This document shows positions 1 through 64,000 of a stretch of 64,000 nucleotides of DNA, one piece after another (position 1 is the first letter of the stretch; every line of letters starts with the position of its first letter). The stretch comes from Candidatus Omnitrophota bacterium (GTDB taxonomy: Bacteria; Omnitrophota; Omnitrophia; Omnitrophales; Aquincolibacteriaceae). Below the pieces are notes generated by a model. The model saw only the letters and a program-made list of their open reading frames with translations, searched no databases and was not told where the DNA came from. Position numbers and translations under genes: made by a program. The stretch spans positions 889 through 64,888 of the forward strand of contig DAOSLF010000003.1 of the NCBI GenBank assembly GCA_035368605.1. Reading direction: 5' to 3'.

Positions 1-3000
1 AATGTGAAGCGCCGGCGCCCGTCTCGGCACGGACAAGTTCTCCGGCCGCGTTATAAGTCATCGTGTAATCCCCGACTTTACATTGAAACCCGAGGAACCC
101 GCCCTCCTCATCCTGCACAATTTCACGCGACGTCCCTTGAGGCAGAGACTGTTCAAACAGCGAACCCTCCGCGAGCCGTCCCCGGACCGGAACGTAATCT
201 TCAATTTCAAGAATCAATCCGTTCGAAAACTGGATCTGCCCGGCTTTGATTCGCTGATCTTCATCAAACACAAGATTGACCGCCGTGGCGCCCGAGGCGA
301 GATGAACTTCGGATCCCTGATCCCCCTCAAAAATGATCCAGGAACCGTCCGGGGCCTGATACCCCTTCAGACTGACAGCCCGAAGACCTGTTTCCGCATA
401 GGCTGCATTCTTATAGTCGCCGGGGTCGGGAACCGCTCCGTCAGGAAGCGTTTGGAAATAATCGGAATATTCATAAAGGTAACCATCCCGGGTAAGATGC
501 TTGATCAGTTTGCCGTCGGCGTCATAAAACCATACCGTCCCGCGTTCATCCGTGATCCGGGTCTCTTCACCTTCATAAGAATACCGGGTGCTGTTCAAAA
601 CACGGTTCCGGTAGGTCAATTCCGCTCCGATGATCTCCTCATCGGAATAAAGGTAGTGAGTCACGATCCCGTTCGGGTCTGCCGAGGTTAAAAGTTTTCC
701 GCCCCTGAACCGGCGGACTTCCCCGCTCACAGGATCCGTGAAAACGGTGATCTCGTTTCCTTCGCTGTCAAACTCATAGGAAAGATCATATTGCCTTCCA
801 TCCGGCTGGATAATCCTCCGGAGCGCGCCGTAGCTGTAACTGACCGCCGGGGACCCGTCCGGGGAAGTATGATCCGGGCCGCCGATACTGATCTCGGCCG
901 AGTTCTCGGAAAATTCATATTCGTTGACGATCCCGTTCGGAAGCGTCACGCGGGTCACCTCGCTTCCGTTCAGTTCAACCCGGGTTCCGTCAAATCTCCG
1001 GAAGGTCACAAGCCGGTTCGCCCCGGCAGTCGTGTCCGTGTGAATCATCCGCGTGGGAATATCCAGATAAGGCAGGAGCCCCGGAAAAGTGAGCGGTGTT
1101 CCGGCGGCAATGGTCGCGCCGACCGAAGAAAGGTTCTCGGCCTCGATCTTGAGATTCCTGATCCGGGAAGCCCGAATACCCGCCTGCTCCTCCCAGAGAG
1201 GCTCTTCAAAAGTTTTCAGGCTCATGTAGGAAACATCCTTGAAATAGACGCATCCTTCCTTTCCCACGCCGTCGCTTTCCTTCACAAGTTCGAGAGTGAT
1301 CTCGCCTTCCAATCCGGCTTTGCCCGCCATGGGGAACCAGAAGGTCCGGTATTCCGGCACCAGGTTTTTCATGCTGAACGCATATAAAGTGTTGTAGCCC
1401 GTTCCTTTTATCTTGAACGTAAAATCCTGGTTCCATGTCATGGAGGGATCCTGCATGAGGGTGACCGACAAAAATCCGTAATCGGAGATCTCGAACGGAG
1501 AGTTTTGATGATTAAAAACCATCCCGAGGACGTGGCTTGTGCTCGTGCTTTGATATTGAAACATAAAATACGCCTGGGAGTCATAGCCGATATCGGCCCG
1601 CCGGGCATAGATCATTTCGCCCTGGGGGTGATCGGGATAACTGAACTCCCCGACGATCGACCCCGGGATCGCGATCACATTCAGCGTTCTTGATATAAGC
1701 TGCGCCCGTTCAGCGGCCCTCTCGGGAAGCATGAGATATTCGAAAAGAGGCATGGAAACGGGCTCGCCTTCCCGCGTAAATTCCGCGTCAACCCCGACAA
1801 CGCGGCCGGCCGCGTCGTAACGATAAACAAGATCCGTGCGGCCATTCCGGAGGGTCTCGACCGCCGTGATCTCGGTCCCCCGGTAATAAAGCCATATGCC
1901 CTCGCCGACACTCACCCGGTTACCCGCGAATTCATCAATATCCATCTCCCTTCCGTCGTTCAGAACCGCATGGGCCCGGATCAGGTTGCCGTCGTCTCCG
2001 AACTCAATCCCCGTAAGAATGGCCTGAGGGGTCGTGATCGAAATGATCCGGCCTCCTTCCATCTGAACCGTGTTCCCGTCCTGAATCATCGTCCGGAGCG
2101 TCCCGTCGGTATTGAAAATCCTCCGGCGGTCATTGTCCTGGATATTGAAGGAATGGATCGTTCCCCGGAGGTCCTGATCGTAGTAAAAACGACCCGTTTC
2201 CAGCTTCCCCCGCGCGAGATCAATGATGAAACTCGCAATCCCTTTTTCATAGAGCACCGTCCGGCCGTTACGAAAAACCCACTTTGAAAGAAGCCCGTTT
2301 TCAAAATACTGAATACTGCCGTCCGCCCGCCGGAGAATGCCGCTTACAAGTTTCCCGGACGAATCGATCGTAAAATTCTCGAGAATTTCCTCGGCATCGC
2401 GAACCCCTCCGCCGAAAGCCTCCGTGACGATCCCGTTCCGGATCAATGTCCTTATCTCCTGTTCGCTTTTACCGAGCATCATCGCCCAGTCCAGCCGGTT
2501 CGTTGTCCGGACCTTGAAGCCGGAAAGCGGTCCGATATAAATTTCTCCGGCAACAGGCTCCCCGTTCGCCGACTGAATGACCGTCGTTATCATCTCCGCC
2601 CTGCCGTCAAGCGGCCGCACCACCGGGATCGTGATGAACTGCCATCCCTGTTTTAGCGGTTCGGTCAGAAAAATATTCCCGGTCCCCTTGAATTCGAACT
2701 TCAGTCGTATGTTTTCCGGCGTGCCGTCACCGACGCGGACGGGAACCGAAAGAAAATCAAAGCGGTCCAGGTCCAGGGGCGCGGCGCTGTACTTGTTCCA
2801 AAGCCCCACAGGATGCTCCGCGTCCAGGAACTGGAACGCTATCTGGCGGACTTCCCCCAATAACGGATCGCGGATCAGTTCGCTTGCCGCGTAACCATGC
2901 AGAGGCGTATAAAAAGCTCCCTGGGAATCCGCCCTGTTGTAAACATCGAGCTCAAAACCTCCCATGAGGGCCCGGCCGAGATCGGTATGCCCCGTCAACA

Positions 3001-6000
3001 AAAGATATTCCTGGATATCCATTTCCCTGAAACTGCCGCCCTCTCCGAACTCGATCGCGCTGTGGTGGAAAGTTCCGTCCGGCTGGCGATAATTGAACAC
3101 ACGACCTTCGCCGAATCTGGAATCAAAAACGTTCGGAATAAAGCTCGGCTGTTTCACAAGGCCGGACATCTTTCCGTCGGGCATAACGCTTCCGCCGTCA
3201 TAAAGCACTTCGACGTTTTCGCCGAACGGGGGCATGGGGAGCGCGGAATCCGTCGCGGGGTTCAGATTCAACAGGAACGATCCGTAGAGGTTGTCGAAAC
3301 GCTCCGCGACACCCCGGTCCATCAGATAGCTCCGCAAATAACCCCGGCTCGTCGTGAGAAGCGAAAGAATGAATGATGCCTGGTCCACACCGAAATACTG
3401 CGACGAAAAAACAGGCTCTTCGGTCGGCAAGATCTCCCCCGTGACGGGATCCGTATGAAGAACGGTTCTTATCGAAAGAGCGTCCACAAAACCCGCTTCC
3501 GTCACGATCTCCGGAAAACTCGTTTCCAGATTCTTGAGAAACTGAAGCGTGTAATGCGGGGCCAGGCCAAAGGCCGAGGCTGTCCCGTAAATTGACCCGA
3601 TATCGCTATGGCGGACATCATCCGCTTCGGCGGCCGCGGGAAGACCGATTTTGCCTTCGTATCCGTACCCGGGATTATCGCCCGCCGACAAAAGGCCGGG
3701 ATTCCCGGTCCCGAAAGCGTATTCGGCCTGCACGTAAAGAAAATTCCGGAGCGCGACATTGAATTCGGGATACCGGGTTTCATCCACGTGGATCAGCGGC
3801 CAGAACATCTGGAAGGTCCCTCCGTCAAACGGCGCCGCGAGTTCGATTGCCCGGCCTTCTTCCGTCAAGTAACGCCGGATTGTGACATCCAGTCCGTCAA
3901 ACGCAGGTTGATACTCGGGGTAATTCGCCGCGAGCCAAACCATGCCCGGGCGAAATTCGTTGAACAGGCGGTCTATATAATAATTGTTAACAAACTCCCA
4001 TTGCCCGGTCTGCGGATTAAGTCCGTAAGCACCCCGGAAACGTTTTTTCACGGAATCATAAAAAGCCGCGTATCCCGCTTCCTGGGCTGTCAGGATCGCG
4101 TTAGCCCGTGCGACAATACTTTCCCGCAGAACCGTCATATCGGGCTCAAGAGAAAGATTTTTTACGGCCCCGAGCACACTCGAAAGGCTGACGGCAAGGT
4201 TCAGCGTGTCTCCAAAACCGTATTGATCGGAAAGGTTTTCGTAACGGTAAGTCTTTATGACCTCCCCGGTTGGCTCCCCGGATTCATCAAGGACCGGCTG
4301 CTCATTTTCAATGATCCTGAAAAAAGCGACCATACCGTTCCATCCCGCCTGACGCTGGACTTCCTGATAGACCGCCAGCAAGGCTTCCAGTTTTTCGAAA
4401 GCCTGTTTCCTTGAAACAAGCGGCGTTTCAAAATCACCGGCCGCGATCGCGGCAAGGATCTCGGCCCAGAAACCCACAAGCGTAGCCTGGCTGTAATCCG
4501 ACTGTTGATCTTCCGCGAGCAGGTAATTATCGAGAGGAAGTCCGGTGCCCGCGTGGAGCCCTTTGCCTTCCGAAAAAAATCCGAGCTGTTTTTCGACCAG
4601 ATACCGCCGGTAAGCGGCTTCGGCGGCCGTCAGAGCCTCCGGAGGGGACGCGGGACCGGGCTCTTGAAATTCGATCGCGTCCGAAAATTCGAGAAAACGA
4701 CCGGACGCGGTAATTTGTTTGACGATCTCATTGTTTTCGATCAGGCATTGGGTCCCGTCACGAAAAAGGATCTCGCCGCTGAAAATATACCCATTCTCAT
4801 CAACCGTCAGTGAACGCAGGCTCGCGTTGGGAAGTTCGATCACGGAAACAAAGTGCTTCCCGGGAAGAAGCTCGGGAACCTCATAGGGCTCGATCCGGAC
4901 CTGTCTGGATTGAACATAACGGACCGGGCGGCCCTGCTCGAATTCGATCCGTCCCCCGCCCGGGAGATCGATCTTTACAAGTTCGGTCAGCCTTTCAGTC
5001 AATCCTTCGCCGTTCGGATAGCGGATCACCCGATAGGTCATTCCGTCTTCCGTGATGAGGCTCTCGGGTTCCCGGCTGTTCCGATAATCGATGAAGATCG
5101 TCCGGACACCATCCGCCCCGATCCGTTCGATCACTTTGGAGTTTCGATAGATCTCTACCTGCCCGTCCGCGGATGTCCTCCTGAAACCCGTCAGGCTGGT
5201 CCCGTTCCAGACAAGCTCCGTTAAAACAGTTCCGTCCGAGAGCACGATACGGTCAAGCGAACTTTCGTCGATACGAAGAAGCGTCCCGTCGCTTAGCCGC
5301 AGGCCCTCCAGCGCGCCCTCCGCGTTATAGATCTGAACCACACCGCTTCCGTCATCCCAGGAAATCGAAAGAAGGTCGCCGTTTTGAGATATCTGATTCC
5401 CGATCGAAACAACCCGGTGATCCGGCCCCGTCAAGGCGACGGGCAGGCCATCCGCAAGCCGCAGAATCTCTCCTTTTCCTGAAACCGTCTGCCGGATATT
5501 TCCCGTCGCGTCGTATTCGATCCGTTCGAGAAGATCATTCTGCAGGGTCTCCCAGGCTTCAGGGAACGCGTCCTTGTTTTGGAGGAAAAGGCCGGGATCT
5601 ATTTCGGTCGAAAAACCCGCCGGCCTGACGGCAATAATCTTCGATAAATAACCCGTAAGATCATGCCCTTCCCGGCTGATACTTGTTTCATAGCGGAAAA
5701 AATCACCGTTCGCATTCCTGTAACCTTTGAGAAATCCGTCTTCATAATAGACCTGGGTCCCATCCGAACGTTTGATCCAGAGCGGTTTTCCCTGATCGTC
5801 ATAGCGGGCGGTGAGGTTCTCTTCAAAACTCAAAATCCCGGTCACGGAGCCTCCATCACCCGACCGGTAGGCGAAATCCGTTCTTTTTGAATCGGAGCCG
5901 AGAACATAGGCCACGGTCCCGTCCTCGTGGTAGATCAACTTCTCCCCCGACGGTTTCTCCAGGCAAACCGGCTTCCCGCCCTGATAAAGCATCCGGTCAC

Positions 6001-8260
6001 CGTTCTGAAAAACAAGAAGCCCTCCCGCGAGATTGTTCCCGGAATCAAATTCCGGAAGGTAAAGCGTATAAACCGAAGGCTGTTCGACCGCCGTCAGCAT
6101 ATCCCCGGCATACTTCAGCACCATGCCGTTTTGCGTGGTTAAGGTTATCGGGTCCGTGCCCAAAACGGGCACTCCGGGCACTTCGGGAACTTCGGGGGCA
6201 TTTTTCCGGAGCATCACTTCATGAGCCAGATAGGTCGAACCGCTTCCCCGGCTGCCGCTGATCAAAAGCTCGTTGAGACCCGGCCGGAGTCTCCAGGTCT
6301 CATTATGAAGCTCTCCGTCCACCGTGTAAGTCAGCGTATAGAATTCCTGATCCGTCAAAGACGGAGACGTCACGACCACAACGGGCAACACCGGGGCCGT
6401 CGTGTAAAAAATACTGTCGGAAAAAACCGTTCTGTTACCGGCCCGGTCCTCGACCTCGCACAAAACCGTTTTTAATCCGTCTCCTCCTTCCCCGGGGATC
6501 TCAACAACCTTGTTCGCTCCGTAAGTCTCCCAATCCGTCCAGCTGGACCCGTCATCCAGTGAAAACCTGACGCTGGCAACCGGGGAAAGATCGTCCTGCG
6601 CCTCGATAAAAAGAGCCAGGGCCCTCGAATCCGTCTCGGCGTCCCCCCTGTTGATCCGTAAACTCCCCCACGGCGGCACCGTATCCAGAAAAATCGTCAC
6701 GGTCTTCGTCGAAGTGCGTCCGAAAATATCGGTCGCGGAAAGAACCACCGTGTTCTCACCTTCCTGCAGGGAATAGCTCCGGGTCCGATCCTTGCCGTCC
6801 ACGGTGTAACGAAGTTCGCAGGAGCTTTCCCGGGTGTAAACCGGCTGTTCGGGTATTTCGATCTCGGGCGGAGTCGTATCAAGGACCCGGCGGCCGTCAT
6901 TGTAAAATTCTTCGACGGAACCTTCTTCGTAAAGGACCTGATAACCGGTGACGGCTTGTCCGTCCGTGATATTCCGGATAATGCTTTTGGCGGGTATCGT
7001 GCTCGCGCGGTCGAGCGCGGCTGTCAGCGATTCGGGGAGAAATGCGCCGCGGCCATAAGACTCGGAGGTCGCCCGGATACTGTAATTCCCGGTCCCGGCG
7101 TTCACGAATACCGGATCGGCCTTCAGATTTCCGGCTGTCTGCGCCGCGGCCGCGGGAGGCGTAGCGCTGCCATAAGCGGTACTCCGTTCCGTATTCTTCC
7201 AAAAGGTATTGTTCTCCACCACGGCATATCCGCGGCCTGGCTGACCGGCGGAGTGGGCGGCCCAGGAGAACTCATAGATCGATGAAAATGTGCTTCCCGT
7301 GAAAATATTATTACAGATCCGGCTCTTCGCTCCGGAAAGGACGTTTATGGCGATATCGTTCGCCACGAAGGTGTTGTACCTGATCACGGTCGTGTCCTTC
7401 GGGAGCTGGACTCCGACATGCGTCATCGAAAAATAATTCATTTCGATCAGCGTATCGGAACCGTTCCGGACATGAATGCCGTAATCCTTGTTAGCCACGA
7501 TCCGGTTATGGCGGATCACAACCCTGTCTCCTTCAACGCGGATCGCAGCGGAAGGAGTCCCCGCGTAAGGGCCGATCCCCGAGATTGTCAGTCCTTCAAT
7601 CCGGTTATTCCCCATCGCGCGAATCCCCTGGATTCCCGTTTCATAATCACCGTGAAGGATCGTCGTATCTGCATTCTCCCCCTGCAAATTCACCCCGGCT
7701 TTCAGAATCAGCCCTTGGGGACACCCAAAGGCGTCGCGTTCGTAATGATAAGTGCCGGAATGGATGAAAAGGGTCGTCCCGGCTTCGGCGTTATCGATCG
7801 CGGACTGGATCGATTGTCCTTCATAGACATGACGGAACATTCTGCCATCCGGAAGTTTTTCCGTTACGATCCGTCCGGATTCATCATAAATATTCTGGTC
7901 CGTTCCCGGACTTTCGGAAAGCGGACCGGCGTTATTAGCGAGGAACTGCGTGGTGGCATCCGCAAGAACCGGTTCATCCGGTGCCGTTGATGAAACATTT
8001 GCCGCCGCGACAACCGGTCGGACCGCGGTGAGATCATAGTCCTGCGACGGAAGACCATCGCACCAGACCGTCTGGTGCCAAACAAGACAGAATACCAGGC
8101 AAAGCGCCACCACTCTGATGGACAGCCGATGCGAGCAGCGGCAGAAACGCTTCGCGAACGCAGGAAGTGGCAAGACTCCCGAAAGAGAAGCCTCCGCTTG
8201 AACCCGCGGCAAGATCATCACATCCCGATCACTTTGGCGTTCGTCGGATATTTTCTTCAT
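1..8260 (-). CDS. giant secreted/membrane-anchored multidomain protein, partial (C-terminal end lies beyond window start); beta-helix + glucoamylase-like region + YD/RHS-type repeats
   Basis: My manual translation of the reverse strand from the ATG at 8260 finds no stop down to position 1. The ORF track shows only short overlapping plus-strand ORFs here, which is typical of the antisense of a long high-GC gene. N-terminus is MKKISDERQ... followed by a hydrophobic stretch VVALCLVFCLVWHQTVW (signal-anchor). An NNRIEGLTISG... segment resembles parallel beta-helix repeats. A central region (GFWAEILAAIAAGDFE...FQMFWPLIHVDE...) resembles glucoamylase-like alpha/alpha domains. The C-terminal portion within the window carries YD-type repeats (YRYDAAGRVVGVD, FYDADGKLIKHLTRDGYLYEYSDY, HYLYSDEEIIGAE). 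The start codon could alternatively be the second in-frame M. Confidence 0.6.
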   Translation of the reverse strand, partial: MKKISDERQSDRDVMILPRVQAEASLSGVLPLPAFAKRFCRCSHRLSIRVVALCLVFCLVWHQTVWCDGLPSQDYDLTAVRPVVAAANVSSTAPDEPVLADATTQFLANNAGPLSESPGTDQNIYDESGRIVTEKLPDGRMFRHVYEGQSIQSAIDNAEAGTTLFIHSGTYHYERDAFGCPQGLILKAGVNLQGENADTTILHGDYETGIQGIRAMGNNRIEGLTISGIGPYAGTPSAAIRVEGDRVVIRHNRIVANKDYGIHVRNGSDTLIEMNYFSMTHVGVQLPKDTTVIRYNTFVANDIAINVLSGAKSRICNNIFTGSTFSSIYEFSWAAHSAGQPGRGYAVVENNTFWKNTERSTAYGSATPPAAAAQTAGNLKADPVFVNAGTGNYSIRATSESYGRGAFLPESLTAALDRASTIPAKSIIRNITDGQAVTGYQVLYEEGSVEEFYNDGRRVLDTTPPEIEIPEQPVYTRESSCELRYTVDGKDRTRSYSLQEGENTVVLSATDIFGRTSTKTVTIFLDTVPPWGSLRINRGDAETDSRALALFIEAQDDLSPVASVRFSLDDGSSWTDWETYGANKVVEIPGEGGDGLKTVLCEVEDRAGNRTVFSDSIFYTTAPVLPVVVVTSPSLTDQEFYTLTYTVDGELHNETWRLRPGLNELLISGSRGSGSTYLAHEVMLRKNAPEVPEVPGVPVLGTDPITLTTQNGMVLKYAGDMLTAVEQPSVYTLYLPEFDSGNNLAGGLLVFQNGDRMLYQGGKPVCLEKPSGEKLIYHEDGTVAYVLGSDSKRTDFAYRSGDGGSVTGILSFEENLTARYDDQGKPLWIKRSDGTQVYYEDGFLKGYRNANGDFFRYETSISREGHDLTGYLSKIIAVRPAGFSTEIDPGLFLQNKDAFPEAWETLQNDLLERIEYDATGNIRQTVSGKGEILRLADGLPVALTGPDHRVVSIGNQISQNGDLLSISWDDGSGVVQIYNAEGALEGLRLSDGTLLRIDESSLDRIVLSDGTVLTELVWNGTSLTGFRRTSADGQVEIYRNSKVIERIGADGVRTIFIDYRNSREPESLITEDGMTYRVIRYPNGEGLTERLTELVKIDLPGGGRIEFEQGRPVRYVQSRQVRIEPYEVPELLPGKHFVSVIELPNASLRSLTVDENGYIFSGEILFRDGTQCLIENNEIVKQITASGRFLEFSDAIEFQEPGPASPPEALTAAEAAYRRYLVEKQLGFFSEGKGLHAGTGLPLDNYLLAEDQQSDYSQATLVGFWAEILAAIAAGDFETPLVSRKQAFEKLEALLAVYQEVQRQAGWNGMVAFFRIIENEQPVLDESGEPTGEVIKTYRYENLSDQYGFGDTLNLAVSLSSVLGAVKNLSLEPDMTVLRESIVARANAILTAQEAGYAAFYDSVKKRFRGAYGLNPQTGQWEFVNNYYIDRLFNEFRPGMVWLAANYPEYQPAFDGLDVTIRRYLTEEGRAIELAAPFDGGTFQMFWPLIHVDETRYPEFNVALRNFLYVQAEYAFGTGNPGLLSAGDNPGYGYEGKIGLPAAAEADDVRHSDIGSIYGTASAFGLAPHYTLQFLKNLETSFPEIVTEAGFVDALSIRTVLHTDPVTGEILPTEEPVFSSQYFGVDQASFILSLLTTSRGYLRSYLMDRGVAERFDNLYGSFLLNLNPATDSALPMPPFGENVEVLYDGGSVMPDGKMSGLVKQPSFIPNVFDSRFGEGRVFNYRQPDGTFHHSAIEFGEGGSFREMDIQEYLLLTGHTDLGRALMGGFELDVYNRADSQGAFYTPLHGYAASELIRDPLLGEVRQIAFQFLDAEHPVGLWNKYSAAPLDLDRFDFLSVPVRVGDGTPENIRLKFEFKGTGNIFLTEPLKQGWQFITIPVVRPLDGRAEMITTVIQSANGEPVAGEIYIGPLSGFKVRTTNRLDWAMMLGKSEQEIRTLIRNGIVTEAFGGGVRDAEEILENFTIDSSGKLVSGILRRADGSIQYFENGLLSKWVFRNGRTVLYEKGIASFIIDLARGKLETGRFYYDQDLRGTIHSFNIQDNDRRRIFNTDGTLRTMIQDGNTVQMEGGRIISITTPQAILTGIEFGDDGNLIRAHAVLNDGREMDIDEFAGNRVSVGEGIWLYYRGTEITAVETLRNGRTDLVYRYDAAGRVVGVDAEFTREGEPVSMPLFEYLMLPERAAERAQLISRTLNVIAIPGSIVGEFSYPDHPQGEMIYARRADIGYDSQAYFMFQYQSTSTSHVLGMVFNHQNSPFEISDYGFLSVTLMQDPSMTWNQDFTFKIKGTGYNTLYAFSMKNLVPEYRTFWFPMAGKAGLEGEITLELVKESDGVGKEGCVYFKDVSYMSLKTFEEPLWEEQAGIRASRIRNLKIEAENLSSVGATIAAGTPLTFPGLLPYLDIPTRMIHTDTTAGANRLVTFRRFDGTRVELNGSEVTRVTLPNGIVNEYEFSENSAEISIGGPDHTSPDGSPAVSYSYGALRRIIQPDGRQYDLSYEFDSEGNEITVFTDPVSGEVRRFRGGKLLTSADPNGIVTHYLYSDEEIIGAELTYRNRVLNSTRYSYEGEETRITDERGTVWFYDADGKLIKHLTRDGYLYEYSDYFQTLPDGAVPDPGDYKNAAYAETGLRAVSLKGYQAPDGSWIIFEGDQGSEVHLASGATAVNLVFDEDQRIKAGQIQFSNGLILEIEDYVPVRGRLAEGSLFEQSLPQGTSREIVQDEEGGFLGFQCKVGDYTMTYNAAGELVRAETGAGASH

Positions 8261-8856
8261 CGATCAGAAAGATATCCGCGCGAAAGATCAAAGTACACGG
8301 ATTTAAAGCTTAAATTTTTTGGTTCTATCTCATAAGACGATTCATATCGCTTATAAATAGATTTTTGGGGCCGGGCAGCAAAAACCGCTAAAAAAGGATC
8401 AGGGATGGAACGGCGAGAAAGGCAATGCTAGAAGCTGAACTTTCCTGCGCAATGTTTTTCTTCGAGGATATCAAATATCTCGTTGATGTAGCCCTGGATG
8501 TGGACAGGCGGCTGATTATCGAAGAGGAGGGACAGGTTCAGGAGGAAACGGCGGACTTCCGTGGCGAGCTTCTGGTCTTTGATCCTGGAAAGCCTTGTTT
8601 CCAATTCTTCCATCAACATTTGCTACTATCTCCCGTTTTCTTCAGGGAATATAACTCATTTTATGATAATTTGCAAGTCAATAAAGTCTTCGATATAGCA
8701 TTAAATAGCTATTGATTGCTTTGTATAGTCGATAAACCAAATAATTGATTTAAATTCACTAAGGTAAAGAAGAATCCGGTTCGATAAGTAACCATGACGT
8801 TATACACTATCCGGTGCCGGTTGCAGACTCTCAAACATAAACGAGGAGCCTCTTTC
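8261..8856. promoter_or_regulatory. AT-rich (~40% GC) divergent intergenic/promoter region between giant gene and fadL-like gene
   Basis: About 600 bp of markedly lower GC than flanking DNA, with divergent gene starts on both sides. The SD GAGGAG sits 9 nt before the fadL-like ATG at 8857. Several weak -35/-10 candidates, none convincing. Confidence 0.4.
8428..8619 (-). CDS. hypothetical small (63 aa) helical protein
   Basis: ATG start preceded by GGGAGAT (SD) about 8 nt upstream. Third-position GC bias is gene-like. Translation MLMEELETRLSRIKDQKLATEVRRFLLNLSLLFDNQ... is not recognised. It lies inside the AT-rich divergent region. Confidence 0.3.
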   Translation of the reverse strand: MLMEELETRLSRIKDQKLATEVRRFLLNLSLLFDNQPPVHIQGYINEIFDILEEKHCAGKFSF

Positions 8857-10272
8857 ATGAAAAAGACCATAGCGGTCCTTGCGATTCTCAGTATCACATT
8901 TTTGTCCCCCTTTTCCGCCTGGGCCGTCGGGTCAGGAGGCCTCGAGAACGCCTCCTTCAGCGCCCAACAGCTGAGCCTTGGCGGCGCCACGACAGCGACA
9001 CCGGATGAACCGGCCGCCATCTCCTACAATCCCGCCGGCATCGTGGACCTTCCCGGCGTCCAGGTCCAGGCCAGCCAGAACTTTATCAGCATGCTGACGT
9101 TCAAGGATAATGACGTCACAGGGGACACCCGGAGCTCGGGAACGCTCGCGTATGTCCCGACCGCGTATGTCACGATCAACCCGGGAAGGGTCTTCTGTGA
9201 CCGCCTGGCTTTCGGCATCGGAAGTGACTCCCCCTTCGGGCTCATGAACAAGTACAATTCCAGTGATCCGGCGACCCATTACACGGGCTGGCGGAACTAT
9301 CTCAAGATGTTCACGCTAAAACCGACCGTCGCCTACAAGTTCACGGACAAGCTCTCGATCGGCGGCGGCCCGATGTGGTACCGGATTTACGATTTCGGAG
9401 GCATCCAGGGTTATCCGAACAACCTCATCACGATCCCCTTCCTCGGAGTCAATACAGCTGACGGACAGATCAGGATCAACACGTCCGGCAACCATTGGGG
9501 ATGGCAGCTCGGCACACTCTATAAATTCAATGAAAAACACCGTGTCGGTTACTACTTCCGCAGTCCCGTGGTCGTGAACCTGAAAGGCCGGGTCAAGGTA
9601 GAAAACTCCAACATCTCACCACTTCTCGGCGGTCTCGGCCTCCGTAATTTTGAGACCGGTGTGCATACGAAGATGAGCCTTCCGATGAGCATGACTTGGG
9701 CCTACGCGTACCAGCCGACGAAGAAAACACACTACGAAGCCGATTTCATCTGGACCCGCTGGTCCACCATGAAACGCGTCTATTTCGTGAACGACACTTC
9801 CGGAAACGCGCTGGACGATGCGATCCTGAACGCGGTCCGCAGCGCCGACAAAGACTGGCGGGACGGCTTTGGATTACAGCTCGGGGCAAGCCACAAGCTC
9901 ACGGACAGGCTGACGCTCCGCGGCGGAAGCTGGTTCTACTGGACCCCGGTCCCGAAAACCCATTTCACACCAAGTATCCCCGATGCCAATCACCTGGTGC
10001 TTTCTCTCGGTCTCGGCTACAAGCTCAGCAAATATCTTGTCGCCGACCTCGCCTATTACAACTCGTTCTATTTCAAACGCCGGATCAATAATGACATCGC
10101 CGAGAATGCCGCGCTCCTCAACTCCTCCGTGGACGGGCATTACAAGACTTATTCGCAGGGCCTTACCGTCAGCATGACGCTCAAGTGGGATGATATCTTT
10201 CCCCGCGTGACGCGCGCGGGCGACGAGGAATCCATCGGTTCGTCCATGAGCATGAACCCGGCCGCCAGATAA
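8857..10272 (+). CDS. outer-membrane transport protein, FadL/TodX (OMPP1) family
   Basis: Start chosen at the internal ATG (MKKTIAVLAILSITFLSPFSAWA, a signal peptide) with GAGGAG SD. The N-terminal hatch-like segment includes AISYNPAG (NPA-type motif), characteristic of FadL-family proteins. Alternating aromatic residues and length are consistent with a beta-barrel. Confidence 0.6.
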   Translation: MKKTIAVLAILSITFLSPFSAWAVGSGGLENASFSAQQLSLGGATTATPDEPAAISYNPAGIVDLPGVQVQASQNFISMLTFKDNDVTGDTRSSGTLAYVPTAYVTINPGRVFCDRLAFGIGSDSPFGLMNKYNSSDPATHYTGWRNYLKMFTLKPTVAYKFTDKLSIGGGPMWYRIYDFGGIQGYPNNLITIPFLGVNTADGQIRINTSGNHWGWQLGTLYKFNEKHRVGYYFRSPVVVNLKGRVKVENSNISPLLGGLGLRNFETGVHTKMSLPMSMTWAYAYQPTKKTHYEADFIWTRWSTMKRVYFVNDTSGNALDDAILNAVRSADKDWRDGFGLQLGASHKLTDRLTLRGGSWFYWTPVPKTHFTPSIPDANHLVLSLGLGYKLSKYLVADLAYYNSFYFKRRINNDIAENAALLNSSVDGHYKTYSQGLTVSMTLKWDDIFPRVTRAGDEESIGSSMSMNPAAR

Positions 10273-10284
10273 AAAGGTCCGAAA

Positions 10285-10332
10285 AACAAAAACCCGGTAC
10301 CGGCTTTGGCCGGCACCGGGTTTTTTTATTTT
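10285..10332. terminator. bidirectional rho-independent terminator between fadL-like (+) and gpsA (-)
   Basis: aaaaa-cccggtaccggc-tttg-gccggcaccggg-tttttttatttt. A 12-bp GC stem with an A-tract on one side and a T-tract on the other. Reads as a G.U wobble on the minus-strand RNA. Confidence 0.75.
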
Positions 10333-10347
10333 GGGAACGATCAGGTC

Positions 10348-11388
10348 TTATTTCCGCCTGAACGCGGAAAGATCGAACGCCTTCCACTCGTCGTAGGGTG
10401 TGCGGGAAAGCAGGGACGAAACGGCATCCGCGGGTGACTTGCCTTCGAACAACATCTTGTAAACCTCGGTCATGATCGGGAGCTGGAGGTCCGGATACTT
10501 GCGGGAAAGTTGATGGACGCTGAGGGAGGTCCCGATGCCTTCCGCGACCATCGCCATTTTCCCGAGGATGTCCCCGGTCTTCTTCCCCTTGACGAGTTCG
10601 CGTCCGACATAAAGGTTCCGGCCGTGCTTTGAGGCACAGGTCGTGAAGAGATCGCCGATCCCCGAAAGTCCGAAAAAGGTGTCCGGGCTCGCGCCAAACT
10701 TCACGCCGAGCCGGGCGATCTCGTAGATCCCGCGCGTCATAAGACCCGCCTTGGTGTTATCACCGAACTTCAGACCATCGCAAACACCCGCGGCGATCGC
10801 AATCACGTTCTTGAGCGCGCCGCCGAGCTCCACGCCCACCACGTCCTTCTGGACATAAATACGAAAGCGCGGGTCCTGGAAATGCTCCTGGACATAAGAC
10901 GCCACGGCCGCATCGTCGGACGCCGCAACGAGCATGGTTGGTATCTTGCGCGCGACTTCTTCGGCGTGGGACGGACCCGAAAGGACAACGAGCCGGACAT
11001 CTTTCCCGAGGACCTTGTGGACGATCTCGGAGGGCCTCAGACAGGTCCCGTTCTCGATGCCCTTCGCGACATTGACGAGAATCTTTCCGCGATACGGGAG
11101 CTTCTTCAGCCTGAGAAGGACGCTCCGAAGGTGCTGGGTCGGGACCGCGAGAACAATCACATTCGCGAACTCGACGGCTGCCCTGAGATTCGAGGTGATG
11201 CGAAGGTCCTTCGGCAGTCTCACACCCGGAAGGAACCTCTCATTCACGCGTTTGCGTTCGAGCGTCTTCGCGTAATCGGGAAAGACGGACCAGAGCAGGA
11301 CTTCGTTCCCGCGCCGCAGGTTCACAAGCGCAAGCGCCGTCCCCCACCCGCCGTCACCTATAACACTTACCTTGATCGGTTCAGTCAT
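10348..11388 (-). CDS. gpsA: NAD(P)H-dependent glycerol-3-phosphate dehydrogenase
   Basis: MTEPIKVSVIGDGGWGTALA... Rossmann GxGxxG N-terminus and full-length similarity to GpsA. Start set at the internal ATG (MTEPIK) rather than the upstream in-frame extension listed in the ORF track. Confidence 0.9.
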   Translation of the reverse strand: MTEPIKVSVIGDGGWGTALALVNLRRGNEVLLWSVFPDYAKTLERKRVNERFLPGVRLPKDLRITSNLRAAVEFANVIVLAVPTQHLRSVLLRLKKLPYRGKILVNVAKGIENGTCLRPSEIVHKVLGKDVRLVVLSGPSHAEEVARKIPTMLVAASDDAAVASYVQEHFQDPRFRIYVQKDVVGVELGGALKNVIAIAAGVCDGLKFGDNTKAGLMTRGIYEIARLGVKFGASPDTFFGLSGIGDLFTTCASKHGRNLYVGRELVKGKKTGDILGKMAMVAEGIGTSLSVHQLSRKYPDLQLPIMTEVYKMLFEGKSPADAVSSLLSRTPYDEWKAFDLSAFRRK

Positions 11389-11477
11389 GTTATTCACCGC
11401 TTTAAACGTTCTCATTGCCGGTACAGCATAACAAAAATCGTGACCTGGGACTTGTTCCCGGGGACAGATCCCCGCAT

Positions 11478-11903
11478 TCAGGGTTTCCTGCTCCTCAAAA
11501 GCGTATGCACTTTCACTTTCTGCCGGATCTCGTCCGGGATGCGACACGGACGCAGCGTCTTATCGACGAACACGTGCAGCGTGTCACCGGTTGTGATGAT
11601 CTTGTCCGTCCCTTTCCGGATAACCTGATACTGGAACTTGATCGAGCTCGCGCCAAGGTGACTCACGCTGGTCCGGATGATTAACTCATCGTCGTAGGTC
11701 GAAGGGGCGATATACTTGGCGTGCGCCTCCCCGACCGGGAGGAAGAGTCCCTTTTTCTCGCATTCGGTATAGGGCAGGCCGAGCGCCCGGAAATATTCGT
11801 TGCGCGCCGCCTCGAAGAAACGGAAGTAGTGGCCGTAGTAGGTGACGCCCATCCGGTCCGTATCGGCGTAAATGACACGGTATTCGTGATCAAAATATTC
11901 CAT
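11478..11903 (-). CDS. acyl-CoA thioesterase, hotdog fold (YbgC/4HBT family)
   Basis: MEYFDHEYRVIYADTDRMGVTYYGHYFRFFEAARNEYFRALG... is typical of the 4HBT/YbgC thioesterase N-terminus. About 141 aa. Confidence 0.75.
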   Translation of the reverse strand: MEYFDHEYRVIYADTDRMGVTYYGHYFRFFEAARNEYFRALGLPYTECEKKGLFLPVGEAHAKYIAPSTYDDELIIRTSVSHLGASSIKFQYQVIRKGTDKIITTGDTLHVFVDKTLRPCRIPDEIRQKVKVHTLLRSRKP

Positions 11904-11922
11904 TTCTGTCTCCCGGACCGTT

Positions 11923-13047
11923 TCAGCCCACACGGTTGAAATGGCTAAAGAAGCCTTTCTTCGACGCGACCTTGTCGCCCCGCTCCGCCGCGAGGGCTTC
12001 GAGAAGTTCCCGCTCGGCCTTCGACGGTTTCGAAGGCACTTCGACCTGGATCCGCAGGTACAGGTCCCCGCGCCGATCCGGCATGTTGACCGCCGGCAGT
12101 CCCTCGTGGCGGACTTTCACGATCTTTCCCGAAGGCGTCCCCGGCTCGATCGTGAGCTCCGTCTTGCCGGTCAGCGTCACGGCATCGGCCTTTCCGCCGA
12201 GCACCGCGACCGTGTAAGGGATCAGCGTTTCCGCGTAGAGGTCGTGCCCCTGGCGCTCGAACACCTTGTGTTTTTCGACCGTCACATGGATGTAGAGGTC
12301 TCCGCGGCCGCCCGCACCCTGGCCGGCCTCGCCTTCCCCCGTCACCCGCAACCGGGAACCATCCTCGATCCCGGCCGGAACATTCACCTGGAGCTTGCGG
12401 ACCTTGCGGACGCGTCCTTCCCCGCGGCAGACGTGGCAAGGTTTCTCGATCGATTCCCCTTCGCCGCCACACTTCGGGCAGGTCCGCCGCATCGAGAAAA
12501 ATCCCTGCGTGATCCTGACCTCGCCCCGGCCGCCGCAATCGGCGCAAACCTTCTTCCTTGAACCTTTTTCCGCGCCACTCCCGCCGCATTCCGTGCAAGT
12601 CTCGCGCCTCGGGATCTCGAGCTCCATCGCCTTGCCCGAGAGCACCTCTTCGAGCGTGAGCGTCACCGGGTATTCGAGATCGGAACCCCGGCGCCCGCGC
12701 GCCCCGCTGCGGCGACCGCCCCCGCCTCCGCCACCGAAGAAATCCTCGAAAAGATCGCCGAAGATGTCGCTGAAGCCGCCGAAGGAGTCCTGGAAGTTCT
12801 CGAAACCCGAGAAACCGCCGCCCCCGAGGCTGTGCCCGAACTGGTCGTAACGGGCGCGTTTGTCGGAATCATTCAGAACGGCGTAGGCCTCGGCCGCCTC
12901 CTTGAATTTCTCCTCAGCCTCCTGACTGTTGGGGTTGCGGTCCGGGTGGTACCGGAGGGCGAGCTTCCGGTAGGCTTTCTTCAGTCCATCCTCCGTCACG
13001 TCACGGCTGACGCCCAACACTTCATAGTAATCGCGCTTTTGTTTCAT
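11923..13047 (-). CDS. dnaJ: molecular chaperone DnaJ
   Basis: J-domain (YYEVLGV...HPD...), a G/F-rich region, and four CxxCxGxG zinc-finger repeats. Confidence 0.95.
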
Positions 13048-13049
13048 AG

Positions 13050-13117
13050 AGTACGGGGTACGGAGTACGGGGTACGGAGTAAACGGTTTTGAGACTCCAT
13101 ACTCGGTACGCCGTACT
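13050..13117. repeat. tandem direct repeats (GTACGGRG x4, 15-nt period x2) plus imperfect inverted copy, immediately upstream of dnaJ start
   Basis: gtacggggtacggagtacggggtacggagta - aacggttttgag - actccatactcggtacgccgtact. The repeats abut the dnaJ ATG (3 nt away) and occupy the position where an SD would be. No GGAGG lies within 40 nt of the ATG. Confidence 0.6.
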
Positions 13118-13121
13118 GAAT

Positions 13122-13751
13122 TTAGGTGATCTCGTCCTGTTTTTCGGGAGGAGGGGCGGTGCGGACCCGGACCTTCGCGGCCCGCAGGAGCCGGTCGTGG
13201 AGCATATACCCGGTCTCCAGCTCGTCGACAATGACGTCCTCCTCTCCCTTTTCCTGGACGCGAGCCACAGCTTCATGGCGGTGCGGATCGAACTTCTCGC
13301 CGACCGTTTCAAGACGCGTGAGACCGTGGTTCCGGAGAATATCGGTCAGCTGTTTCTGGACCATCTGGATCCCGGTGGCGACGTTCTTGAAATTCTGGCG
13401 AAGTTTTTCCTCATCGGCCTCGGCGAGCTCACCGGCGGTCGTATGCTCGACGGCACGGCCAAAGTTATCGAGTACGGGGAGCATCTCGCGCATGATACGC
13501 TCCATGCTGAACTTGATGAATTCGTCCTTGTCGCGGAGCGCGCGTTTTTTCGCGTTCTCGAAGTCCGCCGCGGCGTGCAGGAACTTCTCGCGGAGCCCTT
13601 CGAGCTCTTCGACACGTTTTCTGAGCGCCTCGTGCTCTTCCGGGGAGATCGCGGCCTTCGGCGTCTCCGGCACCGGAGGGACGGAAGCCTTCGCGGGCTC
13701 TTCAGGATGGTCATTCTTGTGGTTATGCCTGGAGTTCGGAGTCACGATCAA
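13122..13751 (-). CDS. grpE: nucleotide exchange factor GrpE
   Basis: ...[34 protein letters not shown]... is the conserved GrpE core. The listed start is TTG and overlaps the hrcA stop (TTTGA). An in-frame GTG two codons downstream is an alternative start. Confidence 0.9.
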
Positions 13752-14530
13752 AACCCTTCCCCGGATGCAAAAAGCTCGCCGATCAGACCGGCTACCCGTG
13801 AAACAAGCGGGATCACCCGCCGGTACGGCATCCGTTTCGGGCCCAGGACCGCGATCACGCCCGTCCCGAGGTCCCCGGCCGAATACCGGGCCGTCACGAT
13901 CGCACAGTCCTCAAGGGCTTCGCTGCCGTTCTCGCGACCGACCGAGACCGAGACCTTCGACTCGTGGGCCTTCTCGAGAAGCCACTGCTTCAGGAGAATC
14001 TTCTCCTCGAGTGTCTGCAGCAACGCCTTCAGCTTGTGGATGTCACGAAACTCGGGTTTTTCGAGGATATGCGTAAGACCCTGGAGCGACAGCTTGAGCT
14101 CGTCGATCTTCCGGGAAAGATCCGGCTCGGGGGCCATCGAAAGCGAGAGACCGATCTCCCGCGTGACGGAGGAAAGAAGTCCCGAAACCCTGTCGAGGAA
14201 CGCCTCGATGGCGCGCTCCTGGCGACAACCCTGGCTGATCTCTTCCGCGACCCGGGCAGAGACAGTCTCCGGGAGCTCTTCATCAAAGGGCAAGTGGTCC
14301 AGATAATAACGGTATCCGTCATCGGTCGGGATACGTCCCGACGACGTGTGCGGATGCGACAGATAGCCCATTTCCTCAAGCACGCCCAGTTCGTTACGAA
14401 CGGTGGCCGGCGAACAGCGGAGTGAGTAGCGGCGGACGATGAACTGCGAGCCCACGGGGTCGCTCGTCTCGATATGGGACTCCACCACACTCCGGAGTAA
14501 ACCGGATTGTCTCGGGGTTAACGGTATCAT
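13748..14530 (-). CDS. hrcA: heat-inducible transcription repressor HrcA
   Basis: MIPLTPRQSGLLRSVVESHIETSDPVGSQ... has winged-helix N-terminus and full-length HrcA similarity. Start set at the ATG at 14530 (no SD). The ORF-track start at 14569 is TTG. Confidence 0.85.
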   Translation of the reverse strand: MIPLTPRQSGLLRSVVESHIETSDPVGSQFIVRRYSLRCSPATVRNELGVLEEMGYLSHPHTSSGRIPTDDGYRYYLDHLPFDEELPETVSARVAEEISQGCRQERAIEAFLDRVSGLLSSVTREIGLSLSMAPEPDLSRKIDELKLSLQGLTHILEKPEFRDIHKLKALLQTLEEKILLKQWLLEKAHESKVSVSVGRENGSEALEDCAIVTARYSAGDLGTGVIAVLGPKRMPYRRVIPLVSRVAGLIGELFASGEGF

Positions 14531-14588
14531 AGGGAGGGATATGATAGCAGAAAATGCTCCATTCCTCAATACAGTCCCGGGGTCCGGC

Positions 14589-15974
14589 TCAGGCGGCGGT
14601 GTCGCGGGAGGTAGTCAGGACGAGGGTGTCCTGAAGGGATTTTTTCTTCCTGCGGAAAAGCTCCAGGTCTTCGCGGGAGGCACGCCACGAATAGGACTTC
14701 GTCTGGGACAGGAAGAACATCAGATAATCCCAGTCCTTGTAACCGTAACCATGAAGGACATCCGCAAACTCACGGGCCGCGAGCTCCCAGAGATAAATAA
14801 CATCTGCATTGATGCCTCCGGTCGCGGAATAGACCTTCTGGCGGATGTCCTTCGAAGGGGCCGTCATATAGAGCGAATAATGGCACGGCTTTGAAGGTTC
14901 GTACTTCAGCATCACCTTGACACCGGAGAACGTGTTATAAATCCGCTCGTCCTGACCGATCAGCATCTGGATGCGCCGCGTAAGCTGAAGGGCAAGGAAT
15001 TCCCCCGTCGTCATATCCGGCACGTTGAACTCCGTATCCCACCGGTCCAGGCTTTTCAGGATCATATCCCGGTTCATCGGGAACGACGGATCGTCAAACG
15101 CGCTGGCCATCATCGCCATCGGGATGATCCGCGTGATCTTTTCCTTTTCGCCGTCGACAGACACGTGGAAAAGGTATTCAGGGGTCTCCGGAGGAATCTT
15201 CGCGCCTTTCGGCGTCACCCTGGTCTTCGCATAAACGACGACCTGCCGGTCCTGGAGTACGAGGCTCCGGATATCGAGAATCTCCCAGGACGCCTGCGCA
15301 CGTTCAAGGGGGTATCCCGTCGCGTCCTCGAAATAGAACTCTTTCATCCACTTGACGTCCTCCTGGCCTTTGAAATACCGCGGCTTGAGCTCCTGGCGGG
15401 TCATCGTGTTCAGGTCCGCGAAGAATTTCCGGACCGGCCGGTGCCAGAGGATGGGACGGTTCAGCTGGATTTCGTAAATGAGGCGTTTGCGGTATTCGCT
15501 GCGCGGAATGTCCCAGAAGCGGACCTTCTTCACATCGTCGCTCGCGCCTAGGAACATCATCTCCATCCCCGTCTTTTCGGTGTCCGCGGCCTGGAGGTAA
15601 TAAAAATCGATCTTCTTGTCGGTGGAGAGCATGACGCGCGACATCGAAAAGAGCATGTCCTCAATGCGGTCGATCGCTTTTTCGGTCGGCTGGAAAAGCT
15701 GTTCCATATCGGTCACCTGGCCGGAGAGGATGGCTTCCTTGAAATCCATCGCGAAGAGCTGATCGAGGGGGAGAAAAACGCCGAGCGTCGTTCCGTTGAT
15801 CCTCACGTCACATTGGCGGATGCCGTATTCCTTCTCGGCGATCGACGCGATCTCTTCCTTGACCTTCTCGGCCCGGTAACTGGCGGGCGTGCAACCGGCA
15901 AGGAAGAGGACCGTGAAAAGAAAAAGGGACAGGCTCGCGACCGGAGAGATCGGACCTGTCCCCTGTTTCCTCAT
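14589..15974 (-). CDS. hypothetical lipoprotein (461 aa)
   Basis: The signal peptide ends in the lipobox LAGC. No recognisable domain. The gene starts 7 nt after the ftsH-like stop, consistent with co-transcription. Confidence 0.7.
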   Translation of the reverse strand: MRKQGTGPISPVASLSLFLFTVLFLAGCTPASYRAEKVKEEIASIAEKEYGIRQCDVRINGTTLGVFLPLDQLFAMDFKEAILSGQVTDMEQLFQPTEKAIDRIEDMLFSMSRVMLSTDKKIDFYYLQAADTEKTGMEMMFLGASDDVKKVRFWDIPRSEYRKRLIYEIQLNRPILWHRPVRKFFADLNTMTRQELKPRYFKGQEDVKWMKEFYFEDATGYPLERAQASWEILDIRSLVLQDRQVVVYAKTRVTPKGAKIPPETPEYLFHVSVDGEKEKITRIIPMAMMASAFDDPSFPMNRDMILKSLDRWDTEFNVPDMTTGEFLALQLTRRIQMLIGQDERIYNTFSGVKVMLKYEPSKPCHYSLYMTAPSKDIRQKVYSATGGINADVIYLWELAAREFADVLHGYGYKDWDYLMFFLSQTKSYSWRASREDLELFRRKKKSLQDTLVLTTSRDTAA

Positions 15975-15981
15975 GATCCGC

Positions 15982-17640
15982 TTATACCGCCGGCGGGGTT
16001 CCGCCCTGCGTCAGATGGGCGCGGCGGGGATTCGCCTTGCCGTACTCCATGAAGATCGCCTCGATCTCGTCATAATCCAGTTCGTTCTTCTGAAGGAGCT
16101 CATGGGCGAAACGCTCGAAGATGTCCTTTTCCTTGCGGAGGAGCGTATCCACCTCGGCCATGCAGTCCTTCAGGATCTTGTCGACGTCCTGGTTGAGCCG
16201 GGTCTTCATCTCTTCGGAGAGGAGCTGCGGGGCGACCGTGTAGTCTCCCACGAGACCCGACGGCCCCATCCCGTATTTCCAGACCATCGCGTTGGCATAA
16301 TTCGTCGCCTGATAGAAATCACTCCCGGGCCCTCCGCCGACACCGGTCGTGGTCGTTCCGAACTTGATTTTCTCCGCGACATAACTCGCGACGCAGACCT
16401 TGATCTCGGCCAGCATCGACTCGCGGTCGTTCAGGTGCCATTCCTCGATCGGCGTGGGATGCACGACACCGAGGGACATCTTCCGCGGGATAATCGAGGC
16501 CTTGAACACGTCGTCGCGCGGATGCAAAAGGTACGTGACGATCAAATGGCCCGTCTCGTGATACGCCGTCATCTCGCGTTCCTTGACGTTTATGGTCAGC
16601 TTCTGCTTCACGCCGAGCTCGATACGCTCGATCGCTTCGGAGATATCCTTCAGCGTCACGGAATCGCGTTTATTGCGGGTCGCGATCAGGGCCGATTCCT
16701 TGACGATGTTCTCAATGTCGGCCGGCGACTTGTCCACCGCCTTGCGCGCGAGACGCTTGCAGTCAACCGAGGCCTCGTGTTTGACCTTGCCCAGATAGAA
16801 CTTGAAGAGCGCCTCGCGGCCCTCGAGATTCGGTTTCTTGATATAGACCTTCCGGTCGAAACGTCCGGGACGGAGCAGCGCGGGATCGAGTACGTCCTCG
16901 GCCGCGTTCGTGGCCCCGATCACGACGATGTTCTCGGTCTTTTCCCCGAGACCATCCATCGCGACGAGTAGCTGGTTTTGGGTGGTGTTCCCTTCCCCGC
17001 TCCCGAACTGGCTGAAGGTGCGGCGGTGCCCCATCGCGTCAAGCTCATCAATAAACACGATGCAGCCGCCGAACCCGTAGGCCATGCGGGCGGCTTTCTT
17101 GAAGAGTTGGCGAACGCGGCTTGCGCCGACGCCGACGAAAATCTCGTTGAATTCGCTCGCGGCCATCGAAAGAAACGGCAGCCCCGCTTCCGTCGCGATA
17201 GCCTTCGCGAGATATGTTTTGCCGCACCCGGGAGGCCCCATCATCAGGATGCCGCGAAGAATCTTGCCGCCGATCTTCTTGAGGCGCGCATGGTCCTTGA
17301 TAAGCTGAACGACCTCCCAGCACTCCTCTTTGGCCTCGTCGATCCCGATCACGTCCGAAAACTTCACGTTCACGTCCTTGGCCGCGATATTCTTCTTTTT
17401 CTCGAGGTTCCCGAGGTTGCCGCGGAACAGCACCATATAAATATAGGCGAAGACCACCGCATTGATGACCATGATGATCATCTGGAGCGGCAACTGCGCC
17501 AGCGTGATATTGCGGTAGTAGCTTTCAAGCGACGCCATCCCCCAGATCGAGAGGAGGATCAGGATGAGGGAGGCGGCCACGATCGCGATCTTGATCCAGT
17601 GATCCATCCAAAAAAGCTTCCAGCGACGGTATGATTTCAT
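15982..17640 (-). CDS. ftsH: FtsH-like membrane-anchored AAA+ zinc metalloprotease
   Basis: Walker A GPPGCGKT, an AAA+ core, and the HETGH (HExxH) zinc motif. Two N-terminal TM helices are separated by only ~25 residues, whereas canonical FtsH has a ~70-aa periplasmic domain. Start set at the ATG at 17640 ([11 protein letters not shown]), which has an AAAGGAG SD. The ORF-track start at 17649 is TTG. Confidence 0.85.
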
Positions 17641-17699
17641 GTCAGACAATTCTCCTTTTCATTCTTGGCCTTCAAACTTGGGAAAGCGGCCTGGGAAGG

Positions 17700-17745
17700 C
17701 GGATAGTTGGGGTATTATATCCGTAAGTATTTCCGTTTTATAGAG
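17700..17745 (-). promoter_or_regulatory. possible promoter of ftsH-like operon (perfect TATAAT -10, no clear -35)
   Basis: The minus strand reads ...cggaaatacttacggaTATAATacccc... (TATAAT at 17714-17719) about 70 nt upstream of the ATG. I could not find a -35 match. No sigma32 consensus or CIRCE was seen. Confidence 0.3.
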
Positions 17746-17801
17746 GTATTTTGCCCTTTGGCCCCTGTCTTAACCCGAAACTCCGGGAGGAAAGGACAGT
17801 C

Positions 17802-18311
17802 TCACCACCAGTAGTCTTCCGAGGGAGCGGCATTCGTCGCCGCGGTTTCCGGGGAGATCCCCGCAGAGACTCCGCCTGCATCGGTCATCTCGGCTGCGGC
17901 ATCGAATCCGGGGAGAACTTCCGTTCCAGCGGCTGTCTCCTGTTCCCAATAGCCTTCCGCAGGCTGCTCGGGGGAAACCGGCTCTTCCGGCGCGGCAAGG
18001 GCATCCGCGGGAACCGCGGGTTCATCCCACCAGTTAAGTCCGGCCGTTTCCCCGGGCATGGCTTCCCTGGCCGCTGGTTTTTCGGCCTCGGGAGCGAACG
18101 GCGGCGCCGTCAGGAAGGTATCTTTGGGATTGTATTTAACACTATAAAGAAGAGCTCCTTTTTTTCCGTCTTTTTCCTCTTCCATCTTCTGTTTATAGAG
18201 AATGCCGTCCGTTTGCGTGTCCCGGATCGGATCCTCGCTCCTCCGGATCGCGGCAAGATTCGGCACGGCAAGCACGATCACCAAGGTTAAAAACAGACAT
18301 TTTCTGCTCAT
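17802..18311 (-). CDS. hypothetical secreted acidic low-complexity protein
   Basis: MSRKCLFLTLVIVLAVPNLAA is a signal peptide. The rest is an acidic Pro/Ala/Glu-rich sequence ending in DYWW. The start could instead be the upstream in-frame codon at 18389, which would overlap the uvrA stop. Confidence 0.5.
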   Translation of the reverse strand: MSRKCLFLTLVIVLAVPNLAAIRRSEDPIRDTQTDGILYKQKMEEEKDGKKGALLYSVKYNPKDTFLTAPPFAPEAEKPAAREAMPGETAGLNWWDEPAVPADALAAPEEPVSPEQPAEGYWEQETAAGTEVLPGFDAAAEMTDAGGVSAGISPETAATNAAPSEDYWW

Positions 18312-18381
18312 GGATGCACCACGTAAAGAGTATCTGAAAAAACCGGTCCTGGCAAATCGCGCGGCGTCCGGAATACGGAGC

Positions 18382-21183
18382 TTAAACATTTATACCCTGC
18401 CCTGTGTTGTATTTCTTGAGGCACCGCCCCGTATAAGACCGCTCGCACGCGAGAAGACCCGGGACATCCCCTGCGTAGAGGACCTCGCCACCCCTGTCGC
18501 CCCCCTCGGGTCCGAGATCGATCACATGGTCCGCGAGACTGATCAGTCCCATATGGTGTTCGATCACAAAGAGCGAATGCCCGCGCGCGAGGAGCTCGTC
18601 AAAAGCCTTCAGCAAATGATGGATATCCCGCTCATGAAGACCGGTGGTCGGTTCGTCGAGGAGATAGAGGGATGGTTCCGGTCCCAATTCGGTAAGCTCC
18701 GACGCGAGCTTCAGGCGTTGCGCCTCCCCTCCCGACAACGTGAGCGTCGGCTGTCCGAGCCGGAGATAGCCGAGGCCGATCCTGCGGAGGATATCCAGTT
18801 TCTCGATGAGGCCCTTGCGATCCGCGAAGAAGACGGCCGCTTCATCCACGGTCATATTGAGGACCTGATCGATGTTCTTTCCCTGATATTCGATCTCGAG
18901 GATCTCGCCCTTGAAACGTTTCCCGCGGCAGGCTTCACAGGGGACAAAGACATCCGCGAGAAAATGCATCTCCACCTTCACGGCACCATCCCCCTTGCAG
19001 GCCGGACAGCGGCCTTTCTCGGAATTGAAGGAAAAGTGACCGGCATCGAATCCCGCGCGCCGGGCCGCCTGGGTCGCGGCAAAGAGTTTGCGGATCTCTT
19101 CGAACGCCTTCGTATAGGTCGCTGGATTGGACCGGGGAGAGCGGCCGATCGGTGACTGGTCGATCACGATCATCTTCGCGATGTGCTCGAATCCCGTGAC
19201 ACGGCCCGCTTCGCCAAGTTCTTCGCGGGAAACAGGTTCGCCGCGGGATTTCAGATAATGATGATAGAGAACATCATAGAGCAGCGTGCTTTTCCCGGAA
19301 CCTGAAACGCCGGTCAGGACCGTCAGCCGTCCGAGCGGGACCGTCACACTGATATTTTTCAGGTTATGCGCCCGCGCGTTTATGATCGTGATCGCCGCTG
19401 TTTTATTCCGGGCCGCGCGGCCGGATTCCGGAACGCGGAACGCCCGTGTCAGTTTTTCCCGTCCCGAAAGATAGCGGGCCGTGTGGGAGTCCTTCACGCC
19501 AGGGAGTCCCCGGACAGGTCCCTGATAAATGAGCCGTCCTCCTCCGGCGCCGCCGTCCGGACCGAGGTCGATCACTTCGTCGGCGGCTTCAATCATCGTC
19601 CGGTCGTGTTCGACCACAACAACCGTATTCCCGAGGTCGCGCAGTTTTTTGAGGAGATTGATCAGCATTTCGTTGTCGCGCTCGTGCAACCCGACGCTCG
19701 GCTCGTCCAGCACATACAGCGTGTCGACAAGCGCCGAACCGAGCGAGCTCGCGAGATGGATCCGCTCCACTTCCCCGCCCGAAAGGGTGCGGGACATCCG
19801 GTCAAGCGTGAGGTAGCCGAGGCCGACCTCTTTCAGAAAGCCGACACGCGCAAGAAGTTCCTCGTGCACGGGGCCGGTCTTCTCCCTTTCCGCAGGCCGG
19901 AATTCGATTCCGCGAAGGAATTCGAGCAGCCGGTCGACCGGCATCGCCTGGATTTCGGCGATCGTCTTGCCGCCGACCCGGTAATTCATCGCCTCCGGTT
20001 TCAGACGGGCGGTCCCGCAGGCCGAACACGGAATGTAGCCGCGGTAGCGGTTCAGGAAAATCCGAACGTGCATCTTGTAGATCTTCTTCGCGAGGTAATC
20101 GAAGAAATCCCGCACGCTGAAGTATTCGTCTCCTTCGCGTCCGTTAAAAATCCATTCCTGGTGCTCTTTTTTGAGTTTCGCCCAGGGCTTTTTGACAGGA
20201 ATGCGTTTCCTCGAACAGAAATCGAGCAGTTGCCCCTGCTCCCAGCGGGTGCTCGCCTTCGTCCACGGCTCGATCGCGCCGCCGCTGATCGAACGCGAAG
20301 GATCGGGAATGACGAGGTCCCGGTCGATCGTGATGACGCGTCCGAACCCCTGGCAGACGGGGCAGGCGCCGAGCGGGCTGTTGAACGAGAAAAGGTTGGA
20401 CGTGGGTTCGGGGAACGTCCGGTCGCAGGAAATACAGCGGAGCTTCTCGGAAAAGGTCAATCGCTCGCCATCGGTCCATGCCTGGACCTCGCCCTGCCCG
20501 TAACGGAACCCGGTCTCGAGCGAATCGATCAGACGTTCCCGTTCATTCGCGGCGGGGATCAGTTCGTCAATCCCCACGAAAAGTTCCTCAGGCGCCGGCT
20601 TGGCCGCGACGACCGCACTTCCCTCGCGCCATTCGCCTTTATGAAAGAACGGGCCAAACCCTTGCCGCTCGAGTTCGGCGATATTCTCCTTCAGGTATTT
20701 TTTCCCGGATCTCCCGACCGCGATCCGGATCACGATCCGGAACTTTCGGCCCGAAGCGTCCGCGATCAGCCGGTCCGCCGTGCCCGCCGGGTCGTGGCTC
20801 TCAACCTCTTTCCCGCAATCCGGACAAGTCAGGCGCCCCGCCCGGGCGAAAAGGACCCGGAGATAGTCGTTGATCTCGGTCTGGGTGCCAACCGTCGAGC
20901 GGGCATTTGTGACGATATTCTTGGCCTGGATCGCGATCGCGGGAGGGATTCCGGTGGCGCTTTCGAGATCCGGCTTCGGCATCCGCTCGAGGAATTGGCG
21001 GGCATACGCGGAAACGGACTCGAGATAGCGGCGCTGTCCCTCCGCATACAGGGTGTCAAAGGCAAGGGATGATTTTCCCGATCCGGAGACACCCGTTACG
21101 ACATAGAACTTCCGGTGCGGAAGCCTGAGGTGGAGGTTCTTGAGATTGTGGGTCCTGACCCCGCGGAGCTCGATGGAATCCAA
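18382..21183 (-). CDS. uvrA: excinuclease ABC subunit A
   Basis: Two ABC ATPase modules (GVSGSGKSSL..., second GVSGSGKSTL...) and zinc-finger Cys clusters give full-length UvrA similarity. The conserved N-terminus IELRGVRTHNLKN begins near 21170. No in-frame ATG precedes it, so the proposed start is the TTG at ~21183. The open frame continues to 21354 across the upstream lipoprotein gene. Confidence 0.9.
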   Translation of the reverse strand: MDSIELRGVRTHNLKNLHLRLPHRKFYVVTGVSGSGKSSLAFDTLYAEGQRRYLESVSAYARQFLERMPKPDLESATGIPPAIAIQAKNIVTNARSTVGTQTEINDYLRVLFARAGRLTCPDCGKEVESHDPAGTADRLIADASGRKFRIVIRIAVGRSGKKYLKENIAELERQGFGPFFHKGEWREGSAVVAAKPAPEELFVGIDELIPAANERERLIDSLETGFRYGQGEVQAWTDGERLTFSEKLRCISCDRTFPEPTSNLFSFNSPLGACPVCQGFGRVITIDRDLVIPDPSRSISGGAIEPWTKASTRWEQGQLLDFCSRKRIPVKKPWAKLKKEHQEWIFNGREGDEYFSVRDFFDYLAKKIYKMHVRIFLNRYRGYIPCSACGTARLKPEAMNYRVGGKTIAEIQAMPVDRLLEFLRGIEFRPAEREKTGPVHEELLARVGFLKEVGLGYLTLDRMSRTLSGGEVERIHLASSLGSALVDTLYVLDEPSVGLHERDNEMLINLLKKLRDLGNTVVVVEHDRTMIEAADEVIDLGPDGGAGGGRLIYQGPVRGLPGVKDSHTARYLSGREKLTRAFRVPESGRAARNKTAAITIINARAHNLKNISVTVPLGRLTVLTGVSGSGKSTLLYDVLYHHYLKSRGEPVSREELGEAGRVTGFEHIAKMIVIDQSPIGRSPRSNPATYTKAFEEIRKLFAATQAARRAGFDAGHFSFNSEKGRCPACKGDGAVKVEMHFLADVFVPCEACRGKRFKGEILEIEYQGKNIDQVLNMTVDEAAVFFADRKGLIEKLDILRRIGLGYLRLGQPTLTLSGGEAQRLKLASELTELGPEPSLYLLDEPTTGLHERDIHHLLKAFDELLARGHSLFVIEHHMGLISLADHVIDLGPEGGDRGGEVLYAGDVPGLLACERSYTGRCLKKYNTGQGINV

Positions 21184-21199
21184 GGAAATCCCGGACGAA

Positions 21200-21590
21200 C
21201 TACCTGGCGTCGCTCGGGAGCCTGTCGCCGATCCAGTCGATGATCTCGCCGCTGCTGAGCCGCTGCCGGGAGTCGGGCGCGAGAGACACCGAGGTCTGTT
21301 CCCGGTCGACCCGTTTGACGAGGATCGAGATAACGCGTTTGTCAGCGTCGTCAAAGCGGGTGTACTCGGTGTTGCGGACCGTGATGAGGCCTTTTTCCTT
21401 GTCGGTGGACTCGAGTTCCCATCCGGGCTTCGCGTTCAGAGCCATCAGGGTGTTCATGTAGGTCAGGTCATAAGGCTTGTTATAAAGAAGGACCTCGTCG
21501 TGGACCGGGAGGACCTTGTGGACCGACGAACAGCCGGGAAGATAGAGGCACGCGAGAACGGCAACACACATCAGGATTTTTTTCATCATG
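21200..21590 (-). CDS. hypothetical lipoprotein (130 aa)
   Basis: MMKKILMCVAVLACLYLPGCSS has a lipobox and follows a GGAGAT SD. Hypothetical. Confidence 0.7.
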
Positions 21591-21655
21591 GATATCTCCT
21601 TAACCCCGCAGGGTCTCGATTTGAAGCCGGCTTTTTTGTCCGTCACCGGACAGGG

Positions 21656-24600
21656 CTAGAACTTCCCCGTCATCCGCACGAACGGACCGCTGTTATGATA
21701 ATTGTTCGCGTCCCGGAGGTCATCCGTAAAATCGGTAAAATTATAACCGATCCCGATCCGCACGTAATCATAGATTTCACGATCAACCTCGAAAAGCATC
21801 CCGTGCCGTATCGTATCGAGCGCGGAGGATTGCCACAAGAGCCGATATTCGGCCGCGATATCCCATTTCCGGGTCACATGGAAATTAATGCGGCTGACAG
21901 ACAAGAAATTACCGGTATCCGTCTCATCAAGCGTGTTACGGGCCAAAGTGAACAAGTCGCGATCCTGGGTGATCAGCGTTGCCCGTTTCCACGCCAGTTT
22001 CTGTGCGAGACCGAAGAACCGATTCACGTCATAGATCGCGTCCATTGAGATAACATGCGCGATCTCATGGAACATGTTTTCGTTGTAATAAGAATTCACG
22101 TACTGAAAATCATTTCCGATGTCTCTCAAATAGCTATACTTAAAGAGAAAATTCAGGTGGTCAAGACCAATAGGGCGATAGGCAAAAGCCACGGTAAAAT
22201 CCGCAAAATTCCCAAGATTTGTTTGCTTGCTTTCATCCACGAGATCGAAAAGATAGGTGGCGCCATAATCAAATTTGGTCAGAAAAGTCAGCTCGCGATG
22301 AATTTGATATTGAAATGAATTGCGCAAGACCAGCTGATTACCCTTGGGATACGCACCATTGCTTCTCAGTTCCGCATAAGTCCGCGCACGGAGTTTTCTG
22401 CCGTCCGCGTAGGCCAGATAGCCTCCATAAACGTTGGAGCTGTTATTCTGCGCCAGGCTATTTTCAACCAATGTCAGCAGATTCCGGGCCATCGAACTGT
22501 CCAAGTGCCGCCGCTCATACTTCGCGCCGTAATCCCAGTGGTCGTTCAGCGCGCCCTCATAGCCGAGAATATCCGCAAAACCATCCACGCCCTGGTAGGA
22601 GGAGTACTCGCGTTCCGAATAAATTCGCGATTTCTCGGTAAGCGAAAAAGAGCTCCCGATCGCGGTTGAGAGTGTCCTCGAACCAATGCCGCGGTCGATC
22701 GAGCGGAGGTTCGCATAGCTTCGCGCGCCGTTGCCGTGGTTCCTTTCGAAGCCGAAGTAGGTCGAATCCCCCAGCGGACCGAACATCTGCTCGATATAAC
22801 CGAAGACATCCTTGATCAGCTCGCAACGCACACCGCCGCCAAACTGGTAATTGTCCGCCGAGTGAAGAGTCGTTTGCGCTTTCACATACGGCAAGAGGCG
22901 GTCATTGATATGGTAGCCGATCTTGGTCGCGATGCCGTGCTCATAGGGGATTTCGGAATAAAGCGAGGGCGTCAGGTTGGCAGCGTCCTGGACTTGGTCG
23001 ATGTTGCTGCGCTGGTATTCGGCCTGGGCAAGGTATTTGCCGTTATCGTAGGCAAGCTGGGCCGTGTGGGTCTGCAGGTCTTCGTAAGGGGCCATGATAT
23101 TATGCTCGGCAAGAGGCATCAACTGGCCGATCACCTCGCTTGAATCGAAACGGTAGCGGGCCGAGAAATTATCGGTGAACTTGTAACGGCTCGCGAGACC
23201 GTATTTCTTGAAACCTTCCTGGCTCGTCATGTGGCCGTTCGAAAAACTCGGCTCCACGCCCTGGACGTAACCGCTCACTTCGAGGTTCCTCACGGGTTCC
23301 GACTGCGCGCGGATCAGGTAGGCGTCCTCGCGCGGCCGCGTGTTGTCCCCGCGCAGGTTCCCTTCCGTCCCGAAGCTGAGCCCTCCGTCGAAAGAGACCG
23401 AGGAATCCATCTGCTTGTTCGCGGTGGTCGCGTACTCCGCGGTGATCTTGGTGTTGCGGCCGAACTTCATCATCAGGTCAACGCCGCGCATGTCGTAATC
23501 GTTGCCGCCGGTCCGTTTTTCCTCGACCGCCGTTGCACCGAGCCTCACGTGATCGCCGGCCCACACGTAACCGCGCAGACCGCGGTTGCCGATCTCCGGA
23601 AGGTCCGACGAGGAAGGTTCATACTCGTAGTCCACGATCAGGTAAACGGGATTGCCGTCCATGATATCGGCCGAAACGAGCGAATCCGTCGCGGCGACGG
23701 ACGAGAGCGGGCGGGAAAGAAGGATGCGGCCTTCGGCGTAGCTGATCTCGTAATCCGTCCCTTCCGTCATGTCGTGGCTCGTCAGCACCATCCCCGTAAT
23801 CTTGTCGCGGATCTCGACGCGAATCTTTTCGCTACCTTCGATCAGGTTCCGGTTGCGCGTGTAGAAAAGGGAGCCGCCCGTCGCGTAGAACTCGTTATGG
23901 TCGGCCCGTTTGTCCGAATCAGCCCAGAAAAACCGGAGACCGCGCTTCGGGTCCCCGTAGACCGTGCTCGCGACCGAATCGAAACTCCCCTTGAGGCCGG
24001 AGAGCGTCCGGTTATAGGTGGCCAGTTCGGTATCCGTGAATTCCGTCTTGAAGCTCCCCCATTTCAGATAAGACTTGTCCATCTCGACCAGCACATAGAG
24101 CCGCTGGGCCGTGTCCTGCGCCTCGTAGTCGCGTGCCGAGTAGTCGCCGTAGACCGGATAGTATTCGTCAGGGTCGAGGTTCGTGAACAGCGCGGAACGG
24201 CGATCCGAGGTGTCGTAGTGAGCCTTGACGAGGAACTTCCCCTTGAGTTTCGATTTCAGGAAAAAGGCCGCGCGGCCGTCCTCGGTGAACCCGTCGCGGT
24301 AGGCGTCGGAATCCGCGGCTTCCATCGCCCCGTTCGCGAAATTGATGCCGAGCTGCTCCTCGCCAAGGGCGACCATGAAGAACGTGCTGTCCTTGACCTT
24401 GATCTTTTCCTGGTAGGTCGTGCTTTCCCCTTTCGGATCCGCGGCCATGATGTTGAACTCGTGCTCGCCGGGCTCGACGAAGAACTCCTTCTGGAACATG
24501 CCGGTCTCGGGGTCCACTGTCACGGGGAGGTCGTTGATCATGACCTGGTACTCGGGTCTTGTCTTGCCCTGGACCCGGACCGTCGGTTTCGCGATGAGGG

Positions 24601-26419
24601 GGATGCTGCGCTTGCCGTCCTTAAAGAGGTTGAAATCCCCGACCGCCGGAAGCTCGGGCTGGTAGTTCTTCTGGGCCCTGGGATCGAGCTTGTTGTAGAC
24701 CTCGAAGAACTTGAGGGTTGTCCAATCCTCGTGGTGCTTCGCATCGCGAACCTTGAGCTGGTACGAATAGACGCCGGGCTTGATCATGAAACCATTCTCG
24801 GCCTTCCCGTCCCACGTCACCTCCGCGGGCGGCGCACCGATGCCGTAACCGGTCCAGACGGGCACGCCCATTTCGTCGCGGACCTCGATGGCCCATTTCT
24901 TGACGAACCTGGCGTAATTGGTGTCGAGCCTGAAGAGCGCGTCCTTTTCGAGGACCCCGACGCCGAGCTTCAGGAGCTCCGGTTCCATCATAATGTCAAG
25001 GTCCGGCCGGGAGATATCAACCCCCTGCGTGACCATGACCATCAGGTCCTTGCGGAACGCCTCGGGAATGCCGGAGGGCGGGAGCAGGACGGCAAAACTC
25101 GCCTTGCCCATGAGACCGGGCGTGATCTTCACGAGATAGGTCTCTTCGGTGATGAATTTCGTTCCTTCGGGAAGCGTATGCCCGTCGATCTTGACGAGAT
25201 GGCGGCCCGGCGCGACGCCGGGGATGTGATAGCGGCCGTACTCATCGGTGACAACCTTGATGCCCTCTTCCGTATAAAGCGTCACCCACGGCACGCCCTC
25301 TTCACCGCATTGCTGGACGCCGTCCTGGTTAAGATCGTTAAAGACCTTGCCGATGATGGTCCCCTCCTCAAAGATCGGATCGCCCACGACCGTGAACTGC
25401 ACGTGCGCCGTTTCGGAAAGCGTGCCGCCGCTCCCCTCCACCGTAACCTCCAGCGAATATGTCTTCCCGAGCTGGACACCGCTCGTCACGAGCGTGGCAA
25501 ACGTCACGTCATACGAGGCGCCGGGTCCGATCGTCCCGAGCGGGATGAGCAGCGAGCCGTCCTGCCCGGCGACCGACTTCCCGTTCACGCGGATCGAATG
25601 CTCGGCGTAGTCGAACCCGTTCGGAATCTTGACCCGCATGTTCGAGTTCGTGAAGGTGTTGCCGGAACTATTCCGGAAATGCGCATTAATCCCGATCGCG
25701 TCTCCTTTCTTGATGTGACGCTTGGACGCCGCAACCGTAAGCTTTGCCGGATTCACTTCCGCGTTCAGATCGTCATACAGAATATTTCCATATCGGGGAA
25801 CTGCACCGGCGCTGACACCGTTGGCATCCAAAACAAAAACAACTTTGGCCGCATTTTCAGGAACGATCGCAGTTATCGAAAAGAGCGTCCAGACGCCCAC
25901 CGGAGCGGTGGCAGCAGTGATTTTTCCCGTTTCAACGGGAGTTCCGATTTTCACCCCGGAGGCGTCCTCGAACTCGATCTTCATTCTCCCCCCCGTGTCC
26001 GCTGCCATGATGTCCGATTGGGCATAGCCCGAGAAAGTAATGTAATCTCCCGGCTTCACGTTGCTGTAGGTCTGGAACGTGAAGGTGCTTTCATAAAAAG
26101 CCGGCGCGTCAAAATAGGCCTGCAAATAAAGCGCGTAGGAGCCGTTCCTCGGGGCGAGAAAACCGGGCGGCAACCCGGCGGGATTAACCACTCCATCCCA
26201 GCGCCCCATTTTGGCGGTCGTGTTCAAAGGCCTGGTGTTATCTGCCCAGTTATTCTGCGTCCCGTCCCCAAGCGGCTGTTCAAAACTCGGGTTGCCGAGC
26301 ACGTTGGCGAAGGCGGAAGGCGTAAAAGCGAAAAACAGCCACAAACCACAAAACCATACGGCAATACGAAGCCGGGGCGCTTTCTTGGCGGGCATGTGGT
26401 GTGTGGCGCGTGACATCAT
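21656..26419 (-). CDS. giant (1587 aa) outer-membrane-associated surface protein: CBM4/9-like N-terminal domain, DUF11-like and SdrD-B-like repeats, large C-terminal beta-barrel-like region
   Basis: A signal peptide (…FAFTPSAFA) is followed by NVLGNPSFEQ..., the hallmark opening of CBM4_9-type modules. KVFNDLNQDGVQQCGEEGVPWVTLYTEEGIKVVTDEYGRYHI matches the SdrD B-type (CnaB-like) repeat. The last ~900 aa are rich in Y/G/N/D with alternating hydrophobics and end ...VRMTGKF (terminal Phe, an OMP beta-barrel signature). The ATG immediately follows the stop of the upstream OMP gene. Confidence 0.6.
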   Translation of the reverse strand: MMSRATHHMPAKKAPRLRIAVWFCGLWLFFAFTPSAFANVLGNPSFEQPLGDGTQNNWADNTRPLNTTAKMGRWDGVVNPAGLPPGFLAPRNGSYALYLQAYFDAPAFYESTFTFQTYSNVKPGDYITFSGYAQSDIMAADTGGRMKIEFEDASGVKIGTPVETGKITAATAPVGVWTLFSITAIVPENAAKVVFVLDANGVSAGAVPRYGNILYDDLNAEVNPAKLTVAASKRHIKKGDAIGINAHFRNSSGNTFTNSNMRVKIPNGFDYAEHSIRVNGKSVAGQDGSLLIPLGTIGPGASYDVTFATLVTSGVQLGKTYSLEVTVEGSGGTLSETAHVQFTVVGDPIFEEGTIIGKVFNDLNQDGVQQCGEEGVPWVTLYTEEGIKVVTDEYGRYHIPGVAPGRHLVKIDGHTLPEGTKFITEETYLVKITPGLMGKASFAVLLPPSGIPEAFRKDLMVMVTQGVDISRPDLDIMMEPELLKLGVGVLEKDALFRLDTNYARFVKKWAIEVRDEMGVPVWTGYGIGAPPAEVTWDGKAENGFMIKPGVYSYQLKVRDAKHHEDWTTLKFFEVYNKLDPRAQKNYQPELPAVGDFNLFKDGKRSIPLIAKPTVRVQGKTRPEYQVMINDLPVTVDPETGMFQKEFFVEPGEHEFNIMAADPKGESTTYQEKIKVKDSTFFMVALGEEQLGINFANGAMEAADSDAYRDGFTEDGRAAFFLKSKLKGKFLVKAHYDTSDRRSALFTNLDPDEYYPVYGDYSARDYEAQDTAQRLYVLVEMDKSYLKWGSFKTEFTDTELATYNRTLSGLKGSFDSVASTVYGDPKRGLRFFWADSDKRADHNEFYATGGSLFYTRNRNLIEGSEKIRVEIRDKITGMVLTSHDMTEGTDYEISYAEGRILLSRPLSSVAATDSLVSADIMDGNPVYLIVDYEYEPSSSDLPEIGNRGLRGYVWAGDHVRLGATAVEEKRTGGNDYDMRGVDLMMKFGRNTKITAEYATTANKQMDSSVSFDGGLSFGTEGNLRGDNTRPREDAYLIRAQSEPVRNLEVSGYVQGVEPSFSNGHMTSQEGFKKYGLASRYKFTDNFSARYRFDSSEVIGQLMPLAEHNIMAPYEDLQTHTAQLAYDNGKYLAQAEYQRSNIDQVQDAANLTPSLYSEIPYEHGIATKIGYHINDRLLPYVKAQTTLHSADNYQFGGGVRCELIKDVFGYIEQMFGPLGDSTYFGFERNHGNGARSYANLRSIDRGIGSRTLSTAIGSSFSLTEKSRIYSEREYSSYQGVDGFADILGYEGALNDHWDYGAKYERRHLDSSMARNLLTLVENSLAQNNSSNVYGGYLAYADGRKLRARTYAELRSNGAYPKGNQLVLRNSFQYQIHRELTFLTKFDYGATYLFDLVDESKQTNLGNFADFTVAFAYRPIGLDHLNFLFKYSYLRDIGNDFQYVNSYYNENMFHEIAHVISMDAIYDVNRFFGLAQKLAWKRATLITQDRDLFTLARNTLDETDTGNFLSVSRINFHVTRKWDIAAEYRLLWQSSALDTIRHGMLFEVDREIYDYVRIGIGYNFTDFTDDLRDANNYHNSGPFVRMTGKF

Positions 26420-27994
26420 TTAAAACCGCCTGTGCGAGAACTTCATTCCAAAACGGAGGTCGTAACGGATGGCATCGGGAGCTTCCCCGTCCTGCTTGGA
26501 GTGCTGAACTTTACCGATCGCAAGCCATTCCCCGAAGATCGCTATTTTGGAAAGCCACTCGTCTTCTTTCCAGCGATAGGACCTGAACGGCATCCAGCGG
26601 ATTCCGGGAGCAAGGTAATACTGGTTTTGATAATGATAAGAGTATTCGTCATTGCTTGTATGCTCAAAACGGAGGTAAGGCATCAGGACCAATTCATCGT
26701 TGATCGGGTTATGCGGGAGCGGGATAGCGGGCAGCTTGATCCCCATGATCACGGAGGAGTTCAGAATCCAGGCGTTGAAATGACGCATCTCGCTAAAATC
26801 GGTTTTATGCCACCGGTAGTCGCCGAAATATTCGCCCCACACATATTGACGGAGATAATCGGCAAAACGTTCGGGCTTTCCTTCGTCCAGAGGCGGCAAC
26901 TCCGTGCCCCATTCATAGAAAATCTGAACCCCGGCAACCAGATCGTAGTCTTTCGCGTTCTGGATCTCGTCCTTGATGTTGTAACGGTTGCCGTATTTGA
27001 TATAGAACTTGTAATTCCGGACCCATTCAAGGAGCGGGATGTCCCAGCCGAACGGGCGGAAGTTGTAAAGCCAGGGATTGCGCGCGAAGGGACGCCATTC
27101 GAATCCGGCGAAGATATCGAAGTGGCTCTTGTAATCCGCCCCGACCGCTTCGATCGTTGTCGTCTCCTCGAAGAAGGGATCGATGGTGCTGAGCGGGGCG
27201 CGGATGCCTTTAAGGACGATGCGGTTCGTCCAGTAGCCGACCTGGCTGTTGAAGTTCCTGTTCTCGAGGTTGGTCATGCGGTAGGTTGTTTCGCCGAAGG
27301 ACTGCCACAGCACCGGTTCGCCGGCCGGCTCGCCCTGGAAGGGGCCCCACATCTTTTCCCCGAGATCGAGCTGGTCCGCGAATTTAAGAACGAGCTCTTC
27401 TTCCTTCTGGTACTGGGCCTTCGTCTTCACGGGCTCCGGTTTTTCAGGCGCGACAAACACCGGCACGGCCTGGACGCTCTTTGCGAAATTCCCGCCCTGG
27501 GATTCGATCCTCGATTTGACGCGGGTCACTTCCGCGGTCGCCTGGGCGGCCGTCGGGAAGGCCTTGTCCCCGACCCAGAAAAGATCGGACGTTCCCCCGC
27601 CCGCGAGCGGGAGGGGAAGTTTGCGGATCTCTACGCCTTCGAAATTCGCGACCTGCAGGTTCTTCTTGATGTATTCGTCGATCGCCTTGATGTCTTTCAG
27701 GCCGGGAAGGAAACGCGATCGGAGCGCGCCGCCCCCGAAATCTGTCACGATGGAATATTCGGCGTTCTGCGGCCGCGAGCGGGTCTTGATCACGGGAAAG
27801 CCGCGGACCCCGGAGACCTTCAGGTCGAGTTTCTGGCCGGACGGGGCGTAGAAATGCTCGGCGTAGAGATTTCTCCCGGGAGTTTCGGCCGGAGCGGCTT
27901 CAGGCTCGGTCGTCAGGATGCCCGCAAACGCAGGGGAGGAACAGAAAAGAACCGCGCTTGCCAAAACAGGGGGTATGAAATTTTTAAGTATCAT
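26420..27994 (-). CDS. outer-membrane beta-barrel protein (524 aa), hypothetical
   Basis: Signal peptide (…SSPAFAG), aromatic-rich alternating pattern, C-terminal ...KFSHRRF. The stop codon abuts the start of the giant surface-protein gene (TAA ATG ATG). Confidence 0.6.
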   Translation of the reverse strand: MILKNFIPPVLASAVLFCSSPAFAGILTTEPEAAPAETPGRNLYAEHFYAPSGQKLDLKVSGVRGFPVIKTRSRPQNAEYSIVTDFGGGALRSRFLPGLKDIKAIDEYIKKNLQVANFEGVEIRKLPLPLAGGGTSDLFWVGDKAFPTAAQATAEVTRVKSRIESQGGNFAKSVQAVPVFVAPEKPEPVKTKAQYQKEEELVLKFADQLDLGEKMWGPFQGEPAGEPVLWQSFGETTYRMTNLENRNFNSQVGYWTNRIVLKGIRAPLSTIDPFFEETTTIEAVGADYKSHFDIFAGFEWRPFARNPWLYNFRPFGWDIPLLEWVRNYKFYIKYGNRYNIKDEIQNAKDYDLVAGVQIFYEWGTELPPLDEGKPERFADYLRQYVWGEYFGDYRWHKTDFSEMRHFNAWILNSSVIMGIKLPAIPLPHNPINDELVLMPYLRFEHTSNDEYSYHYQNQYYLAPGIRWMPFRSYRWKEDEWLSKIAIFGEWLAIGKVQHSKQDGEAPDAIRYDLRFGMKFSHRRF

Positions 27995-28059
27995 TAAAAA
28001 TTTTTAGTTTTTGGCTTTCGGCTTTTGCAAAACTTTAATGAACAAGGTCCCGCCAAAAC

Positions 28060-28863
28060 TTACATCATTCCGAGAACATGGCCCATATGATAGAGACCCG
28101 TCTTCTTTTTCGCAAGGAATTTTGCCGCCAGAAGCGCGCCCCGGGCCAAAGCTTCGCGGGAAGTAGCCTTGTGGACCAGTTCGACACGCTCCCCATCCCC
28201 GAAAAACGACACCGTATGTTCACCGACCACGTCGCCGCCCCGCATGGCGAATACGCCGATCTTCCCTTGCTGCCGGGCGCCGGTGTCCCCTTCGCGGCCA
28301 CAGACCAGATCCTTCGCCGGGTCCCTGCCTCTTGCATCGGCCAGAATTTCGGCCAGTTTAAGAGCGGTGCCGCTCGGCGCGTCCTTTTTCATCCGGTGGT
28401 GGATTTCCATGATCTCGAGGTCGTAGCTTTCGTCGAGGACCTTGCCCGCGAACGCCGCGAGGCGGAACAGGAGGTTCACCCCCACGCTCATGTTGGGCGA
28501 CTGGACGATCGGTATCTTCTTTGAAGCGAGGGCGATTTTTTTCATCATCCCGGGAGGAATCGCGGTGGTCCCGATCACATACTTCTTCTTCGCCGCGACA
28601 CAGGCCGCAAGGTTATCCGGCAGCGCCGAAAAATGACTGAAATCGATCAGGACATCCGACGTCTTCATGACCGCGACCGGACTGGAATCAATCCGGACAT
28701 TAAGGAGATCGCCGCCGATCAAGGAACCGATATCCATGTCCAGTGTCGCGTGGCCGCGCTGTTCGATGCCGCCCGTGATCCTGAACGCCCTGTCCTTCGC
28801 AGCGAGCTTCAGGATGATCTTTCCCATCCTGCCCGCCGCGCCCGCCACCGCCAATCTGATCAT
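28060..28863 (-). CDS. dapB: 4-hydroxy-tetrahydrodipicolinate reductase
   Basis: MIRLAVAGAAGRMGK... gives full-length DapB similarity. Start set at the internal ATG with a strong AAGGAGAAGGG SD. The ORF-track upstream extension has no support. Confidence 0.9.
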   Translation of the reverse strand: MIRLAVAGAAGRMGKIILKLAAKDRAFRITGGIEQRGHATLDMDIGSLIGGDLLNVRIDSSPVAVMKTSDVLIDFSHFSALPDNLAACVAAKKKYVIGTTAIPPGMMKKIALASKKIPIVQSPNMSVGVNLLFRLAAFAGKVLDESYDLEIMEIHHRMKKDAPSGTALKLAEILADARGRDPAKDLVCGREGDTGARQQGKIGVFAMRGGDVVGEHTVSFFGDGERVELVHKATSREALARGALLAAKFLAKKKTGLYHMGHVLGMM

Positions 28864-28877
28864 ACCCTTCTCCTTAT

Positions 28878-28901
28878 ACCACTCCAACCTACGAGGTTGG
28901 A
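28878..28901. repeat. element A copy 1: 24-nt repeat containing perfect 8-3-8 palindrome TCCAACCT-ACG-AGGTTGGA
   Basis: accactccaacctacgaggttgga is identical to 34999-35022. It lies in the dapA-dapB intercistronic region, directly 5' of the dapB SD on the mRNA. Confidence 0.8.
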
Positions 28902-28907
28902 TTTTGG

Positions 28908-29792
28908 TTAAACGATTTTCAACGTTTTGAGAACTGCCCGCAGTTTCTTCACGTTCTCCGGTTTCATCTCGCAGAGCGGAAGCCGCAGCTCCGGCTTGAT
29001 CATCCCCATCATCCCGAGCGCCGTCTTGGCCGGAATGGGATTCGTCTCGATGAAGACCGCTTTGGAAAGAGGATAGTGTTTCTTGTGGAGTTCCCGCGCC
29101 TTCGCCATATTGCCGTCGAGCGCCGCCCACACCATGTCATGAACGAGCTTCGGCGCGACGTTCGCCGACACCGAGATCACACCCACCGCCCCGGCCGCGA
29201 TCAGCGGGAAGGTCAGGCTGTCCTCGCCCGAAATGACGGGAAGGTCGCAGAGCTGCATGATCTGGTCCGCCTGGTCCATGCTCCCGCTCGCTTCCTTGAT
29301 CGCGACAATATTGTCGATCTTCGAAAGCCGCGCCACGGTCTCAGGCGCGATCGACACTCCGGTACGCCCCGGCACGTTATAAAGGACGATCGGGATGTCA
29401 ACCCGGCCCGCGAGGTATTCGTAGTGGCGGTAGAGACCTTCCTGCGTCGGCTTGTTATAGTACGGCGTCACGATCAGCGCCGCGTCCGCGCCGGTTCGCT
29501 TCGCATGCTGGACAAGGCCGAACGCCTCCGCGGTATTGTTCGACCCGCACCCCGCAATCACGGGGACGCGCCCGTTCACGTAATCGACGACGAACGACAT
29601 TGTGTCACGGTGTTCCTCATGCGACATCGTTGCGGACTCCCCCGTCGTGCCGCAGGGAATGATCACGTCCGTCCCGGCCTTCAGGTGGAAATCGATGAGC
29701 CCCGCCATCGCCTTGCGATCGACCTTACCGCTCCTGAACGGCGTGACAAGCGCAACCATGGAACCCGCGAACCTTATTTTCTTTTTAGCCAT
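28908..29792 (-). CDS. dapA: 4-hydroxy-tetrahydrodipicolinate synthase
   Basis: MAKKKIRFAGSMVALVTPF... has DapA/NAL-family TIM-barrel similarity throughout. Confidence 0.9.
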   Translation of the reverse strand: MAKKKIRFAGSMVALVTPFRSGKVDRKAMAGLIDFHLKAGTDVIIPCGTTGESATMSHEEHRDTMSFVVDYVNGRVPVIAGCGSNNTAEAFGLVQHAKRTGADAALIVTPYYNKPTQEGLYRHYEYLAGRVDIPIVLYNVPGRTGVSIAPETVARLSKIDNIVAIKEASGSMDQADQIMQLCDLPVISGEDSLTFPLIAAGAVGVISVSANVAPKLVHDMVWAALDGNMAKARELHKKHYPLSKAVFIETNPIPAKTALGMMGMIKPELRLPLCEMKPENVKKLRAVLKTLKIV

Positions 29793-29816
29793 GTTCTCTT
29801 CCTTCTCCCTGCCTGA

Positions 29817-30629
29817 TTAAAGAAAATATTCGCCCCGATAGACAACCTGCGCCTTCCCCTGAAGGAAGGCCTTTGTGACGACGGTACCTTTGCGCTCCAG
29901 ATCGATCACAAGCTTCTCGCCGCCCCTCGTGTGGACCGTGACCGGTGTCGCGACATACCCCTTGAGCACGCTCACGACGGAAGAAGCCGTCGATCCCGTC
30001 CCGCACGCGAGCGTCTCGTTCTCGACACCGCGCTCGTACGTCCGGACCATGATCTCGCGCTTGCTCTTCACCTCGACAAAATTCACGTTCGTTCCCGCCG
30101 GCTTGAACTTCGCATGCGTGCGGACTGCCCGTCCGACGGTGGCAACATCGATCTTCCCGAGCCCCTCCACAAAGATCACGATATGCGGGACACCGGTGTC
30201 GACGAACGCGTAGTGGAGCCGGTGGCCGGAGACCTCAAGCATGCCGCTCATCTCAAAAATCCTCGGCTTCACAAGCTGGACCTTCACGTCACCGCTTTGT
30301 CCGACTGCGGCCTCAATGAGTCCGGAGCCCGACTCAAAGATCATCTTTGGGGGCAGTTTGATAACTTCGCGCGCATACAGGGCAATACAACGGAAACCGT
30401 TCCCGCAGGCCGCGGCCTCGGAACCGTCCAGGTTGATGATCCGCATCCTAAAATCCGCCTTCGCGGACTTTTCATAAAGCAGGACGCCGTCCGCGCCCAC
30501 TCCCTGATGAAGCTCGCAGACCCGCTTCGAGAAAGCGGCGGCGTTCTTTACGACCCCCCGTCGGTTGTCCACAACCACGAAATCGTTCCCCGAGGCGACC
30601 ATTTTATAGAAGGGTATTGTTTTTCTCAT
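29817..30629 (-). CDS. dapF: diaminopimelate epimerase
   Basis: ...SGNDFVVVD..., and catalytic Cys motifs (ACGNG, CGTG). Confidence 0.9.
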   Translation of the reverse strand: MRKTIPFYKMVASGNDFVVVDNRRGVVKNAAAFSKRVCELHQGVGADGVLLYEKSAKADFRMRIINLDGSEAAACGNGFRCIALYAREVIKLPPKMIFESGSGLIEAAVGQSGDVKVQLVKPRIFEMSGMLEVSGHRLHYAFVDTGVPHIVIFVEGLGKIDVATVGRAVRTHAKFKPAGTNVNFVEVKSKREIMVRTYERGVENETLACGTGSTASSVVSVLKGYVATPVTVHTRGGEKLVIDLERKGTVVTKAFLQGKAQVVYRGEYFL

Positions 30630-30788
30630 GATAACGTCTTGATAAACCTGCGGTTAGGCGGGCGTATTCTATCAAATCCCCCCCGGGAATCCAAAAGGAT
30701 TGATTGGAAAGGAGCCGGGGAACCGCACGAAGAGTTTTGCGGCCTCTTTCCGGGCCCCCGGATCAAAACTTCGCGAAGGCGGGACAAA

Positions 30789-31013
30789 TCAGGTCTGATT
30801 GTCGCTTTCGGGATTCGTTTTATCGAGTTTCTTGCACACGTCCCTCTTACAGATGCATCCCGTCAACTCCTTCACAATGACGGCCACACCTAGCACGGTC
30901 AGGGCAATCGGGGCCCAGGAGACATTCCACCAGGCGAACACGATCACAAGCACTCCGGCGAGCGCGGAACAGCAACAACACGGACTCTTGTGACTTTCTT
31001 TCTTTTTTTCCAT
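30789..31013 (-). CDS. small (74 aa) cysteine-rich membrane protein, hypothetical
   Basis: Internal ATG with a strong SD (AAAGGGAGGGG). MEKKKESHKSPCCCCSALAGVLVIVFAWWNVSWAPIALTVLGVAVIVKELTGCICKRDVC... has a CCCC motif plus two predicted TM helices. Confidence 0.55.
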   Translation of the reverse strand: MEKKKESHKSPCCCCSALAGVLVIVFAWWNVSWAPIALTVLGVAVIVKELTGCICKRDVCKKLDKTNPESDNQT

Positions 31014-31202
31014 GACCCCCTCCCTTTCTCGGTTAAGCGGCTCAGGCCGGCATCGTCTCACTCATGTTCATGCCGCCCCCTTTCACTTTTATCCACGGGC
31101 ATTCCTTCTGTTGTTTCATTTCTTTCCACTGCTCGGCCGTTGGGATGGCCTTGCGTTCGGCGTCCTTATGGATCGCAATCCACTTGGCCTGCGCCTTGAG
31201 AA

Positions 31203-31245
31203 ATGGGGTCAGTCACCATTTCCCTGAAATGGTGACTGACCCCAT
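31203..31245. repeat. element B copy 1: 43-nt perfect hairpin (19-bp stem, loop CCCTG); terminator-like, 8 nt past the decarboxylase stop
   Basis: atggggtcagtcaccattt-ccctg-aaatggtgactgaccccat, followed by a U-rich tract on both strands. Near-identical to 46915-46957. Confidence 0.8.
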
Positions 31246-31252
31246 TATTTAT

Positions 31253-32434
31253 TTATACGAGAATGACCTTGGCAGGTTCGAAGCCGTTGAAATTGGGGAC
31301 AGCGCTCGCGCAGGAGTAGGCGCCGATATTCTTGACGTAAACAACATCCCCGACGAACAACTCGGGGAACTCTTCGTTCGATGTGAGGATATCAAGCGAA
31401 TCGCAGGTCGGGCCCGCGATCACGCTCATGGTCTTCTGCCCGCGTCGCAAGGTCTTGAACTCGTACTTGCAGTGATCGAACATCATCCCTGAAAAATCCT
31501 GGTAGATGCCATCATTGATGTAGTAGAAGTTCTTGTTGTCGCGGAAGGCCTTCCCCACCACCTGCGTCACGAGCACGCCGGAGGGACCCGCGAAAAACCG
31601 CCCCGGCTCGGCGATAAAATGAGTGGATTTCGGAAAGAGCTCCTTCATCTGCTTGCGGATCTGCGCGGCCATCCGCTCAAAGTTGATGCCGATCTCGTTT
31701 TCAAAGTGAGGTATCGGGAACCCGCCTCCGATATCGACGATCGAAAGCGGCATGCCGTTCTCTTTGGCCTCCCTGAAAATCCCGGCCGTGAGCTCGAGCG
31801 CCTGCAAATAATTTTCGACGTTCGTCGACTGCGAACCGACGTGAAAGCTCACGCCTTTCGGCACGAGCCCGAGGCTTTTCGCCTTCCGCAAGAGACAAAA
31901 CCCCTGGTCCGGTTCCGCGCCGAACTTAAGCGACAGCTGGACGACCGAGCCGCGGTTCTCGACGCGGATCCTCAAGATCACGTGCGCTCCGGGGAAACTC
32001 TCCGCGATCTTGTAAAGCTCGGCTTCGTTGTCGAAGGTCATGAGCCGGACGCGGCGCTTGCGGGCGGTGACGATATCCTCTTTCGACTTGATCGTATTCG
32101 CGAAGATGATGTGGCTCGGTTTCGCGCCCTGCTTGAGGACGAGTTTCATCTCGGCCGCGCTCGCGACGTCGAAGCAGGCCCCGAGCTTCGCGAAATATTT
32201 GACGATCCGCGGATGCGGATTGGCCTTGATCGCGTAATAAGGCGTCACTTCCGGCAGGGCCTTTCGAAAGCGGTTGAACTGCTTCTCGAGGACACTCTTG
32301 CGGATCAAGAGAAAGGGCGTCTTATGCTTTTTCAGCATTTGCCGGATCAGATTCTCGATACCCGAGGACTCCGTCGGCCTGACCGCCTTGTTTAAAAACG
32401 AAATGCTCCCACTCTCAAGAAGGGGCTGTTTCAT
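31253..32434 (-). CDS. PLP-dependent fold-III decarboxylase (ornithine/lysine decarboxylase-like)
   Basis: 393 aa. YAIKANP (PLP-lysine region), FHVGSQ, GGGFP, EPGRF and GPTCDSLD motifs are characteristic of eukaryotic-type ODC/DapDC-family enzymes. The GPTCD active-site Cys is ODC-like. The ATG lies 6 nt after the hss stop. Confidence 0.8.
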   Translation of the reverse strand: MKQPLLESGSISFLNKAVRPTESSGIENLIRQMLKKHKTPFLLIRKSVLEKQFNRFRKALPEVTPYYAIKANPHPRIVKYFAKLGACFDVASAAEMKLVLKQGAKPSHIIFANTIKSKEDIVTARKRRVRLMTFDNEAELYKIAESFPGAHVILRIRVENRGSVVQLSLKFGAEPDQGFCLLRKAKSLGLVPKGVSFHVGSQSTNVENYLQALELTAGIFREAKENGMPLSIVDIGGGFPIPHFENEIGINFERMAAQIRKQMKELFPKSTHFIAEPGRFFAGPSGVLVTQVVGKAFRDNKNFYYINDGIYQDFSGMMFDHCKYEFKTLRRGQKTMSVIAGPTCDSLDILTSNEEFPELFVGDVVYVKNIGAYSCASAVPNFNGFEPAKVILV

Positions 32435-32440
32435 TCCGGA

Positions 32441-33943
32441 TCAACCCCTGTCGTCCACGAGGAAGGAGTTGAACTGCCAAAGCTCGTCCTTTTTCGGCGC
32501 CTTGGCCCCGAACCTCAGGTACTTCGTGTTGAGATTCTGAAGCGGCGTCCAGTCCGAGGGGATCGAAACGAACGGGACGATGTAAGGGGTCGCGAACTTC
32601 AGGATGAACTCGTGATCGATATCATCCGGGAGCAGAAAACCCTTGCGCGGATTGTCGATCATCCAGAGCGCCGCGGCGACCACGGAGACCGCCACCTGGA
32701 GAGTCGTCGCCTGCTGGTGCGCGACCAGTTTGCGCGTCGTGTGGATGTCGAGAAGCGAACCGCACCACCAGGACGTGAAATCATGTCCCATCAGGAGCAC
32801 ACCGAGCTCGTCGCGACCGTCAATGATATCGTCCGAAAGGATGCGCTGGTCCTCGTGCAGCTTGTACTGGCGCATCCGGAGCTCCTGCATCGAAAGGACC
32901 GCGGAATCGCAGGGGCAGTACGCGTAATGCACGGTCGGGCGGTACACGGCCTTGCCGTTCTTCCATACCGTGAGACGGTCGGAGATCGAAAACGCCTCGC
33001 CGTGGCGGATCACCATGCCGTTGATCTCCCCACAGGGCACCCACGAACGAACAAACGTGTTCATGCCAAGCGTGCCGAGGCAAATCTGGTTCTTCGGCCC
33101 CGTCCTGTGCTCATAGCCGTCCCTGGGAAGTTTCTTCTCGTGAGTCCCCCAGCCGAGTTCGGCCGGCGCGACACCCTCCTCATAGAACCCTTCGATCGAC
33201 CAGGTGTTCACGAACTCGTTGACGCGTTTCGGAACGTCCGTGACCTGCGTGTCTCGTTCGCTGATATGGATAACCTTGACGCCTGTTGTCTGCGCGAGCT
33301 TCGCGAAGTTCTTCCCGGCAAGAAAGCGCTCGAGGTTCTTCGCGCGCGGATCCCGCGGCTTTTCCTTCAGAATCTTCTTCGCGATATCGATCAGGGCCTT
33401 CTTTGTGAAATGGGACACAAGGCCGGGATTCGCGCCGTGGTCGACGATCGAAGTCGCGCCCTTCTCGTCGCCCCACTTCTCCTTCATGAGCTTGCGAAGC
33501 TTCATGTGGCGATAGTAGAGCGTGTATTGGGTCGGGTCAGTTCGCTTGTCGTCACGGTAAGGGTCCCATTCCTCGATCGAGGTGTTGACATAGAGGATGT
33601 TGTTTGCGCGACACCAGTCGAGGATCTCCCATGCGTCGATATTCCAGGCGAGGTCGATGATCATATCGCCGCACCCGACGTATTTCGCAAGAAGCTTCCT
33701 GTAATTGTCCCTCGTGACGCGATCGAAGACGTAGCGGACGCCTTTCTTCAGCGCGTCTTTTACACGGTGGCGGTTGTCGACGAAGTCCATAATCGTGATG
33801 TTCTTCGCGGGCATGTCGAAGTGACGCAGGATCAGCGGTGTCGCACATTGCGACACACCCCCGCACCCGATAATCAAGACCTTTCCGTTGAACTTCACGC
33901 GGGTCTCGGGGATGCTGGCTTTGACCTTAGGGTATTTGAACAC
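32441..33943 (-). CDS. hss: homospermidine synthase
   Basis: 500 aa. N-terminal NAD-binding GKVLIIGCGGVSQ, then VFVNTWSIEGF, AELGWGTHE, VRSW, AVYRPTVHYAYCPCDSAVLS, DELGVLLMGH, TGLQV, DWTPL and ELWQFNSFLVDD. All match, from memory, conserved blocks of characterised bacterial homospermidine synthase. GTG start with GGAGGG SD. Confidence 0.8.
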   Translation of the reverse strand: MFKYPKVKASIPETRVKFNGKVLIIGCGGVSQCATPLILRHFDMPAKNITIMDFVDNRHRVKDALKKGVRYVFDRVTRDNYRKLLAKYVGCGDMIIDLAWNIDAWEILDWCRANNILYVNTSIEEWDPYRDDKRTDPTQYTLYYRHMKLRKLMKEKWGDEKGATSIVDHGANPGLVSHFTKKALIDIAKKILKEKPRDPRAKNLERFLAGKNFAKLAQTTGVKVIHISERDTQVTDVPKRVNEFVNTWSIEGFYEEGVAPAELGWGTHEKKLPRDGYEHRTGPKNQICLGTLGMNTFVRSWVPCGEINGMVIRHGEAFSISDRLTVWKNGKAVYRPTVHYAYCPCDSAVLSMQELRMRQYKLHEDQRILSDDIIDGRDELGVLLMGHDFTSWWCGSLLDIHTTRKLVAHQQATTLQVAVSVVAAALWMIDNPRKGFLLPDDIDHEFILKFATPYIVPFVSIPSDWTPLQNLNTKYLRFGAKAPKKDELWQFNSFLVDDRG

Positions 33944-34018
33944 GATCGCTCACCCTCCATTGTTTGAAATTTGACAATAACCGTCACAAAAAACTTTTTC
34001 CCGTGAATCGGAAACCGG

Positions 34019-34047
34019 ATATTACATCATATCGTTTTCTGCATCAA
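34019..34047 (-). promoter_or_regulatory. putative sigma70 promoter of hss-decarboxylase operon (TTGATG-17-TAATAT)
   Basis: The minus strand reads TTGATGcagaaaacgatatgatgTAATAT about 75 nt upstream of the hss GTG. Confidence 0.45.
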
Positions 34048-34191
34048 CCACTAAACCCCGAAAAAACATATTTTTTTAAAAATTCCCCGCCGAAGGCCGA
34101 GAGCCAGGCCTTCAGCCCCAAGCCGCCATTGCGCCTTGACGGAAGCGGGCTTTACGTGGAGAATCTTCCCGCTGTCCAAAAAGGAGCCTTT

Positions 34192-34527
34192 ATGAAAAAA
34201 ATTCTTTGCGCGTTCCTCGCCCTTTCTGTTCTGACATCCGCGACGCCGGTCTTCGCGAATTTCGACAATTTTCAGAAGAGCCCCTGGACCGAAGAGAAGA
34301 CCTATGTCGATAAATCGGTCGGCAAGCTCGCCTTCGGTCTCACGAACATCACAGCCGGCTGGACGGCCCTCTTCTTCGAAACCGCGAAACACGGCAACAT
34401 CTTCGCGGGCATCGCAAAGGGTGTCTGGCGCACCGGGACCAACACCGTGGGCGGCGTTCTCCATGCGGCTACCTTCCCCGTCGCGGTGGATATCCCCCTT
34501 CCTGACGGAGGCGTGAAATTCGAATGA
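34192..34527 (+). CDS. small secreted protein, paralog A (111 aa), K-L-A-F-G-L-x-N-x-x-x-G-W motif family
   Basis: ATG with AAAGGAG SD. Signal peptide MKKILCAFLALSVLTSATPVFA. Shares GKLAFGLTNITAGWTALFFE with the downstream paralog. The stop overlaps the next start (ATGA). Confidence 0.65.
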   Translation: MKKILCAFLALSVLTSATPVFANFDNFQKSPWTEEKTYVDKSVGKLAFGLTNITAGWTALFFETAKHGNIFAGIAKGVWRTGTNTVGGVLHAATFPVAVDIPLPDGGVKFE

Positions 34528-35135
34528 AACGCTTCCTCGCGCTCGCCCTTCTATTGATGATCGCTCTCGCTCCCTCCGCGGTCGCAACGCCATGGGCCGA
34601 AAAGGAAGGTTACGGCGAAAAGACCAAAGGGAAGCTTGCGTTCGGTCTCCGCAACACGTTCCTCGGCTGGACCGAAATGTTCTCGGAGCCGAAGCGCTAC
34701 AAGTTCGACCTCAAGAAGAGCGAATGGGAAGGGTTCTGCATGGGAATCTCGAAGTTCGTCTTTTACACGGCGGACGGTCTGATCCAGCTCGCGACCTTTC
34801 CCATTCCCGTCGACTTCCCCGACTTCGGGGAGGGAGCGGTCCCGGACCTCGGAAAGAAAAAGGAAGGGCCGCCGAAACCGTGGGAGGTTCACGGAAAATC
34901 AAGGTACAGCGTAATTCCCGCCTCGGAAGTCCCGGCCACGATCCGCGTCACCAAAGCGAAGTCACCCGCTCCCGTTCCGCCGCCGATCCAGACTCCCCCG
35001 ACCACTCCAACCTACGAGGTTGGAATGGTTCCCACGACTTCTCTAGCGGAAACCGCGGCCCAGGATACTTCCGGGGTTCCCGAACCGCCGACTCTTGTCG
35101 CGACGCCGGTCCCCGACCTGCCCTACTCGAAATAA
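34524..35135 (+). CDS. small secreted protein, paralog B (203 aa) with Pro/Thr-rich C-terminal tail
   Basis: Signal peptide MKRFLALALLLMIALAPSAVA. GKLAFGLRNTFLGWTEMFSE is paralogous to gene A. Low-complexity PT-rich tail. Element A copy 2 lies inside the tail-coding region. Confidence 0.6.
   Translation: MKRFLALALLLMIALAPSAVATPWAEKEGYGEKTKGKLAFGLRNTFLGWTEMFSEPKRYKFDLKKSEWEGFCMGISKFVFYTADGLIQLATFPIPVDFPDFGEGAVPDLGKKKEGPPKPWEVHGKSRYSVIPASEVPATIRVTKAKSPAPVPPPIQTPPTTPTYEVGMVPTTSLAETAAQDTSGVPEPPTLVATPVPDLPYSK
34999..35022. repeat. element A copy 2 (identical 24-mer with 8-3-8 palindrome), inside coding sequence of paralog B
   Basis: accactccaacctacgaggttgga, identical to 28878-28901. Translated in-frame as PTTPTYEVG. 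Confidence 0.8.
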
Positions 35136-35412
35136 AAACCGCACCCGGGGTTACCCGTTGCGGCGTTTGACTCACGAATCCTGTTCAGCTTCGGACCTGA
35201 TACTCGCGGGCGGAATTCCCTTCGCATTCCACAAAGGCATGCTTCAAGCATTCTCGATCACAACCTGGCAACAACCCTCCGATCCCCGATCCTCCGCCCG
35301 CGCGTGAACATACCCCGAGAAGACCAGGTCAGGGATCAGCACAGGCAGGAAAAAGCTCTGCGGGGACCGTTTGCACCGCATCACACCGATGCGATGTTCG
35401 CTCTTTTCCCTA

Positions 35413-36237
35413 TTACTCCGCCGCCAGAAATCCGTGGACGATGTTGACGAACACCTCGCGCTCTTCCATATGGATCGAGTGGGCCACGGCGGGGATGCAC
35501 CGGTAAACGCTGCCAGGGATCATCTTCGAAAGCGCCTCCGCTTCTTCCGGAAGGATCAGCACGTCCTCCCCGCCCTCGAGAACAAGCGTCCGGGCCTTGA
35601 TCCCTCCGAGACGCCCGCGTGCGTCGAACGAAGCGACCGCGTCAATCTGCCCCTTGAATCCGGGAAGCTGCTGCCGGTAACGATCGCGGATGCCCCGTTT
35701 CACGAGCGCCGCAACGAAACTTTCCCGGGAAAGAACGCTCGGCGAAAAAAGCCAGCGGGTCCATTCGCGGAGCCACGCCTCGAGATCCCCCCCCTGCGCA
35801 AGGTCCCTGTAAAATTTCAGGAAAAGCTCGTTGTTCCTCCCGGAAGAAACGGCCGCGGTGCTCGACAGGACGAGCCGGTCGACGCGCTCCGGATACCGGA
35901 TCGCAAGCTCCTGGGCAATAAAACCTCCGAGGGAATGACCCAGAACATGCGCCCGCCCGACCTTGAAATGATCGAGCACCCGCAGGACGTCCTCCGCCAT
36001 TTCGATGACGCTGTACGGCTTTCCCGGAATCGAACTGCGCCCCGCGCCCCGGTTGTCGAGCGTCAGGATGCGGTACTGCTTCGGAAGTCTCGCGATCACC
36101 CCGTTCCAGTTCGAGCTGTCGGTCCCAAGCCCCGCGATCAAAAGAAGCGGCGCCCCCTCCCCGCGCGACTCGCAGTAGATCGCGACCTCGCCCGGAAGTT
36201 TCTCCCCCTTATGCGTTCGTCGTTCGTGAGTGGTCAT
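35413..36237 (-). CDS. alpha/beta-fold hydrolase
   Basis: GHSLGG nucleophile elbow (GxSxG), ...LLLIAGLG... and a C-terminal His region. Start chosen at the ATG (MTTHERR). The ORF-track start at 36291 is TTG. Confidence 0.7.
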   Translation of the reverse strand: MTTHERRTHKGEKLPGEVAIYCESRGEGAPLLLIAGLGTDSSNWNGVIARLPKQYRILTLDNRGAGRSSIPGKPYSVIEMAEDVLRVLDHFKVGRAHVLGHSLGGFIAQELAIRYPERVDRLVLSSTAAVSSGRNNELFLKFYRDLAQGGDLEAWLREWTRWLFSPSVLSRESFVAALVKRGIRDRYRQQLPGFKGQIDAVASFDARGRLGGIKARTLVLEGGEDVLILPEEAEALSKMIPGSVYRCIPAVAHSIHMEEREVFVNIVHGFLAAE

Positions 36238-36446
36238 GGGTTTCACAGTCTGTCTTTTAGACTCTAGTCCCGCTAATTCCCGGTCGATCAAGTTCGTTTT
36301 TCAACAAAAACAATCCTGTTTTTGGAAAAATCCCGGATCAATGGCTAACAACCAGTTTCTGCCGGAAAACCACAAAGAATATCTACTATGGTTTCAACAA
36401 AAAAGGCCGTGCCGAAACGCCGGCACGGCCCCGATTTTCAAAAACC

Positions 36447-37727
36447 CTAAACACATTCACCCCGAACCAGGTCCTGGTAGGTCTCGCGTTTGCGGACGAT
36501 CCTGAAGGAGCTTCCCTTCACCATCACCTCGCAGGCGCGACCGCGGGAATTGTAGTTGGAACTCATCGTAAAACCGTAGGCACCCGCGGTCATAATCGTG
36601 AGGCATTCGCCGGGCCGCATTTCGGGAAGCTCCCGATCCTTCGCAAAAAAGTCCCCGCTTTCGCAGATGGGACCAACCACATCGTACACCCAGCGCCGGG
36701 CATCCGGGCGTTTCTGGACGGGCCAGATCGCGTGGTAGGCGTTGTAGAACGCGGGACGGATCAGGTCGTTCATACCCGCGTCCGTAATAAAAAATTTTTT
36801 CACGTTCGTTTCCTTCACATAGAGGATCTTCGCGGCGAGCACACCCGCGTTCCCCACGATGAAACGCCCGGGTTCGAAGATGACCTGGAACTTGCGTTTC
36901 CTGAGCAGGGGGAGGATCTTCGACGCGAACTCGTCTGCCGTCTGCGGGTCCTCGTCGCTATAGATGATGCCAAGGCCGCCGCCGAGGTTGAGGAACCTTA
37001 TCTTCATGCCCGCCGCCTCGATCTCATCGATAAATTCCAGTATCTTGCGGAATGCCTCGACAAAGGGCTCCCCCGTTTCGATCTGGGAACCGATATGGAC
37101 ATGAACACCCGTGAGCCGGGCGTGCGCGAGCGTCTTGCTCGCGAGGTAGATCGCACGCGCGCGTTCAAAGTCGATGCCGAACTTGGTCTCGGCCTTGCCG
37201 GTCGTGATGTAGTCGTGCGTGTGCGGGTCGACGTTCGGGTTGATGCGCAGCGACACATTCACTTTCTTTCGCATCTTCTTCGCGAGCGCGTTGATGCGCT
37301 CGAGCTCGGGCACGGACTCGACGTTGAAAAGGAGGATGCGAGCCCTGATCGCCTCGCGAATCTCCTCGTCCTTTTTTCCGACGCCGGCGTAGACGATCTT
37401 CCGGCCCTGGCATTTCACCTTCCTCGCGCGGAAGAGCTCGCCGCCTGAGACAATGTCGAGGCCGGAGCCCTTCGCGACGAGCGCCCTCAGGACCGCAAGG
37501 TTCGAATTGGCCTTCACGGAATAACAGATCAGGGGCCGCACGGAGCGGAACGCGCGCTGGAGCTTCGCGAGGTGGTCGGTGAGCGTCTTCGAGCTGTAGA
37601 TATACGCGGGCGTGCCGGTCTTCTCCAGGATCTTCCTGAGCGGGACATTCTCGCAGCAGAGCTCGCCCTTCCGGTTATAGCAGAAATCGTGCATCCGGGA
37701 TTCTTCTTCGAAATCGATTCGTGACAT
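36447..37727 (-). CDS. lysA: diaminopimelate decarboxylase
   Basis: YSVKANSN, HIGSQ, GGGLG, EPGR and GPICESGD motifs of fold-III DapDC. ATG with GAGGT SD. Last gene of the arg operon. Confidence 0.9.
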   Translation of the reverse strand: MSRIDFEEESRMHDFCYNRKGELCCENVPLRKILEKTGTPAYIYSSKTLTDHLAKLQRAFRSVRPLICYSVKANSNLAVLRALVAKGSGLDIVSGGELFRARKVKCQGRKIVYAGVGKKDEEIREAIRARILLFNVESVPELERINALAKKMRKKVNVSLRINPNVDPHTHDYITTGKAETKFGIDFERARAIYLASKTLAHARLTGVHVHIGSQIETGEPFVEAFRKILEFIDEIEAAGMKIRFLNLGGGLGIIYSDEDPQTADEFASKILPLLRKRKFQVIFEPGRFIVGNAGVLAAKILYVKETNVKKFFITDAGMNDLIRPAFYNAYHAIWPVQKRPDARRWVYDVVGPICESGDFFAKDRELPEMRPGECLTIMTAGAYGFTMSSNYNSRGRACEVMVKGSSFRIVRKRETYQDLVRGECV

Positions 37728-37833
37728 AATCGTTACCTCGATTTTCCAGGATAGTTAACTCCCCTCTTTCCTGGGAGGGGCCGGGGGAGATTTCAGATTC
37801 CCCTGGATTCCCCCTTGGCCGAAGGGGGAACGT

Positions 37834-39213
37834 TCAAGCAAGCAGTCTCGTCCAATAGTCCATCTGCTGACGGACCTTGAGGGGATGCGTGCTGCCGATG
37901 GTCTTCTTGCCACGGACCGAAGTCTCGGGGTCGAAGAGATCGTAAATATCCGCGCCGATCCCGGGGGAGAACCTCTTCCACTCCCTGAGCGAAAGTTCCC
38001 GCAGCCCCTTGCCCGACTCCGCGGCGAAGCGCACGGCCTGGCCGACGGTCGAGTGGGCCTCCGAGAACGGGACCTTCTTGCGGACGAGGTACTCAAGGAT
38101 GTCCGTGGCGAAGAGCGTGTCGTCCGCGACCGCTTTCGCCATCGCCTTTTTCTGCCAGGTTGCGGACGCGACCGTGAGTGCGAGCACTTCAAGGGCGATC
38201 GTCGTCTTGTGGACCGCATCGAATGCGCCGGGCTTATCCTCCTGGAGGTCCCGGTTATAAGAAAGCGGCAGTCCCTTCTGGACGGTCAGGATCGACTGCA
38301 GATGCCCGAAGATCACCCCGGCCCTGCCCCGCACGAGCTCAAAGACATCAGGGTTCTTCTTCTGCGGCATCAGGCTGGAGCCCGTCGCGAACGCGTCGTC
38401 GAGCTCGACATACCCGAATGCCTCCGAGTTCCAGAGGATGAAATCCTCGGCGAGCCTCGAAAGATGCATCCAGAGGATCGAAAGGTTCGCCAGAAATTCC
38501 GCAAGGAACCCCCGGTCGCTCACGGCGGTCATGCTGTTTCGGGCGATTTTTTCGAAGCCGAGCTCCTTCGCGAGGAATTTTTGATCGATCGGAAGCGCGG
38601 AACCCGCGAGCGCCGCGGAACCGATCGGGAGGATATTGACGCGCTTCAAGGTGTCGGCAAGTCGGGCCTTGTCCTCCTCGAGCATCTCGACATAGGCGAG
38701 GAGGTGATGCGCGAGCAGCACCGGCTGGGCCTTCCTCAGATGCGTCATGCCGGGGACAATGGCCCCCTGGGCTTTTTCCGCCGCGGCGACGAGCGCCTTC
38801 TGGAGACGCGAGGTTTCATACCGTATCACCGCGATCTTTTCCCGGAGGCAGACCCGGGTGGACGTGACGACGAGGTCGTTCCGGCTGCGGCCCGTGTGGA
38901 GTTTCTTCGCGACCGCGCCTGAGCGCTTTTCGAGTTCGCTTTGGATCAGGGTGTGAATGTCTTCGACCTCCGCGACATAGCGGGCGATGTCTTTTCCCTC
39001 GAGGTCCTTCTCGATCCGCGCGAGGCCTTTCAGGATCGCCTTCGATTCGGCCTGTGTGATGATCGCGGTCCGCGCGAGCATCTTCGCCCACGCCGCGTTT
39101 ACGGCGAGTTCCGCGTCAAAGAGCTCTTTGTCGACGGCGAGCGAATAGCTGAAGCATCTCAACGCCGGATGCATTTCCTTCTTGAACCGACCGCCCCAGA
39201 GTTTTTTGGACAT
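37834..39213 (-). CDS. argH: argininosuccinate lyase
   Basis: MSKKLWGGRF... and full-length fumarase/ASL-family similarity. Confidence 0.95.
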   Translation of the reverse strand: MSKKLWGGRFKKEMHPALRCFSYSLAVDKELFDAELAVNAAWAKMLARTAIITQAESKAILKGLARIEKDLEGKDIARYVAEVEDIHTLIQSELEKRSGAVAKKLHTGRSRNDLVVTSTRVCLREKIAVIRYETSRLQKALVAAAEKAQGAIVPGMTHLRKAQPVLLAHHLLAYVEMLEEDKARLADTLKRVNILPIGSAALAGSALPIDQKFLAKELGFEKIARNSMTAVSDRGFLAEFLANLSILWMHLSRLAEDFILWNSEAFGYVELDDAFATGSSLMPQKKNPDVFELVRGRAGVIFGHLQSILTVQKGLPLSYNRDLQEDKPGAFDAVHKTTIALEVLALTVASATWQKKAMAKAVADDTLFATDILEYLVRKKVPFSEAHSTVGQAVRFAAESGKGLRELSLREWKRFSPGIGADIYDLFDPETSVRGKKTIGSTHPLKVRQQMDYWTRLLA

Positions 39214-39287
39214 ATTTACCCCCAGCTTGGAGCCCAGCGACGAGAGCCAAGAGCTGTTCCAGGCTCTTCGTTTTTCGCCCTTCGCGC

Positions 39288-40472
39288 TTAGCTTTTATAC
39301 ATTCCCTCGTACGGAAGGCCCCAGAGTTTCATGAACCCCGTCGCGGCCGTCCGGTCGAAGAGATCGCCCTTTGAATACGTCGCGAGTTTTTCCCGGTAGA
39401 GCGCAAACTTTGATTCGCGGCCCACGCAGATCGCGTGGCCCCGGTCGAGCTTGATCCTCACTTTTCCCGTGACACGCGCCTGGTTGGAGGCAAAGAAGGC
39501 GTCGAGGGCTTTTCTCAGGGGCGAGAACCAGAGCCCGAAATAGACAAGCTCGGCATATTTTTCGCTGAGCACGCGCTTGTAATGGATGAACTCGCGGTCC
39601 ATGACGAAGCCCTCGAGCTCGTCGTGGGCCTTCAGGAGCACATCCGCGGCCGGGGCCTCGTAGACCTCGCGGCTCTTGATCCCGACCAGGCGATTCTCGA
39701 TCATGTCAAAACGCCCGACGCCGTAGGCGCCCGCGACTGCATTGAGCCTGTCGATCAGCGTCACGAGCGGCATCTTCTTTCCGTCAAGGCTGACCGGCAC
39801 GCCCTTCACGAAACCGATCTCGATGTAGCGCGGCTTCTTCGGCGTCTTGTCACAGGCCTTTGTCATCACGTACGCGTCTTCCGGCGGCTCGAGCATGGGG
39901 TCTTCCAAAATCCCGGCCTCGATCGCGATCCCCCAGATGTTCTTGTCGATCGAGTAGATGCTTTTTTTCGTCACATCGATCGGGATACATTTCTCCCGCG
40001 CGTATTCGATCTCTTCTTCGCGGGTCTTAAACTCCCACTCGCGGAGCGGGGCAATGATCTTGAGATCCGGATTGAGCGCCCTCACCCCCACTTCAAGGCG
40101 GACCTGATCGTTGCCCTTGCCCGTGCAACCGTGCGCCACGGCCTCGGCGCCCTCGCGTTCAGCGACCTCGACCAGGTGCTTCGCGATCATGGGACGCCCG
40201 AGCGCGGTCGCGAGCGGATATTTCCCCTCGTAACGCGCGTGGGCCCAGATCGCGGGAAGGATGTAGTCCTTCGCGAACTCGTCCTTGAGATCGACGATGA
40301 AGGTCTTGAGCGCGCCGGCGGCTTTCGCGCGCTTGATCAGCTTGGTCTTGTCCTTGACTTCCCCGATGAACGCGGAAAAACAGATGACCTCGTAGCCGTA
40401 ATGTTCCTGCAGCCATTTCACGGCGCAGGAAGTGTCAAGTCCGCCTGAATATGCCAGCACTATTTTTTTCAT
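39288..40472 (-). CDS. argG: argininosuccinate synthase
   Basis: MKKIVLAYSGGLDTS... (PP-loop) and full-length ArgG similarity. Confidence 0.95.
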   Translation of the reverse strand: MKKIVLAYSGGLDTSCAVKWLQEHYGYEVICFSAFIGEVKDKTKLIKRAKAAGALKTFIVDLKDEFAKDYILPAIWAHARYEGKYPLATALGRPMIAKHLVEVAEREGAEAVAHGCTGKGNDQVRLEVGVRALNPDLKIIAPLREWEFKTREEEIEYAREKCIPIDVTKKSIYSIDKNIWGIAIEAGILEDPMLEPPEDAYVMTKACDKTPKKPRYIEIGFVKGVPVSLDGKKMPLVTLIDRLNAVAGAYGVGRFDMIENRLVGIKSREVYEAPAADVLLKAHDELEGFVMDREFIHYKRVLSEKYAELVYFGLWFSPLRKALDAFFASNQARVTGKVRIKLDRGHAICVGRESKFALYREKLATYSKGDLFDRTAATGFMKLWGLPYEGMYKS

Positions 40473-40541
40473 TGTTTCATCCTTTTCAATGACTGAAGGC
40501 CGGAAATGTTCCGGTTTTTCAAAAATCGATCGTCCCCAGCC

Positions 40542-41471
40542 TTATTGGATCGCTCCTTCGTTAAAGAGATGAAGCAAAACGGCCTTCTGGATGTGAAGCC
40601 GGTTCTCGGTTTCGTCGAATACGATGCAGTTCTTGCTTTCCATGACACTGTCGGTGATCTCCTCGCCGCGGTGCGCCGGCAGGCAGTGCATGATGAGCAC
40701 GTTTTTCCTGGCCTTCGCGACGAGCTCCCTATTGACCTGCATGCCCTGAAAGTCCTTCAGCTTCTTCTTCCGCATCGCCTCTTCGCCCATACTGACCCAG
40801 ACATCGGTGTAAATCGCATCCGCTCCGGCCACGGCCCTGGCGGGGTCAAAGAACCCTTCGATCACGGCCCCCGTCTTTTTCGCGATTTCCCGCGCGGTCC
40901 TCACGATCTTGGCGTCGGGCTGGTATTTCTTCGGCGTCGCGTAACGGATCTTCGCGCCCAGTTTCGCCGCGACAAGGATCAGCGAGTGCAGGACATTGTT
41001 GCCATCCCCTACGAACGCGAGGACGGGGTCTTTTTCGGCGGGGATCTTCTCATACAGCGTCATGTAATCCGCAAGCGCCTGGCAGGGATGCTCCTTGTCG
41101 CTCAAGCCGTTGATGACGGGTTTGTCGAAGTAGTCCCGGAACTCGGTAATTGTCCAGTGCGAAAAGGTTCGCATGACGACCCCCGCGAGGTACCGGTTGA
41201 GGACGCGCGCGACATCCCGCACCTCTTCCCGCACGCCGAGCTGGATGTCCTCGGGTCCGAGGTAGATCACACCGCCTCCCATCGCAAAGATGCCCGCCTG
41301 GAACGAAACCCAGGTCCTGGTCGACGGTTTCTCGAAAATGAAACCGAACATGCGTCCCTCGAGAACGTTCCGGAAATCCTGCGGCCGGGCCTTGAGATCC
41401 GCCGCAAGTGCGAACAACTTTTTGATCTCGTCCGTGCTGAGGTCGTTGATCGAGATCAATGAGTCGAACAT
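40542..41471 (-). CDS. argF: ornithine carbamoyltransferase
   Basis: STRTWVSFQ carbamoyl-phosphate motif and HCLP ornithine-binding motif. Confidence 0.9.
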   Translation of the reverse strand: MFDSLISINDLSTDEIKKLFALAADLKARPQDFRNVLEGRMFGFIFEKPSTRTWVSFQAGIFAMGGGVIYLGPEDIQLGVREEVRDVARVLNRYLAGVVMRTFSHWTITEFRDYFDKPVINGLSDKEHPCQALADYMTLYEKIPAEKDPVLAFVGDGNNVLHSLILVAAKLGAKIRYATPKKYQPDAKIVRTAREIAKKTGAVIEGFFDPARAVAGADAIYTDVWVSMGEEAMRKKKLKDFQGMQVNRELVAKARKNVLIMHCLPAHRGEEITDSVMESKNCIVFDETENRLHIQKAVLLHLFNEGAIQ

Positions 41472-42679
41472 GAGCAGTCTTCCTGTTTTTTCGACAGCTT
41501 CGCGAATACCTGGTCAAGGATCGCGACGGCCCTGCGGACCTCTTTCGCGGTCACGTTGAGCGCCGGCAGGAACCGTAGCACGTCGCCCTGGGTCGAATTG
41601 ACCAGAAGCCCCCGGTCGCGCGCCTCCTGGGCGTAGGGCGCGGACGGTGCGCTGAGCTTGAGGGCGCACATAAGGGCCATGCCGCGATATTCCTCGATCA
41701 CGGGATACTTTTCCCGGAGCTTCTCGAACTCGATCTTGAGGAGTTCCCCCATCCGGACCGTATTCGTGAGCAGTTTTTCCTTGCGAATCGCCTTAAAAAC
41801 GGCCAGGGACGCCGCGCACACGAGCGGGCTCCCGCCGAAGGTCGAGCCGTGCATGCCGGCCGTCAGAACCTCTTTTCTGATCCGTTTGTTCACGACAAAC
41901 GCACCGATCGGAACACCGCCGCCCAAAGCCTTCGAAAGCGTCATAATATCCGGTTCGACGCCGTGGTAATGCTGGTAGGCGAACATCTTGCCCGTCCGCC
42001 CCATACCGGTCTGCACTTCATCCAGGATGAGAAGCATATCCCGCTCGTCGCAAAGCTGGCGCAGGCCCTGCATGAATTCCGGCTTCGCGACGTGGATTCC
42101 GCCCTCCCCCTGGATCGGCTCGAGCATGATCGCCACAGTCTTCGGCGTGAGAAGTTTTTTCACGGACTCAAGATCGTTGAACTCGGCGTAGTGGAACTTC
42201 TCGATCAGCGGCTCGAAACCCTGATGAAACTTGTCCTGGCCGGTCGCGGTCATCGCTGCGATCGTCCTTCCGTGGAAGGACCGCTTCATCGTGATGATCT
42301 CGTAGCGACCGGTCTCGCCACCGTACTTTTTGGCGAACTTGATGGCACCCTCGTTCGCCTCGGCGCCGGAATTGCCGAAGAATACGCGTCCCGGGAAGGA
42401 GGCTTTCACAATCTCGCTGGCGAGCTCCGACTGCTTGATGTTGAGGAAGTTGTTCGGGATGTGGAGCATCGTCCGGGACTGGTGTTTGATCGCGTTGATC
42501 ACGGCCGGATGGCAGTGCCCCAGGCACGACACGCCCCAGCCCGGGAAGAAATCAAGATACTCCTTGCCTTCCAGGTCCCAGACCCGCGATCCTTTCCCCT
42601 TCACGAGACAGACCGGCAGCCGCGTGTAAGTGGGCATCACGTATTCGTTATAAAGTTTCTGGACGTCTGTGGTTTTCAT
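41456..42679 (-). CDS. argD: acetylornithine aminotransferase
   Basis: Class-III aminotransferase (GNSGAEANE..., PLP-lysine region). Overlaps the argF start by 16 nt. Confidence 0.9.
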   Translation of the reverse strand: MKTTDVQKLYNEYVMPTYTRLPVCLVKGKGSRVWDLEGKEYLDFFPGWGVSCLGHCHPAVINAIKHQSRTMLHIPNNFLNIKQSELASEIVKASFPGRVFFGNSGAEANEGAIKFAKKYGGETGRYEIITMKRSFHGRTIAAMTATGQDKFHQGFEPLIEKFHYAEFNDLESVKKLLTPKTVAIMLEPIQGEGGIHVAKPEFMQGLRQLCDERDMLLILDEVQTGMGRTGKMFAYQHYHGVEPDIMTLSKALGGGVPIGAFVVNKRIRKEVLTAGMHGSTFGGSPLVCAASLAVFKAIRKEKLLTNTVRMGELLKIEFEKLREKYPVIEEYRGMALMCALKLSAPSAPYAQEARDRGLLVNSTQGDVLRFLPALNVTAKEVRRAVAILDQVFAKLSKKQEDCSCSTH

Positions 42680-42748
42680 AGCCCTGTGTTCAGTTCTCAG
42701 CCCTCGGCATTCAGCCTTTACTGATAGCTGATCGCTGATGGCTGATCC

Positions 42749-43603
42749 CTATAGAGTTATTTCCGTTCCGATTCCCTGATCGGTAAAAATCTCGAGTAGC
42801 AACGCGTGCGGGATGCGCCCGTCGATGATGTGCGCTTTGGGGACACCGCCCTCAAGCGCGTCGATGCAGGCCTTCACCTTCGGGATCATGCCTCCCGAGA
42901 TGATCTGCTGGTCGATCAGCCTCTGCGTGTCGCCCACGCACAGTGACGGGATCAGGGTGCTTTCATCCTTGAAATCGCGCAGGATGCCCCTCACGTTCGT
43001 AAGCACCATGAACTTCTGGACTTGCATGGCGGCCGCGATGTTGGCCGCCGCCTCGTCCGCGTTCACGTTGTATATTTCGCCGTCCGGCCCCTTACCGACC
43101 GGAAAGATCACGGGAATCTTTCCGAACCCCGTCAGTTCCTTGATCGGGACCGTGTTGACCGAGGACACGTCGCCGACGAAACCGATGTCCCCGTGTTCCG
43201 TGTTCTTCACGACACTCAGGACCTTTGCGTCGTAACCGGAAAGACCGACCGCCGAACCGCCGAGCCGTTCGATGTCGTGAACGATGCCGCGGTTGAGCTC
43301 GGCCAGCGTTTCGTTGACAACCGAAATCGCGGGTTTGTCCGTCACGCGCAGTCCGTTGATAAACTGGCTCTGGATGCCCTTTTTCTTCATGTTCTCGGTG
43401 ATGTACTTGCCGCCGCCGTGAATCAGGACCGGACGGATACCGACGTAGCTCATGAACACGAGATCCTGGAGCACCATGTCCCGCACTTCCTGGTACGTGA
43501 GCGCGGCACCGCCATACTTGATGAGAACTTCCTTGCCGCGGAATTTCTGAATGTACGGAAGCGCTTCGATGAGGACGCCGGCCTTTTTGATCAGTTCCTG
43601 CAT
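42749..43603 (-). CDS. argB: acetylglutamate kinase
   Basis: ...LIKYGGAAL... amino-acid-kinase fold with full-length similarity. No SD upstream (A-rich leader). Confidence 0.9.
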   Translation of the reverse strand: MQELIKKAGVLIEALPYIQKFRGKEVLIKYGGAALTYQEVRDMVLQDLVFMSYVGIRPVLIHGGGKYITENMKKKGIQSQFINGLRVTDKPAISVVNETLAELNRGIVHDIERLGGSAVGLSGYDAKVLSVVKNTEHGDIGFVGDVSSVNTVPIKELTGFGKIPVIFPVGKGPDGEIYNVNADEAAANIAAAMQVQKFMVLTNVRGILRDFKDESTLIPSLCVGDTQRLIDQQIISGGMIPKVKACIDALEGGVPKAHIIDGRIPHALLLEIFTDQGIGTEITL

Positions 43604-43677
43604 TTTTTCGTGTGGAGCGCAGCGTGTTCGGCGTGGAGTTTTCCCCTACGCTCTACACTGCACGCTCTTCCCTTTCT

Positions 43678-44898
43678 CTAGGAATATGCCGCGTTAATGA
43701 GAACGTACTTCGTCGTGAGGTCGGACGTGATAAACTCCGCCCGGCCGCGGCCTTTGCCGATCTTGACATCGATCGTGTACTCTTTTTTCTGGAGGATCCG
43801 CCGCGCCTTCGGGATGTTGAGGACGCGAAGCTTCCCGAGGTGCACGACTTCGGCGTCACCGAACGAGATACTCAGGTGGTTCGGGTTGAAATCCACGCCG
43901 CTCGCGCCAACCGCGGCCGCGATGCGCCCCCAGTTCGGGTTCGAACCCGCGAGCATGGTCTTGAAAAGCATCGAGTTGGCGATCTGCCGCGCCGCGCGCT
44001 CGGCGTCCGTCGGGGTTTTCGCCCCCGAGAGACGCAGTTTGCAGACGTGCGTCACGCCCTCGCCGTCCTTCACCATTTCATAGGCGATGTACCGCATAAC
44101 CTCTTCGAGGGCCTCACGGAACATCCAGTAGTCGCGGTCGACCTTCGCGATCGTTGGGTTGCCGGCCAGGCCGTTCGCGAGGCAAAGCACCATGTCGTTG
44201 GTGCTCATATCGTTGTCGATCGCCATGCTGTTGAACGTGTCGTCCGCCGCGTGGCGCACCGCACGCCGCAGCATCGGTTTCGTGATCGCGCAATCGGTCG
44301 TGATGAAACAAAGCATCGTCGCCATATTCGGGTGCACCATACCCGCGCCCTTCGCGCAGGCCGCGATCGTCACTTTCTTCCCGCCGAGCTCGATCGAAAG
44401 CGCGATCTCCTTGTTGGAAAGGTCCGTTGTCAGAATCCCTTTCGCCGCGCCGTGACCGCCCGTGTCGGAGAGCTTCGCGACCAGTTTCGGGATCGCCCGT
44501 TTGACGCGCGTGACCGGGAACGGCACGCCGATAATTCCCGTCTGGGCGATGAGGACCTCGTTCGGGAGCACCTCGAGGGCCTTCGCGGTCTCCCATGTGA
44601 TTTCGTCAACCGCCTTCTTGCCGATCGCCCCATTCAGGCAATTTGCGTTCCCGCTCGTCCCGAGAATGGCGTGGTGCCTCGCATTGTTGATAACCTTCAT
44701 GGAATACAGCACGGGCCACGCCTTCGCGCGGTTGGTTGTGAACGTTCCCGCCGCGACACACGGAATCTTCGAGAAGATCAGCGACATGTCATATTTTTTT
44801 TTCTTCTTTTTGATGCCCGCGTGAATGCCGCCCGCCACGAAACCGCGCGGGGAAGTCACCGAACCGTTTTTTTCTCTCTTCCAAAAAGGTTTTTTCAT
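43678..44898 (-). CDS. argJ: bifunctional glutamate N-acetyltransferase/amino-acid acetyltransferase
   Basis: ArgJ family: the autocatalytic ATML/TxxxC region (NMATMLCFITTDC) is present. Contains a KKKKKK run encoded by an (A/T)8 homopolymer. Confidence 0.9.
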   Translation of the reverse strand: MKKPFWKREKNGSVTSPRGFVAGGIHAGIKKKKKKYDMSLIFSKIPCVAAGTFTTNRAKAWPVLYSMKVINNARHHAILGTSGNANCLNGAIGKKAVDEITWETAKALEVLPNEVLIAQTGIIGVPFPVTRVKRAIPKLVAKLSDTGGHGAAKGILTTDLSNKEIALSIELGGKKVTIAACAKGAGMVHPNMATMLCFITTDCAITKPMLRRAVRHAADDTFNSMAIDNDMSTNDMVLCLANGLAGNPTIAKVDRDYWMFREALEEVMRYIAYEMVKDGEGVTHVCKLRLSGAKTPTDAERAARQIANSMLFKTMLAGSNPNWGRIAAAVGASGVDFNPNHLSISFGDAEVVHLGKLRVLNIPKARRILQKKEYTIDVKIGKGRGRAEFITSDLTTKYVLINAAYS

Positions 44899-44976
44899 CG
44901 AGAACTGCTCTCCCTTAGATTGACTTGCATAGCGGTTTTCGCACTTCGTTCACAGCGATCATATCGTGAAGCGGTT

Positions 44977-46002
44977 TCAGATGAGCCCCGCACCCTCGGG
45001 GAAACCGAACCGGATGTTCATGTTCTGGACCGCCTGACCGGAGGCGCCCTTTAAAAGATTGTCGATGGCCGTAATGATGACAAGCCGCCCCGTGCGGGCG
45101 TCGAGCGAAACGCCGATGTCGCAGAAATTCGTGTTCCGGACGTCCTTCAGGCTCGGGAACTGTCCCGCAGGCTTGACCCGCACGAACGGGTCCTTGCCAT
45201 ACGCGGTCACGAGCGCCCGCCGCACTTCATCCTCCGTCACCGTCTTTTTGGCGGGCTCGACATAGATCGTCGCGAGAATACCGCGGTACACGGGAAGAAG
45301 ATGCGGGATGAACGTGATCGCAACCTCGCGGCCGGCCGCCAACGAAAGATTCTGCTCGATCTCGGGAATATGCTGGTGTTTATTGACCTTGTACGCGTTG
45401 TAGTTCCCGTCCACTTCGCAGAACTGTGTCGAGGTGACAAGCTTCTTCCCCGCGCCGCTCACGCCGGACGCGGCATTGATGATGACGGGATCATGCTTGA
45501 TAAGCTTCTTCTCCAAGAGCGGAATGAGCGCGAGCGAAGGGCCTGTCGGATAACACCCGGGATTGGAAATAAGCTCGGCCTTCCTGATCTTCTTCCGGTT
45601 CACTTCGCAAAGTCCGTAAACGGCCTGCCGGAGCCGCGCCGGGAACGCATGGTCGATTCCGTACCACTTCGGATAAAGCGTCGCGTCTTTCAGCCGGAAA
45701 TCCGCGGAGAGATCAATCACAACCTTTCCCGCCTGCAGAAACAGGTCCCCGGTCGTCATCGCCTCCGTGTGGGGCAGGCAGAGAAAAACCATGTCGGCCT
45801 TCTTCCTGAGATCTTCAAAATCATACGGGGTGATCTGGAGTTGCACGCCCCTGGGAACGGACGGAAGGACCTCAGAAAGCGGGATCGGCTTTTCCTGCCG
45901 AGTGGTGAGATGAGTGATCCGAACATCCGGATGGGAAAGCAACAACCTCGTGAGTTCAGCGCCTGTGTAACCCGTAGCGCCCAAGACAGCGCAGTTCAAC
46001 AT
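44977..46002 (-). CDS. argC: N-acetyl-gamma-glutamyl-phosphate reductase
   Basis: MLNCAVLGATGYTGAELTRLL... N-terminal NAD(P)-binding segment, with the catalytic Cys region (NPGCYPT). Confidence 0.9.
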   Translation of the reverse strand: MLNCAVLGATGYTGAELTRLLLSHPDVRITHLTTRQEKPIPLSEVLPSVPRGVQLQITPYDFEDLRKKADMVFLCLPHTEAMTTGDLFLQAGKVVIDLSADFRLKDATLYPKWYGIDHAFPARLRQAVYGLCEVNRKKIRKAELISNPGCYPTGPSLALIPLLEKKLIKHDPVIINAASGVSGAGKKLVTSTQFCEVDGNYNAYKVNKHQHIPEIEQNLSLAAGREVAITFIPHLLPVYRGILATIYVEPAKKTVTEDEVRRALVTAYGKDPFVRVKPAGQFPSLKDVRNTNFCDIGVSLDARTGRLVIITAIDNLLKGASGQAVQNMNIRFGFPEGAGLI

Positions 46003-46058
46003 CTGACGTCGGTTTCTCCTTTGCGGGAATAAAGGGACAGCCTCCTTGAGAACGCGTT

Positions 46059-46087
46059 ATTATAGGAATAGCTCTATCCTTTGTCAA
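46059..46087 (-). promoter_or_regulatory. consensus sigma70 promoter of the arg operon (TTGACA-17-TATAAT)
   Basis: The minus strand reads TTGACAaaggatagagctattccTATAAT, about 55 nt upstream of the argC ATG. Both hexamers are perfect consensus. Confidence 0.6.
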
Positions 46088-46175
46088 TTTAAGAAGTTAC
46101 GTCAAAAACCGGGGATGGACCGCGGCTCAAAACACTCATAACTCCATACCACGAATCAGGTTACGTGTATTTTGA

Positions 46176-46204
46176 TTGACATTCAGAGGTTAAATCTCTA
46201 TCTT
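46176..46204 (+). promoter_or_regulatory. putative sigma70 promoter of rnc (TTGACA-17-TATCTT) abutting the first ATGs
   Basis: TTGACAttcagaggttaaatctcTATCTT, directly followed by ATG (46205) and ATG (46214). The predicted TSS falls at about 46211-46214. Confidence 0.4.
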
Positions 46205-46213
46205 ATGAAATCC

Positions 46214-46915
46214 ATGAAAAAGACACCTCAGATCACCAAGTCCCTTCTCAAGAAGTCATTCGGCCTGACGGTCAAAAAAGTCCCTCTTTACGAAGCCGCG
46301 CTGACACACCCTTCCTTCCGGCATGAAAACCAGATCAAGGCCAAACTCGAGGATTTCGACCGTCTGGAATTTCTCGGGGACTCGATCCTGAACGAAGTGA
46401 TCTGCCAGAGGATCTACGCGGATTTTCCGGACGCCGACGAGGGCATGCTTTCGAAGCTCCGGTCGATACTCGTTTCGCAGAAGATCCTCAGCCGCATCGC
46501 AGCAAAATTCAAGCTTCACAATCTGATCCGGCTCGGGAACAGCCTGGGCCAGGCCATGAAAACGCCGTATAAATTCAAACTGATGACAGACTCGATGGAA
46601 TCGATCTTTGCGGCGGTCTTTTTCGATCTCGGCCGGAAAAAAACGGAGGCATTCATCCTGAAACATTACGCGGAATATATCGACGCCAAACGGCTATTCC
46701 GCCTTGATCCCAACCCGAAGAGCACGCTCCAGGAACTGACGCTCAAGAAATGGCAGAAACTTCCCCAATACACCCACAAGTTCGGTCCGAAAGGCGTGAC
46801 TACGACAGTGTCCATAGACCGCCGGCGCAAGGCTTCGGGATTTCACAAGATCAAGAAGGAATCGGAGCTGAAGGCGGCACGGGCCCTTCTGAAACTTCTC
46901 CGGCAGGAACAATAA
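46214..46915 (+). CDS. rnc: ribonuclease III
   Basis: RNase III signature ERLEFLGDSILN, the catalytic domain and a C-terminal dsRBD. Start ambiguous. The ORF track starts at TTG 46172, and ATGs sit at 46205 and 46214. 46214 (MKKTPQITKSLLKK...) is chosen because the predicted promoter lies inside the longer frame and there is no SD. The resulting N-terminal length matches typical RNase III. Confidence 0.8.
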   Translation: MKKTPQITKSLLKKSFGLTVKKVPLYEAALTHPSFRHENQIKAKLEDFDRLEFLGDSILNEVICQRIYADFPDADEGMLSKLRSILVSQKILSRIAAKFKLHNLIRLGNSLGQAMKTPYKFKLMTDSMESIFAAVFFDLGRKKTEAFILKHYAEYIDAKRLFRLDPNPKSTLQELTLKKWQKLPQYTHKFGPKGVTTTVSIDRRRKASGFHKIKKESELKAARALLKLLRQEQ

Positions 46916-46957
46916 TGGGGTCAGTCACCGTTTCCCTAAAACGGTGACTGACCCCAT
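46915..46957. repeat. element B copy 2: 43-nt hairpin (19-bp stem, loop CCCTA) between convergent rnc and asmA-like stops; bidirectional terminator-like
   Basis: atggggtcagtcaccgttt-cccta-aaacggtgactgaccccat. It differs from copy 1 by a compensatory A:T to G:C change in the stem and one loop substitution. It overlaps the rnc stop codon by 1 nt and ends 4 nt before the asmA-like stop. Confidence 0.8.
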
Positions 46958-46961
46958 TATT

Positions 46962-49445
46962 CTAATCCAGAACGAGTTCGAAAAGGAGAGCGCGGGCTTT
47001 TTTGTTCCGGATCTTTTCGACGAGTTCTTCGACTTGCGCGGGGTCCGGTTTGATTTCGGGAGCGGATAAGGGGCCCGTGACCAGCATCGTGATCGGCCCC
47101 AGATGGGCACGCGTTTCCCTCCGAAAGGTTCCAGCCATCTCCGGAAAAATCTCCGCGGCAAGGGTCGTCGGAAAAAAAACATCCCACCGGAAATTCGTCA
47201 GGCCATCGAAACCAAGCGTACCTTCCCCAGCCACGACATAATCGGAACCCCTGGTCAGGAAGTTATCCGTCATGACCTTGCCGTCGAACAGACTCCAATT
47301 GAAATCCAGTTCGCTGAACGCGCCCGGGTCTTTCAACCGTTCACGGATACCGGAGAAAGGCGTAATAGTCGCCACAGCGCCGGGCAGATCAATGAAATTG
47401 ACCCGGCCGTTCGAAAGAGTAAAACGACCCTTTCCGCCGAGCAAACCAGCCCAGTTGTCTTTCCCCCAGCCATTTCCATGCAATGAGAACTTCAGGGTAA
47501 GCGATCCCGTCATCGGCGGCTGTTCCTGGCCCGAGCGGGTCAGAAAGGATGCAAAGTCCAGCCCCTTGGCCTCGCCTTCACAAAGGTACCCGATCGGTTT
47601 GGCTGAAAGGTCCAGCGACCCCGCCAGATCCAGCATTCCGCCATAAACCTGGGCGTGGAACTTGGGAACATCCCATTGCCCGTCCGAATAAGCCAGTTCC
47701 GCCGAAAAATCCTTGAGCGTCTGCCCCGAGGGGAACAAGTCTCCGATCGAGGTCTTCACATGGTCGAGCACGTCCCTGCCGGAGGCGAGATCGGCCTTTT
47801 TCCGGAAAAGCGCCATGACCGCGTCCCAGAATTCTTCCACTCGCAATTCCCCCGAAGAAAGACGGGCCCAGACCGCACTCTTCACACCCGGCTGGGTGAC
47901 CTTCAGGTCCGCGACCAGAGCGCTCCCTCCGATCTCGAACTTCATCTCCCGCCCTTCGAGCATGAGCGGGCTGTAATCGAAGGAAAAATTCGCGTTCCCG
48001 ACGCCCTTGCCGTCCTTGCCCGTCAAAGCGCCGTTCTCGATCGTCACATGAAAGATCTGCTCGGTCTTGTCAAAATGCCGGAGGTCCCCTTTCCAGTTCG
48101 CAAGCAACTTGGCATCACCGCGGACCTGGTATCCCTGGAGGGCGGGAACGAATTTCTCCCAGCCCGTCATGGAGAATTTGTTGGTCAGGAGATTCAACTG
48201 GCCGATGGCCGTCGCCATATCAAGGTCGGTCAGGTTCCCTTTGAGCGACATCTCCTGGAACCGCACGGAGAAATCTCCCGAAAGCACCGATCCCTTTTGG
48301 ACAAGATAATCAAAGGTCACGAGGAACGGAACATCCTTTGGCTTCGCGAAATAATTCCCGTATGTAAGAAGCGCAGGGCCGAAATCGAGATTAAGGTGGA
48401 GCGAAAGATGATCGAGGGTTCCTTCCAGGCTCAGGTTCCATTGGCTCATCCCCGAAAAACCAATCTGGAGCGGGAGGGCGTTCTCGACTCCGGGCCAGCA
48501 GGTGACGAGCTTTTCAAGCGCCACTTCCCTGGATGTAAAAAAGAGGCTTGGAATCTCACCCGTCCCGAGCTTGACGGTGCCGTTCGACTCGACCACCCCG
48601 AACGGGAAACGGAAAGAGGATTGGCTGACGGTCAGTTCCTCTGCCGACGCATTCCAGGCGCCGGTGATGTCCATATCGAGATCAAAAGGTTCCGGAGCAT
48701 TCCATAGTTGGCCGTTCAAAACCTCATAACTCAGCCCCACGATCCGCCCGGTCCCCGAGAAATTCATCGCGGCAACCTCGGGCTGTTTTTTGACCTCAAA
48801 GGAACCGTCCAGGATACCGTTCTTGAAAGCAAAAAAACGTCCCGCCTCACCCGCCATTTTTCCGGGGTTCACAAGCGGAAGTCCCTTGAAATCGATCAAT
48901 AACCGGACATTCGTTTTATTCCAGTCCGGTTTTTCGACCGACGGAATGACCACATGGCCTTTGACGCCAAGCGCTTCGGCCCGGTCACCGACATCGCTGG
49001 TCATCTGGACCGGGATGGGAAGGTTCGGGCGGATCGCACCCATTTTCAGCGCGACGTTGCGGAACTGGAGCGGACCGAGCACCGGGAACCAGGGAATGCC
49101 GGCATCAGCCTGGCCGCCGAAGACACAGATGCCGGACGGCTCAACCCTGCCCCACGCCATCGGGATGATATTGAAATCAAAACGTATCGAATCCGCGCGG
49201 ATCGTCGCGGATCCGTCCGTGAACGTCAGGGAAGGTTTCAAGAGAGAAATGGCCGGCTGCGGAAGGAATTTGATCTCGATCCCGTCATGGGAGACGAGCC
49301 CGCCGGAGACATTCTGGATTTTCTGGATGAGATAATCCTGAACCCTGGGCGAGCGGAGGAGACGATCGGACTGGAACCAGACAAAAGCGGCAAAGGCGAC
49401 CGCGGCGAGGAAAAGTAACAGGAAAAAGCGTGCGCCTTTCTTCAT
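46962..49445 (-). CDS. AsmA-family outer-membrane assembly/lipid-transport-like protein
   Basis: 827 aa. Single N-terminal TM (MKKGARFFLLLFLAAVAFAAFVWF) followed by a long beta-rich periplasmic region with AsmA-like N- and C-terminal segments. Confidence 0.6.
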   Translation of the reverse strand: MKKGARFFLLLFLAAVAFAAFVWFQSDRLLRSPRVQDYLIQKIQNVSGGLVSHDGIEIKFLPQPAISLLKPSLTFTDGSATIRADSIRFDFNIIPMAWGRVEPSGICVFGGQADAGIPWFPVLGPLQFRNVALKMGAIRPNLPIPVQMTSDVGDRAEALGVKGHVVIPSVEKPDWNKTNVRLLIDFKGLPLVNPGKMAGEAGRFFAFKNGILDGSFEVKKQPEVAAMNFSGTGRIVGLSYEVLNGQLWNAPEPFDLDMDITGAWNASAEELTVSQSSFRFPFGVVESNGTVKLGTGEIPSLFFTSREVALEKLVTCWPGVENALPLQIGFSGMSQWNLSLEGTLDHLSLHLNLDFGPALLTYGNYFAKPKDVPFLVTFDYLVQKGSVLSGDFSVRFQEMSLKGNLTDLDMATAIGQLNLLTNKFSMTGWEKFVPALQGYQVRGDAKLLANWKGDLRHFDKTEQIFHVTIENGALTGKDGKGVGNANFSFDYSPLMLEGREMKFEIGGSALVADLKVTQPGVKSAVWARLSSGELRVEEFWDAVMALFRKKADLASGRDVLDHVKTSIGDLFPSGQTLKDFSAELAYSDGQWDVPKFHAQVYGGMLDLAGSLDLSAKPIGYLCEGEAKGLDFASFLTRSGQEQPPMTGSLTLKFSLHGNGWGKDNWAGLLGGKGRFTLSNGRVNFIDLPGAVATITPFSGIRERLKDPGAFSELDFNWSLFDGKVMTDNFLTRGSDYVVAGEGTLGFDGLTNFRWDVFFPTTLAAEIFPEMAGTFRRETRAHLGPITMLVTGPLSAPEIKPDPAQVEELVEKIRNKKARALLFELVLD

Positions 49446-49496
49446 GCGGGCCGTCCTCGTATTAAATGACCGGTGACCTTCCGGAGCCAGCGACGG

Positions 49497-49627
49497 GCAT
49501 CAATAAGCGTTGCTGCTCATCTGGGACCCGCCGAGCGGCGAATAATTGTAATCCTGCAAAAACTGCTGGCAACCTGAACAGACCCATCCCAGCAGAACAA
49601 TCAGGGACAGGATCAGGAACTGACGCA
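49497..49627 (-). CDS. possible small lipoprotein (43 aa) immediately downstream of rpsI
   Basis: My translation is MRQFLILSLIVLLGWVCSGCQQFLQDYNYSPLGGSQMSSNAY. The ATG overlaps the rpsI TAA by 1 nt (TAATG). Lipobox-like VCSGC. Below the ORF-track length cutoff. Coordinates are approximate. Confidence 0.3.
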
Positions 49628-50020
49628 TTAACGCTTCGTATACTGGAAGCGACGGCGAGCGCCTTTGCGGCCAGCCTTTTTGCGCTCTTTTTCGCGGGGG
49701 TCGCGAGTAAGATAACCACCCTGACGCAACGTCGAGCGGCTGTCGGCGTTCAGTTCAAGAAGCGCTCTGGCGATCCCGAGACGGACCGCACCCGCCTGGC
49801 CCGCCGTTCCGCCGCCATCAACACGGGCACGGATGCGGACCTGGCCGAGGAGGTTCACCGCCTTGAGCGGCTGCTCCACGACCATCTGCAAATTGGCGCG
49901 TTTGAGATATTTATCAGAATCCTGGCCGTTGATCTTGAACCCTTTCTGTCCGGGGAAAATCCAGACACGGGCGATCGCGGATTTTCTGCGGCCGGTCGCG
50001 TAAATGGGAGCTGTTGCCAT
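49628..50020 (-). CDS. rpsI: 30S ribosomal protein S9
   Basis: ...GGGTAGQAGAVRLGIARAL... with a C-terminal RRFQYTKR. Confidence 0.95.
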   Translation of the reverse strand: MATAPIYATGRRKSAIARVWIFPGQKGFKINGQDSDKYLKRANLQMVVEQPLKAVNLLGQVRIRARVDGGGTAGQAGAVRLGIARALLELNADSRSTLRQGGYLTRDPREKERKKAGRKGARRRFQYTKR

Positions 50021-50022
50021 CT

Positions 50023-50454
50023 TCAGGAAACCTCGATTTGAATCGGCTTTTGAGCCTTGTGGTTATAGTCAGGACCGGCGAACACGCGAAGACGTTTGGC
50101 CATCACATCCCCGTTCCGGGTCTTGGGAAGCATGCGGGTCACGGCCTTCGTGATAACATCGGCCGGCTTTTTCTCCATGAGCTCTTCGAGCGTCACTGAG
50201 TGAAAGCCGCCGGAATACCCGGACCAGCGGGTGTAGACCTTCTGTTCTTTTTTTTTGCCGGTCACGCGGATTTTCGCGGCATTGATCACGATGACCTGAT
50301 CGCCCGTAATCTGATCTTTCGCAAAGCAAGCCTTGCCTTTCCCGATCAGAAGGGACGCTGCCTTCGTGGCCAGACGCCCGAGGGTCTTCCCCGATGCGTC
50401 GATGAGATAAACCTTGCGGTTGATGTCCTTTTCCTTAGGAATAAACGTTTTCAT
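50023..50454 (-). CDS. rplM: 50S ribosomal protein L13
   Basis: MKTFIPKEKDINRKVYLIDASGKTLGRLAT... is the canonical L13 N-terminus. Confidence 0.95.
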   Translation of the reverse strand: MKTFIPKEKDINRKVYLIDASGKTLGRLATKAASLLIGKGKACFAKDQITGDQVIVINAAKIRVTGKKKEQKVYTRWSGYSGGFHSVTLEELMEKKPADVITKAVTRMLPKTRNGDVMAKRLRVFAGPDYNHKAQKPIQIEVS

Positions 50455-50613
50455 AACTCTCTTCTCTTGAATGAATTGGCACCGCTTCTCCTGTTCTACA
50501 GGCTAGCGTCGCAACGCCATTTACCCATAAAATCACACGGAAAACAGTGTTAGGGAAAAATCACTACGGAGGAAATCTTCCCGCGACTCGAAGTGTCCCG
50601 AAAAAGTTCGCAG

Positions 50614-50642
50614 AGTATACCAAAGCACCCCTGCGGTGTCAA
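50614..50642 (-). promoter_or_regulatory. putative sigma70 promoter of rplM-rpsI (TTGACA-17-TATACT)
   Basis: The minus strand reads TTGACAccgcaggggtgctttggTATACT about 160 nt upstream of the rplM ATG. Confidence 0.5.
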
Positions 50643-50699
50643 ACGTTTACCCTCTTTTTTTTATTGGACGGACCGGAAGACACGACCGCCAAAAACTCC

Positions 50700-50742
50700 C
50701 GGAAATATTCGCAAATGACCCCGAACCCGAAGGTCCGGGGTC
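50700..50742 (-). terminator. rho-independent terminator of the giant repeat-protein gene (UUCG-loop hairpin)
   Basis: Minus-strand RNA: gaccccggacc-UUCG-gguucgggguc (one G.U), followed by auuugcgaauauuu. It begins ~33 nt after the stop at 50775. Confidence 0.6.
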
Positions 50743-50774
50743 ATTCACAGCCGTCCCGTCCGAAGATCCCACCA

Positions 50775-53700
50775 TTACTGTTTAAAGGAAGCCCACTTCC
50801 TCGTGACCGGATCATAGCTTTTCAGCACGGATCTCCTTCCGGACTTAACCGTATAGATCTCTTTCAGGCCGGTAGCCGTCATGACGTAATAGAGCCCCGA
50901 GCGGTATCCCCTCCGGTCCTGCGAGCTCGGCTTCTCGGAAACCGCGCCCGTCGTAAGGTTCATGACCCGGACCTTGTTTCCTGAGATCGTCTGATACGCC
51001 AACGTCGCAAGCGACGGAACGGCGGTCCATCCCGCAGGGATGGGCCGCGGCACGATCTTGAGCGTGTTCATGTCGACCCAGGTCTGCGAGCCGTTCGTTT
51101 TGGTGATCACTGCGTTCATTCCTTCAAAAACAACCGACTTTGCCGCTCCGGAGACCCTCAGCTTTTGGGTCGCGTCCGCGATCTTTTGCACATAGATACT
51201 TCTCGGAGCAATGCCGTAGACCACGGTTGCGCCGTCAGGAGAAACGTCATAGACGCTGCTGACCGGAACCGTCGAATACCGCCCCCCTTTATAAACCTTG
51301 AATAGTACCTTCGACTCTCCTGTCTTCAGATCCAGCAGGATCAGCTTGCTATATCTATTCACGGTCTCGATCTTGAACGCGTAGTTCACGTTCGATGCCG
51401 CCCGAGTCCAGCCGGCGGGCAAAGGAGGATCCATCAACTGCAGCGTGTCGAGATCCACATACTTTGTTTCCACCGCTCCGCCCGAATGCGTGACCGTGCA
51501 GACCGCGACACTTCCCCGGTACTCCACAGCGGTTACGGCTCCCGAAAGCGTCATTTGCGCGGCAGTTCCCAGATTGATGATGAAGGTCTTGCTGTAATCC
51601 GCATCCCCGTTGCCGGTCGCGGAAACACCGACCGTCAGAACGGTCTTCCCGGAGGGCGTCCGGTACACATCGATCGTTCGATACGAACCCGACCCCGAAC
51701 TCCCGCCCGCCGCCTGGCTCGCCGGATAAAAAATCTTGACCGGCGTCAGAACCAGGTGCTCCGTCCCGGCGGAAGCATCATAGACAAACACTTCGTAGGT
51801 GTTGCTGTAGGTGATCTTCGTCGGAACAATGAGATACCCCTCATCCAGCACCGCATCCGCCTGCTCGAGAAGCGTGTGGTGAGACAAAGTGCTTGCGAGG
51901 GTCGTTTGATCCACCACATAAACATCCCCGATCCGGGTGCCGTTCCGGTAAGCCGTAGCCATTACCACCGAAACATTCCCGTCAGAGAGAAAACCGACGC
52001 TCTGGGGAATACCCGTGATGTCCGCATGTTTCGTGGCATCACCAACCTGCTGAACACGCAGCCAGCCCGTTGCCGGGGTGGCGTAATCGTTCCGCACGCC
52101 GAAATAAACCAGCTCGCCGCTCGGGGAAATGTCCATCGAGGTATAACTGTTCGGCGGCGATTGGAGAGAATAGAGTTCCCGGATCTCGCCGGTCCCGAGG
52201 TCCTGGATTTTTAATCTCGTGTAGTTGCCATGATTGTCCGGATTGATCCAATCCTCGGTCATAAACGCATAATTCGCATTACCCGCCGCCCGAGTCCAGC
52301 CGGCGGGCAAAGGAGGATCCATCAACTGCAGCGTGTCGAGATCCACATACTTTGTTTCCACCGCTCCGCCCGAATGCGTGACCGTGCAGACCGCGACACT
52401 TCCCCGGTACTCCACAGCGGTTACGGCTCCCGAAAGCGTCATTTGCGCGGCAGTTCCCAGATTGATGATGAAGGTCTTGCTGTAATCCGCATCCCCGTTG
52501 CCGGTCGCGGAAACACCGACCGTCAGAACGGTCTTCCCGGAGGGCGTCCGGTACACATCGATCGTTCGATACGAACCCGACCCCGAACTCCCGCCCGCCG
52601 CCTGGCTCGCCGGATAAAAAATCTTGACCGGCGTCAGAACCAGGTGCTCCGTCCCGGCGGAAGCATCATAGACAAACACTTCGTAGGTGTTGCTGTAGGT
52701 GATCTTCGTCGGAACAATGAGATACCCCTCATCCAGCACCGCATCCGCCTGCTCGAGAAGCGTGTGGTGAGACAAAGTGCTTGCGAGGGTCGTTTGATCC
52801 ACCACATAAACATCCCCGATCCGGGTGCCGTTCCGGTAAGCCGTAGCCATTACCACCGAAACATTCCCGTCAGAGAGAAAACCGACGCTCTGGGGAATAC
52901 CCGTGATGTCCGCATGTTTCGTGGCATCACCAACCTGCTGAACACGCAGCCAGCCCGTTGCCGGGGTGGCGTAATCGTTCCGCACGCCGAAATAAACCAG
53001 CTCGCCGCTCGGGGAAATGTCCATCGAGGTATAACTGTTCGGCGGCGATTGGAGAGAATAGAGTTCCCGGATCTCGCCGGTCCCGAGGTCCTGGATTTTT
53101 AATCTCGTGTAGTTGTTACGATTGTCCGGATTGATCCAATCCTCGGTCGCAAAAGCATAATTCGCATTACTCGCCGCTCGAGTCCAGCCCTGGGGGATTG
53201 CCGGGACATGATAAAGGTCCATCGTCCCCTGGAGGCCTATCCCCTCAATGATGACATAGATCGTTCGCACTTTCGAAAGATCGACCTGCTGGAACAGTGT
53301 CGCGGGAATCCGGTAAATGTTTTCCTCGCCGGATTCGATACCCGTCAAATGGACAAAAGCCTTCTGGTCATTTGCGTCCACAAATTCCAGTTTGATGGTT
53401 CCGGCGGTTCCCTTGAGCCCGAAAACAAACTCACTGAAACCGCTGAGGTCGTTCGTTTCAATCTCCGGAGTTCCGTAATGGTCGAACGTCAATCCCCCGC
53501 CAGCCCAACCGAATATGCCTGTGTTGTAGGTGAAAGAGCCCCCTCGGCCGTGCGCCGTCGCGGCGGCATTCGCATCCCCTCCATAAATCACCGTGATCAC
53601 CGGATTCCCGGGCAGGGGCGTCAGATTCTCGGAGGTCAGGAAAGTATCCGGGAGGATTTTCGGCTTGTAAGGATGTTCTCCCAACCGCACCTGGAGTTCC

Positions 53701-54917
53701 CCTGTCGGCTGCGAGACGCCATGGCTCTCCACGACCACGTTGATGTTCGTGATCCGGTGGAGGTCGAGCCCGGGATTGTTCGCGAGAAGTTCGCTCATCG
53801 GTATCGCGTAAAACTGCTCCGATGTTCCGACATCCGCCAGATGGACGACCCCCTTGTTCCGGGCCGCATCCTCAAATTCCACCTTGATCCGCCCGCTACC
53901 GCTCGACAGCCTGAGGCCCAGCACAAGGTTCGCCATTCCGGTCAAATCCCTGGACTCCACCGCCGGCGTCCTGTAATCATCGAATGACGTCACCCCCGCC
54001 GCCCAGCCGGCGCTCGGCGGCAGAGCGTAAGAGAGCGTGTAAAGCGATGAACTCTGCTGCGAAACCTCTCCAAAGGCGCCTTCGGGGCCCGCGACATCGA
54101 TCAGATGATGGATTCCGGAAAAAGTGCTCACGTCTGCCGGTGTCAGGGCCGGATTGGAAACGACCACCGGCGTATACGCCAAGCCCGCGGTCTCGATCTC
54201 GACCGTGCCGCTGGATCCCGCGTTCGCCTTATCCGCAACAAAAACGATCTCGCGAATCCGGGTCGCATCAAGCTGCGGGGAAAGCGTCTGGAGCGTGGTG
54301 GAAGAAATAACGTAATTTTTGAAATCGCTGGTGAGGGTGAGCGGAACAGTGGCCACATGATTCGAGACATCTTTGATCTCCAGCTTGAGCGTGGCGTCCG
54401 GGGTCCCTTTAGCCGCGACCGTCAGCCCGGAGGCTGAAAGATTCATCGGAGCCGACCCGGAGAGATAAACGAACGCGAAATCATCGCTGTCCAGGTTGCT
54501 GTATTGCATCTGGATGTTTCGGGAAGAGGTCTGATGGACCTGAAGAGTCCCGCTCACCACAGTTTCCCCGCTGCCGACGCCGGATCCGATCACCGGTCTG
54601 TCAGGCAACACGGTAATCCGGGAAGGATCATAGGCGGCCGTTGTGAAATTCTGCGTATCGCTTGCTGCCGACAAGGGGCTAACGCTTTGAGTAACAGAAC
54701 CGGAAGGAACGGCTTTCGTATCAGAAACCGTTTTTGAATTCGCCTCCGCAAGGGTCCTCGTCCGGATATGGTCGCGCCCGGTCAAATACCCATGGGCCGC
54801 GAAGGAAGTGGGCACAGGAATCCCGTTAAAAATAAAAAGGACGGTTACGAGATACGCAACCGTCCTTTGCATAAGTCCGTTTTTGACACCTCTAATTTCA
54901 TTTTTCTGTGCGTCCAT
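50775..54917 (-). CDS. giant (1380 aa) secreted protein with beta-propeller-like (TolB/WD40-like) repeats and ~296-aa tandem repeat units
   Basis: Signal peptide (…VAYLVTVLFIFNGIPVPTSFAAHG). AAGGGGTG SD. Contains two nearly identical ~296-aa units (PAGWTRAA.NANYAF.TEDWINPDN...SMDISPSGELVYFGVRNDYATPATGWLRVQQ...) followed by diverged copies 3 and 4. DISPSGELVYF and DVSPDGATVVYG resemble TolB-type propeller blades. Confidence 0.6.
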   Translation of the reverse strand: MDAQKNEIRGVKNGLMQRTVAYLVTVLFIFNGIPVPTSFAAHGYLTGRDHIRTRTLAEANSKTVSDTKAVPSGSVTQSVSPLSAASDTQNFTTAAYDPSRITVLPDRPVIGSGVGSGETVVSGTLQVHQTSSRNIQMQYSNLDSDDFAFVYLSGSAPMNLSASGLTVAAKGTPDATLKLEIKDVSNHVATVPLTLTSDFKNYVISSTTLQTLSPQLDATRIREIVFVADKANAGSSGTVEIETAGLAYTPVVVSNPALTPADVSTFSGIHHLIDVAGPEGAFGEVSQQSSSLYTLSYALPPSAGWAAGVTSFDDYRTPAVESRDLTGMANLVLGLRLSSGSGRIKVEFEDAARNKGVVHLADVGTSEQFYAIPMSELLANNPGLDLHRITNINVVVESHGVSQPTGELQVRLGEHPYKPKILPDTFLTSENLTPLPGNPVITVIYGGDANAAATAHGRGGSFTYNTGIFGWAGGGLTFDHYGTPEIETNDLSGFSEFVFGLKGTAGTIKLEFVDANDQKAFVHLTGIESGEENIYRIPATLFQQVDLSKVRTIYVIIEGIGLQGTMDLYHVPAIPQGWTRAASNANYAFATEDWINPDNRNNYTRLKIQDLGTGEIRELYSLQSPPNSYTSMDISPSGELVYFGVRNDYATPATGWLRVQQVGDATKHADITGIPQSVGFLSDGNVSVVMATAYRNGTRIGDVYVVDQTTLASTLSHHTLLEQADAVLDEGYLIVPTKITYSNTYEVFVYDASAGTEHLVLTPVKIFYPASQAAGGSSGSGSYRTIDVYRTPSGKTVLTVGVSATGNGDADYSKTFIINLGTAAQMTLSGAVTAVEYRGSVAVCTVTHSGGAVETKYVDLDTLQLMDPPLPAGWTRAAGNANYAFMTEDWINPDNHGNYTRLKIQDLGTGEIRELYSLQSPPNSYTSMDISPSGELVYFGVRNDYATPATGWLRVQQVGDATKHADITGIPQSVGFLSDGNVSVVMATAYRNGTRIGDVYVVDQTTLASTLSHHTLLEQADAVLDEGYLIVPTKITYSNTYEVFVYDASAGTEHLVLTPVKIFYPASQAAGGSSGSGSYRTIDVYRTPSGKTVLTVGVSATGNGDADYSKTFIINLGTAAQMTLSGAVTAVEYRGSVAVCTVTHSGGAVETKYVDLDTLQLMDPPLPAGWTRAASNVNYAFKIETVNRYSKLILLDLKTGESKVLFKVYKGGRYSTVPVSSVYDVSPDGATVVYGIAPRSIYVQKIADATQKLRVSGAAKSVVFEGMNAVITKTNGSQTWVDMNTLKIVPRPIPAGWTAVPSLATLAYQTISGNKVRVMNLTTGAVSEKPSSQDRRGYRSGLYYVMTATGLKEIYTVKSGRRSVLKSYDPVTRKWASFKQ
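51401..53176. repeat. two tandem copies of an 888-bp unit (near-100% identical) inside the giant propeller-repeat gene
   Basis: Period 888 nt (cccgagtccagcc... begins at 51401, 52289 and, diverged, at 53177). The antisense ORFs 51486..52214 and 52374..53102 translate identically over 242 aa, which means at least 726 nt of exact identity. A few substitutions lie near one unit edge. Confidence 0.85.
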
Positions 54918-55021
54918 GACCGCACCCCCTTGTTTTCATTTTTTTATATCCTTAAAGCTCATCATTAAATTCTTTTTTAAATATCTTTAAAAGTATTCCA
55001 AAAAAACCGTCGGCAAGCCGA

Positions 55022-55049
55022 ATATTAACACATTTTAATCCAATGTCAA
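55022..55049 (-). promoter_or_regulatory. putative strong sigma70 promoter (TTGACA-16-TGtTAATAT, extended -10) in AT-rich region upstream of giant repeat-protein gene
   Basis: The minus strand reads TTGACAttggattaaaatgtgtTAATAT about 100 nt upstream of the ATG at 54917. It lies within a 170-bp AT-rich intergenic stretch (54918-55087). Confidence 0.5.
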
Positions 55050-55087
55050 GGCGCGGATATTTCTTGCTATGAAAAACACCACTTCCG

Positions 55088-55846
55088 CTAGTAGAAAACC
55101 TTTATCAGGGTGAGCCCGCAGGAGGGTATTGTTTGCCCGGAAAAACAGCGGGATTTCGCCTTTAGCATGGAAGGGATATCGGAGGGTTGACGTTTCCCCC
55201 TCCCTACTTCGAGAAGGGTCCCCATAATGTTGCGGACCATGTGATAGAGAAAGCCGTCGCCTTCAAAGCGGAAGACCAGAAGACCATTCTCCTTTTTGAT
55301 CCGGATGGGCCTGAGCGTCCTGGTAAAGCTGACTTTCCTGGAACTTCTGCCTTTAAGAACGGCCGCCTCTGAAGTGAAGGACCGGAAGTCGTGACGACCG
55401 GACAGATGTCTCGCGGCTTTACGCATCGCGGCAAGGTCCAAGCGGAACGGAACGTGGTAGGCTCGGCCGGCAAGGAGGGGCGCGCGAAAAGGGCTGTTCC
55501 AGACGCGATATTCATAAACTTTGGACCGGGCACTGTAGCGCGCGTGAAAATCCGCTGGAACTTCCACGGCTGACTTTACAACGATGGCGGACGGGAGATA
55601 GGCATTCACGCCCCTCTGGATATGCGAAAGCTCGCGTCCGCTGCCGGTCCTGAAATTGACGACCTGCCCTTCCGCGTGAACGCCGGTATCCGTGCGACCG
55701 CTCGCGGCGGAGATCTTCACCGGATGGTCGAAAAACGCGGAAAGGGCCTTTTCGAGGGCTTCCTGGACCGTCGGCTTGCCGGGCTGGCGCTGAAATCCGA
55801 AAAACGCGGCGCCGTCGTATTCCAATACCAGTTTGATGTTTCTCAT
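55088..55846 (-). CDS. truA: tRNA pseudouridine(38-40) synthase
   Basis: MRNIKLVLEYDGAAFFGFQRQ...RTDTGVHAEGQV is the TruA catalytic Asp region. Confidence 0.9.
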   Translation of the reverse strand: MRNIKLVLEYDGAAFFGFQRQPGKPTVQEALEKALSAFFDHPVKISAASGRTDTGVHAEGQVVNFRTGSGRELSHIQRGVNAYLPSAIVVKSAVEVPADFHARYSARSKVYEYRVWNSPFRAPLLAGRAYHVPFRLDLAAMRKAARHLSGRHDFRSFTSEAAVLKGRSSRKVSFTRTLRPIRIKKENGLLVFRFEGDGFLYHMVRNIMGTLLEVGRGKRQPSDIPSMLKAKSRCFSGQTIPSCGLTLIKVFY

Positions 55847-55894
55847 ATTGTTGCGGGAAGCGCGGGGAAAATTTCGATCTGGCTATTCCACACT

Positions 55895-56911
55895 TTACGC
55901 TAACCGCCAGTCCTTAAAAAGAACTTCCGCAATCTGGACCGCGTTCGTCGCCGCGCCTTTACGGATCTGGTCGCCGGAGACGAACATCGCCAGCCCGTTC
56001 GTCACGCTTGAATCGACGCGCAGTCGGCCGACATGGATATCGTCCTGACCCGTCGTTTCAAGCGGCATCGGGAAATAATTCCTCTCGCGGTCGTCAACGA
56101 TCTTCACGCCCGGCGCTTTCGCGAGAAGGACGCGTGCGTCATCCGGCGTGATGGGTTTTTCGGTCTCGATATGCAGCGCTTCGGAATGCGCCCGGAGTAC
56201 CGGAACACGCACACAGGTCGCCGAGATCCGGATATCGGAATCGTGGAAGATCTTTTTGGTCTCCTTGATCATCTTGGTCTCTTCCTCGTTGTAGCCGTCG
56301 GGCCCGATCCCGGAGTTGTGCGAGAATACGTTGAATGCGATCTGGTGCGGCAGGACATTTTTCTGAACGGGACGTCCCGCCAGGAAATCCCGGGCCTGGA
56401 TCCGGAGCTCTTCCATCGCCTTCGCGCCGGCACCGCTCGCGGCCTGATAGGTCACTGCGACAAAGCGCTTGATCTTCACGGCCTTGTGGATCGGCCAAAG
56501 CGGAACAAGTGCGATGATCGTGGAGCAGTTCGGGTTCGCGATGATCCCTTTGTGCTTCGCAATGTCCTCGGGGTTGATCTCAGGGATCACAAGCGGAACC
56601 TCCGGATCCATCCGGAACGCGCTTGTGTTATCCACGACCACCGCGCCCGCCTTCACGGCGTACGGCGCGAGGGCTTTCGAGATCGATCCGCCCGCACTCG
56701 CGAACACGAGGTCGATTCCCTCGAAAGAATCCGGTGTCGCTTCTTCGATCTTGTACGTCTTCCCCATGAATTTCTGCTCTTTCCCCGCCGAACGACCGGA
56801 CGCGAGCAGTTTGAGCGACGCGAACGGGAACTTTCGTTCCTCAAGGATGGCCAAAAGTTCCTGACCGACAGCGCCGGTGACGCCGAGAATTGCAATATCG
56901 GGTTTTTTCAT
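55895..56911 (-). CDS. asd: aspartate-semialdehyde dehydrogenase
   Basis: MKKPDIAILGVTGAVGQELL... N-terminal Rossmann segment, the catalytic Cys region (NPNCSTI) and full-length Asd similarity. Confidence 0.9.
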   Translation of the reverse strand: MKKPDIAILGVTGAVGQELLAILEERKFPFASLKLLASGRSAGKEQKFMGKTYKIEEATPDSFEGIDLVFASAGGSISKALAPYAVKAGAVVVDNTSAFRMDPEVPLVIPEINPEDIAKHKGIIANPNCSTIIALVPLWPIHKAVKIKRFVAVTYQAASGAGAKAMEELRIQARDFLAGRPVQKNVLPHQIAFNVFSHNSGIGPDGYNEEETKMIKETKKIFHDSDIRISATCVRVPVLRAHSEALHIETEKPITPDDARVLLAKAPGVKIVDDRERNYFPMPLETTGQDDIHVGRLRVDSSVTNGLAMFVSGDQIRKGAATNAVQIAEVLFKDWRLA

Positions 56912-57118
56912 ATTAACGCACAGCGTAGAGCGTTTGGCGCTCGGGATTCAGCATCCGCCACGGCACGCTCCCCGCCTCCTTTATCAGTTATTCAGCGATT
57001 CTGCTTTCACCGAAACCCAAATCGACGCTGATTCGGCATTGAGCTTCCATTTCACGAAGGAATCCGCGGGCGATCGACAAGAAATGGCTCTGTTCTTTTA
57101 TAAAACTTCGCCCGCCCC

Positions 57119-58201
57119 CTACGATATACGTTCCGTTACAAGATCACCCATTTTCACACAACCGACCCTGGTCGTGCCTTCCGCGTAAATATCCGCGGTG
57201 CGATAGCCGTCGGCAAGGACCTTCTCGACCGCCGCCTCGATCGCGCGCGCGGCCTTCGGCTGGTCAAAACTGTGTTCCATCATCATCGCGACCGAGAGGA
57301 TCGTCGCGAGAGGATTCGCGATGTCCTTGCCCGCGATGTCGGGCGCCGAACCGTGTACCGGTTCGTACATCGCCACCTTGTCGCCGACCGAAGCCGACGG
57401 CAGCATCCCGATCGAGCCCGTGAGCATCGCGGATTCGTCGCTCAGGATGTCCCCGAAGAGATTGCTTGTGACGATCACGTCGAACTGTTTCGGGTCGCGG
57501 ATCAGCTGCATCGCGCAATCATCCACATAACGATGTGAGAGTTCGACATCCGGGAAACCATTCGCAACCTCGATCACCACCTTGCGCCAGAGCTGACTCA
57601 CGTCGAGGACATTGGCCTTGTCAACCGAAGTCACTTTTTTCCGCCGCTTCCGGGCGAATTCGAAGGCCCTCCGCGCGATCCGCGCGATTTCAGGCGTCGT
57701 GTAGCTCATCGTATTGAAACCCCGCTCCGTGCCGTCGGGAAGTTTTTCGATCCCGCGAGGCGAACCGAAATAAACGCCGCTCACGAGCTCTCGCAGGATG
57801 ATGAAATCGAGGCCCTCGACGATCTCTTCCCTGATCGGCGAACGGGATGCGAGCTGCGGGAACATCTTCACGGGACGGACGTTCGCATAGGCGTTAAGCC
57901 CCTTGCGGAGCCCGAGCAATCCTTTTTCCGGACGCTTATCCGAGGGCAGGCTGTCCCATTTCGGGCCGCCGACCGCGCCGAGAAAAACCGCGTCGGCTTT
58001 CTGGGCCTTCGCAAGGGTCTCGGGCGTGAGAGGGACGCCAAATTGATCGATGGAAGCACCACCGGCCAGAAGTTCCTCGGTCTCGAATCTGAGACCGGTC
58101 TTGGGCTCGACCTTCCGCAGGACCTTCATGGCCTGCGCCGTTACTTCGACTCCGATACCGTCACCGGGAAATACTGCTATTTTGTACATGGGATGGGTCA
58201 C
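57119..58201 (-). CDS. leuB: 3-isopropylmalate dehydrogenase
   Basis: [16 protein letters not shown]..., the [11 protein letters not shown] motif and GSAPDIAGK are LeuB-type signatures of the isocitrate/isopropylmalate DH family. Confidence 0.85.
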
Positions 58202-58228
58202 CTTTCGAGCGTGGACTCTTTAAAACGC

Positions 58229-59698
58229 TCAGACCTTGCTGATCTTGAAATGCCTGCGTTTGACACTTTCGTAGATTTTGGAATATTTCTTCGCGGTCGA
58301 GGACCAGGAGAAGTCACTTTCCATGGCATTCTTCACGAGTGTTCTCCACGGCTTATCCTGCCGGAAAACCGTGACCGCCCCGGCGACCGCGTCCGAGAGA
58401 GCCTCGACCGTGTAATCCTCGAAAACAAACCCGTTTCCCTTACCGGACTCCGCGTCAAACGGCTCCAGAGCGTCGGCAAGGCCACCGGTCGCGCGGGCGA
58501 CCGGCACCGCCCCGTAGCGGAGGCCGATGATGTGCCCGAGCCCCGCGGGCTCGTGATAGGCCGGAAAAAGAAGCATGTCGGCCCCGGCATAGATCCGTTT
58601 CGCCATCCTGGGGTCGAAAAGGATATGCACGCTCAGCCATTTCTTGTTGCGCCTGGCCAGATCACGCAGAATCTGATGATACCGTTCCTCGCCGGTCCCG
58701 AGCAGGACACACTGGACACCCAGACCGGCCATTTTTTCGAAAGCCGGGATCAGGATATCGAGCCCCTTCTGCGCCGTGAGGTGGGACACGAAACCGATCA
58801 GGGGCACAGCCTCATCCGCGGCGAAACCATTTTCCTTCTGGAGCACCGTTTTGTTGACCTTTTTCCCGGAAGCGGCAGCGGCGCTGAAATTCGCCTCGAT
58901 CTCTTTATCGGTCGCCGGATCCCATTCCGCGGGATCGATCCCGTTCAGGACTCCCGTCACGGTCTCCTTTCGCGCGGCGATCACCCCTTCCATCCCGCAG
59001 CCGAATTCTTTCTTCTGGATCTCGCGACTGTAATGTTCGGACGCAGCCACCACGCGATCGGCGAACACGAGCCCGCCTTTGAGGAAACTGAACTTGCTGT
59101 AGAACTCAAGAAGGTCCGACTTGTAAAACTCCCATCCGAACCCGGTGGACGGAAAAGAGTCGGGCGGGAAATTTCCCTGGTAAGCGAGGTTGTGGACCGT
59201 GAAGACACTTCGCGCTTTCGCGAACGGGGCGTAGCCGGTCTCGATCGACTTGATATAGACCGGAATCAGACCCGTCTGCCAATCATGACAGTGGATGATC
59301 TCGGGGCTCAGCTTGAGCTGCTCGATGGCCTTGAGGGTCGCTCGCTGAAAATACGTGAACCGCCGGTCATTATCCTGGTAATCCCCGATCGCGTTGCCGT
59401 AGAGCTCGTCCCGCTGGAAATAATCAGGATGCTCGATAAAGTAGACCTTGATCCCGTTATCGAGCTTCTTGTAGAAGACCCGGGTCGCTTCGAGGGTATT
59501 GCCGATTATCACCTCGAAATAATTGATCGCGATCTCGAGACCCAGCCTGCGAATATCGACGCATTTGTAGCGGGGCATGAATACCGTAACATCGTGACCT
59601 TCCGCGCGGACGGCGGCTGTCAGAGAAGCGAGGGTATCCCCCAATCCCCCCGTTCGTGCGAACGGGGAGATCTCGGACGTAACGAAGAGAATCTTCAC
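58229..59698 (-). CDS. glgA: glycogen (starch) synthase, GT5
   Basis: (GTG start) KILFVTSEISPFARTGGLGDTLASL... is the K-x-GGL motif of GlgA, with full-length similarity. Confidence 0.9.
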   Translation of the reverse strand: MKILFVTSEISPFARTGGLGDTLASLTAAVRAEGHDVTVFMPRYKCVDIRRLGLEIAINYFEVIIGNTLEATRVFYKKLDNGIKVYFIEHPDYFQRDELYGNAIGDYQDNDRRFTYFQRATLKAIEQLKLSPEIIHCHDWQTGLIPVYIKSIETGYAPFAKARSVFTVHNLAYQGNFPPDSFPSTGFGWEFYKSDLLEFYSKFSFLKGGLVFADRVVAASEHYSREIQKKEFGCGMEGVIAARKETVTGVLNGIDPAEWDPATDKEIEANFSAAAASGKKVNKTVLQKENGFAADEAVPLIGFVSHLTAQKGLDILIPAFEKMAGLGVQCVLLGTGEERYHQILRDLARRNKKWLSVHILFDPRMAKRIYAGADMLLFPAYHEPAGLGHIIGLRYGAVPVARATGGLADALEPFDAESGKGNGFVFEDYTVEALSDAVAGAVTVFRQDKPWRTLVKNAMESDFSWSSTAKKYSKIYESVKRRHFKISKV

Positions 59699-59736
59699 AA
59701 GACTTTTGAGGACGGGTACCGGAACTTCGTGATGGC

Positions 59737-60069
59737 TTAACGGACCTGAAGAACGCAGTTCCAGCTGCCGAAGGCGTTCGGAACGCGCTCGCCGGCCTCC
59801 TGGGCATCCTGCCAGTCACCGTCGACCAGATAGCGGTACTCATAGCGGCCCAGACCAAGCACGACGGAGGCTTTCCAGTTGCCGTTCGCGTCCTTTTTCA
59901 GGGGCGTTTTCCCGGGATTCCAGCCGTTAAAACTCCCGCCAACGGAAACTTTCTTCGCTTGCGGAGCATAGAACTTGAATTCGACGGTCTTGTCGCAGGA
60001 TTTGGAACAGGTCTGGGAAACGGATTTAGCGGGTTTTTTGACGGAAATTTTGGTTGATGGTCTCGACAT
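59737..60069 (-). CDS. small CBM48-like (glycogen-binding, E-set) domain protein
   Basis: 110 aa. VEFKFYAPQAKKVSVGGSFNGWN...KKDANGNWKASVVLGLGRYEYRYLVDGDW matches the AMPK-beta/isoamylase-N CBM48 pattern (G.FN.W, Y.Y...DG.W). GAAGGAG SD. Confidence 0.65.
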   Translation of the reverse strand: MSRPSTKISVKKPAKSVSQTCSKSCDKTVEFKFYAPQAKKVSVGGSFNGWNPGKTPLKKDANGNWKASVVLGLGRYEYRYLVDGDWQDAQEAGERVPNAFGSWNCVLQVR

Positions 60070-60163
60070 GATAGAAACTCCTTCTGATTGTCTGGCTGGT
60101 TAGTTCACATTCCGTAGATCAAATGACGCGGAAGTGGGGGCAGTATATATCAGAAAAAACAAC

Positions 60164-60191
60164 TTGCCAAGAAGCATCTGGCCCATATAAT
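60164..60191 (+). promoter_or_regulatory. putative sigma70 promoter of rpmB (TTGCCA-16-TATAAT), very short leader
   Basis: TTGCCAagaagcatctggcccaTATAAT. The rpmB ATG lies 10 nt after the -10, so the leader is 3-5 nt and there is no SD. Confidence 0.5.
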
Positions 60192-60200
60192 ACCGCCTCT

Positions 60201-60464
60201 ATGAAAATCTGCGTCATCTGCAATAAGAAGCCGATTGTCGGCAATACTATCGCTCGCCGTGGTCTTCCTAAAAAGACCGGCGGTATCGGTGTCAAGACTA
60301 CCGGCATTTCCCGCCGTCGCTTCATGCCGAACCTCCAGAGGGTCAAGATCAGGTTCCCGAACGGAACGGTGCGGCGCGTCAACGTTTGCGCCAGCTGTCT
60401 CCAGTCGGGCAAGGTCACCAAGGCGCCCGTTCGGCGGAAAACCGAAGTCCAGGCGGGCGCTTAA
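60201..60464 (+). CDS. rpmB: 50S ribosomal protein L28
   Basis: MKICVICNKKPIVGNTIARRGL...RRRFMPNLQRVKI...CASCL matches the L28 family with a four-Cys zinc ribbon. The ORF-track N-terminal extension is discarded. Confidence 0.8.
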   Translation: MKICVICNKKPIVGNTIARRGLPKKTGGIGVKTTGISRRRFMPNLQRVKIRFPNGTVRRVNVCASCLQSGKVTKAPVRRKTEVQAGA

Positions 60465-62110
60465 TCCGGGTCCGCCGGCTCCTTCATTTCCTTCGCGTCC
60501 AGGCTGAGTGTTTCTATGCCGTTCCAGACCCTGGTCTTCACGGTATAGGCAAAATCGTATTTCGACCCCGGACGTGCCGTGGCGAGTCGGAACATTTGCT
60601 TTTCATTGATGAGGGCGGGATAGTTCGCTGATCCGTCGCCGACCACGATCTCGTAAGTTTCCCCGTAGATTTTCCTGGGTCTGGTTTTGACCGAAAGTCC
60701 CCGCGTCAGGAATACCGGCCGCGGGTTCCCCACCCCGAAAGGTTCCAGCAATTCCAGTTCACGGAGAAACACCGTCGTGAGGTCTCCGAATCCGATCTCG
60801 AGATCAACCGGGACTTTCCTGACCATGATCGCGGGGTCCAGGTTCTCAAGGGCATAGGCGTTGATCTCCTCGCGGAACGCCTTGAGATTCCCCGCCCGGA
60901 TCGAAAGCCCCGCCGCCTGTTCGTGTCCGCCGAATTCCTCCAGAAGTCCGGCGCAGGATTGAAGGGCGTTGAATAAATGAAATCCTTTGATCGAGCGCCC
61001 TGAACCCTTGCCTTTGTCACCCTCGACAGCAATGACGATCGCGGGCCGGCAGTATTTCTCGACAAGCCGCGACGCCACGATCCCGATGACGCCCTGATGC
61101 CATCCTTCTCCGGCCGCAACGATGATACGGTCCCGGTTGAAATTAACCGTCCGTTCGACCTTCGCGATCGCTTCTTTCGTGATCTCCCGTTCCTGCTGCT
61201 GCCGGGCCCGGTTCTCCTCGTTCAGGATATTCGCGAGGCTCATCGCCTCCCGTTGCGAATCCGTCAGGAGAAGCCTGAGCGCGGTATCCGGGGAACTCAT
61301 CCTGCCGGCCGCGTTGATCCGGGGGCCCAGGATGAATCCCACATGACCGGTATCGATCTTTTGGCTCCTGATCTTCGCGACCTCGGCCAGGCATTTAACC
61401 CCCATCCGCCGGCGCGCAGAAAGTTCCGCGAGCCCGCATCGAACAAGCGCGCGATTCTCGGAAACGAGCGGCGCGATATCGCTGATCGTCGAGATCGCAA
61501 CAAGGTCCAGGAGCGCGATCGACTCTTCCCCGATCATCGCCTGCGCGAGCTTGAAGGCAAGACCCGCCGCCGAAAGCTCCTTGAAGGGATAAACACAATC
61601 TTCCTGGAGCGGGTTCAGGATCAGGTGCGTGTCGGGAAGTCCCTCCGGCGGCAGCCGGTGGTGGTCGATCACGATCACCTCCATCCCGAGGCTCCGCGCG
61701 AGGCGGATTTCCTCCCGGGCCGTGATCCCGCAATCAATCGTGATAACGAGTTTCGCGCCTTCCCTGTGCGCCTTGAGGATCGCTTCTTCGCTCACGCCGT
61801 AACCGTGCCGCTCCCTTTCGGGAAGGAACGTCAGGAAATCACCGCCGAGCTTTTCAAGGACCTTGACCATGACCGCGACGCCGGTAATGCCATCTGCGTC
61901 ATAATCCCCGTGCAGGAGCATCCGTTCCTTTTTCCGGATCGCCTCTTCGAGGCGCGATTTCACCTCTCGCATATTTTTCATCAGAAACGGATCGTGCAGA
62001 GCGGAAAGATCGGCGGAAAGGAAACTTTCGATGGCGGCAGAATCCGTCAGCCCACGCCCGGCAAGAAGCCTGAGAAAAGCAGGAGAATAGTTTTTTATCC
62101 GTTCCGCCAT
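60461..62110 (-). CDS. recJ: single-stranded-DNA-specific exonuclease RecJ
   Basis: DHH family motifs (LLHGDYDADGITG, DHH at ...IVIDHH...) and a DHHA1 region. 549 aa. Confidence 0.9.
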   Translation of the reverse strand: MAERIKNYSPAFLRLLAGRGLTDSAAIESFLSADLSALHDPFLMKNMREVKSRLEEAIRKKERMLLHGDYDADGITGVAVMVKVLEKLGGDFLTFLPERERHGYGVSEEAILKAHREGAKLVITIDCGITAREEIRLARSLGMEVIVIDHHRLPPEGLPDTHLILNPLQEDCVYPFKELSAAGLAFKLAQAMIGEESIALLDLVAISTISDIAPLVSENRALVRCGLAELSARRRMGVKCLAEVAKIRSQKIDTGHVGFILGPRINAAGRMSSPDTALRLLLTDSQREAMSLANILNEENRARQQQEREITKEAIAKVERTVNFNRDRIIVAAGEGWHQGVIGIVASRLVEKYCRPAIVIAVEGDKGKGSGRSIKGFHLFNALQSCAGLLEEFGGHEQAAGLSIRAGNLKAFREEINAYALENLDPAIMVRKVPVDLEIGFGDLTTVFLRELELLEPFGVGNPRPVFLTRGLSVKTRPRKIYGETYEIVVGDGSANYPALINEKQMFRLATARPGSKYDFAYTVKTRVWNGIETLSLDAKEMKEPADPD

Positions 62111-62123
62111 AACTTCACCCTGA

Positions 62124-62171
62124 CAAAAAAAGAGGACAGGCCGACATCCAGGGGAAACCGGCCTGCCCTCT
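62124..62171 (-). terminator. rho-independent terminator after secDF
   Basis: Minus-strand RNA: agagggcaggccg-15 nt loop-cggccugucc ucu (13-bp stem, 1 mismatch) followed by U7. Located between the secDF stop and the recJ start. Confidence 0.65.
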
Positions 62172-62207
62172 TCGAATGCTCCAAACTTACCACTTACAGC
62201 TTATCGC

Positions 62208-64000
62208 TTATTTATGCGCCTTCCAGTCCACCACAAGCGCCGTCGCGATAAAGATCGTCGAATAGATACCGACGCCGAACCCGACCAGCATCGCGAACGC
62301 AAAGTCGTTGATGCTCGATCCGCCAAAGAGGAACAGCGCCAGGGTCGCGAGGATCGTCGTGAAGCTCGTGAGGAACGTCCGGCTCAGCGTCTGGTTGATG
62401 CTGAGGTTCACGATTTCCGCGAACGGGGTCTTGCGCATCAGTTTTATGTTGTCGCGGACGCGGTCGAACGTCACAATCGTGTCATTGACCGAAAAACCCA
62501 TGATCGTCAGAACCGCCGCAATCGTGGGCAGGTTGATCTCGCGCCCGGAGAGCGCATACACACCGAACGTGAATATCGTATCGTGCATGATAGCGATCAC
62601 GGCCGCCAGCGAGAACTTCCATTCAAAGCGGAGCGCCAGATAAACGAGAATCCCGATCGCGGACCACAAAACCGCCCAAAGGGCTTTTTTTGTAAGGTCC
62701 TTGCTGACCGAAGGTCCCACATGATCAACACGAAGGATCTCGTAGCCTTTGTCACCGGCAAAGTTTTTGATCGCGGTTTCCACCTTCTGGGCCTCATTCC
62801 CGGCGATCCTGATGATGTACTGGTTGTCCTTAGTCTCGCCATACCGCTGGAGCGTGATGCTTTTCAGGTCTTCCTCCTCAAGCGCATCCCGGACCGCGCC
62901 GGCATCGACCGCATTCCTGAAACCGACCTGGACCAGTGTCCCGCCGGTGAATTCCACGCCATAATTTTGACCGCCCCGCATCGCGAATGCCGCGATCCCG
63001 ATCCCGAGCGTGATAATCGAGAACCCGTACGCCCAGACACGCCCCTTCAGGAACTGGATATTCGTTTTTTTGAAGAACTGATGCATGCGAAGGTTGAGGT
63101 TCGGGTTTCTCTTTGAAAGGAAATCAAAGATGACCCGCGTCACGACAATGGCGGAGAACATGCTGGCAATGATACCGATGGACAGCGTCACCGCGAACCC
63201 CTGCACCGGGCCCGTCCCGAATATGAACAGAAGAACCGACGTGATAAGCGTCGTCACGTTCGAATCAAGGATGGCCGAAAACGCCTTGTGATACCCCGCC
63301 GAAATGGCGGCCTTGGAACCCTTCCCCATCGCGACCTCTTCGCGCATCCGCTCCGAGATGAGGACGTTCGCGTCGACGGCCATCCCGACCGAGAGGATAA
63401 AGCCGGCGATACCGGGAAGCGTCAGCGTTGCGCCAAGCGCCCCGAGCGAACCGACCATGAAGATGATATAGAAAGTAAGGCCAATCACCGCCACAACCCC
63501 CGAGAGGAGGTAATAGATCGGCATAAAAAGGAAAATAAAAAGAACGCCCAAAAGACCCGCCCTGACGCCCTTTTCGATCGAATCTTTTCCAAGCCCCGGA
63601 CCGACCGTCCGCTCTTCGACGATACTCACGGGCGCGGGCAGGGCGCCGGCGCGGAGTACGAGCGCGAGATCGCTTGCTTCGGCGGCCTTGAAGTTCCCGG
63701 ATATCTGGGCCTTGCCGTTCGGAATCCTGTCGCGGATCACCGGCGCGGAATGCACCGTGCCATCCAGCACGATCGCGAGACGCTTGCCGATATTCTGGAA
63801 CGTGGCCCTGTCGAAAATCTTCGCGCCCTCGTCGTCAAAACTCAGCTGAACGATGGCCTGCCCGTAATTGTCAAAACCCACGGACGCGGTCGTCAGATGC
63901 CCGCCGGTGAGGATCGCCTCTTTGGAGAGAAGGACCATATCCTCCGCCATGTCGGATTTGACCTTTTTATATTCATACCCTTCCGGCACCTGTCCTTCCG
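62208..64000 (-). CDS. secDF: protein translocase subunit SecDF (fused), partial: N-terminus beyond window end
   Basis: SecD periplasmic and TM regions (…LAIVLDGTVHSAPVIRDRI…), and a SecF-like C-terminal TM bundle. The frame is open to the window edge. Confidence 0.85.
   Translation of the reverse strand, partial: EGQVPEGYEYKKVKSDMAEDMVLLSKEAILTGGHLTTASVGFDNYGQAIVQLSFDDEGAKIFDRATFQNIGKRLAIVLDGTVHSAPVIRDRIPNGKAQISGNFKAAEASDLALVLRAGALPAPVSIVEERTVGPGLGKDSIEKGVRAGLLGVLFIFLFMPIYYLLSGVVAVIGLTFYIIFMVGSLGALGATLTLPGIAGFILSVGMAVDANVLISERMREEVAMGKGSKAAISAGYHKAFSAILDSNVTTLITSVLLFIFGTGPVQGFAVTLSIGIIASMFSAIVVTRVIFDFLSKRNPNLNLRMHQFFKKTNIQFLKGRVWAYGFSIITLGIGIAAFAMRGGQNYGVEFTGGTLVQVGFRNAVDAGAVRDALEEEDLKSITLQRYGETKDNQYIIRIAGNEAQKVETAIKNFAGDKGYEILRVDHVGPSVSKDLTKKALWAVLWSAIGILVYLALRFEWKFSLAAVIAIMHDTIFTFGVYALSGREINLPTIAAVLTIMGFSVNDTIVTFDRVRDNIKLMRKTPFAEIVNLSINQTLSRTFLTSFTTILATLALFLFGGSSINDFAFAMLVGFGVGIYSTIFIATALVVDWKAHK

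Follow-up and report, generated by a model that had tools for sequence, protein, structure and literature searches.

Why should two near-identical palindromes lie tight against stop codons in the same stretch of an Omnitrophota genome that resembles Candidatus Omnitrophica ADurb.Bin314? The window, that is the whole stretch of 64,000 nucleotides analysed, contains the following features at the two loci.

31202..31246, + strand: copy 1, 45-nt palindromic element, AATGGGGTCAGTCACCATTT-CCCTG-AAATGGTGACTGACCCCATT (CM R1, 77.7 bits)
31253..32434, − strand: lysine/ornithine decarboxylase gene, 393 aa (PF02784, PF00278)
46172..46915, + strand: RNase III gene (rnc), homologues named ribonuclease III, Candidatus Omnitrophota
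46914..46958, + strand: copy 2, 45-nt palindromic element, AATGGGGTCAGTCACCGTTT-CCCTA-AAACGGTGACTGACCCCATT (CM, 80.5 bits)
46962..49445, − strand: convergent AsmA-like gene, 827 aa (PF05170 AsmA on orthologues)

The original prediction described a 43-nt palindrome present twice with 41 identical positions and the same loop. Perfect hairpins were indeed found at 31203-31245 and 46915-46957, but they share 40 of 43 positions (three differ), and the loop reads CCCTG in copy 1 (G at 31226) and CCCTA in copy 2 (A at 46938). The arms of copy 1 lie at 31202-31221 and 31227-31246 around the loop 31222-31226; its CCCTG is on the + strand, antisense relative to the adjoining genes. The palindrome of copy 2 is longer (46911-46961, 23-nt arms, loop 46934-46938), and its CCCTA is on the sense strand of rnc. 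The longer direct match, 31202-31249 against 46914-46961, is 45/48, and copy 1 is unchanged in six independent assemblies of the window species. Copy 1 is separated from the decarboxylase stop codon (31253-31255) by 7 nt and not by 8 nt as had been stated. Copy 2 overlaps the rnc stop codon (46913-46915) by 1 nt, the 43-nt hairpin beginning with the final base of TAA, and 4 nt separate its other end from the convergent AsmA-like stop codon TAG (46962-46964), both as predicted.

Both hairpins are real and far beyond chance. With up to three mismatches, the 19-nt arm matched only the four arms of both hairpins in the window, against a chance expectation of 0.02, and four matches were reached in 0 of 100 shuffles. 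Folding of both strands, which had been proposed as a check, gave RNA free energies of -38 to -45 kcal/mol (z about -8 to -9) on either strand. As single-stranded DNA, the two hairpins folded with -25 and -27 kcal/mol (z -11 and -13).

The difference at stem pair 16/28 had been taken as a compensatory change arguing for selection on the structure. Copy 1 does have A:T at this pair (31218/31230) where copy 2 has G:C (46930/46942), as described, but the argument built on this difference is weak. Over 20 related copies this pair was A:U in nine, G:C in one, G:U in one and unpaired in nine, and it is the position varying most within the family. Better compensated doubles occur at other stem positions (L039, L027a, and the window copies versus RIFOXYB12). 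A shuffle control on covariation, in a sample ascertained with a paired pattern, was not significant, the observed score being attained by 40 of 500 shuffles.

Like intrinsic terminators, the window hairpins are G+C-containing stem-loops right past a stop codon, with flanks partly U-rich on both strands. They might be dedicated bidirectional terminators in which the RNA structure is selected, and in which the sequence was copied or converged since it terminates well. Both copies are at gene 3' ends, one of them between convergent genes, and either strand folds into a very stable RNA hairpin. The U-rich tracts said to follow both copies do occur on the + strand of copy 1, where no gene reads in, and on the − strand of copy 2, the asmA side; a simple terminator scan flagged these two. 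The decarboxylase-side and rnc-side tails (UUUCUCAA, UUAUUCUA) failed the scan, even with a loose U-tract test, which leaves a U-rich tail on one of three gene-facing sides. The hairpins depart from a usual terminator in that the G:C block is followed directly by A, the stem is two to three times as long as is common, and loop and stem keep their sequence from genome to genome. A perfect stem of 21-23 bp with a conserved loop is superfluous for termination.

Two further hairpins in the window have clear U-tracts, which favours the terminator explanation.

62126..62176, − strand: probable diverged relative, of a sister subfamily with GRGGRCAGGC arms (31.6 bits, E about 1.6e-8)
15919..15969, − strand: weak hairpin, possibly related, membership uncertain (GGGGACAG arm; 14.2 bits, E about 0.035)

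The first (GAAGAGGGCAGGCCGG-TTTCCCCTGGATG-TCGGCCTGTCCTCTT, followed by U7) sits between two tandem minus-strand genes and resembles a canonical terminator. The second has a U-rich tail and lies 12 nt past the stop codon of ORF 15982-17649(−). The element is thus represented in 64 kb by two clear copies and one or two diverged ones.

That the hairpins belong to a dispersed REP-like family and are not idiosyncratic terminators was borne out by recurrence in several Omnitrophota genomes, as well as by in-frame insertions, presence or absence at orthologous sites and the bracketing of a Y1 gene. In a genome-collection scan, 11 contigs of Omnitrophica RIFOXYB12_FULL_50_7 yielded 12 copies of this 45-nt palindrome together with its loop, and the same draft contains one compensated variant besides. 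The scan also found the same core and loop in two other Omnitrophota MAGs. Further copies came from metagenomes, and one lies at an orthologous locus (L039). Many RIFOXYB12 copies are bordered by an A-run and a T-run (CCCCTTTTTT), another point in favour of termination. Eight are intergenic and 0-9 nt from a stop codon, a pattern also published for REPs, where conv-REPs are <20 bp away from either ORF and stop codons are provided by REP ends (PMC3733652). The arms of both window copies and of all T-type copies start with GGGGTCAG, which fits GGGGWSAS; those of the sister subfamily begin GGGGACAG, and the L039 variant GGGGGCAG departs from GGGGWSAS at W. No GTAG, GTGG or CGTC was present in or beside the element in 20 aligned copies searched for a GT[AG]G tag or CGTC at the hairpin foot. 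An Rfam search returned generic hairpin noise only. Hairpins with the same 11-13-nt arm were detected by the collection scan in Solirubrobacterales, Acidimicrobiia, Chloroflexia, Planctomycetes and a deltaproteobacterium. We conclude that the hairpins belong to a family not described before, which represents a known kind of mobile repeat, is scattered in Omnitrophota and mostly lies just past genes.

The arm itself might be the functional unit, as a recognition word for DNA binding (a DNA uptake sequence, nucleoid or gyrase site), the hairpins being incidental as in Neisseria DUS pairs. In favour of such a word, the arm keeps its sequence between genomes with 48-65% protein identity, and its outer pairs form a 'dialect' specific to each genome (AATGGGG versus AAAGGGG). 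However, no solitary 19-nt arm occurs in the window at ≤3 mismatches, and a 13-nt arm searched with ≤2 mismatches gave one solitary two-mismatch match at 50737, probably by chance. GGGGWSAS is not enriched in the window either (8 and 7 sites per strand against about 10 expected). The density of DNA uptake sequences is far above the 2 per 64 kb seen here, and we give this explanation hardly any credence.

In relatives of the window, six copies lie within genes, in frame, as 15-codon insertions. The 15-aa insert KGVSHHFPKMVTDPF occurs in Carb_kinase, GT9, SDR and radical-SAM/CofH proteins, whose Pfam domains span it; ThiL carries a variant insert, and a periplasmic binding protein carries the insert in the opposite orientation. 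In an alignment to PDB 2ax3, a 9-residue gap falls within the insert. Rickettsia palindromic elements (RPE), of which RPE-1 is about 100-150 bp, are probably unrelated in sequence to the Omnitrophota element, and the window copies differ from them in being intergenic. The likeness is that RPE are also palindromes found in frame in genes, where tolerated loops gain a short peptide; a CGTC tag marks the shorter RPE-4 and RPE-6, and no transposase is associated with CGTC repeats (PMC3733652). In-frame intragenic REP copies are also known, for example in Opitutus terrae (PMC3733652). Copies inside ORFs must be transcribed through, and such read-through is at odds with dedicated terminators.

Turnover was evident at orthologous sites. 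At the syntenic rnc/asmA junction in 10 lineages, the element is present in three (the window, L011 with an rnc 65% identical and L039 with an rnc 68% identical), a possible deleted remnant is seen in one (L047) and the element is absent from six: L038 (79%), L045 (75%), L040, L046, L041 and L048. It is missing in the two closest relatives of the window, and the six element-free junctions have spacers of -4 to 26 nt. The carriers, with the possible remnant, fall in different arm subfamilies, and the arms of the L039 copy show a compensated T:A to G:C change. Copy 1 was not found downstream of the ≥90%-identical decarboxylase of ADurb.Bin277. No empty site was alignable at nucleotide resolution. 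With 6 of 10 junctions lacking the element, such a terminator is not required there; two copies, moreover, bracket a transposase gene (see below). A dedicated terminator function for the window hairpins is weakly supported. Poor U-tracts, long stems and transcribed ORF copies speak against it, and we consider the prediction of intrinsic, partly bidirectional terminators unlikely.

The element is near-identical at the rnc junction although the flanking proteins are only 48-65% identical, which could alternatively reflect selection for a host function. The hairpins might serve as RNA processing or regulatory sites: RNase III accepts perfect helices of ≥20 bp as substrates, and through the copy at the rnc end it would exert feedback on its own mRNA. 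Stems of 21-23 bp, as found here, reach the size of an RNase III substrate, and such a role would suit an element that recurs at the stop codon of rnc in three lineages, and possibly as a remnant in one more, across different arm subfamilies. On the other hand, the junction lacks the element in 6 of 10 lineages, including the two closest to the window, and most copies adjoin unrelated genes or lie within ORFs, which makes a processing site quite improbable.

A single locus, from one genome recovered in two assemblies, gave the mobile-repeat explanation a candidate enzyme. In L027, elements at 4926-4968 and 5549-5591 bracket an IS200-like, RAYT-type Y1_Tnp gene (47.5 bits against Pfam Y1_Tnp, cut-off 23), and L042, an independent assembly, confirms the 5' side of the arrangement. 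One element lies 19-20 nt upstream of the ATG and the second gives the stop codon, with TAA in its loop. For the Y1 fragment, the best NCBIfam model is the REP-associated tyrosine transposase (REP_Tyr_transpos). The NHFH and WQ motifs of the protein match TnpA-Y1 subclass 2.1, and its C-terminal tail of at least 67 aa has no Pfam hit; the Y-motif segment, where the catalytic tyrosine is expected, falls in a scaffold gap in L027 and past a chimeric join in L042. No Y1 gene was detected by tblastn in the window or at the other loci examined. Signatures of subclass 2.1 are a HuH motif NH[YF]H, W[EQ], a Y motif Y..LNP and an HTH-like C-terminal tail (PMC6006769). This subclass has been equated with TIRYT and Bertels group 1 and scored as being without REP-like structures (Quentin et al. 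2018, PMC6006769), and the TIRs flanking TIRYT share GGGG[AT][CG]A[CG], or GGGGWSAS (PMC6006769, PMC3733652).

Two inverted repeats with hardly anything in between could also be a classical MITE, an IS of the DDE-transposase type reduced to its TIRs and moved by double-stranded cut-and-paste with target-site duplication. The TA...TA on either side of copy 2 could represent a TA duplication concealed by the palindrome. Across 20 copies, however, there was no consistent flanking duplication, the flanking columns pairing in only 48% of cells. The sole transposase gene seen beside copies is of the Y1/HUH and not the DDE type, no parent IS was seen, and the arms fit the GGGGWSAS of Y1-associated TIRs. 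A MITE origin is accordingly very unlikely.

Among known systems, the TIR repeats of TIRtrons/TIRYT (Di Nocera et al. 2013, PMC3733652) resemble the element in that arms starting GGGGTCAG fit GGGGWSAS, and the associated protein shares NHFH and WQ motifs and a long C-terminal tail with TIRYT/subclass 2.1. TIR repeats are moderately abundant and often dimers, and a flanking repeat may overlap the 3' end of the transposase gene (PMC3733652, PMC6006769). Unlike in TIRtrons, the Omnitrophota unit is a tight perfect inverted dimer (45 nt with a 5-nt loop) acting as one hairpin, it flanks the gene on both sides as complete dimers, it has in-frame gene copies, and its host phylum is absent from PMC3733652 and PMC6006769. 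Neither paper contains experimental work on a TIRYT substrate or biochemistry of a TIRYT-type enzyme, assays with recombinant TIRYT and TIRs being named as future work only (Di Nocera et al., PMC3733652). With the REP/REPIN-RAYT systems of Proteobacteria the element shares a short dispersed palindrome, mostly just downstream of genes near stop codons, and a single Y1 transposase gene bracketed by copies, with REP_Tyr_transpos as the best model. It differs from REP/REPIN in that its foot lacks a GT[AG]G or CGTC tag and its known Omnitrophota copy number is tens, not hundreds, and from E. coli REPs in its perfect, longer stem (20-23 bp) without the typical bulge.

Taken together, we favour, with a probability of roughly 0.65, a short non-autonomous palindromic repeat of the REP/REPIN-like kind, of TIR type and native to Omnitrophota, moved by a Y1 transposase, the window copies being passengers. 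The element would consist of two inverted arms of about 20 nt, joined by a 5-nt loop, that form a perfect hairpin of 20-23 bp in single-stranded DNA. A gene elsewhere in the genome would encode an HUH/Y1 tyrosine transposase, of RAYT/TIRYT type, that recognises this hairpin and cuts and pastes it in trans. Copies would survive where harm is small, in very short spacers right past stop codons, as at both gene 3' ends in the window, or in coding loops that tolerate copies landing in the sole reading frame open through the 45-nt (15-codon) element. Transcribed copies would be bound to form a very stable RNA hairpin, which may shield the 3' end, cause partial termination or impede ribosomes on their way to the stop codon; any such effect would be secondary.

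More tentatively, the 45-nt hairpins may be the REPIN equivalent for Y1 subclass 2.1/RAYT group 1/TIRYT, which is the largest group of domesticated tyrosine transposases and the one least understood, with the GGGGTCAGTCACC-type arm as recognition element. The family would then persist across Omnitrophota genera, settle repeatedly at the same gene junctions (the stop codon of rnc, for example), become by decay what look like ordinary terminators, and extend enzymes by loops of 15 residues, and the same-arm hairpins elsewhere would be the same system in other phyla.

This finding accounts for the two odd hairpins as members of a mobile repeat system that is genome-wide, in a phylum for which metagenomes are almost the only source. 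In annotation, Omnitrophota hairpins tight against stop codons should not be taken as terminators by default, and 15-residue 'KGVSHHF..VTDPF' stretches in Omnitrophota proteins should be read as repeat insertions, not conserved motifs. The element also offers a concrete candidate hairpin partner for a TIRYT/subclass 2.1 tyrosine transposase.

Sequence inspection placed the two window hairpins at exactly the coordinates claimed for them, with the following arms and loops:

31203-31245: copy 1, ATGGGGTCAGTCACCATTT-CCCTG-AAATGGTGACTGACCCCAT
46915-46957: copy 2, ATGGGGTCAGTCACCGTTT-CCCTA-AAACGGTGACTGACCCCAT

The original prediction was partly confirmed. It gave the copies 41 of 43 nt in common and an identical loop; they differ at a stem A/G (31218/46930), a loop G/A (31226/46938) and a stem T/C (31230/46942), which leaves 40 identical positions among the 43 and a loop that is not shared. 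The match is 45/48 when extended by 1 base to the left and 4 to the right. At up to 3 mismatches only these four arms were found in the window (expected by chance, 0.02). Each copy folds as a perfect hairpin of 21-23 bp, with an RNA folding energy of -38 to -45 kcal/mol (z about -9) on either strand and single-stranded DNA energies of -25 and -27 kcal/mol for the two copies. Copy 1 was unchanged across six independent assemblies of the window species.

In a scan that took one genome from each species, we looked for the 11-nt core arms separated by 3-25 nt of any sequence. This gave 26 loci, of which 11, carrying 12 copies, came from a single draft genome, Omnitrophica bacterium RIFOXYB12_FULL_50_7 (RIFOXYB12), and two more from other Omnitrophota MAGs. 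Throughout these Omnitrophota loci the spacing between cores is always 13 nt, and the inner stem and loop are identical (ATTTCCCTAAAAT or its complement). Metagenomes added three distinct copies; the pattern scan there returned five loci and missed JGI contigs Ga0116243_10000152 and Ga0377229_000498, which are known to hold copy 1, so absence from that scan is not evidence of absence. The outer pair is A:T in RIFOXYB12 (AAAGGGG...CCCCTTT) and T:A in both window copies (AATGGGG...CCCCATT), which indicates that each genome has its own version. The recurrence of copies across Omnitrophota genomes supports the proposed REP-like family. In Omnitrophota it forms a previously undescribed family within a known class, the TIR/REP repeats that go with Y1 tyrosine transposases. 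Rfam gave nothing at gathering score over the whole window, and in E-value mode nothing beyond generic matches to long hairpins (miRNA precursors), all far below threshold. Literature searches returned unrelated primer matches for the arm sequence and no repeats described from Omnitrophota; a search of PMC3733652 for the arm gave no occurrence. Viral contigs showed no match to the element.

The link to a transposase comes from RIFOXYB12 contig MHFU01000136 (locus L027), where two elements, 623 nt apart, flank an ORF starting MARVKRSFVKDGIYHILNRGNGRQKVF...YCVMPNHFHFVV. The ORF matched Pfam Y1_Tnp at 47.5 bits (cut-off 23), and its top NCBIfam model was the REP-associated tyrosine transposase, at 44 bits for a 94-aa fragment and below the 80-bit cut-off. 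An independent ENA assembly (L042) corroborates the upstream element, 19-20 nt 5' of the ATG, and lengthens the Y1 protein through GHVWQGRFKSF. At 5540-5575 of L027 the ORF runs on into the downstream element, in a frame that is closed there (...KIKRGQSPFP*), and the stop codon of the Y1 gene is the TAA in the hairpin loop of that element. The protein is incomplete, the expected catalytic-tyrosine stretch falling in a scaffold gap; its NHFH and WQ motifs and its long tail at the C terminus agree with TnpA-Y1 subclass 2.1, a group that Quentin et al. (PMC6006769) equate with the TIRYTs described by Di Nocera et al. TIRs beside TIRYT genes share a common GGGGWSAS and form moderately abundant families, often as dimers (PMC3733652). 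The arms of our element start GGGGTCAG or GGGGACAG, and like the Y1 motifs they fit these published features. From this motif fit and the published dimer arrangement, the 45-nt hairpin is read as a putative inverted dimer of a TIRYT-type TIR. A homologue search with the Y1 fragment returned its own cluster only, and L027 was the sole tblastn match of the Y1 protein in the window and all loci fetched before L042.

Four RIFOXYB12 copies lie inside long ORFs and use the sole frame that the element leaves open, encoding the peptide KGVSHHFPKMVTDPF. Pfam domains span the insert in all four: an NAD(P)HX dehydratase (Carb_kinase), a family 9 glycosyltransferase, a short-chain dehydrogenase and a radical-SAM/CofH protein. 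When the dehydratase was aligned with its solved Thermotoga homologue 2ax3, a gap of 9 residues fell inside the insert. ThiL carries an insert with compensated changes in the arms (GGGGTCAGGCACC...GGTGCCTGACCCC), and in a different genome the element lies within a periplasmic binding protein in the opposite orientation. In-frame intragenic REPs were known earlier, notably from Opitutus terrae and Rickettsia (PMC3733652). A protein search with a 90-aa concatenate of the encoded peptide gave no candidate in-frame insertion. The ORF through the L023 element was discarded as spurious, having no Pfam match and flanking genes that end at the element. We also rejected the argument for design from one frame being open whichever way the element lies: the arms of a 45-nt palindrome have the same codons in both orientations, and a 15-codon frame should be open in about half of all cases. 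Orientation is biased: in 12 of 14-15 copies from non-convergent contexts (5/6 among intragenic copies) the CCCTA loop is on the strand that is sense for the adjacent or host gene, a count that spans L010-L036 and the window and in which one genome supplies most of the sample. Window copy 1 is an exception.

A compensatory stem change had been taken as a sign of selection on the structure. The change is present (31218/31230 versus 46930/46942), but among 20 distinct copies this pair (columns 20/32) is A:U in nine, G:C in one, G:U in one and unpaired in nine, including both copies that flank the transposase. Compensated doubles that are cleaner than this one exist elsewhere in the stem, at columns 11/41 (L039, a locus from another Omnitrophota lineage), 15/37 (L027a) and 6/46 (window versus RIFOXYB12). 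Over the 20-bp helix 96.8% of cells are paired and 15 pairs are invariant, in a sample biased by the pattern demanding core pairing with which most copies were found. The covariation score was reached by 40 of 500 shuffles and was not significant. The hairpin is clearly maintained. Selection on RNA and maintenance at the DNA level, for recognition by a transposase, are equally good explanations.

The arrangement of rnc and a convergent asmA-like gene is kept in all ten Omnitrophota lineages fetched.

State of the rnc/asmA junction (locus, rnc identity to that of the window, junction)
Window, 100%, element present
L039, 68%, element present; one pair changed on both arms (GGGGGCAG...CTGCCCCC)
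L011, 65%, element present, same orientation
L047, 65%, possible remnant after an internal deletion
L038, 79%, without element
L045, 75%, without element
L040, 67%, without element
L046, 66%, without element
L041, 64%, without element
L048, 64%, without element

Over the 45-nt element, L011 differs from copy 2 only at two stem pairs, each changed on both sides. The L047 spacer (1327-1366) reads AAAGGGGGAttcagcCTGTCCCCTT and may be what remains of a GGGGACAG-type element after an internal deletion, in the junction that in the window carries copy 2. At the six element-free junctions the two genes are -4 to 26 nt apart. At L040, L041, L046 and L048 the gap is merely -4 to 13 nt, too short for any terminator hairpin, and the stop codons of L046 overlap as TTAA. 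Copy 1 is likewise missing after the ADurb.Bin277 decarboxylase (at least 90% identical), where the entire spacer is unalignable. This pattern requires several gains or losses. Among the loci compared, no empty site was close enough to fix the element ends or target. The genes flanking L014 and L023, both of 345 aa, were ruled out as orthologues by BLASTP.

A covariance model trained on 20 copies also picked up, at the same loci, sister subfamilies whose arms are GGGGACAGGCACC or GGGGGCAGGC; seven such copies lay within 77 kb of RIFOXYB12 sequence fetched for unrelated reasons. In the window the model matched two further hairpins:

62126-62176, minus strand: third hairpin, 31.6 bits
15919-15969, minus strand: weak hairpin match, 14 bits

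The first has a 16-bp stem (GAAGAGGGCAGGCCGG / TCGGCCTGTCCTCTT) and a U7 tail between tandem minus-strand genes, and its loop region TTTCCCCTG resembles the family loop. It looks like a canonical terminator and may descend from the sister 'GGGGACAGGC' subfamily. The second, with stem GGGGACAGG...CCTGTCCC followed by TTTTTCTTTT, lies 12 nt past the stop of ORF 15982-17649(-) and may be a decayed relative or merely a terminator.

Hairpins with an identical 11-13-nt arm, (GG)GGTCAGTCACC, and different inner stems and loops were seen in other phyla: in Solirubrobacterales MAGs (L009, L020, L022, L029), in a deltaproteobacterium (L017) and at L007, L008, L016, L021, L024, L026 and L028. A single Solirubrobacterales genome holds three copies of one 60-nt palindrome. 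No Y1 gene was seen beside these hairpins; a weak tblastn match of the Y1 protein next to a Solirubrobacterales one (E = 0.09) was dismissed upon inspection. They could belong to the same Y1-associated TIR class, or could be chance matches among abundant genomic hairpins.

Window copy 1 is 7 nt past the stop of a minus-strand gene for a 393-aa lysine/ornithine decarboxylase, in a spacer of about 190-240 nt followed by a small ORF and dapF. The decarboxylase sequence also occurs in the MAGs Candidatus Omnitrophica bacterium ADurb.Bin314 and Candidatus Omnitrophota. Copy 2 and the rnc stop codon have one base in common, the codon's last, and copy 2 ends 4 nt from the stop of the convergent AsmA-like gene; homologues of the window rnc are all from Omnitrophota. 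A perfect sigma-70 consensus (TTGACA, 17 nt, TATAAT; 12/12) lies at 46059-46087 (-), in the spacer from which ORF 44977-46002(-) and rnc diverge. At 51366-53189 a repeat occurs in three tandem copies with a period of 888 nt, the first two 96% identical over 300 nt; these are presumably repeated domains of a large gene.

Termination and translation effects are credited to REPs in a passage of PMC5581495 that cites Espeli 2001 and Liang 2015. Both window copies had been proposed as terminators, a claim weakly supported by a simple terminator scan: copy 2 passes on the asmA side only, copy 1 passes only on the strand without any gene reading in, and the tails after the decarboxylase and rnc transcripts fail. 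Ordinary terminators, with a G+C stem and a long T-run, are present elsewhere in the window, so the organism uses the canonical kind. A role as 3'-end hairpins is possible for the window copies; the facts favour reading them as passengers of a mobile family. In the Liang study, REPs no more than about 15 nt away from a stop codon reportedly lower expression via ribosome stalling. If so here, such a loss of expression would cover all three window genes that adjoin the copies.

What the first reader, a model, noticed from the sequence alone, without database searches (positions are those of the whole stretch)
34192..35135. Tandem, translationally coupled paralogs encoding small secreted proteins with a K-L-A-F-G-L-x-N-x-x-x-G-W-x-E motif
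Both products have signal peptides and share a conserved block (GKLAFGLTNITAGWTALFFE versus GKLAFGLRNTFLGWTEMFSE). The genes overlap by ATGA. From memory this motif resembles the small exosortase-system-associated family (TIGR04073-like), but I cannot verify that here. Paralog B has acquired a Pro/Thr-rich tail containing the palindromic element A. They diverge from hss and are otherwise unlinked to recognisable partners, so their function is open.
Basis: partly seen in the sequence, partly recalled or inferred. Interest (0 to 1): 0.5.

Follow-up and report, generated by a model that had tools for sequence, protein, structure and literature searches.

The report
Paired secreted helical-hairpin envelope proteins
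Two overlapping genes in an uncultivated Omnitrophota bacterium encode a conserved pair of small exported helical-hairpin proteins, distant relatives of the uncharacterised 'exosortase-associated' TIGR04073 family, that probably work together in the cell envelope; their function is still unknown.

Summary
Gene A (34192-34527, 111 aa) and gene B (34524-35135, 203 aa) overlap by ATGA. Both have signal-peptide-like N-termini and are true paralogs (37% identity, E 4e-16; profile-profile E 2e-28).

The only curated family either one hits is TIGR04073, at 25.8 and 22.9 bits against a cut-off of 50. They are remote homologs, not members.

The A+B tandem is present in 20 of 21 species-level Omnitrophota genomes, always tightly coupled. 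A and B form separate clades with matching topologies, so the duplication is old and the two have co-evolved.

AlphaFold predicts a glycine-faced helical hairpin for A (pLDDT 88), with no significant structural match. B has the same hairpin at lower confidence, plus a disordered tail.

B-type tails are unalignable and vary from about 27 to over 340 aa. Many nevertheless end in a conserved PYSK(K) or [IV]K motif.

Flanking genes are housekeeping and differ between clades. I found no exosortase and no PEP-CTERM tail in the window or in about 0.94 Mb around relatives. One distant sub-lineage places a member in an amidase / peptidoglycan-binding lipoprotein operon.

Best reading: a self-contained periplasmic A:B complex. 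The exosortase link is unsupported, and the function remains inferred.

The parts
34136..34164 (+). Sigma-70-like promoter match (TTGACG-17-GAGAAT) in the 248-nt gap between the divergent hss-like gene and gene A
   Evidence: Consensus scan only, 9/12 matches. Weak evidence.
34180..34186 (+). Shine-Dalgarno-like AAAGGAG, five nt before A's ATG
   Evidence: Read directly from the sequence.
34192..34527 (+). Gene A, 111 aa. It is the compact paralog and ends ...DIPLPDGGVKFE.
   Evidence: ORF and sequence. An identical protein, P0001, is in NCBI as a hypothetical protein of Candidatus Omnitrophota MAGs. TIGR04073 score 25.8 bits.
34192..34257 (+). Predicted Sec signal peptide of A (MKKILCAFLALSVLTSATPVFA)
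   Evidence: Rule-based: n-region, h-region and an AxA-type site. AlphaFold helix 2-16. Mean hydrophobicity 0.46. Cleavage was not tested.
34303..34470 (+). Helical hairpin of A (helices 38-66 and 70-93). Conserved face residues are K45, G49, N52, G56, W57 on helix 1 and G73, G77, T85, G88, H91 on helix 2.
   Evidence: AlphaFold2 pLDDT 88.4, pTM 0.73. Family-wide column conservation.
34507..34511 (+). GGAGG within A's DGGV codons, 12 nt before B's ATG; candidate ribosome-binding site for B
   Evidence: Read directly from the sequence. Its function is inferred.
34524..34527 (+). ATGA start/stop overlap of A and B
   Evidence: The same -4 overlap occurs in L001 and L007.
34524..35135 (+). Gene B, 203 aa: signal peptide, hairpin domain and a disordered tail
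   Evidence: ORF. An identical protein, P0030, is in public data. TIGR04073 score 22.9 bits.
34587..34835 (+). Hairpin domain of B (residues 22-104), with a longer inter-helix loop (KRYKFDLKKSEWEG)
   Evidence: AlphaFold helices 30-48/51-54 and 67-90, pLDDT about 80. Alignment to A.
34836..35132 (+). Disordered Pro/Thr/Val-rich tail of B (residues 105-203)
   Evidence: pLDDT about 50-65 and no regular secondary structure. Composition. Homologous tails cannot be aligned and range from 27 to over 340 aa.
35121..35132 (+). Extreme C-terminal motif P-Y-S-K of B
   Evidence: The motif recurs at B-type C-termini despite unrelated tails: APYSKK, DPYSRIK, SPYVK and ..[IV]K. Of 33 long-tailed representatives, 16 end in K (binomial p 3e-7).
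35001..35029 (+). 13+13 nt palindrome (ACCACTCCAACCT-ACG-AGGTTGGAATGGT) inside B's tail coding region
   Evidence: the repeat finder I4. RNA fold -17.5 kcal/mol, z -3.7. A second copy lies at 28878-28902, between dapA and dapB.
35139..35163 (+). Stem-loop four nt after B's stop codon, a possible weak terminator. The next gene is convergent.
   Evidence: Fold -16.2 kcal/mol but z only -1.2, and the U tract is short. The terminator scan did not call it.

Best explanation
A and B are a self-contained bicistronic unit. Both products are exported by Sec, and each folds into a small amphipathic, glycine-faced helical hairpin. The two paralogs are made together and probably assemble into an A:B hetero-oligomer in the periplasm or cell envelope; two hairpins would give a four-helix bundle. 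B additionally carries an intrinsically disordered Pro/Thr/Ala-rich spacer. This spacer presents a conserved C-terminal PYSK-type motif to another envelope component. The pair is therefore most likely a structural or scaffolding element of the diderm envelope.

They belong to a distinct clade of the superfamily whose only curated model is TIGR04073. Nothing ties them to exosortase.

Shown: paralogy; deep conservation and co-divergence of the pair; tight translational coupling; the predicted fold; the disordered tail; the C-terminal motif.

Inferred: signal-peptide cleavage; periplasmic location; hetero-oligomerisation; the docking role of the tail.
For: Paralogy.

Pair conservation: the tandem is present in 20 of 21 species-level Omnitrophota genomes. 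Junctions are overlaps of 4 or 14-20 nt, or gaps of 3-13 nt.

Co-divergence: a neighbour-joining tree separates A and B into two clades with congruent internal topology. Single-copy genes branch at the base of the A clade.

Self-contained unit: flanking genes are housekeeping and differ between clades. Examples are hss/ODC/lysA here, rplM-rpsI in L001, clpB in L003, and an aminotransferase with folK, panC and uvrA in another subclade.

Fold: AlphaFold gives a helical hairpin at pLDDT 88 for A, and the same hairpin plus a disordered tail for B. Conserved Gly/Asn/Thr residues line one face of each helix, and charged positions at 45, 51, 59, 63, 76 and 84 argue against a transmembrane hairpin.

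Export: 140 of 148 relatives have hydrophobic N-termini, and a few have lipoboxes.

Diderm host: the window encodes FadL-like and AsmA-like proteins and SecDF.

Envelope context elsewhere: in a distant sub-lineage the family gene sits in an operon with an Amidase_3, PG_binding_1 lipoproteins and a Gly-zipper lipoprotein. That arrangement is kept between two genomes whose family proteins are only 40% identical.

Tandem arrays of 2-3 members recur in other lineages.

The C-terminal motif is conserved despite unalignable tails.
Against: - No experiment or paper exists for this family or for TIGR04073.
- No heteromer model could be computed.
- Signal peptides were judged by rule only. An uncleaved signal anchor is possible.
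- The helices are fairly hydrophobic (mean H 0.28-0.39), so membrane insertion is not excluded.
- The peptidoglycan-related operon is confined to one distant sub-lineage: a PG-binding lipoprotein lies directly upstream in only 4 of 36 testable loci of that scan. It is absent around the Omnitrophota pairs.
- The terminal-Lys enrichment could partly reflect Lys-rich tails.
Confidence: 0.5

Rival explanations
1. Exosortase-system accessory proteins. As the TIGR04073 name implies, A and B would act with an exosortase / PEP-CTERM sorting system encoded elsewhere in the genome.
For: TIGR04073 is the only curated family hit by both proteins and by 137 of 148 relatives. Omnitrophota belong to the PVC group, and from my own knowledge some PVC phyla are rich in PEP-CTERM proteins.
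Against: Scores are about half the curated cut-off, and no relative reaches it. The 64-kb window has no exosortase-like multi-TM protein; the only multi-TM protein is SecDF. A regex scan found no PEP-CTERM-type tail in the window, in 506 kb of Omnitrophota and related loci, or in a further 431 kb around distant members. The neighbours found are housekeeping or peptidoglycan-related. From memory, the family's 'association' rests on phylogenetic profiling rather than experiment, and no paper mentions it.
Confidence: 0.12
2. Inner-membrane-anchored or membrane-inserted hairpins. The N-terminal segment would be an uncleaved signal anchor, or the Gly-rich hairpin would insert into a membrane as a re-entrant or oligomeric element, giving a small membrane-protein complex rather than a soluble periplasmic one.
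For: The helix segments LAFGLTNITAGWTALFF and TNTVGGVLHAATFPVAV are uncharged and rich in Gly, Ala and Thr. The weak structural neighbours include membrane hairpins such as the AhlB head, MotA and small respiratory subunits.
Against: Family-wide, helix positions 51, 59, 63, 76 and 84 are mostly charged. B's helix 1 has a mean hydrophobicity of only 0.06. AxA-type cleavage motifs directly precede the conserved SPW in most members. The fold matches are not significant.
Confidence: 0.15
3. A secreted two-component membrane-active toxin or bacteriocin-like pair, in which two complementary GxxxG helical peptides act together on a target cell.
For: The genes are tandem, the proteins are small and exported with glycine-faced helices, and Omnitrophota are suspected episymbionts or predators (own knowledge).
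Against: There is no immunity gene, ABC exporter or double-glycine leader nearby. The pair is embedded in housekeeping synteny. It is conserved and co-diverging across the phylum rather than fast-evolving or patchy. PADLOC and PHROGs gave no hits.
Confidence: 0.04

Closest known systems
NCBIfam TIGR04073, 'exosortase system-associated protein, TIGR04073 family' (uncharacterised)
   Same: Homologous over HMM positions 3-66 of 75, from the K-x3-[FY]G-x2-N-x3-GW helix through to the TFP motif. Both are small proteins with an N-terminal signal peptide. It is the only curated model hit by A, B and 137 of 148 relatives.
   Different: All scores are below the curated cut-off (23-26 bits here; best relative E 1.8e-10; cut-off 50 bits). 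The Omnitrophota clade is a fixed A+B pair, with a disordered tail and a PYSK C-terminus on B. No exosortase or PEP-CTERM genes were found nearby.
WXG100 / EsxA-EsxB pairs of type VII secretion (architectural analogy only; own knowledge)
   Same: Helix-turn-helix hairpin proteins of about 90-100 aa, encoded as adjacent paralogs. In the Esx case they form a heterodimeric four-helix bundle, and one partner has a flexible C-terminal tail carrying a short motif.
   Different: There is no sequence or Pfam match, even at E<=1. A and B have Sec signal peptides, whereas WXG100 proteins have none. The host is a diderm with no T7SS context. The A:B heterodimer is inferred, not shown.
Braun's lipoprotein Lpp (C-terminal ...KYRK; Lys linked to peptidoglycan mDAP by L,D-transpeptidases; own knowledge; distribution from bioRxiv 10.1101/2021.05.31.446380)
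   Same: A small helical envelope protein whose extreme C-terminus has an aromatic residue followed by x-Lys. B-type proteins end in PYSK, PYSKK, PYSRIK or PYVK.
   Different: A and B have no lipobox and no Pfam LPP hit. The fold is a hairpin, not a trimeric coiled coil. The conserved Lys is sometimes penultimate (YSKK, YSKE, YSKR, YSKG). No YkuD-type motif was seen in 0.5 Mb of loci. Covalent attachment is untested.
Class IIb two-peptide bacteriocins (own knowledge)
   Same: Two adjacent genes encode complementary helical peptides with GxxxG-type faces.
   Different: A and B are much larger, use Sec rather than double-glycine leaders, lack immunity and ABC-transporter genes, and are deeply conserved within housekeeping synteny.

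Membership tests
TIGR04073 (NCBIfam subfamily model) | Whole-protein HMM score at or above the curated cut-off of 50 bits | tested here: not met
   A scores 25.8 bits and B 22.9 bits. Ten distant relatives score 16-38 bits. The best of 148 relatives reaches E 1.8e-10.
TIGR04073 (NCBIfam subfamily model) | Statistically significant homology over the 75-position domain | tested here: met
   E 8.1e-6 for A and 6.4e-5 for B, covering HMM positions 3-66 of 75. 137 of 148 relatives match at E<=0.01.
TIGR04073 (NCBIfam subfamily model) | Small protein with an N-terminal signal peptide | tested here: met
   Judged by rule only: MKK/MKR, hydrophobic core and AxA motif. 140 of 148 relatives have a hydrophobic N-terminal segment. 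No dedicated predictor was available.
TIGR04073 (NCBIfam subfamily model) | Occurrence in genomes that encode an exosortase / PEP-CTERM system (the basis of the family name, as I recall it) | not testable with these tools
   Whole genomes could not be retrieved. Locally, the window has no exosortase-like protein. About 0.94 Mb around family genes has no PEP-CTERM-type tail.
WXG100 (Pfam PF06013) | Pfam match, and no Sec signal peptide | tested here: not met
   No Pfam family at E<=1 apart from a weak LPAM_1 hit. Both proteins have signal-peptide-like N-termini.
Lpp (Pfam PF04728) | Lipobox with an acylated Cys, and an LPP repeat match | tested here: not met
   No LPP hit. No lipobox: the Cys at A position 6 is too close to the N-terminus.
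Lpp (Pfam PF04728) | C-terminal Lys covalently bound to peptidoglycan | not testable with these tools
   B ends in ...PYSK, and the motif recurs in homologs. The chemistry is untested.
Class IIb bacteriocin locus | Double-glycine leader, with an adjacent immunity gene and ABC exporter | tested here: not met
   The leaders are Sec-type. The neighbours are hss-like, an alpha/beta hydrolase and lysA.

The most novel reading that the evidence does not exclude
The A/B pair could be a previously unrecognised tether or spacer between outer membrane and peptidoglycan in Omnitrophota. In this reading the A:B hairpin bundle sits at the outer membrane or on an envelope partner. B's disordered Pro-rich tail spans the periplasm. 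Its conserved C-terminal P-Y-S-K is then attached to, or docks on, peptidoglycan, in analogy to the Y-R-K terminus of Lpp.

Lpp itself is confined to a subclade of Gammaproteobacteria, and some PVC-group phyla have no known tether (bioRxiv 10.1101/2021.05.31.446380).
Probability: 0.08. Interest if true: 0.75.

Novelty: new variant of a known kind. Interest (0 to 1): 0.35.

Why it matters
The TIGR04073 superfamily is a 'known unknown'. It has a curated name that implies an exosortase link, but no experiment and no literature that I could find.

This work adds four things:
- A large sister clade (402 cluster representatives at E<=0.001) sits outside the curated cut-off.
- In Omnitrophota the clade exists as a fixed, co-evolving two-gene unit.
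- Its predicted fold is a Gly-faced hairpin with no solved counterpart.
- One partner carries a disordered spacer that ends in a conserved short motif.

This gives a concrete, testable hypothesis (heteromeric envelope scaffold, possible peptidoglycan docking) for a phylum whose envelope biology is almost unknown. It also warns against propagating the 'exosortase-associated' label to these proteins. If the function turns out to be a minor structural one, the finding is of modest, specialist interest.

Tried and rejected
- Pfam returned nothing for A or B even at E<=1, apart from a weak LPAM_1 signal-peptide hit. PHROGs and PADLOC returned nothing.
- Literature searches for 'TIGR04073' and 'exosortase system-associated protein' found 0 papers. 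'Omnitrophica' with 'PEP-CTERM' found 0, and 'Omnitrophota' with 'exosortase' found 1 irrelevant paper.
- A third homology search, seeded with distant members to reach named canonical TIGR04073 proteins, returned only unnamed metagenomic proteins. Cluster look-up added no organism names beyond Omnitrophota for A.
It was redone with A-type sequences only.
- Rfam and tRNA scans of the window found nothing, so there is no riboswitch or leader upstream of A.
- A functional link to the adjacent hss/ODC genes was considered. A single-copy relative (L005) also lies near Sacchrp_dh and ODC genes, but the other 20 loci do not, so I read this as residual synteny.
- P0031, an 85%-identical 'variant' of B with a different tail, is the same DNA with four homopolymer-type deletions in a 2x-coverage assembly. 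It is an artefact, not a variant.
- A motif search for a YkuD L,D-transpeptidase in 0.5 Mb of loci found none. This says nothing about the rest of those genomes.
- The peptidoglycan-operon context could not be generalised. It holds for one sub-lineage only.

Full report
**1. What is there**

Gene A runs from ATG 34192 to TGA 34525-34527 and encodes 111 aa. Gene B runs from ATG 34524 to TAA 35133-35135 and encodes 203 aa. The stop of A and the start of B share ATGA at 34524-34527. A has AAAGGAG five nt upstream of its start. B has GGAGG at 34507-34511, inside the codons for A's conserved DGGV.

The unit is bounded by a divergent hss-like gene at 32441-33943 (-). The near-identical copy of that gene in L034 carries Sacchrp_dh_NADP and Sacchrp_dh_C. 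On the other side lies a convergent alpha/beta hydrolase at 35413-36291 (-). A weak sigma-70-like match lies at 34136-34164. A modest stem-loop follows B's stop at 35139-35163.

Protein A is identical to hypothetical proteins of Candidatus Omnitrophota / Omnitrophica MAGs such as ADurb.Bin314. The host is a diderm: the window encodes a FadL-family outer-membrane protein, an AsmA-like protein and SecDF.

**2. Is it more than chance?**

Yes. A and B are 37% identical over 93 aa (E 4e-16). Profiles of their respective orthologs match at 99.8% probability, E 2e-28. The shared block lies well after the predicted signal-peptidase sites, in the first predicted helix. It is therefore not a signal-peptide artefact.

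**3. Family assignment**

NCBIfam gives one meaningful hit for each protein, TIGR04073 ('exosortase system-associated protein'). A scores 25.8 bits (E 8e-6) and B 22.9 bits (E 6e-5), against a curated cut-off of 50. Pfam, PHROGs, PADLOC and PDB sequences give nothing.

An exhaustive profile search of 1.84 billion cluster representatives found 402 relatives at E<=0.001 and 172 at E<=1e-10. Of the best 146 plus A and B, 137 hit TIGR04073, but the best E-value is only 1.8e-10. Ten of the weakest-scoring listed representatives, scanned one by one, score 16-38 bits.

The proteins belong to a sizeable sister clade that the curated model does not capture.

**4. Conservation of the pair**

A scan of one genome per species (GTDB r232) returned 21 loci. 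All were Omnitrophota or unnamed MAGs. Twenty of them carry an A-type gene directly followed by a B-type gene. Junctions are -4 (ATGA), -14 to -20, or +3 to +13 nt. The exception, L027, has a single copy, as does a more distant relative, L005.

A neighbour-joining tree of the core domains separates A and B into two clades with the same internal branching order. The single-copy genes branch at the base of the A clade. The duplication therefore predates the radiation of these lineages, and the two genes have been kept together and co-diverged since. This is the pattern expected for obligate partners.

Tandem arrays of two or three family members also occur in unrelated lineages.

**5. Structure**

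AlphaFold2 with a 30-sequence alignment gives A a signal helix, then a helical hairpin (helices 38-66 and 70-93), then an extended C-terminal segment. Mean pLDDT is 88.4 and pTM 0.73. B gives the same hairpin at pLDDT about 80, with a longer inter-helix loop and a tail without structure.

Family-wide, the nearly invariant residues lie on one face of each helix or in the C-terminal segment. On helix 1 they are K45, G49, N52, G56 and W57. On helix 2 they are G73, G77, T85, G88 and H91. In the C-terminal segment they are T94-F95-P96, D100, P102 and G107.

Positions 51, 59, 63, 76 and 84 are mostly charged. Hydrophobic moments are 0.26-0.39. This points to an amphipathic, tightly packed hairpin rather than a transmembrane one.

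**6. The tail of B**

B-type tails range from about 27 to more than 340 aa. They are rich in Ala, Pro, Glu, Lys, Ser and Thr and cannot be aligned. In the window the tail is 21.5% Pro and 12.9% Thr.

The extreme C-terminus is nevertheless recurrent:
- ...PDLPYSK in the window;
- ...PDPYSRIK in Bin277;
- ...NPPK[PS]YAPYSKK in eight short-tailed species (variants: YSKE, YSKR, YSKG);
- ...SPYVK and many ...[IV]K endings elsewhere.

Sixteen of 33 long-tailed representatives end in Lys (p 3e-7 against a generous 12% expectation). In 0.5 Mb of loci, the motif at a C-terminus occurred only in B-type genes, apart from one near-match in a short ORF of unclear status.

A conserved short motif at the end of a variable disordered spacer suggests a docking or attachment site. 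The similarity to the ...YRK terminus of Lpp is noted as a lead only. There is no lipobox and no LPP match, and the Lys is sometimes penultimate.

**7. Genomic context and the exosortase question**

Around the Omnitrophota pairs the neighbours are housekeeping genes and change between clades:
- dapF, dapA, dapB, an ODC-like gene, the hss-like gene, then (after the pair) a hydrolase, lysA and argH in the window;
- rplM-rpsI in L001;
- clpB in L003;
- an aminotransferase, folK, panC, uvrA and recO in the 121-aa subclade.

No gene other than the partner paralog is consistently linked.

The window contains no exosortase-like polytopic protein; the only multi-TM protein is SecDF. A regex for PEP-CTERM-type tails found none in the window, in 506 kb of loci, or in a further 431 kb around distant members. 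I checked by hand that the regex accepts a canonical example written from memory. Whole genomes could not be examined, so genome-level co-occurrence remains untested.

One positive hint for an envelope role comes from a distant sub-lineage. In L030 and L033 the family proteins are 40% identical. There the gene lies in a conserved cluster with this order:
- a sensor kinase;
- a sigma-54 response regulator;
- an Amidase_3;
- PG_binding_1 proteins;
- small lipoproteins;
- the family member;
- a Gly-zipper lipoprotein.

A metagenome scan showed that this context is confined to that sub-lineage.

**8. Interpretation**

The best-supported picture is a self-contained, co-translated pair of Sec-exported hairpin proteins. 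They probably form an A:B hetero-oligomer in the periplasm or envelope, and B contributes a disordered spacer ending in a conserved docking motif.

The steps shown are paralogy, pair conservation and co-divergence, coupling, the predicted fold, the disordered tail and the motif. The inferred steps are cleavage, localisation, heteromerisation and what the motif binds.

The rivals are an exosortase accessory role, a membrane-inserted or signal-anchored form, and a toxin-like pair. The report's rival-explanations entries give each one's evidence and refuting result.

The most novel reading not excluded is a new outer-membrane to peptidoglycan tether. This would be of interest because Lpp is restricted to a subclade of Gammaproteobacteria and some PVC-group phyla lack any known tether (bioRxiv 10.1101/2021.05.31.446380). 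I give it about 8%.

**9. Verdict**

This is a divergent, paired variant of an already catalogued but uncharacterised family. It is solidly real and conserved, of moderate interest, and its function is still open.

Noticed in passing
window 35001-35029 and window 28878-28902: A 24-nt palindromic element (ACCACTCCAACCT-ACG-AGGTTGGA) occurs twice. One copy lies inside B's tail coding region. The other lies in the ~40-nt gap between dapA (28908-29792, -) and dapB (28060-28866, -). None is expected by chance, similarity stops at the element, and there are no copies in 30 related loci. It may be a small REP-like mobile palindrome that can sit inside a low-constraint coding tail.
   Followed up: partly
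window 2-8263, minus strand: An open reading frame of at least 2754 codons starts near 8263 and runs off the left edge of the window. It is a giant secreted or surface-type protein, as often reported for Omnitrophota. Two further large genes lie at 21656-26419 (1587 aa, with SdrD_B and FlgD_ig hits) and 50775-54917 (1380 aa).
   Followed up: no
window 28060-46002: The A/B pair is embedded in a long Lys/DAP/Arg biosynthesis supercluster. By tool hits: dapB, dapA, dapF, an ODC-like gene, the hss-like gene, then (after the pair) a hydrolase and lysA. By ORF size and synteny with L001: argH, then ArgJ and ArgC. In L001 (Bin277) the same pair sits next to rplM-rpsI, about 4 kb from an AsmA / RNase III / ArgC / ArgJ block that the window also has at 43.7-49.4 kb, so the pair has moved within otherwise conserved synteny.
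   Followed up: partly
L034:1837-2160 compared with window 34860-35180: The 213-aa 'variant' of B (P0031) comes from a 2x-coverage contig. That contig is identical to the window except for four homopolymer-type deletions that shift the tail's reading frame. It is an assembly artefact.
   Followed up: yes
window 33964-34527: One public gene call (JGI, P0213, 187 aa) starts A at the upstream TTG 33964. ATG 34192, with its Shine-Dalgarno sequence and signal peptide, matches all orthologs. The 187-aa call is over-extended.
   Followed up: yes
L030:5700-9524 and L033:4168-7831: A conserved cluster in an unidentified non-Omnitrophota lineage contains, in order: a sensor kinase, a sigma-54 response regulator, an Amidase_3, a double PG_binding_1 protein, two small proteins, a PG_binding_1 lipoprotein, the TIGR04073-like protein and a Gly-zipper lipoprotein. 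It looks like a regulated cell-wall remodelling module.
   Followed up: partly
L014:10335-10721 and L023:10311-10730: In two species the B-type protein continues past the usual ...APYSKK terminus with a short aromatic or hydrophobic extension (QKHFFIF, RNYFLGFF). It is unclear whether this is a real variant or stop-codon read-through.
   Followed up: no
L011, L013, L017, L020, L021, L023, L025, L026 (A/B junctions): In the 121-aa-A subclade the A and B genes overlap by 17 nt rather than 4. A there ends ...GGIAYEYKK, so both partners finish with a Tyr/Lys-rich terminus.
   Followed up: no

Follow-up and report, generated by a model that had tools for sequence, protein, structure and literature searches.

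Periscope Proteins, among them SasG/Aap, Rib/alpha C and the Sgo_0707 SHIRT arrays, contain arrays of folded domains that share their DNA sequence, or nearly so, and differ in number between close strains, altering the projection of the binding domain; the proposed cause is recombination within the gene from one identical repeat to another (Whelan et al., 2021, PMC8201768). Growth by repetition is also described for β-propellers of the PD40/TolB and WD40 type, which amplify their blades (Pereira and Lupas, 2022, as cited in 10.1101/2023.11.21.568195). Within the phylum Omnitrophota, large, repetitive and partly CBM-like extracellular proteins with local assembly errors have been reported, and attachment to host or prey cells was proposed for them (West-Roberts et al., 2023, 10.1101/2023.11.21.568195).

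The window, that is, the whole stretch of 64,000 nucleotides analyzed here (GCA_035368605.1, DAOSLF010000003.1:889-64888), contains on its minus strand a gene that probably encodes a modular, secreted or surface-located protein of a Candidatus Omnitrophota bacterium. A sequence-only reading of this DNA had described the gene as a 1380-aa open reading frame with a near-perfect 888-bp tandem duplication, and the frame was recovered both in the ORF list and by translation. Its features, with the P.GWT modules U1 to U4 numbered in gene order, were as follows.

50775-54917, minus strand: host gene, 1380 aa (ORF list and translation; exact sequence present in a public cluster)
54795-54917, minus strand: N-terminal extended signal-like region (aa 1-41), with a basic stretch, a hydrophobic TVAYLVTVLFIFNGIPVPTSFA and A-H-G (conserved motif)
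54138-54620, minus strand: module A (aa ~100-260), a distant relative of B and C (BLASTP of A against C, E 7e-5, 27% identity)
53598-54110, minus strand: module B (aa ~270-440), 'GWAAG...FDDY', carbohydrate-binding-like (B against C, 37% identity, E 1e-19)
53196-53597, minus strand: module C (aa 441-574), 'GWAGGG...FDHY', carbohydrate-binding-like (segment comparison, weak CBM similarity)
52308-53195, minus strand: U1 (aa 575-870), first copy of the 296-aa unit, with start variant 'a' at 53116-53195 after module C
52285-53115, minus strand: exact 831-nt repeat, upstream copy in gene order, inside U1 (self-comparison)
51420-52307, minus strand: U2 (aa 871-1166), second copy, with start variant 'b' at 52228-52307, the duplication junction
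51397-52227, minus strand: exact 831-nt repeat, downstream copy in gene order, covering most of U2 and the first 23 nt of U3 (self-comparison)
51039-51419, minus strand: U3 (aa 1167-1293), a 127-aa short form of the module with start variant 'c' (similarity to the U1 start)
50778-51038, minus strand: U4 (aa 1294-1380), an 87-aa C-terminal module that begins PAGWT and is otherwise distinct (conserved in relatives)
55022-55049, minus strand: promoter-like TTGACA-16-TAATAT with TG, from a consensus scan only, about 100 nt upstream of the start codon

The duplication was borne out at the DNA level. When the window was aligned to itself with a shift of 888 nt, 877 of 888 bases matched, with an uninterrupted exact run of 831 nt (51397-52227 = 52285-53115), longer than the at least 726 nt first noticed, followed by a further run of 29 nt. 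The span originally proposed, 51401-53176 or 2 × 888 nt, lay within a few bases of the true repeat. The same spacing was returned by a find_repeats search of the window; Tandem Repeats Finder, for which the longest period is 500, was silent on the 888-nt repeat. With units framed on the recurring P.GWT motif (U1, 52308-53195; U2, 51420-52307), the two copies differed at 11 of 888 nt (98.8% identical). All 11 differences were inside unit positions 1-80, for which the chance is about 3e-12 if an even spread is assumed, and the 808-nt interior had none. In the protein, residues 585-880 of U1 and 881-1176 of U2 were separated by four amino-acid differences. An exact repeat of 831 nt is beyond chance origin, and the repeat is genuine, in frame, and doubles a whole predicted folded module.

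Although U1, U2, U3 and U4 each start with P.GWT, the last two were not the diverged copies of the 888-nt unit that they had been taken for. U3 aligned only with the first ~100 aa of U1, at 31% identity (BLASTP E 2e-10; phmmer 3e-13), and its DNA resemblance to U1 was limited to 17 nt at the start. U4 showed motif-level similarity to U1 and nothing beyond it, and had counterparts at the C-termini of P0022 and P0032 and within P0004. Modules A, B and C, each of about 150 aa, precede the units, and B and C share a GWAGGG...FD.[FY] motif. A profile built from 11 modules of the B/C type weakly matched the CBM32 of 4a3z (E 0.014); single modules among the 11 matched CBM_11 (E 0.0027) and CIA30 (E 0.0036), with no such match for the module C of the window itself.

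The N-terminal motif K.G..[QD]K.VA...T.FFIF.GIP.P.SFA, basic and hydrophobic and ending in SFA, was kept in distant family members and may represent a signal peptide or an anchor; this hydrophobic region is the basis of the suggested surface location. Searches of the 1380-aa protein against Pfam and NCBIfam found no convincing family and no anchor or sorting domain. A TOBE_2 match (24.3 bits; two stretches, one per copy, the best of 30 aa) was dismissed as a chance β-strand match.

The composition of the 296-aa unit was revealed by its relatives, in which the basic module, of about 125 aa in the family and 120-150 aa among these proteins, starts with P.GWTRAASN.N[YF]AF. The long unit is a conserved type, 54% identical in P0023 and present also in P0025 and P0026. 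Its residues ~180-296 aligned with the short-module profile, beginning at profile position 27 (hhalign probability 89%, E 2.3e-6), indicating that the long unit is an old double module that was later duplicated whole. Growth of the gene by successive in-frame duplications, as originally suggested, is thus supported, with a module and its degenerate second copy preceding duplication of the double module.

An AlphaFold2 model of U1, based on an 18-row family alignment, was all-β with 23 strands according to DSSP (pLDDT 92.7, pTM 0.82), and its top structural matches in the fold library were all propellers (Foldseek TM 0.19-0.32). For the model of U2+U3+U4 (pLDDT 87.8, pTM 0.64), the best low-rmsd matches were the three-blade propeller fragments 6r5z, 2yms and 3s25 (106-111 residues at 3.2-3.3 Å). 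The description of the gene as a propeller repeat held for the blades, since the unit model consists of four-stranded antiparallel β-sheets of propeller type, but not for the ring, as no closed toroid of 4-10 blades was seen in the models of the unit or of the three modules. No PD40 or WD40 Pfam model matched the host protein at E ≤ 1, and the sole sequence link to PD40/TolB was a weak profile match to a TolB-family protein with PF07676 (E 4.7e-5, 15% of the query covered). From the models we conclude that the short module would form a roughly three-blade propeller-type arc, and the 296-aa unit two such arcs making up an autonomous domain. Given the confident prediction for the isolated unit, gain or loss of one unit should leave a foldable protein.

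The exact protein of the window belongs to a public cluster of 15 sequences built at 90% identity, whose named members are Candidatus Omnitrophota MAG proteins. Two-unit forms in this cluster comprised the 1380-aa protein (window; P0017) and a 1365-aa variant that starts later. The one-unit forms, exactly 296 aa shorter, were 1084 aa in length (P0001, P0016, P0019, and P0021), or 1069 aa with the later start, and were the commoner of the two; fragments ending or beginning at the repeat were present as well. The DNA of eight contigs (L001-L008), all from short-read metagenome assemblies, was compared. Two units were found in L001 (SPAdes, ERZ2648042) and one unit in L002 (GCA_029553765.1), L003, L004, and L006 (MEGAHIT), and L005 (SPAdes), while L007 (GCA_035411025.1) had a 100-N gap inside the repeat and L008 (SPAdes, ERZ772708) started just upstream of the U1/U2 junction. 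Scans of JGI metagenomes and GTDB genomes for relatives returned distant relatives only. The expectation that such a repeat is hazardous for assembly was realized, in a gapped MAG and in a SPAdes contig that ends at the repeat. The expectation that copy number may vary was met by forms exactly one unit apart, but these come from short-read metagenome assemblies, in which collapse is possible.

The reality of the two-unit form can be judged from the unit starts, named a (U1, after module C), b (U2, after the unit end), and c (U3), with R for the repeat interior. The left side of junction b equals c, up to ...GGCTGGACTCGGGCGGC, and its right side resembles a. In addition, b has private changes found in neither a nor c (AGT>GGT, GCG>ATG, and CGTAAC>CATGGC), resulting in S>G, A>M, R>H, and N>G. 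A junction with substitutions absent from the starts of both U1 and U3 could not have been invented by an assembler, and the identical b was present in three separate assemblies, namely the window, L001 (ERZ2648042), and L007/L008 (ERZ772708). In ERZ772708, the upstream contig, carrying truA and a, extends exactly 55 nt beyond the final position at which a and b differ, and the downstream contig, carrying b-R-c and rplM, opens exactly 55 nt ahead of the first position at which b and c differ. Contig ends so placed are the signature of a k=55 graph in which a true repeat is reached from a as well as from b. Wherever junction b occurs, a minimum of two tandem units is real; the minimal path is a-R-b-R-c, and the true count could be higher.

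It is scarcely credible, then, that the two units of the window are an assembly artefact, whether through false expansion or through chimerism between two strains or two paralogues. Repeated traversal of a graph would be expected to yield identical interiors and shared haplotypes, both of which were observed, and k-mer coverage in two-unit contig L001 is as low as 2.4x. Yet the recovery of a distinct b, placed between a unit end and a unit interior, in separate assemblies argues against an artefact, as does its physical linkage in L008 to U3 and rplM, with a linked to truA. Moreover, neither the module nor the N-terminal motif recurs elsewhere in the 64-kb window, and P0032 carries an independent duplication of similar style.

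The one-unit form is harder to judge. Apart from the missing unit, L002 and the window agreed at every position in the roughly 9.2 kb of flanks compared (100% identity), which fits a very recent deletion and fits equally well one population assembled in two ways. Three MEGAHIT k141 contigs (L003, L004, and L006; up to 129 kb) ran unbroken through a-R-c and represented three interior haplotypes. MEGAHIT outputs unitigs, and a b branch at appreciable depth should split the contig, so that these unbroken contigs argue for real one-unit genotypes. We regard copy-number variation between genomes as quite probably real. If instead all genomes of the species had at least two units, the 1084-aa forms would be collapses of a fixed duplication and there would be no true copy-number variation. 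The exact 831-nt repeat does exceed short reads and typical inserts, one MAG is gapped and one SPAdes contig broken exactly at the repeat, the flanks of L002 look as if one population or read set had been assembled differently, and the JGI fragments P0013 and P0014 begin at the boundary between the end of R and c, suggesting a graph branch there too. Nevertheless, universal collapse is unlikely given that the three MEGAHIT contigs are independent and pass a-R-c on three haplotypes, and that one-unit forms outnumber two-unit forms in the cluster.

Variation among strains also bears on the age of the duplication. Eight interior sites were polymorphic among strains. In each of the two contigs with both units, the copies shared one haplotype, and the contigs differed from each other at three of the eight interior sites and in the flanks. 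Junction b accumulated five to six private, mostly non-synonymous substitutions within 56 nt past the crossover point, and the outgroup P0023 has S, A, and RN like a, which identifies the residues of b, and not those of a, as derived. As b is shared by strains that differ at interior sites and flanks, the duplication predates the strain split. The view of the sequence-only reading that the latest duplication was very recent is therefore doubtful. A simple, very recent event, in which the copies are identical for lack of time and without homogenization, would account for the absence of differences in 808 nt, and a single unequal crossover predicts a left part of b equal to the U3 start, as observed. 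It is quite improbable, however, since it leaves unexplained five to six substitutions found in neither parent, including four amino-acid replacements derived with respect to P0023, and the occurrence of the same b in strains that differ at three of eight interior sites while both copies in each strain carry the same allele.

The best explanation overall, to which we assign a probability of about 0.6, is an ancestral in-frame tandem duplication, with gene conversion since then and gain and loss of whole units. Two different modules would have recombined unequally at their conserved P.GWTRAA-coding starts, creating the chimeric junction b before the split of the sampled strains. Gene conversion within the pair of copies, the textbook explanation and the most likely one, would then keep the 808-nt interior identical and fade near the edge of homology, allowing the edge beside non-homologous sequence to diverge. 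The 831-bp identity would in turn serve as a substrate for homologous unequal exchange or replication slippage, by which whole 888-bp units may be lost or gained, leaving 1084-aa and 1380-aa alleles, and possibly longer ones, in the population. Both the recombination mechanism and gene conversion are inferred. Alternatively, identical interiors and shared haplotypes could reflect an assembler reading one graph node twice after removal of small bubbles. The one-unit alleles were found on haplotypes interspersed with two-unit alleles, in agreement with recurrent loss by unequal exchange.

The locus belongs to a wider family. The conserved N-terminus was common to P0002 (1600 aa), P0003 (1964 aa), P0022 (833 aa), P0024 (792 aa), and P0025 (823 aa), and where their contigs reach far enough, the gene order of positional orthologues was truA - X - rplM - rpsI - small ORF - asmA-like, as in the window. 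These orthologues ranged from 792 to 1964 aa, with widely differing counts of CBM-like and P.GWT modules. A profile search with the long unit retrieved 482 cluster representatives at E ≤ 1e-3, of which 46 reached E ≤ 1e-30; the matched proteins were up to 5354 aa long, the best-scoring ones matching in up to six separate stretches. It is a module family without existing annotation. Several members carried near-identical internal repeats of their own. The 293-aa tandem duplication in P0032 is independent and spans two short modules; of the 13 aa by which its copies differ, ten lie among residues 1-38 and three among the last six, with none in residues 39-287. Duplication of whole modules with diverged edges is hence recurrent in the family, which counts against a one-off artefact.

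Within the region coding for the signal-like N-terminus, a 14-bp hairpin followed by a T-run (54836-54868) resembled a terminator. The surrounding 111 nt, folded as RNA, gave -36.3 kcal/mol (z = -3.8). At the matching position, four diverged orthologues had a 10-12-bp stem followed by a T-run, despite differing nucleotides and amino acids. Across the five hairpin sequences, 90% of cells paired, as against 41-59% when the 3' partners were slid by one to three columns; four pairs had changed on both sides, and none of 500 shuffles reached the observed covariation score. A search of the window against Rfam gave nothing at the gathering threshold, with only sub-threshold L20_leader and snR83 matches in the gene region. 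The hairpin could be an intragenic attenuator or a translational pause site. Promoter-like sites of the kind listed above were no more numerous in the consensus scan than in shuffled sequence.

We tentatively propose, as a possibility that goes well beyond the repeat itself, that truA-rplM is a contingency-type locus, where an undescribed family of surface proteins, composed of three-blade arcs and CBM-like modules, would change module number fast by recombination between DNA-identical units and so tune attachment to host or prey, with a hairpin that might gate expression. Protein length may in this way affect binding or reach. Omnitrophota is a phylum discussed as host-dependent or predatory, and should the variation prove real, this gene would be a candidate for determining cell-cell attachment and a natural marker for strain tracking. 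In practical terms, gene length in short-read assemblies is unreliable here, a single species having been deposited as 1084-aa, 1380-aa, and gapped versions.

The closest described class for this gene is that of the Periscope Proteins, or variable-length surface proteins. As in that class, near-identical predicted folded domains are adjacent (98.8% identity, 831 nt exact), here in only two copies, and their number apparently varies between close strains, here as seen in short-read metagenome assemblies where collapse is possible. The differences are considerable. Periscope arrays can be large, with more than 40 repeats in one case, and their units are small stalk domains of the Ig-like or G5/E type (PMC8201768), whereas the host gene has two near-identical copies of a 296-aa unit of propeller-type blades. 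Periscope repeats, placed between an anchor and a tip, build a rod that carries the functional domain at its far end; the model of U2+U3+U4 here had a pTM of 0.64. No C-terminal wall anchor was found in the host protein, and its variable modules are C-terminal to the putative binding modules. The organism, too, is an uncultured diderm of the Omnitrophota and not a pathogen. With PD40/TolB-type propellers the host unit shares the blades, while ring closure and a Pfam match are both absent. The proteins of West-Roberts et al. (10.1101/2023.11.21.568195) come from the same phylum and likewise combine repeated, unannotated β-rich and CBM-like modules in a form prone to assembly errors, but they reach tens of kaa, compared to 1.4 kaa for the host protein, which is without their dockerin, C39 or S8 domains and is encoded at the conserved housekeeping locus truA-rplM. 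The phenomenon is accordingly of a known kind, carried by an unannotated module family of an uncultured phylum, and it would extend variable near-identical tandem domains, mainly known from pathogens, to uncultured Omnitrophota.

Across Omnitrophota species, genes were kept in the order leuB-asd-truA-[variable surface protein]-rplM-rpsI-small ORF-asmA-like, based on comparison of positions 46962-58201 of the window with the contigs L013, L014, and L016, which carry diverged orthologues of the 1380-aa gene. The surface-protein gene between truA and rplM ranged in size from 792 to 1964 aa among the Omnitrophota compared, and is hypervariable in a setting of housekeeping genes.

The start codon of this gene was annotated differently in public records (54873-54917, - strand). 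The upstream start (MDAQKNE...) yields 1380 aa, or 1084 aa in the public form that is one 296-aa unit shorter, and the downstream start (MQRTVAY...), used in the NCBI and JGI versions, yields 1365 or 1069 aa. The upstream start appears preferable, because the orthologues keep an MD.KK...K.G prefix. The N-terminal coding region contained the following features, the orthologous ones on four comparison contigs.

54795-54917, - strand: extended N-terminal region, about 45 aa, motif K.G..[QD]K.VA...T.FFIF.GIP.P.SFA
54836-54868, - strand: terminator-like hairpin, codons ~17-31 of the 1380-aa gene
L009, ~2770-2830: orthologue stem and T-run
L013, ~1560-1620: orthologue stem and T-run
L014, ~4060-4120: orthologue stem and T-run
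L016, ~140-200: orthologue stem and T-run

Comparison of the window protein with its relatives P0002, P0003, P0022, P0024-P0026, P0045, P0081, and P0101 revealed that the N-terminal region was conserved nearly residue by residue, while the rest of the proteins was just 25-45% identical. Such conservation is atypical for an ordinary signal peptide. The terminator-like hairpin lies within the coding sequence of this signal-like N-terminus, and had a 14-bp stem with arms AAAGGACGGTTGCG/CGTAACCGTCCTTT, followed by TTATTTTT. A stem and T-run were also found at the same codons in the four diverged orthologues. Across these five sequences, four pairs were changed on both sides, and pairing was found in 90% of cells, compared to 41-59% in shifted controls. 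Rfam returned no match for the hairpin. This N-terminal region could serve as a dedicated targeting signal; alternatively, its conservation may be a by-product of the RNA hairpin encoded there.

Other ORFs in the window were as follows.

21656-26419, - strand: second large ORF, 1587 aa, borderline SdrD_B-like domain match (E 8e-7)
51486-52214, + strand: antisense ORF, 242 aa, overlapping the repeat region
52230-53102, + strand: antisense ORF, 290 aa, overlapping the repeat region
53208-53987, + strand: antisense ORF, 259 aa, overlapping the repeat region

The borderline domain match suggests that the 1587-aa ORF encodes another fibrillar-adhesin-like surface protein; the adjoining 524-aa ORF (26420-27994, - strand) had no Pfam match. 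The three long antisense ORFs, all opposite to the 1380-aa gene, were unsupported; most likely they arise as a side effect of sense-gene composition.

P0032, P0060, P0073, and P0052, further members of the module family, had near-identical in-frame tandem duplications of their own (periods 293, 143, 446, and 324 aa). In P0032 (duplication at residues ~236-821 of 909 aa), differences between copies were concentrated at the unit edges, as in the window repeat.
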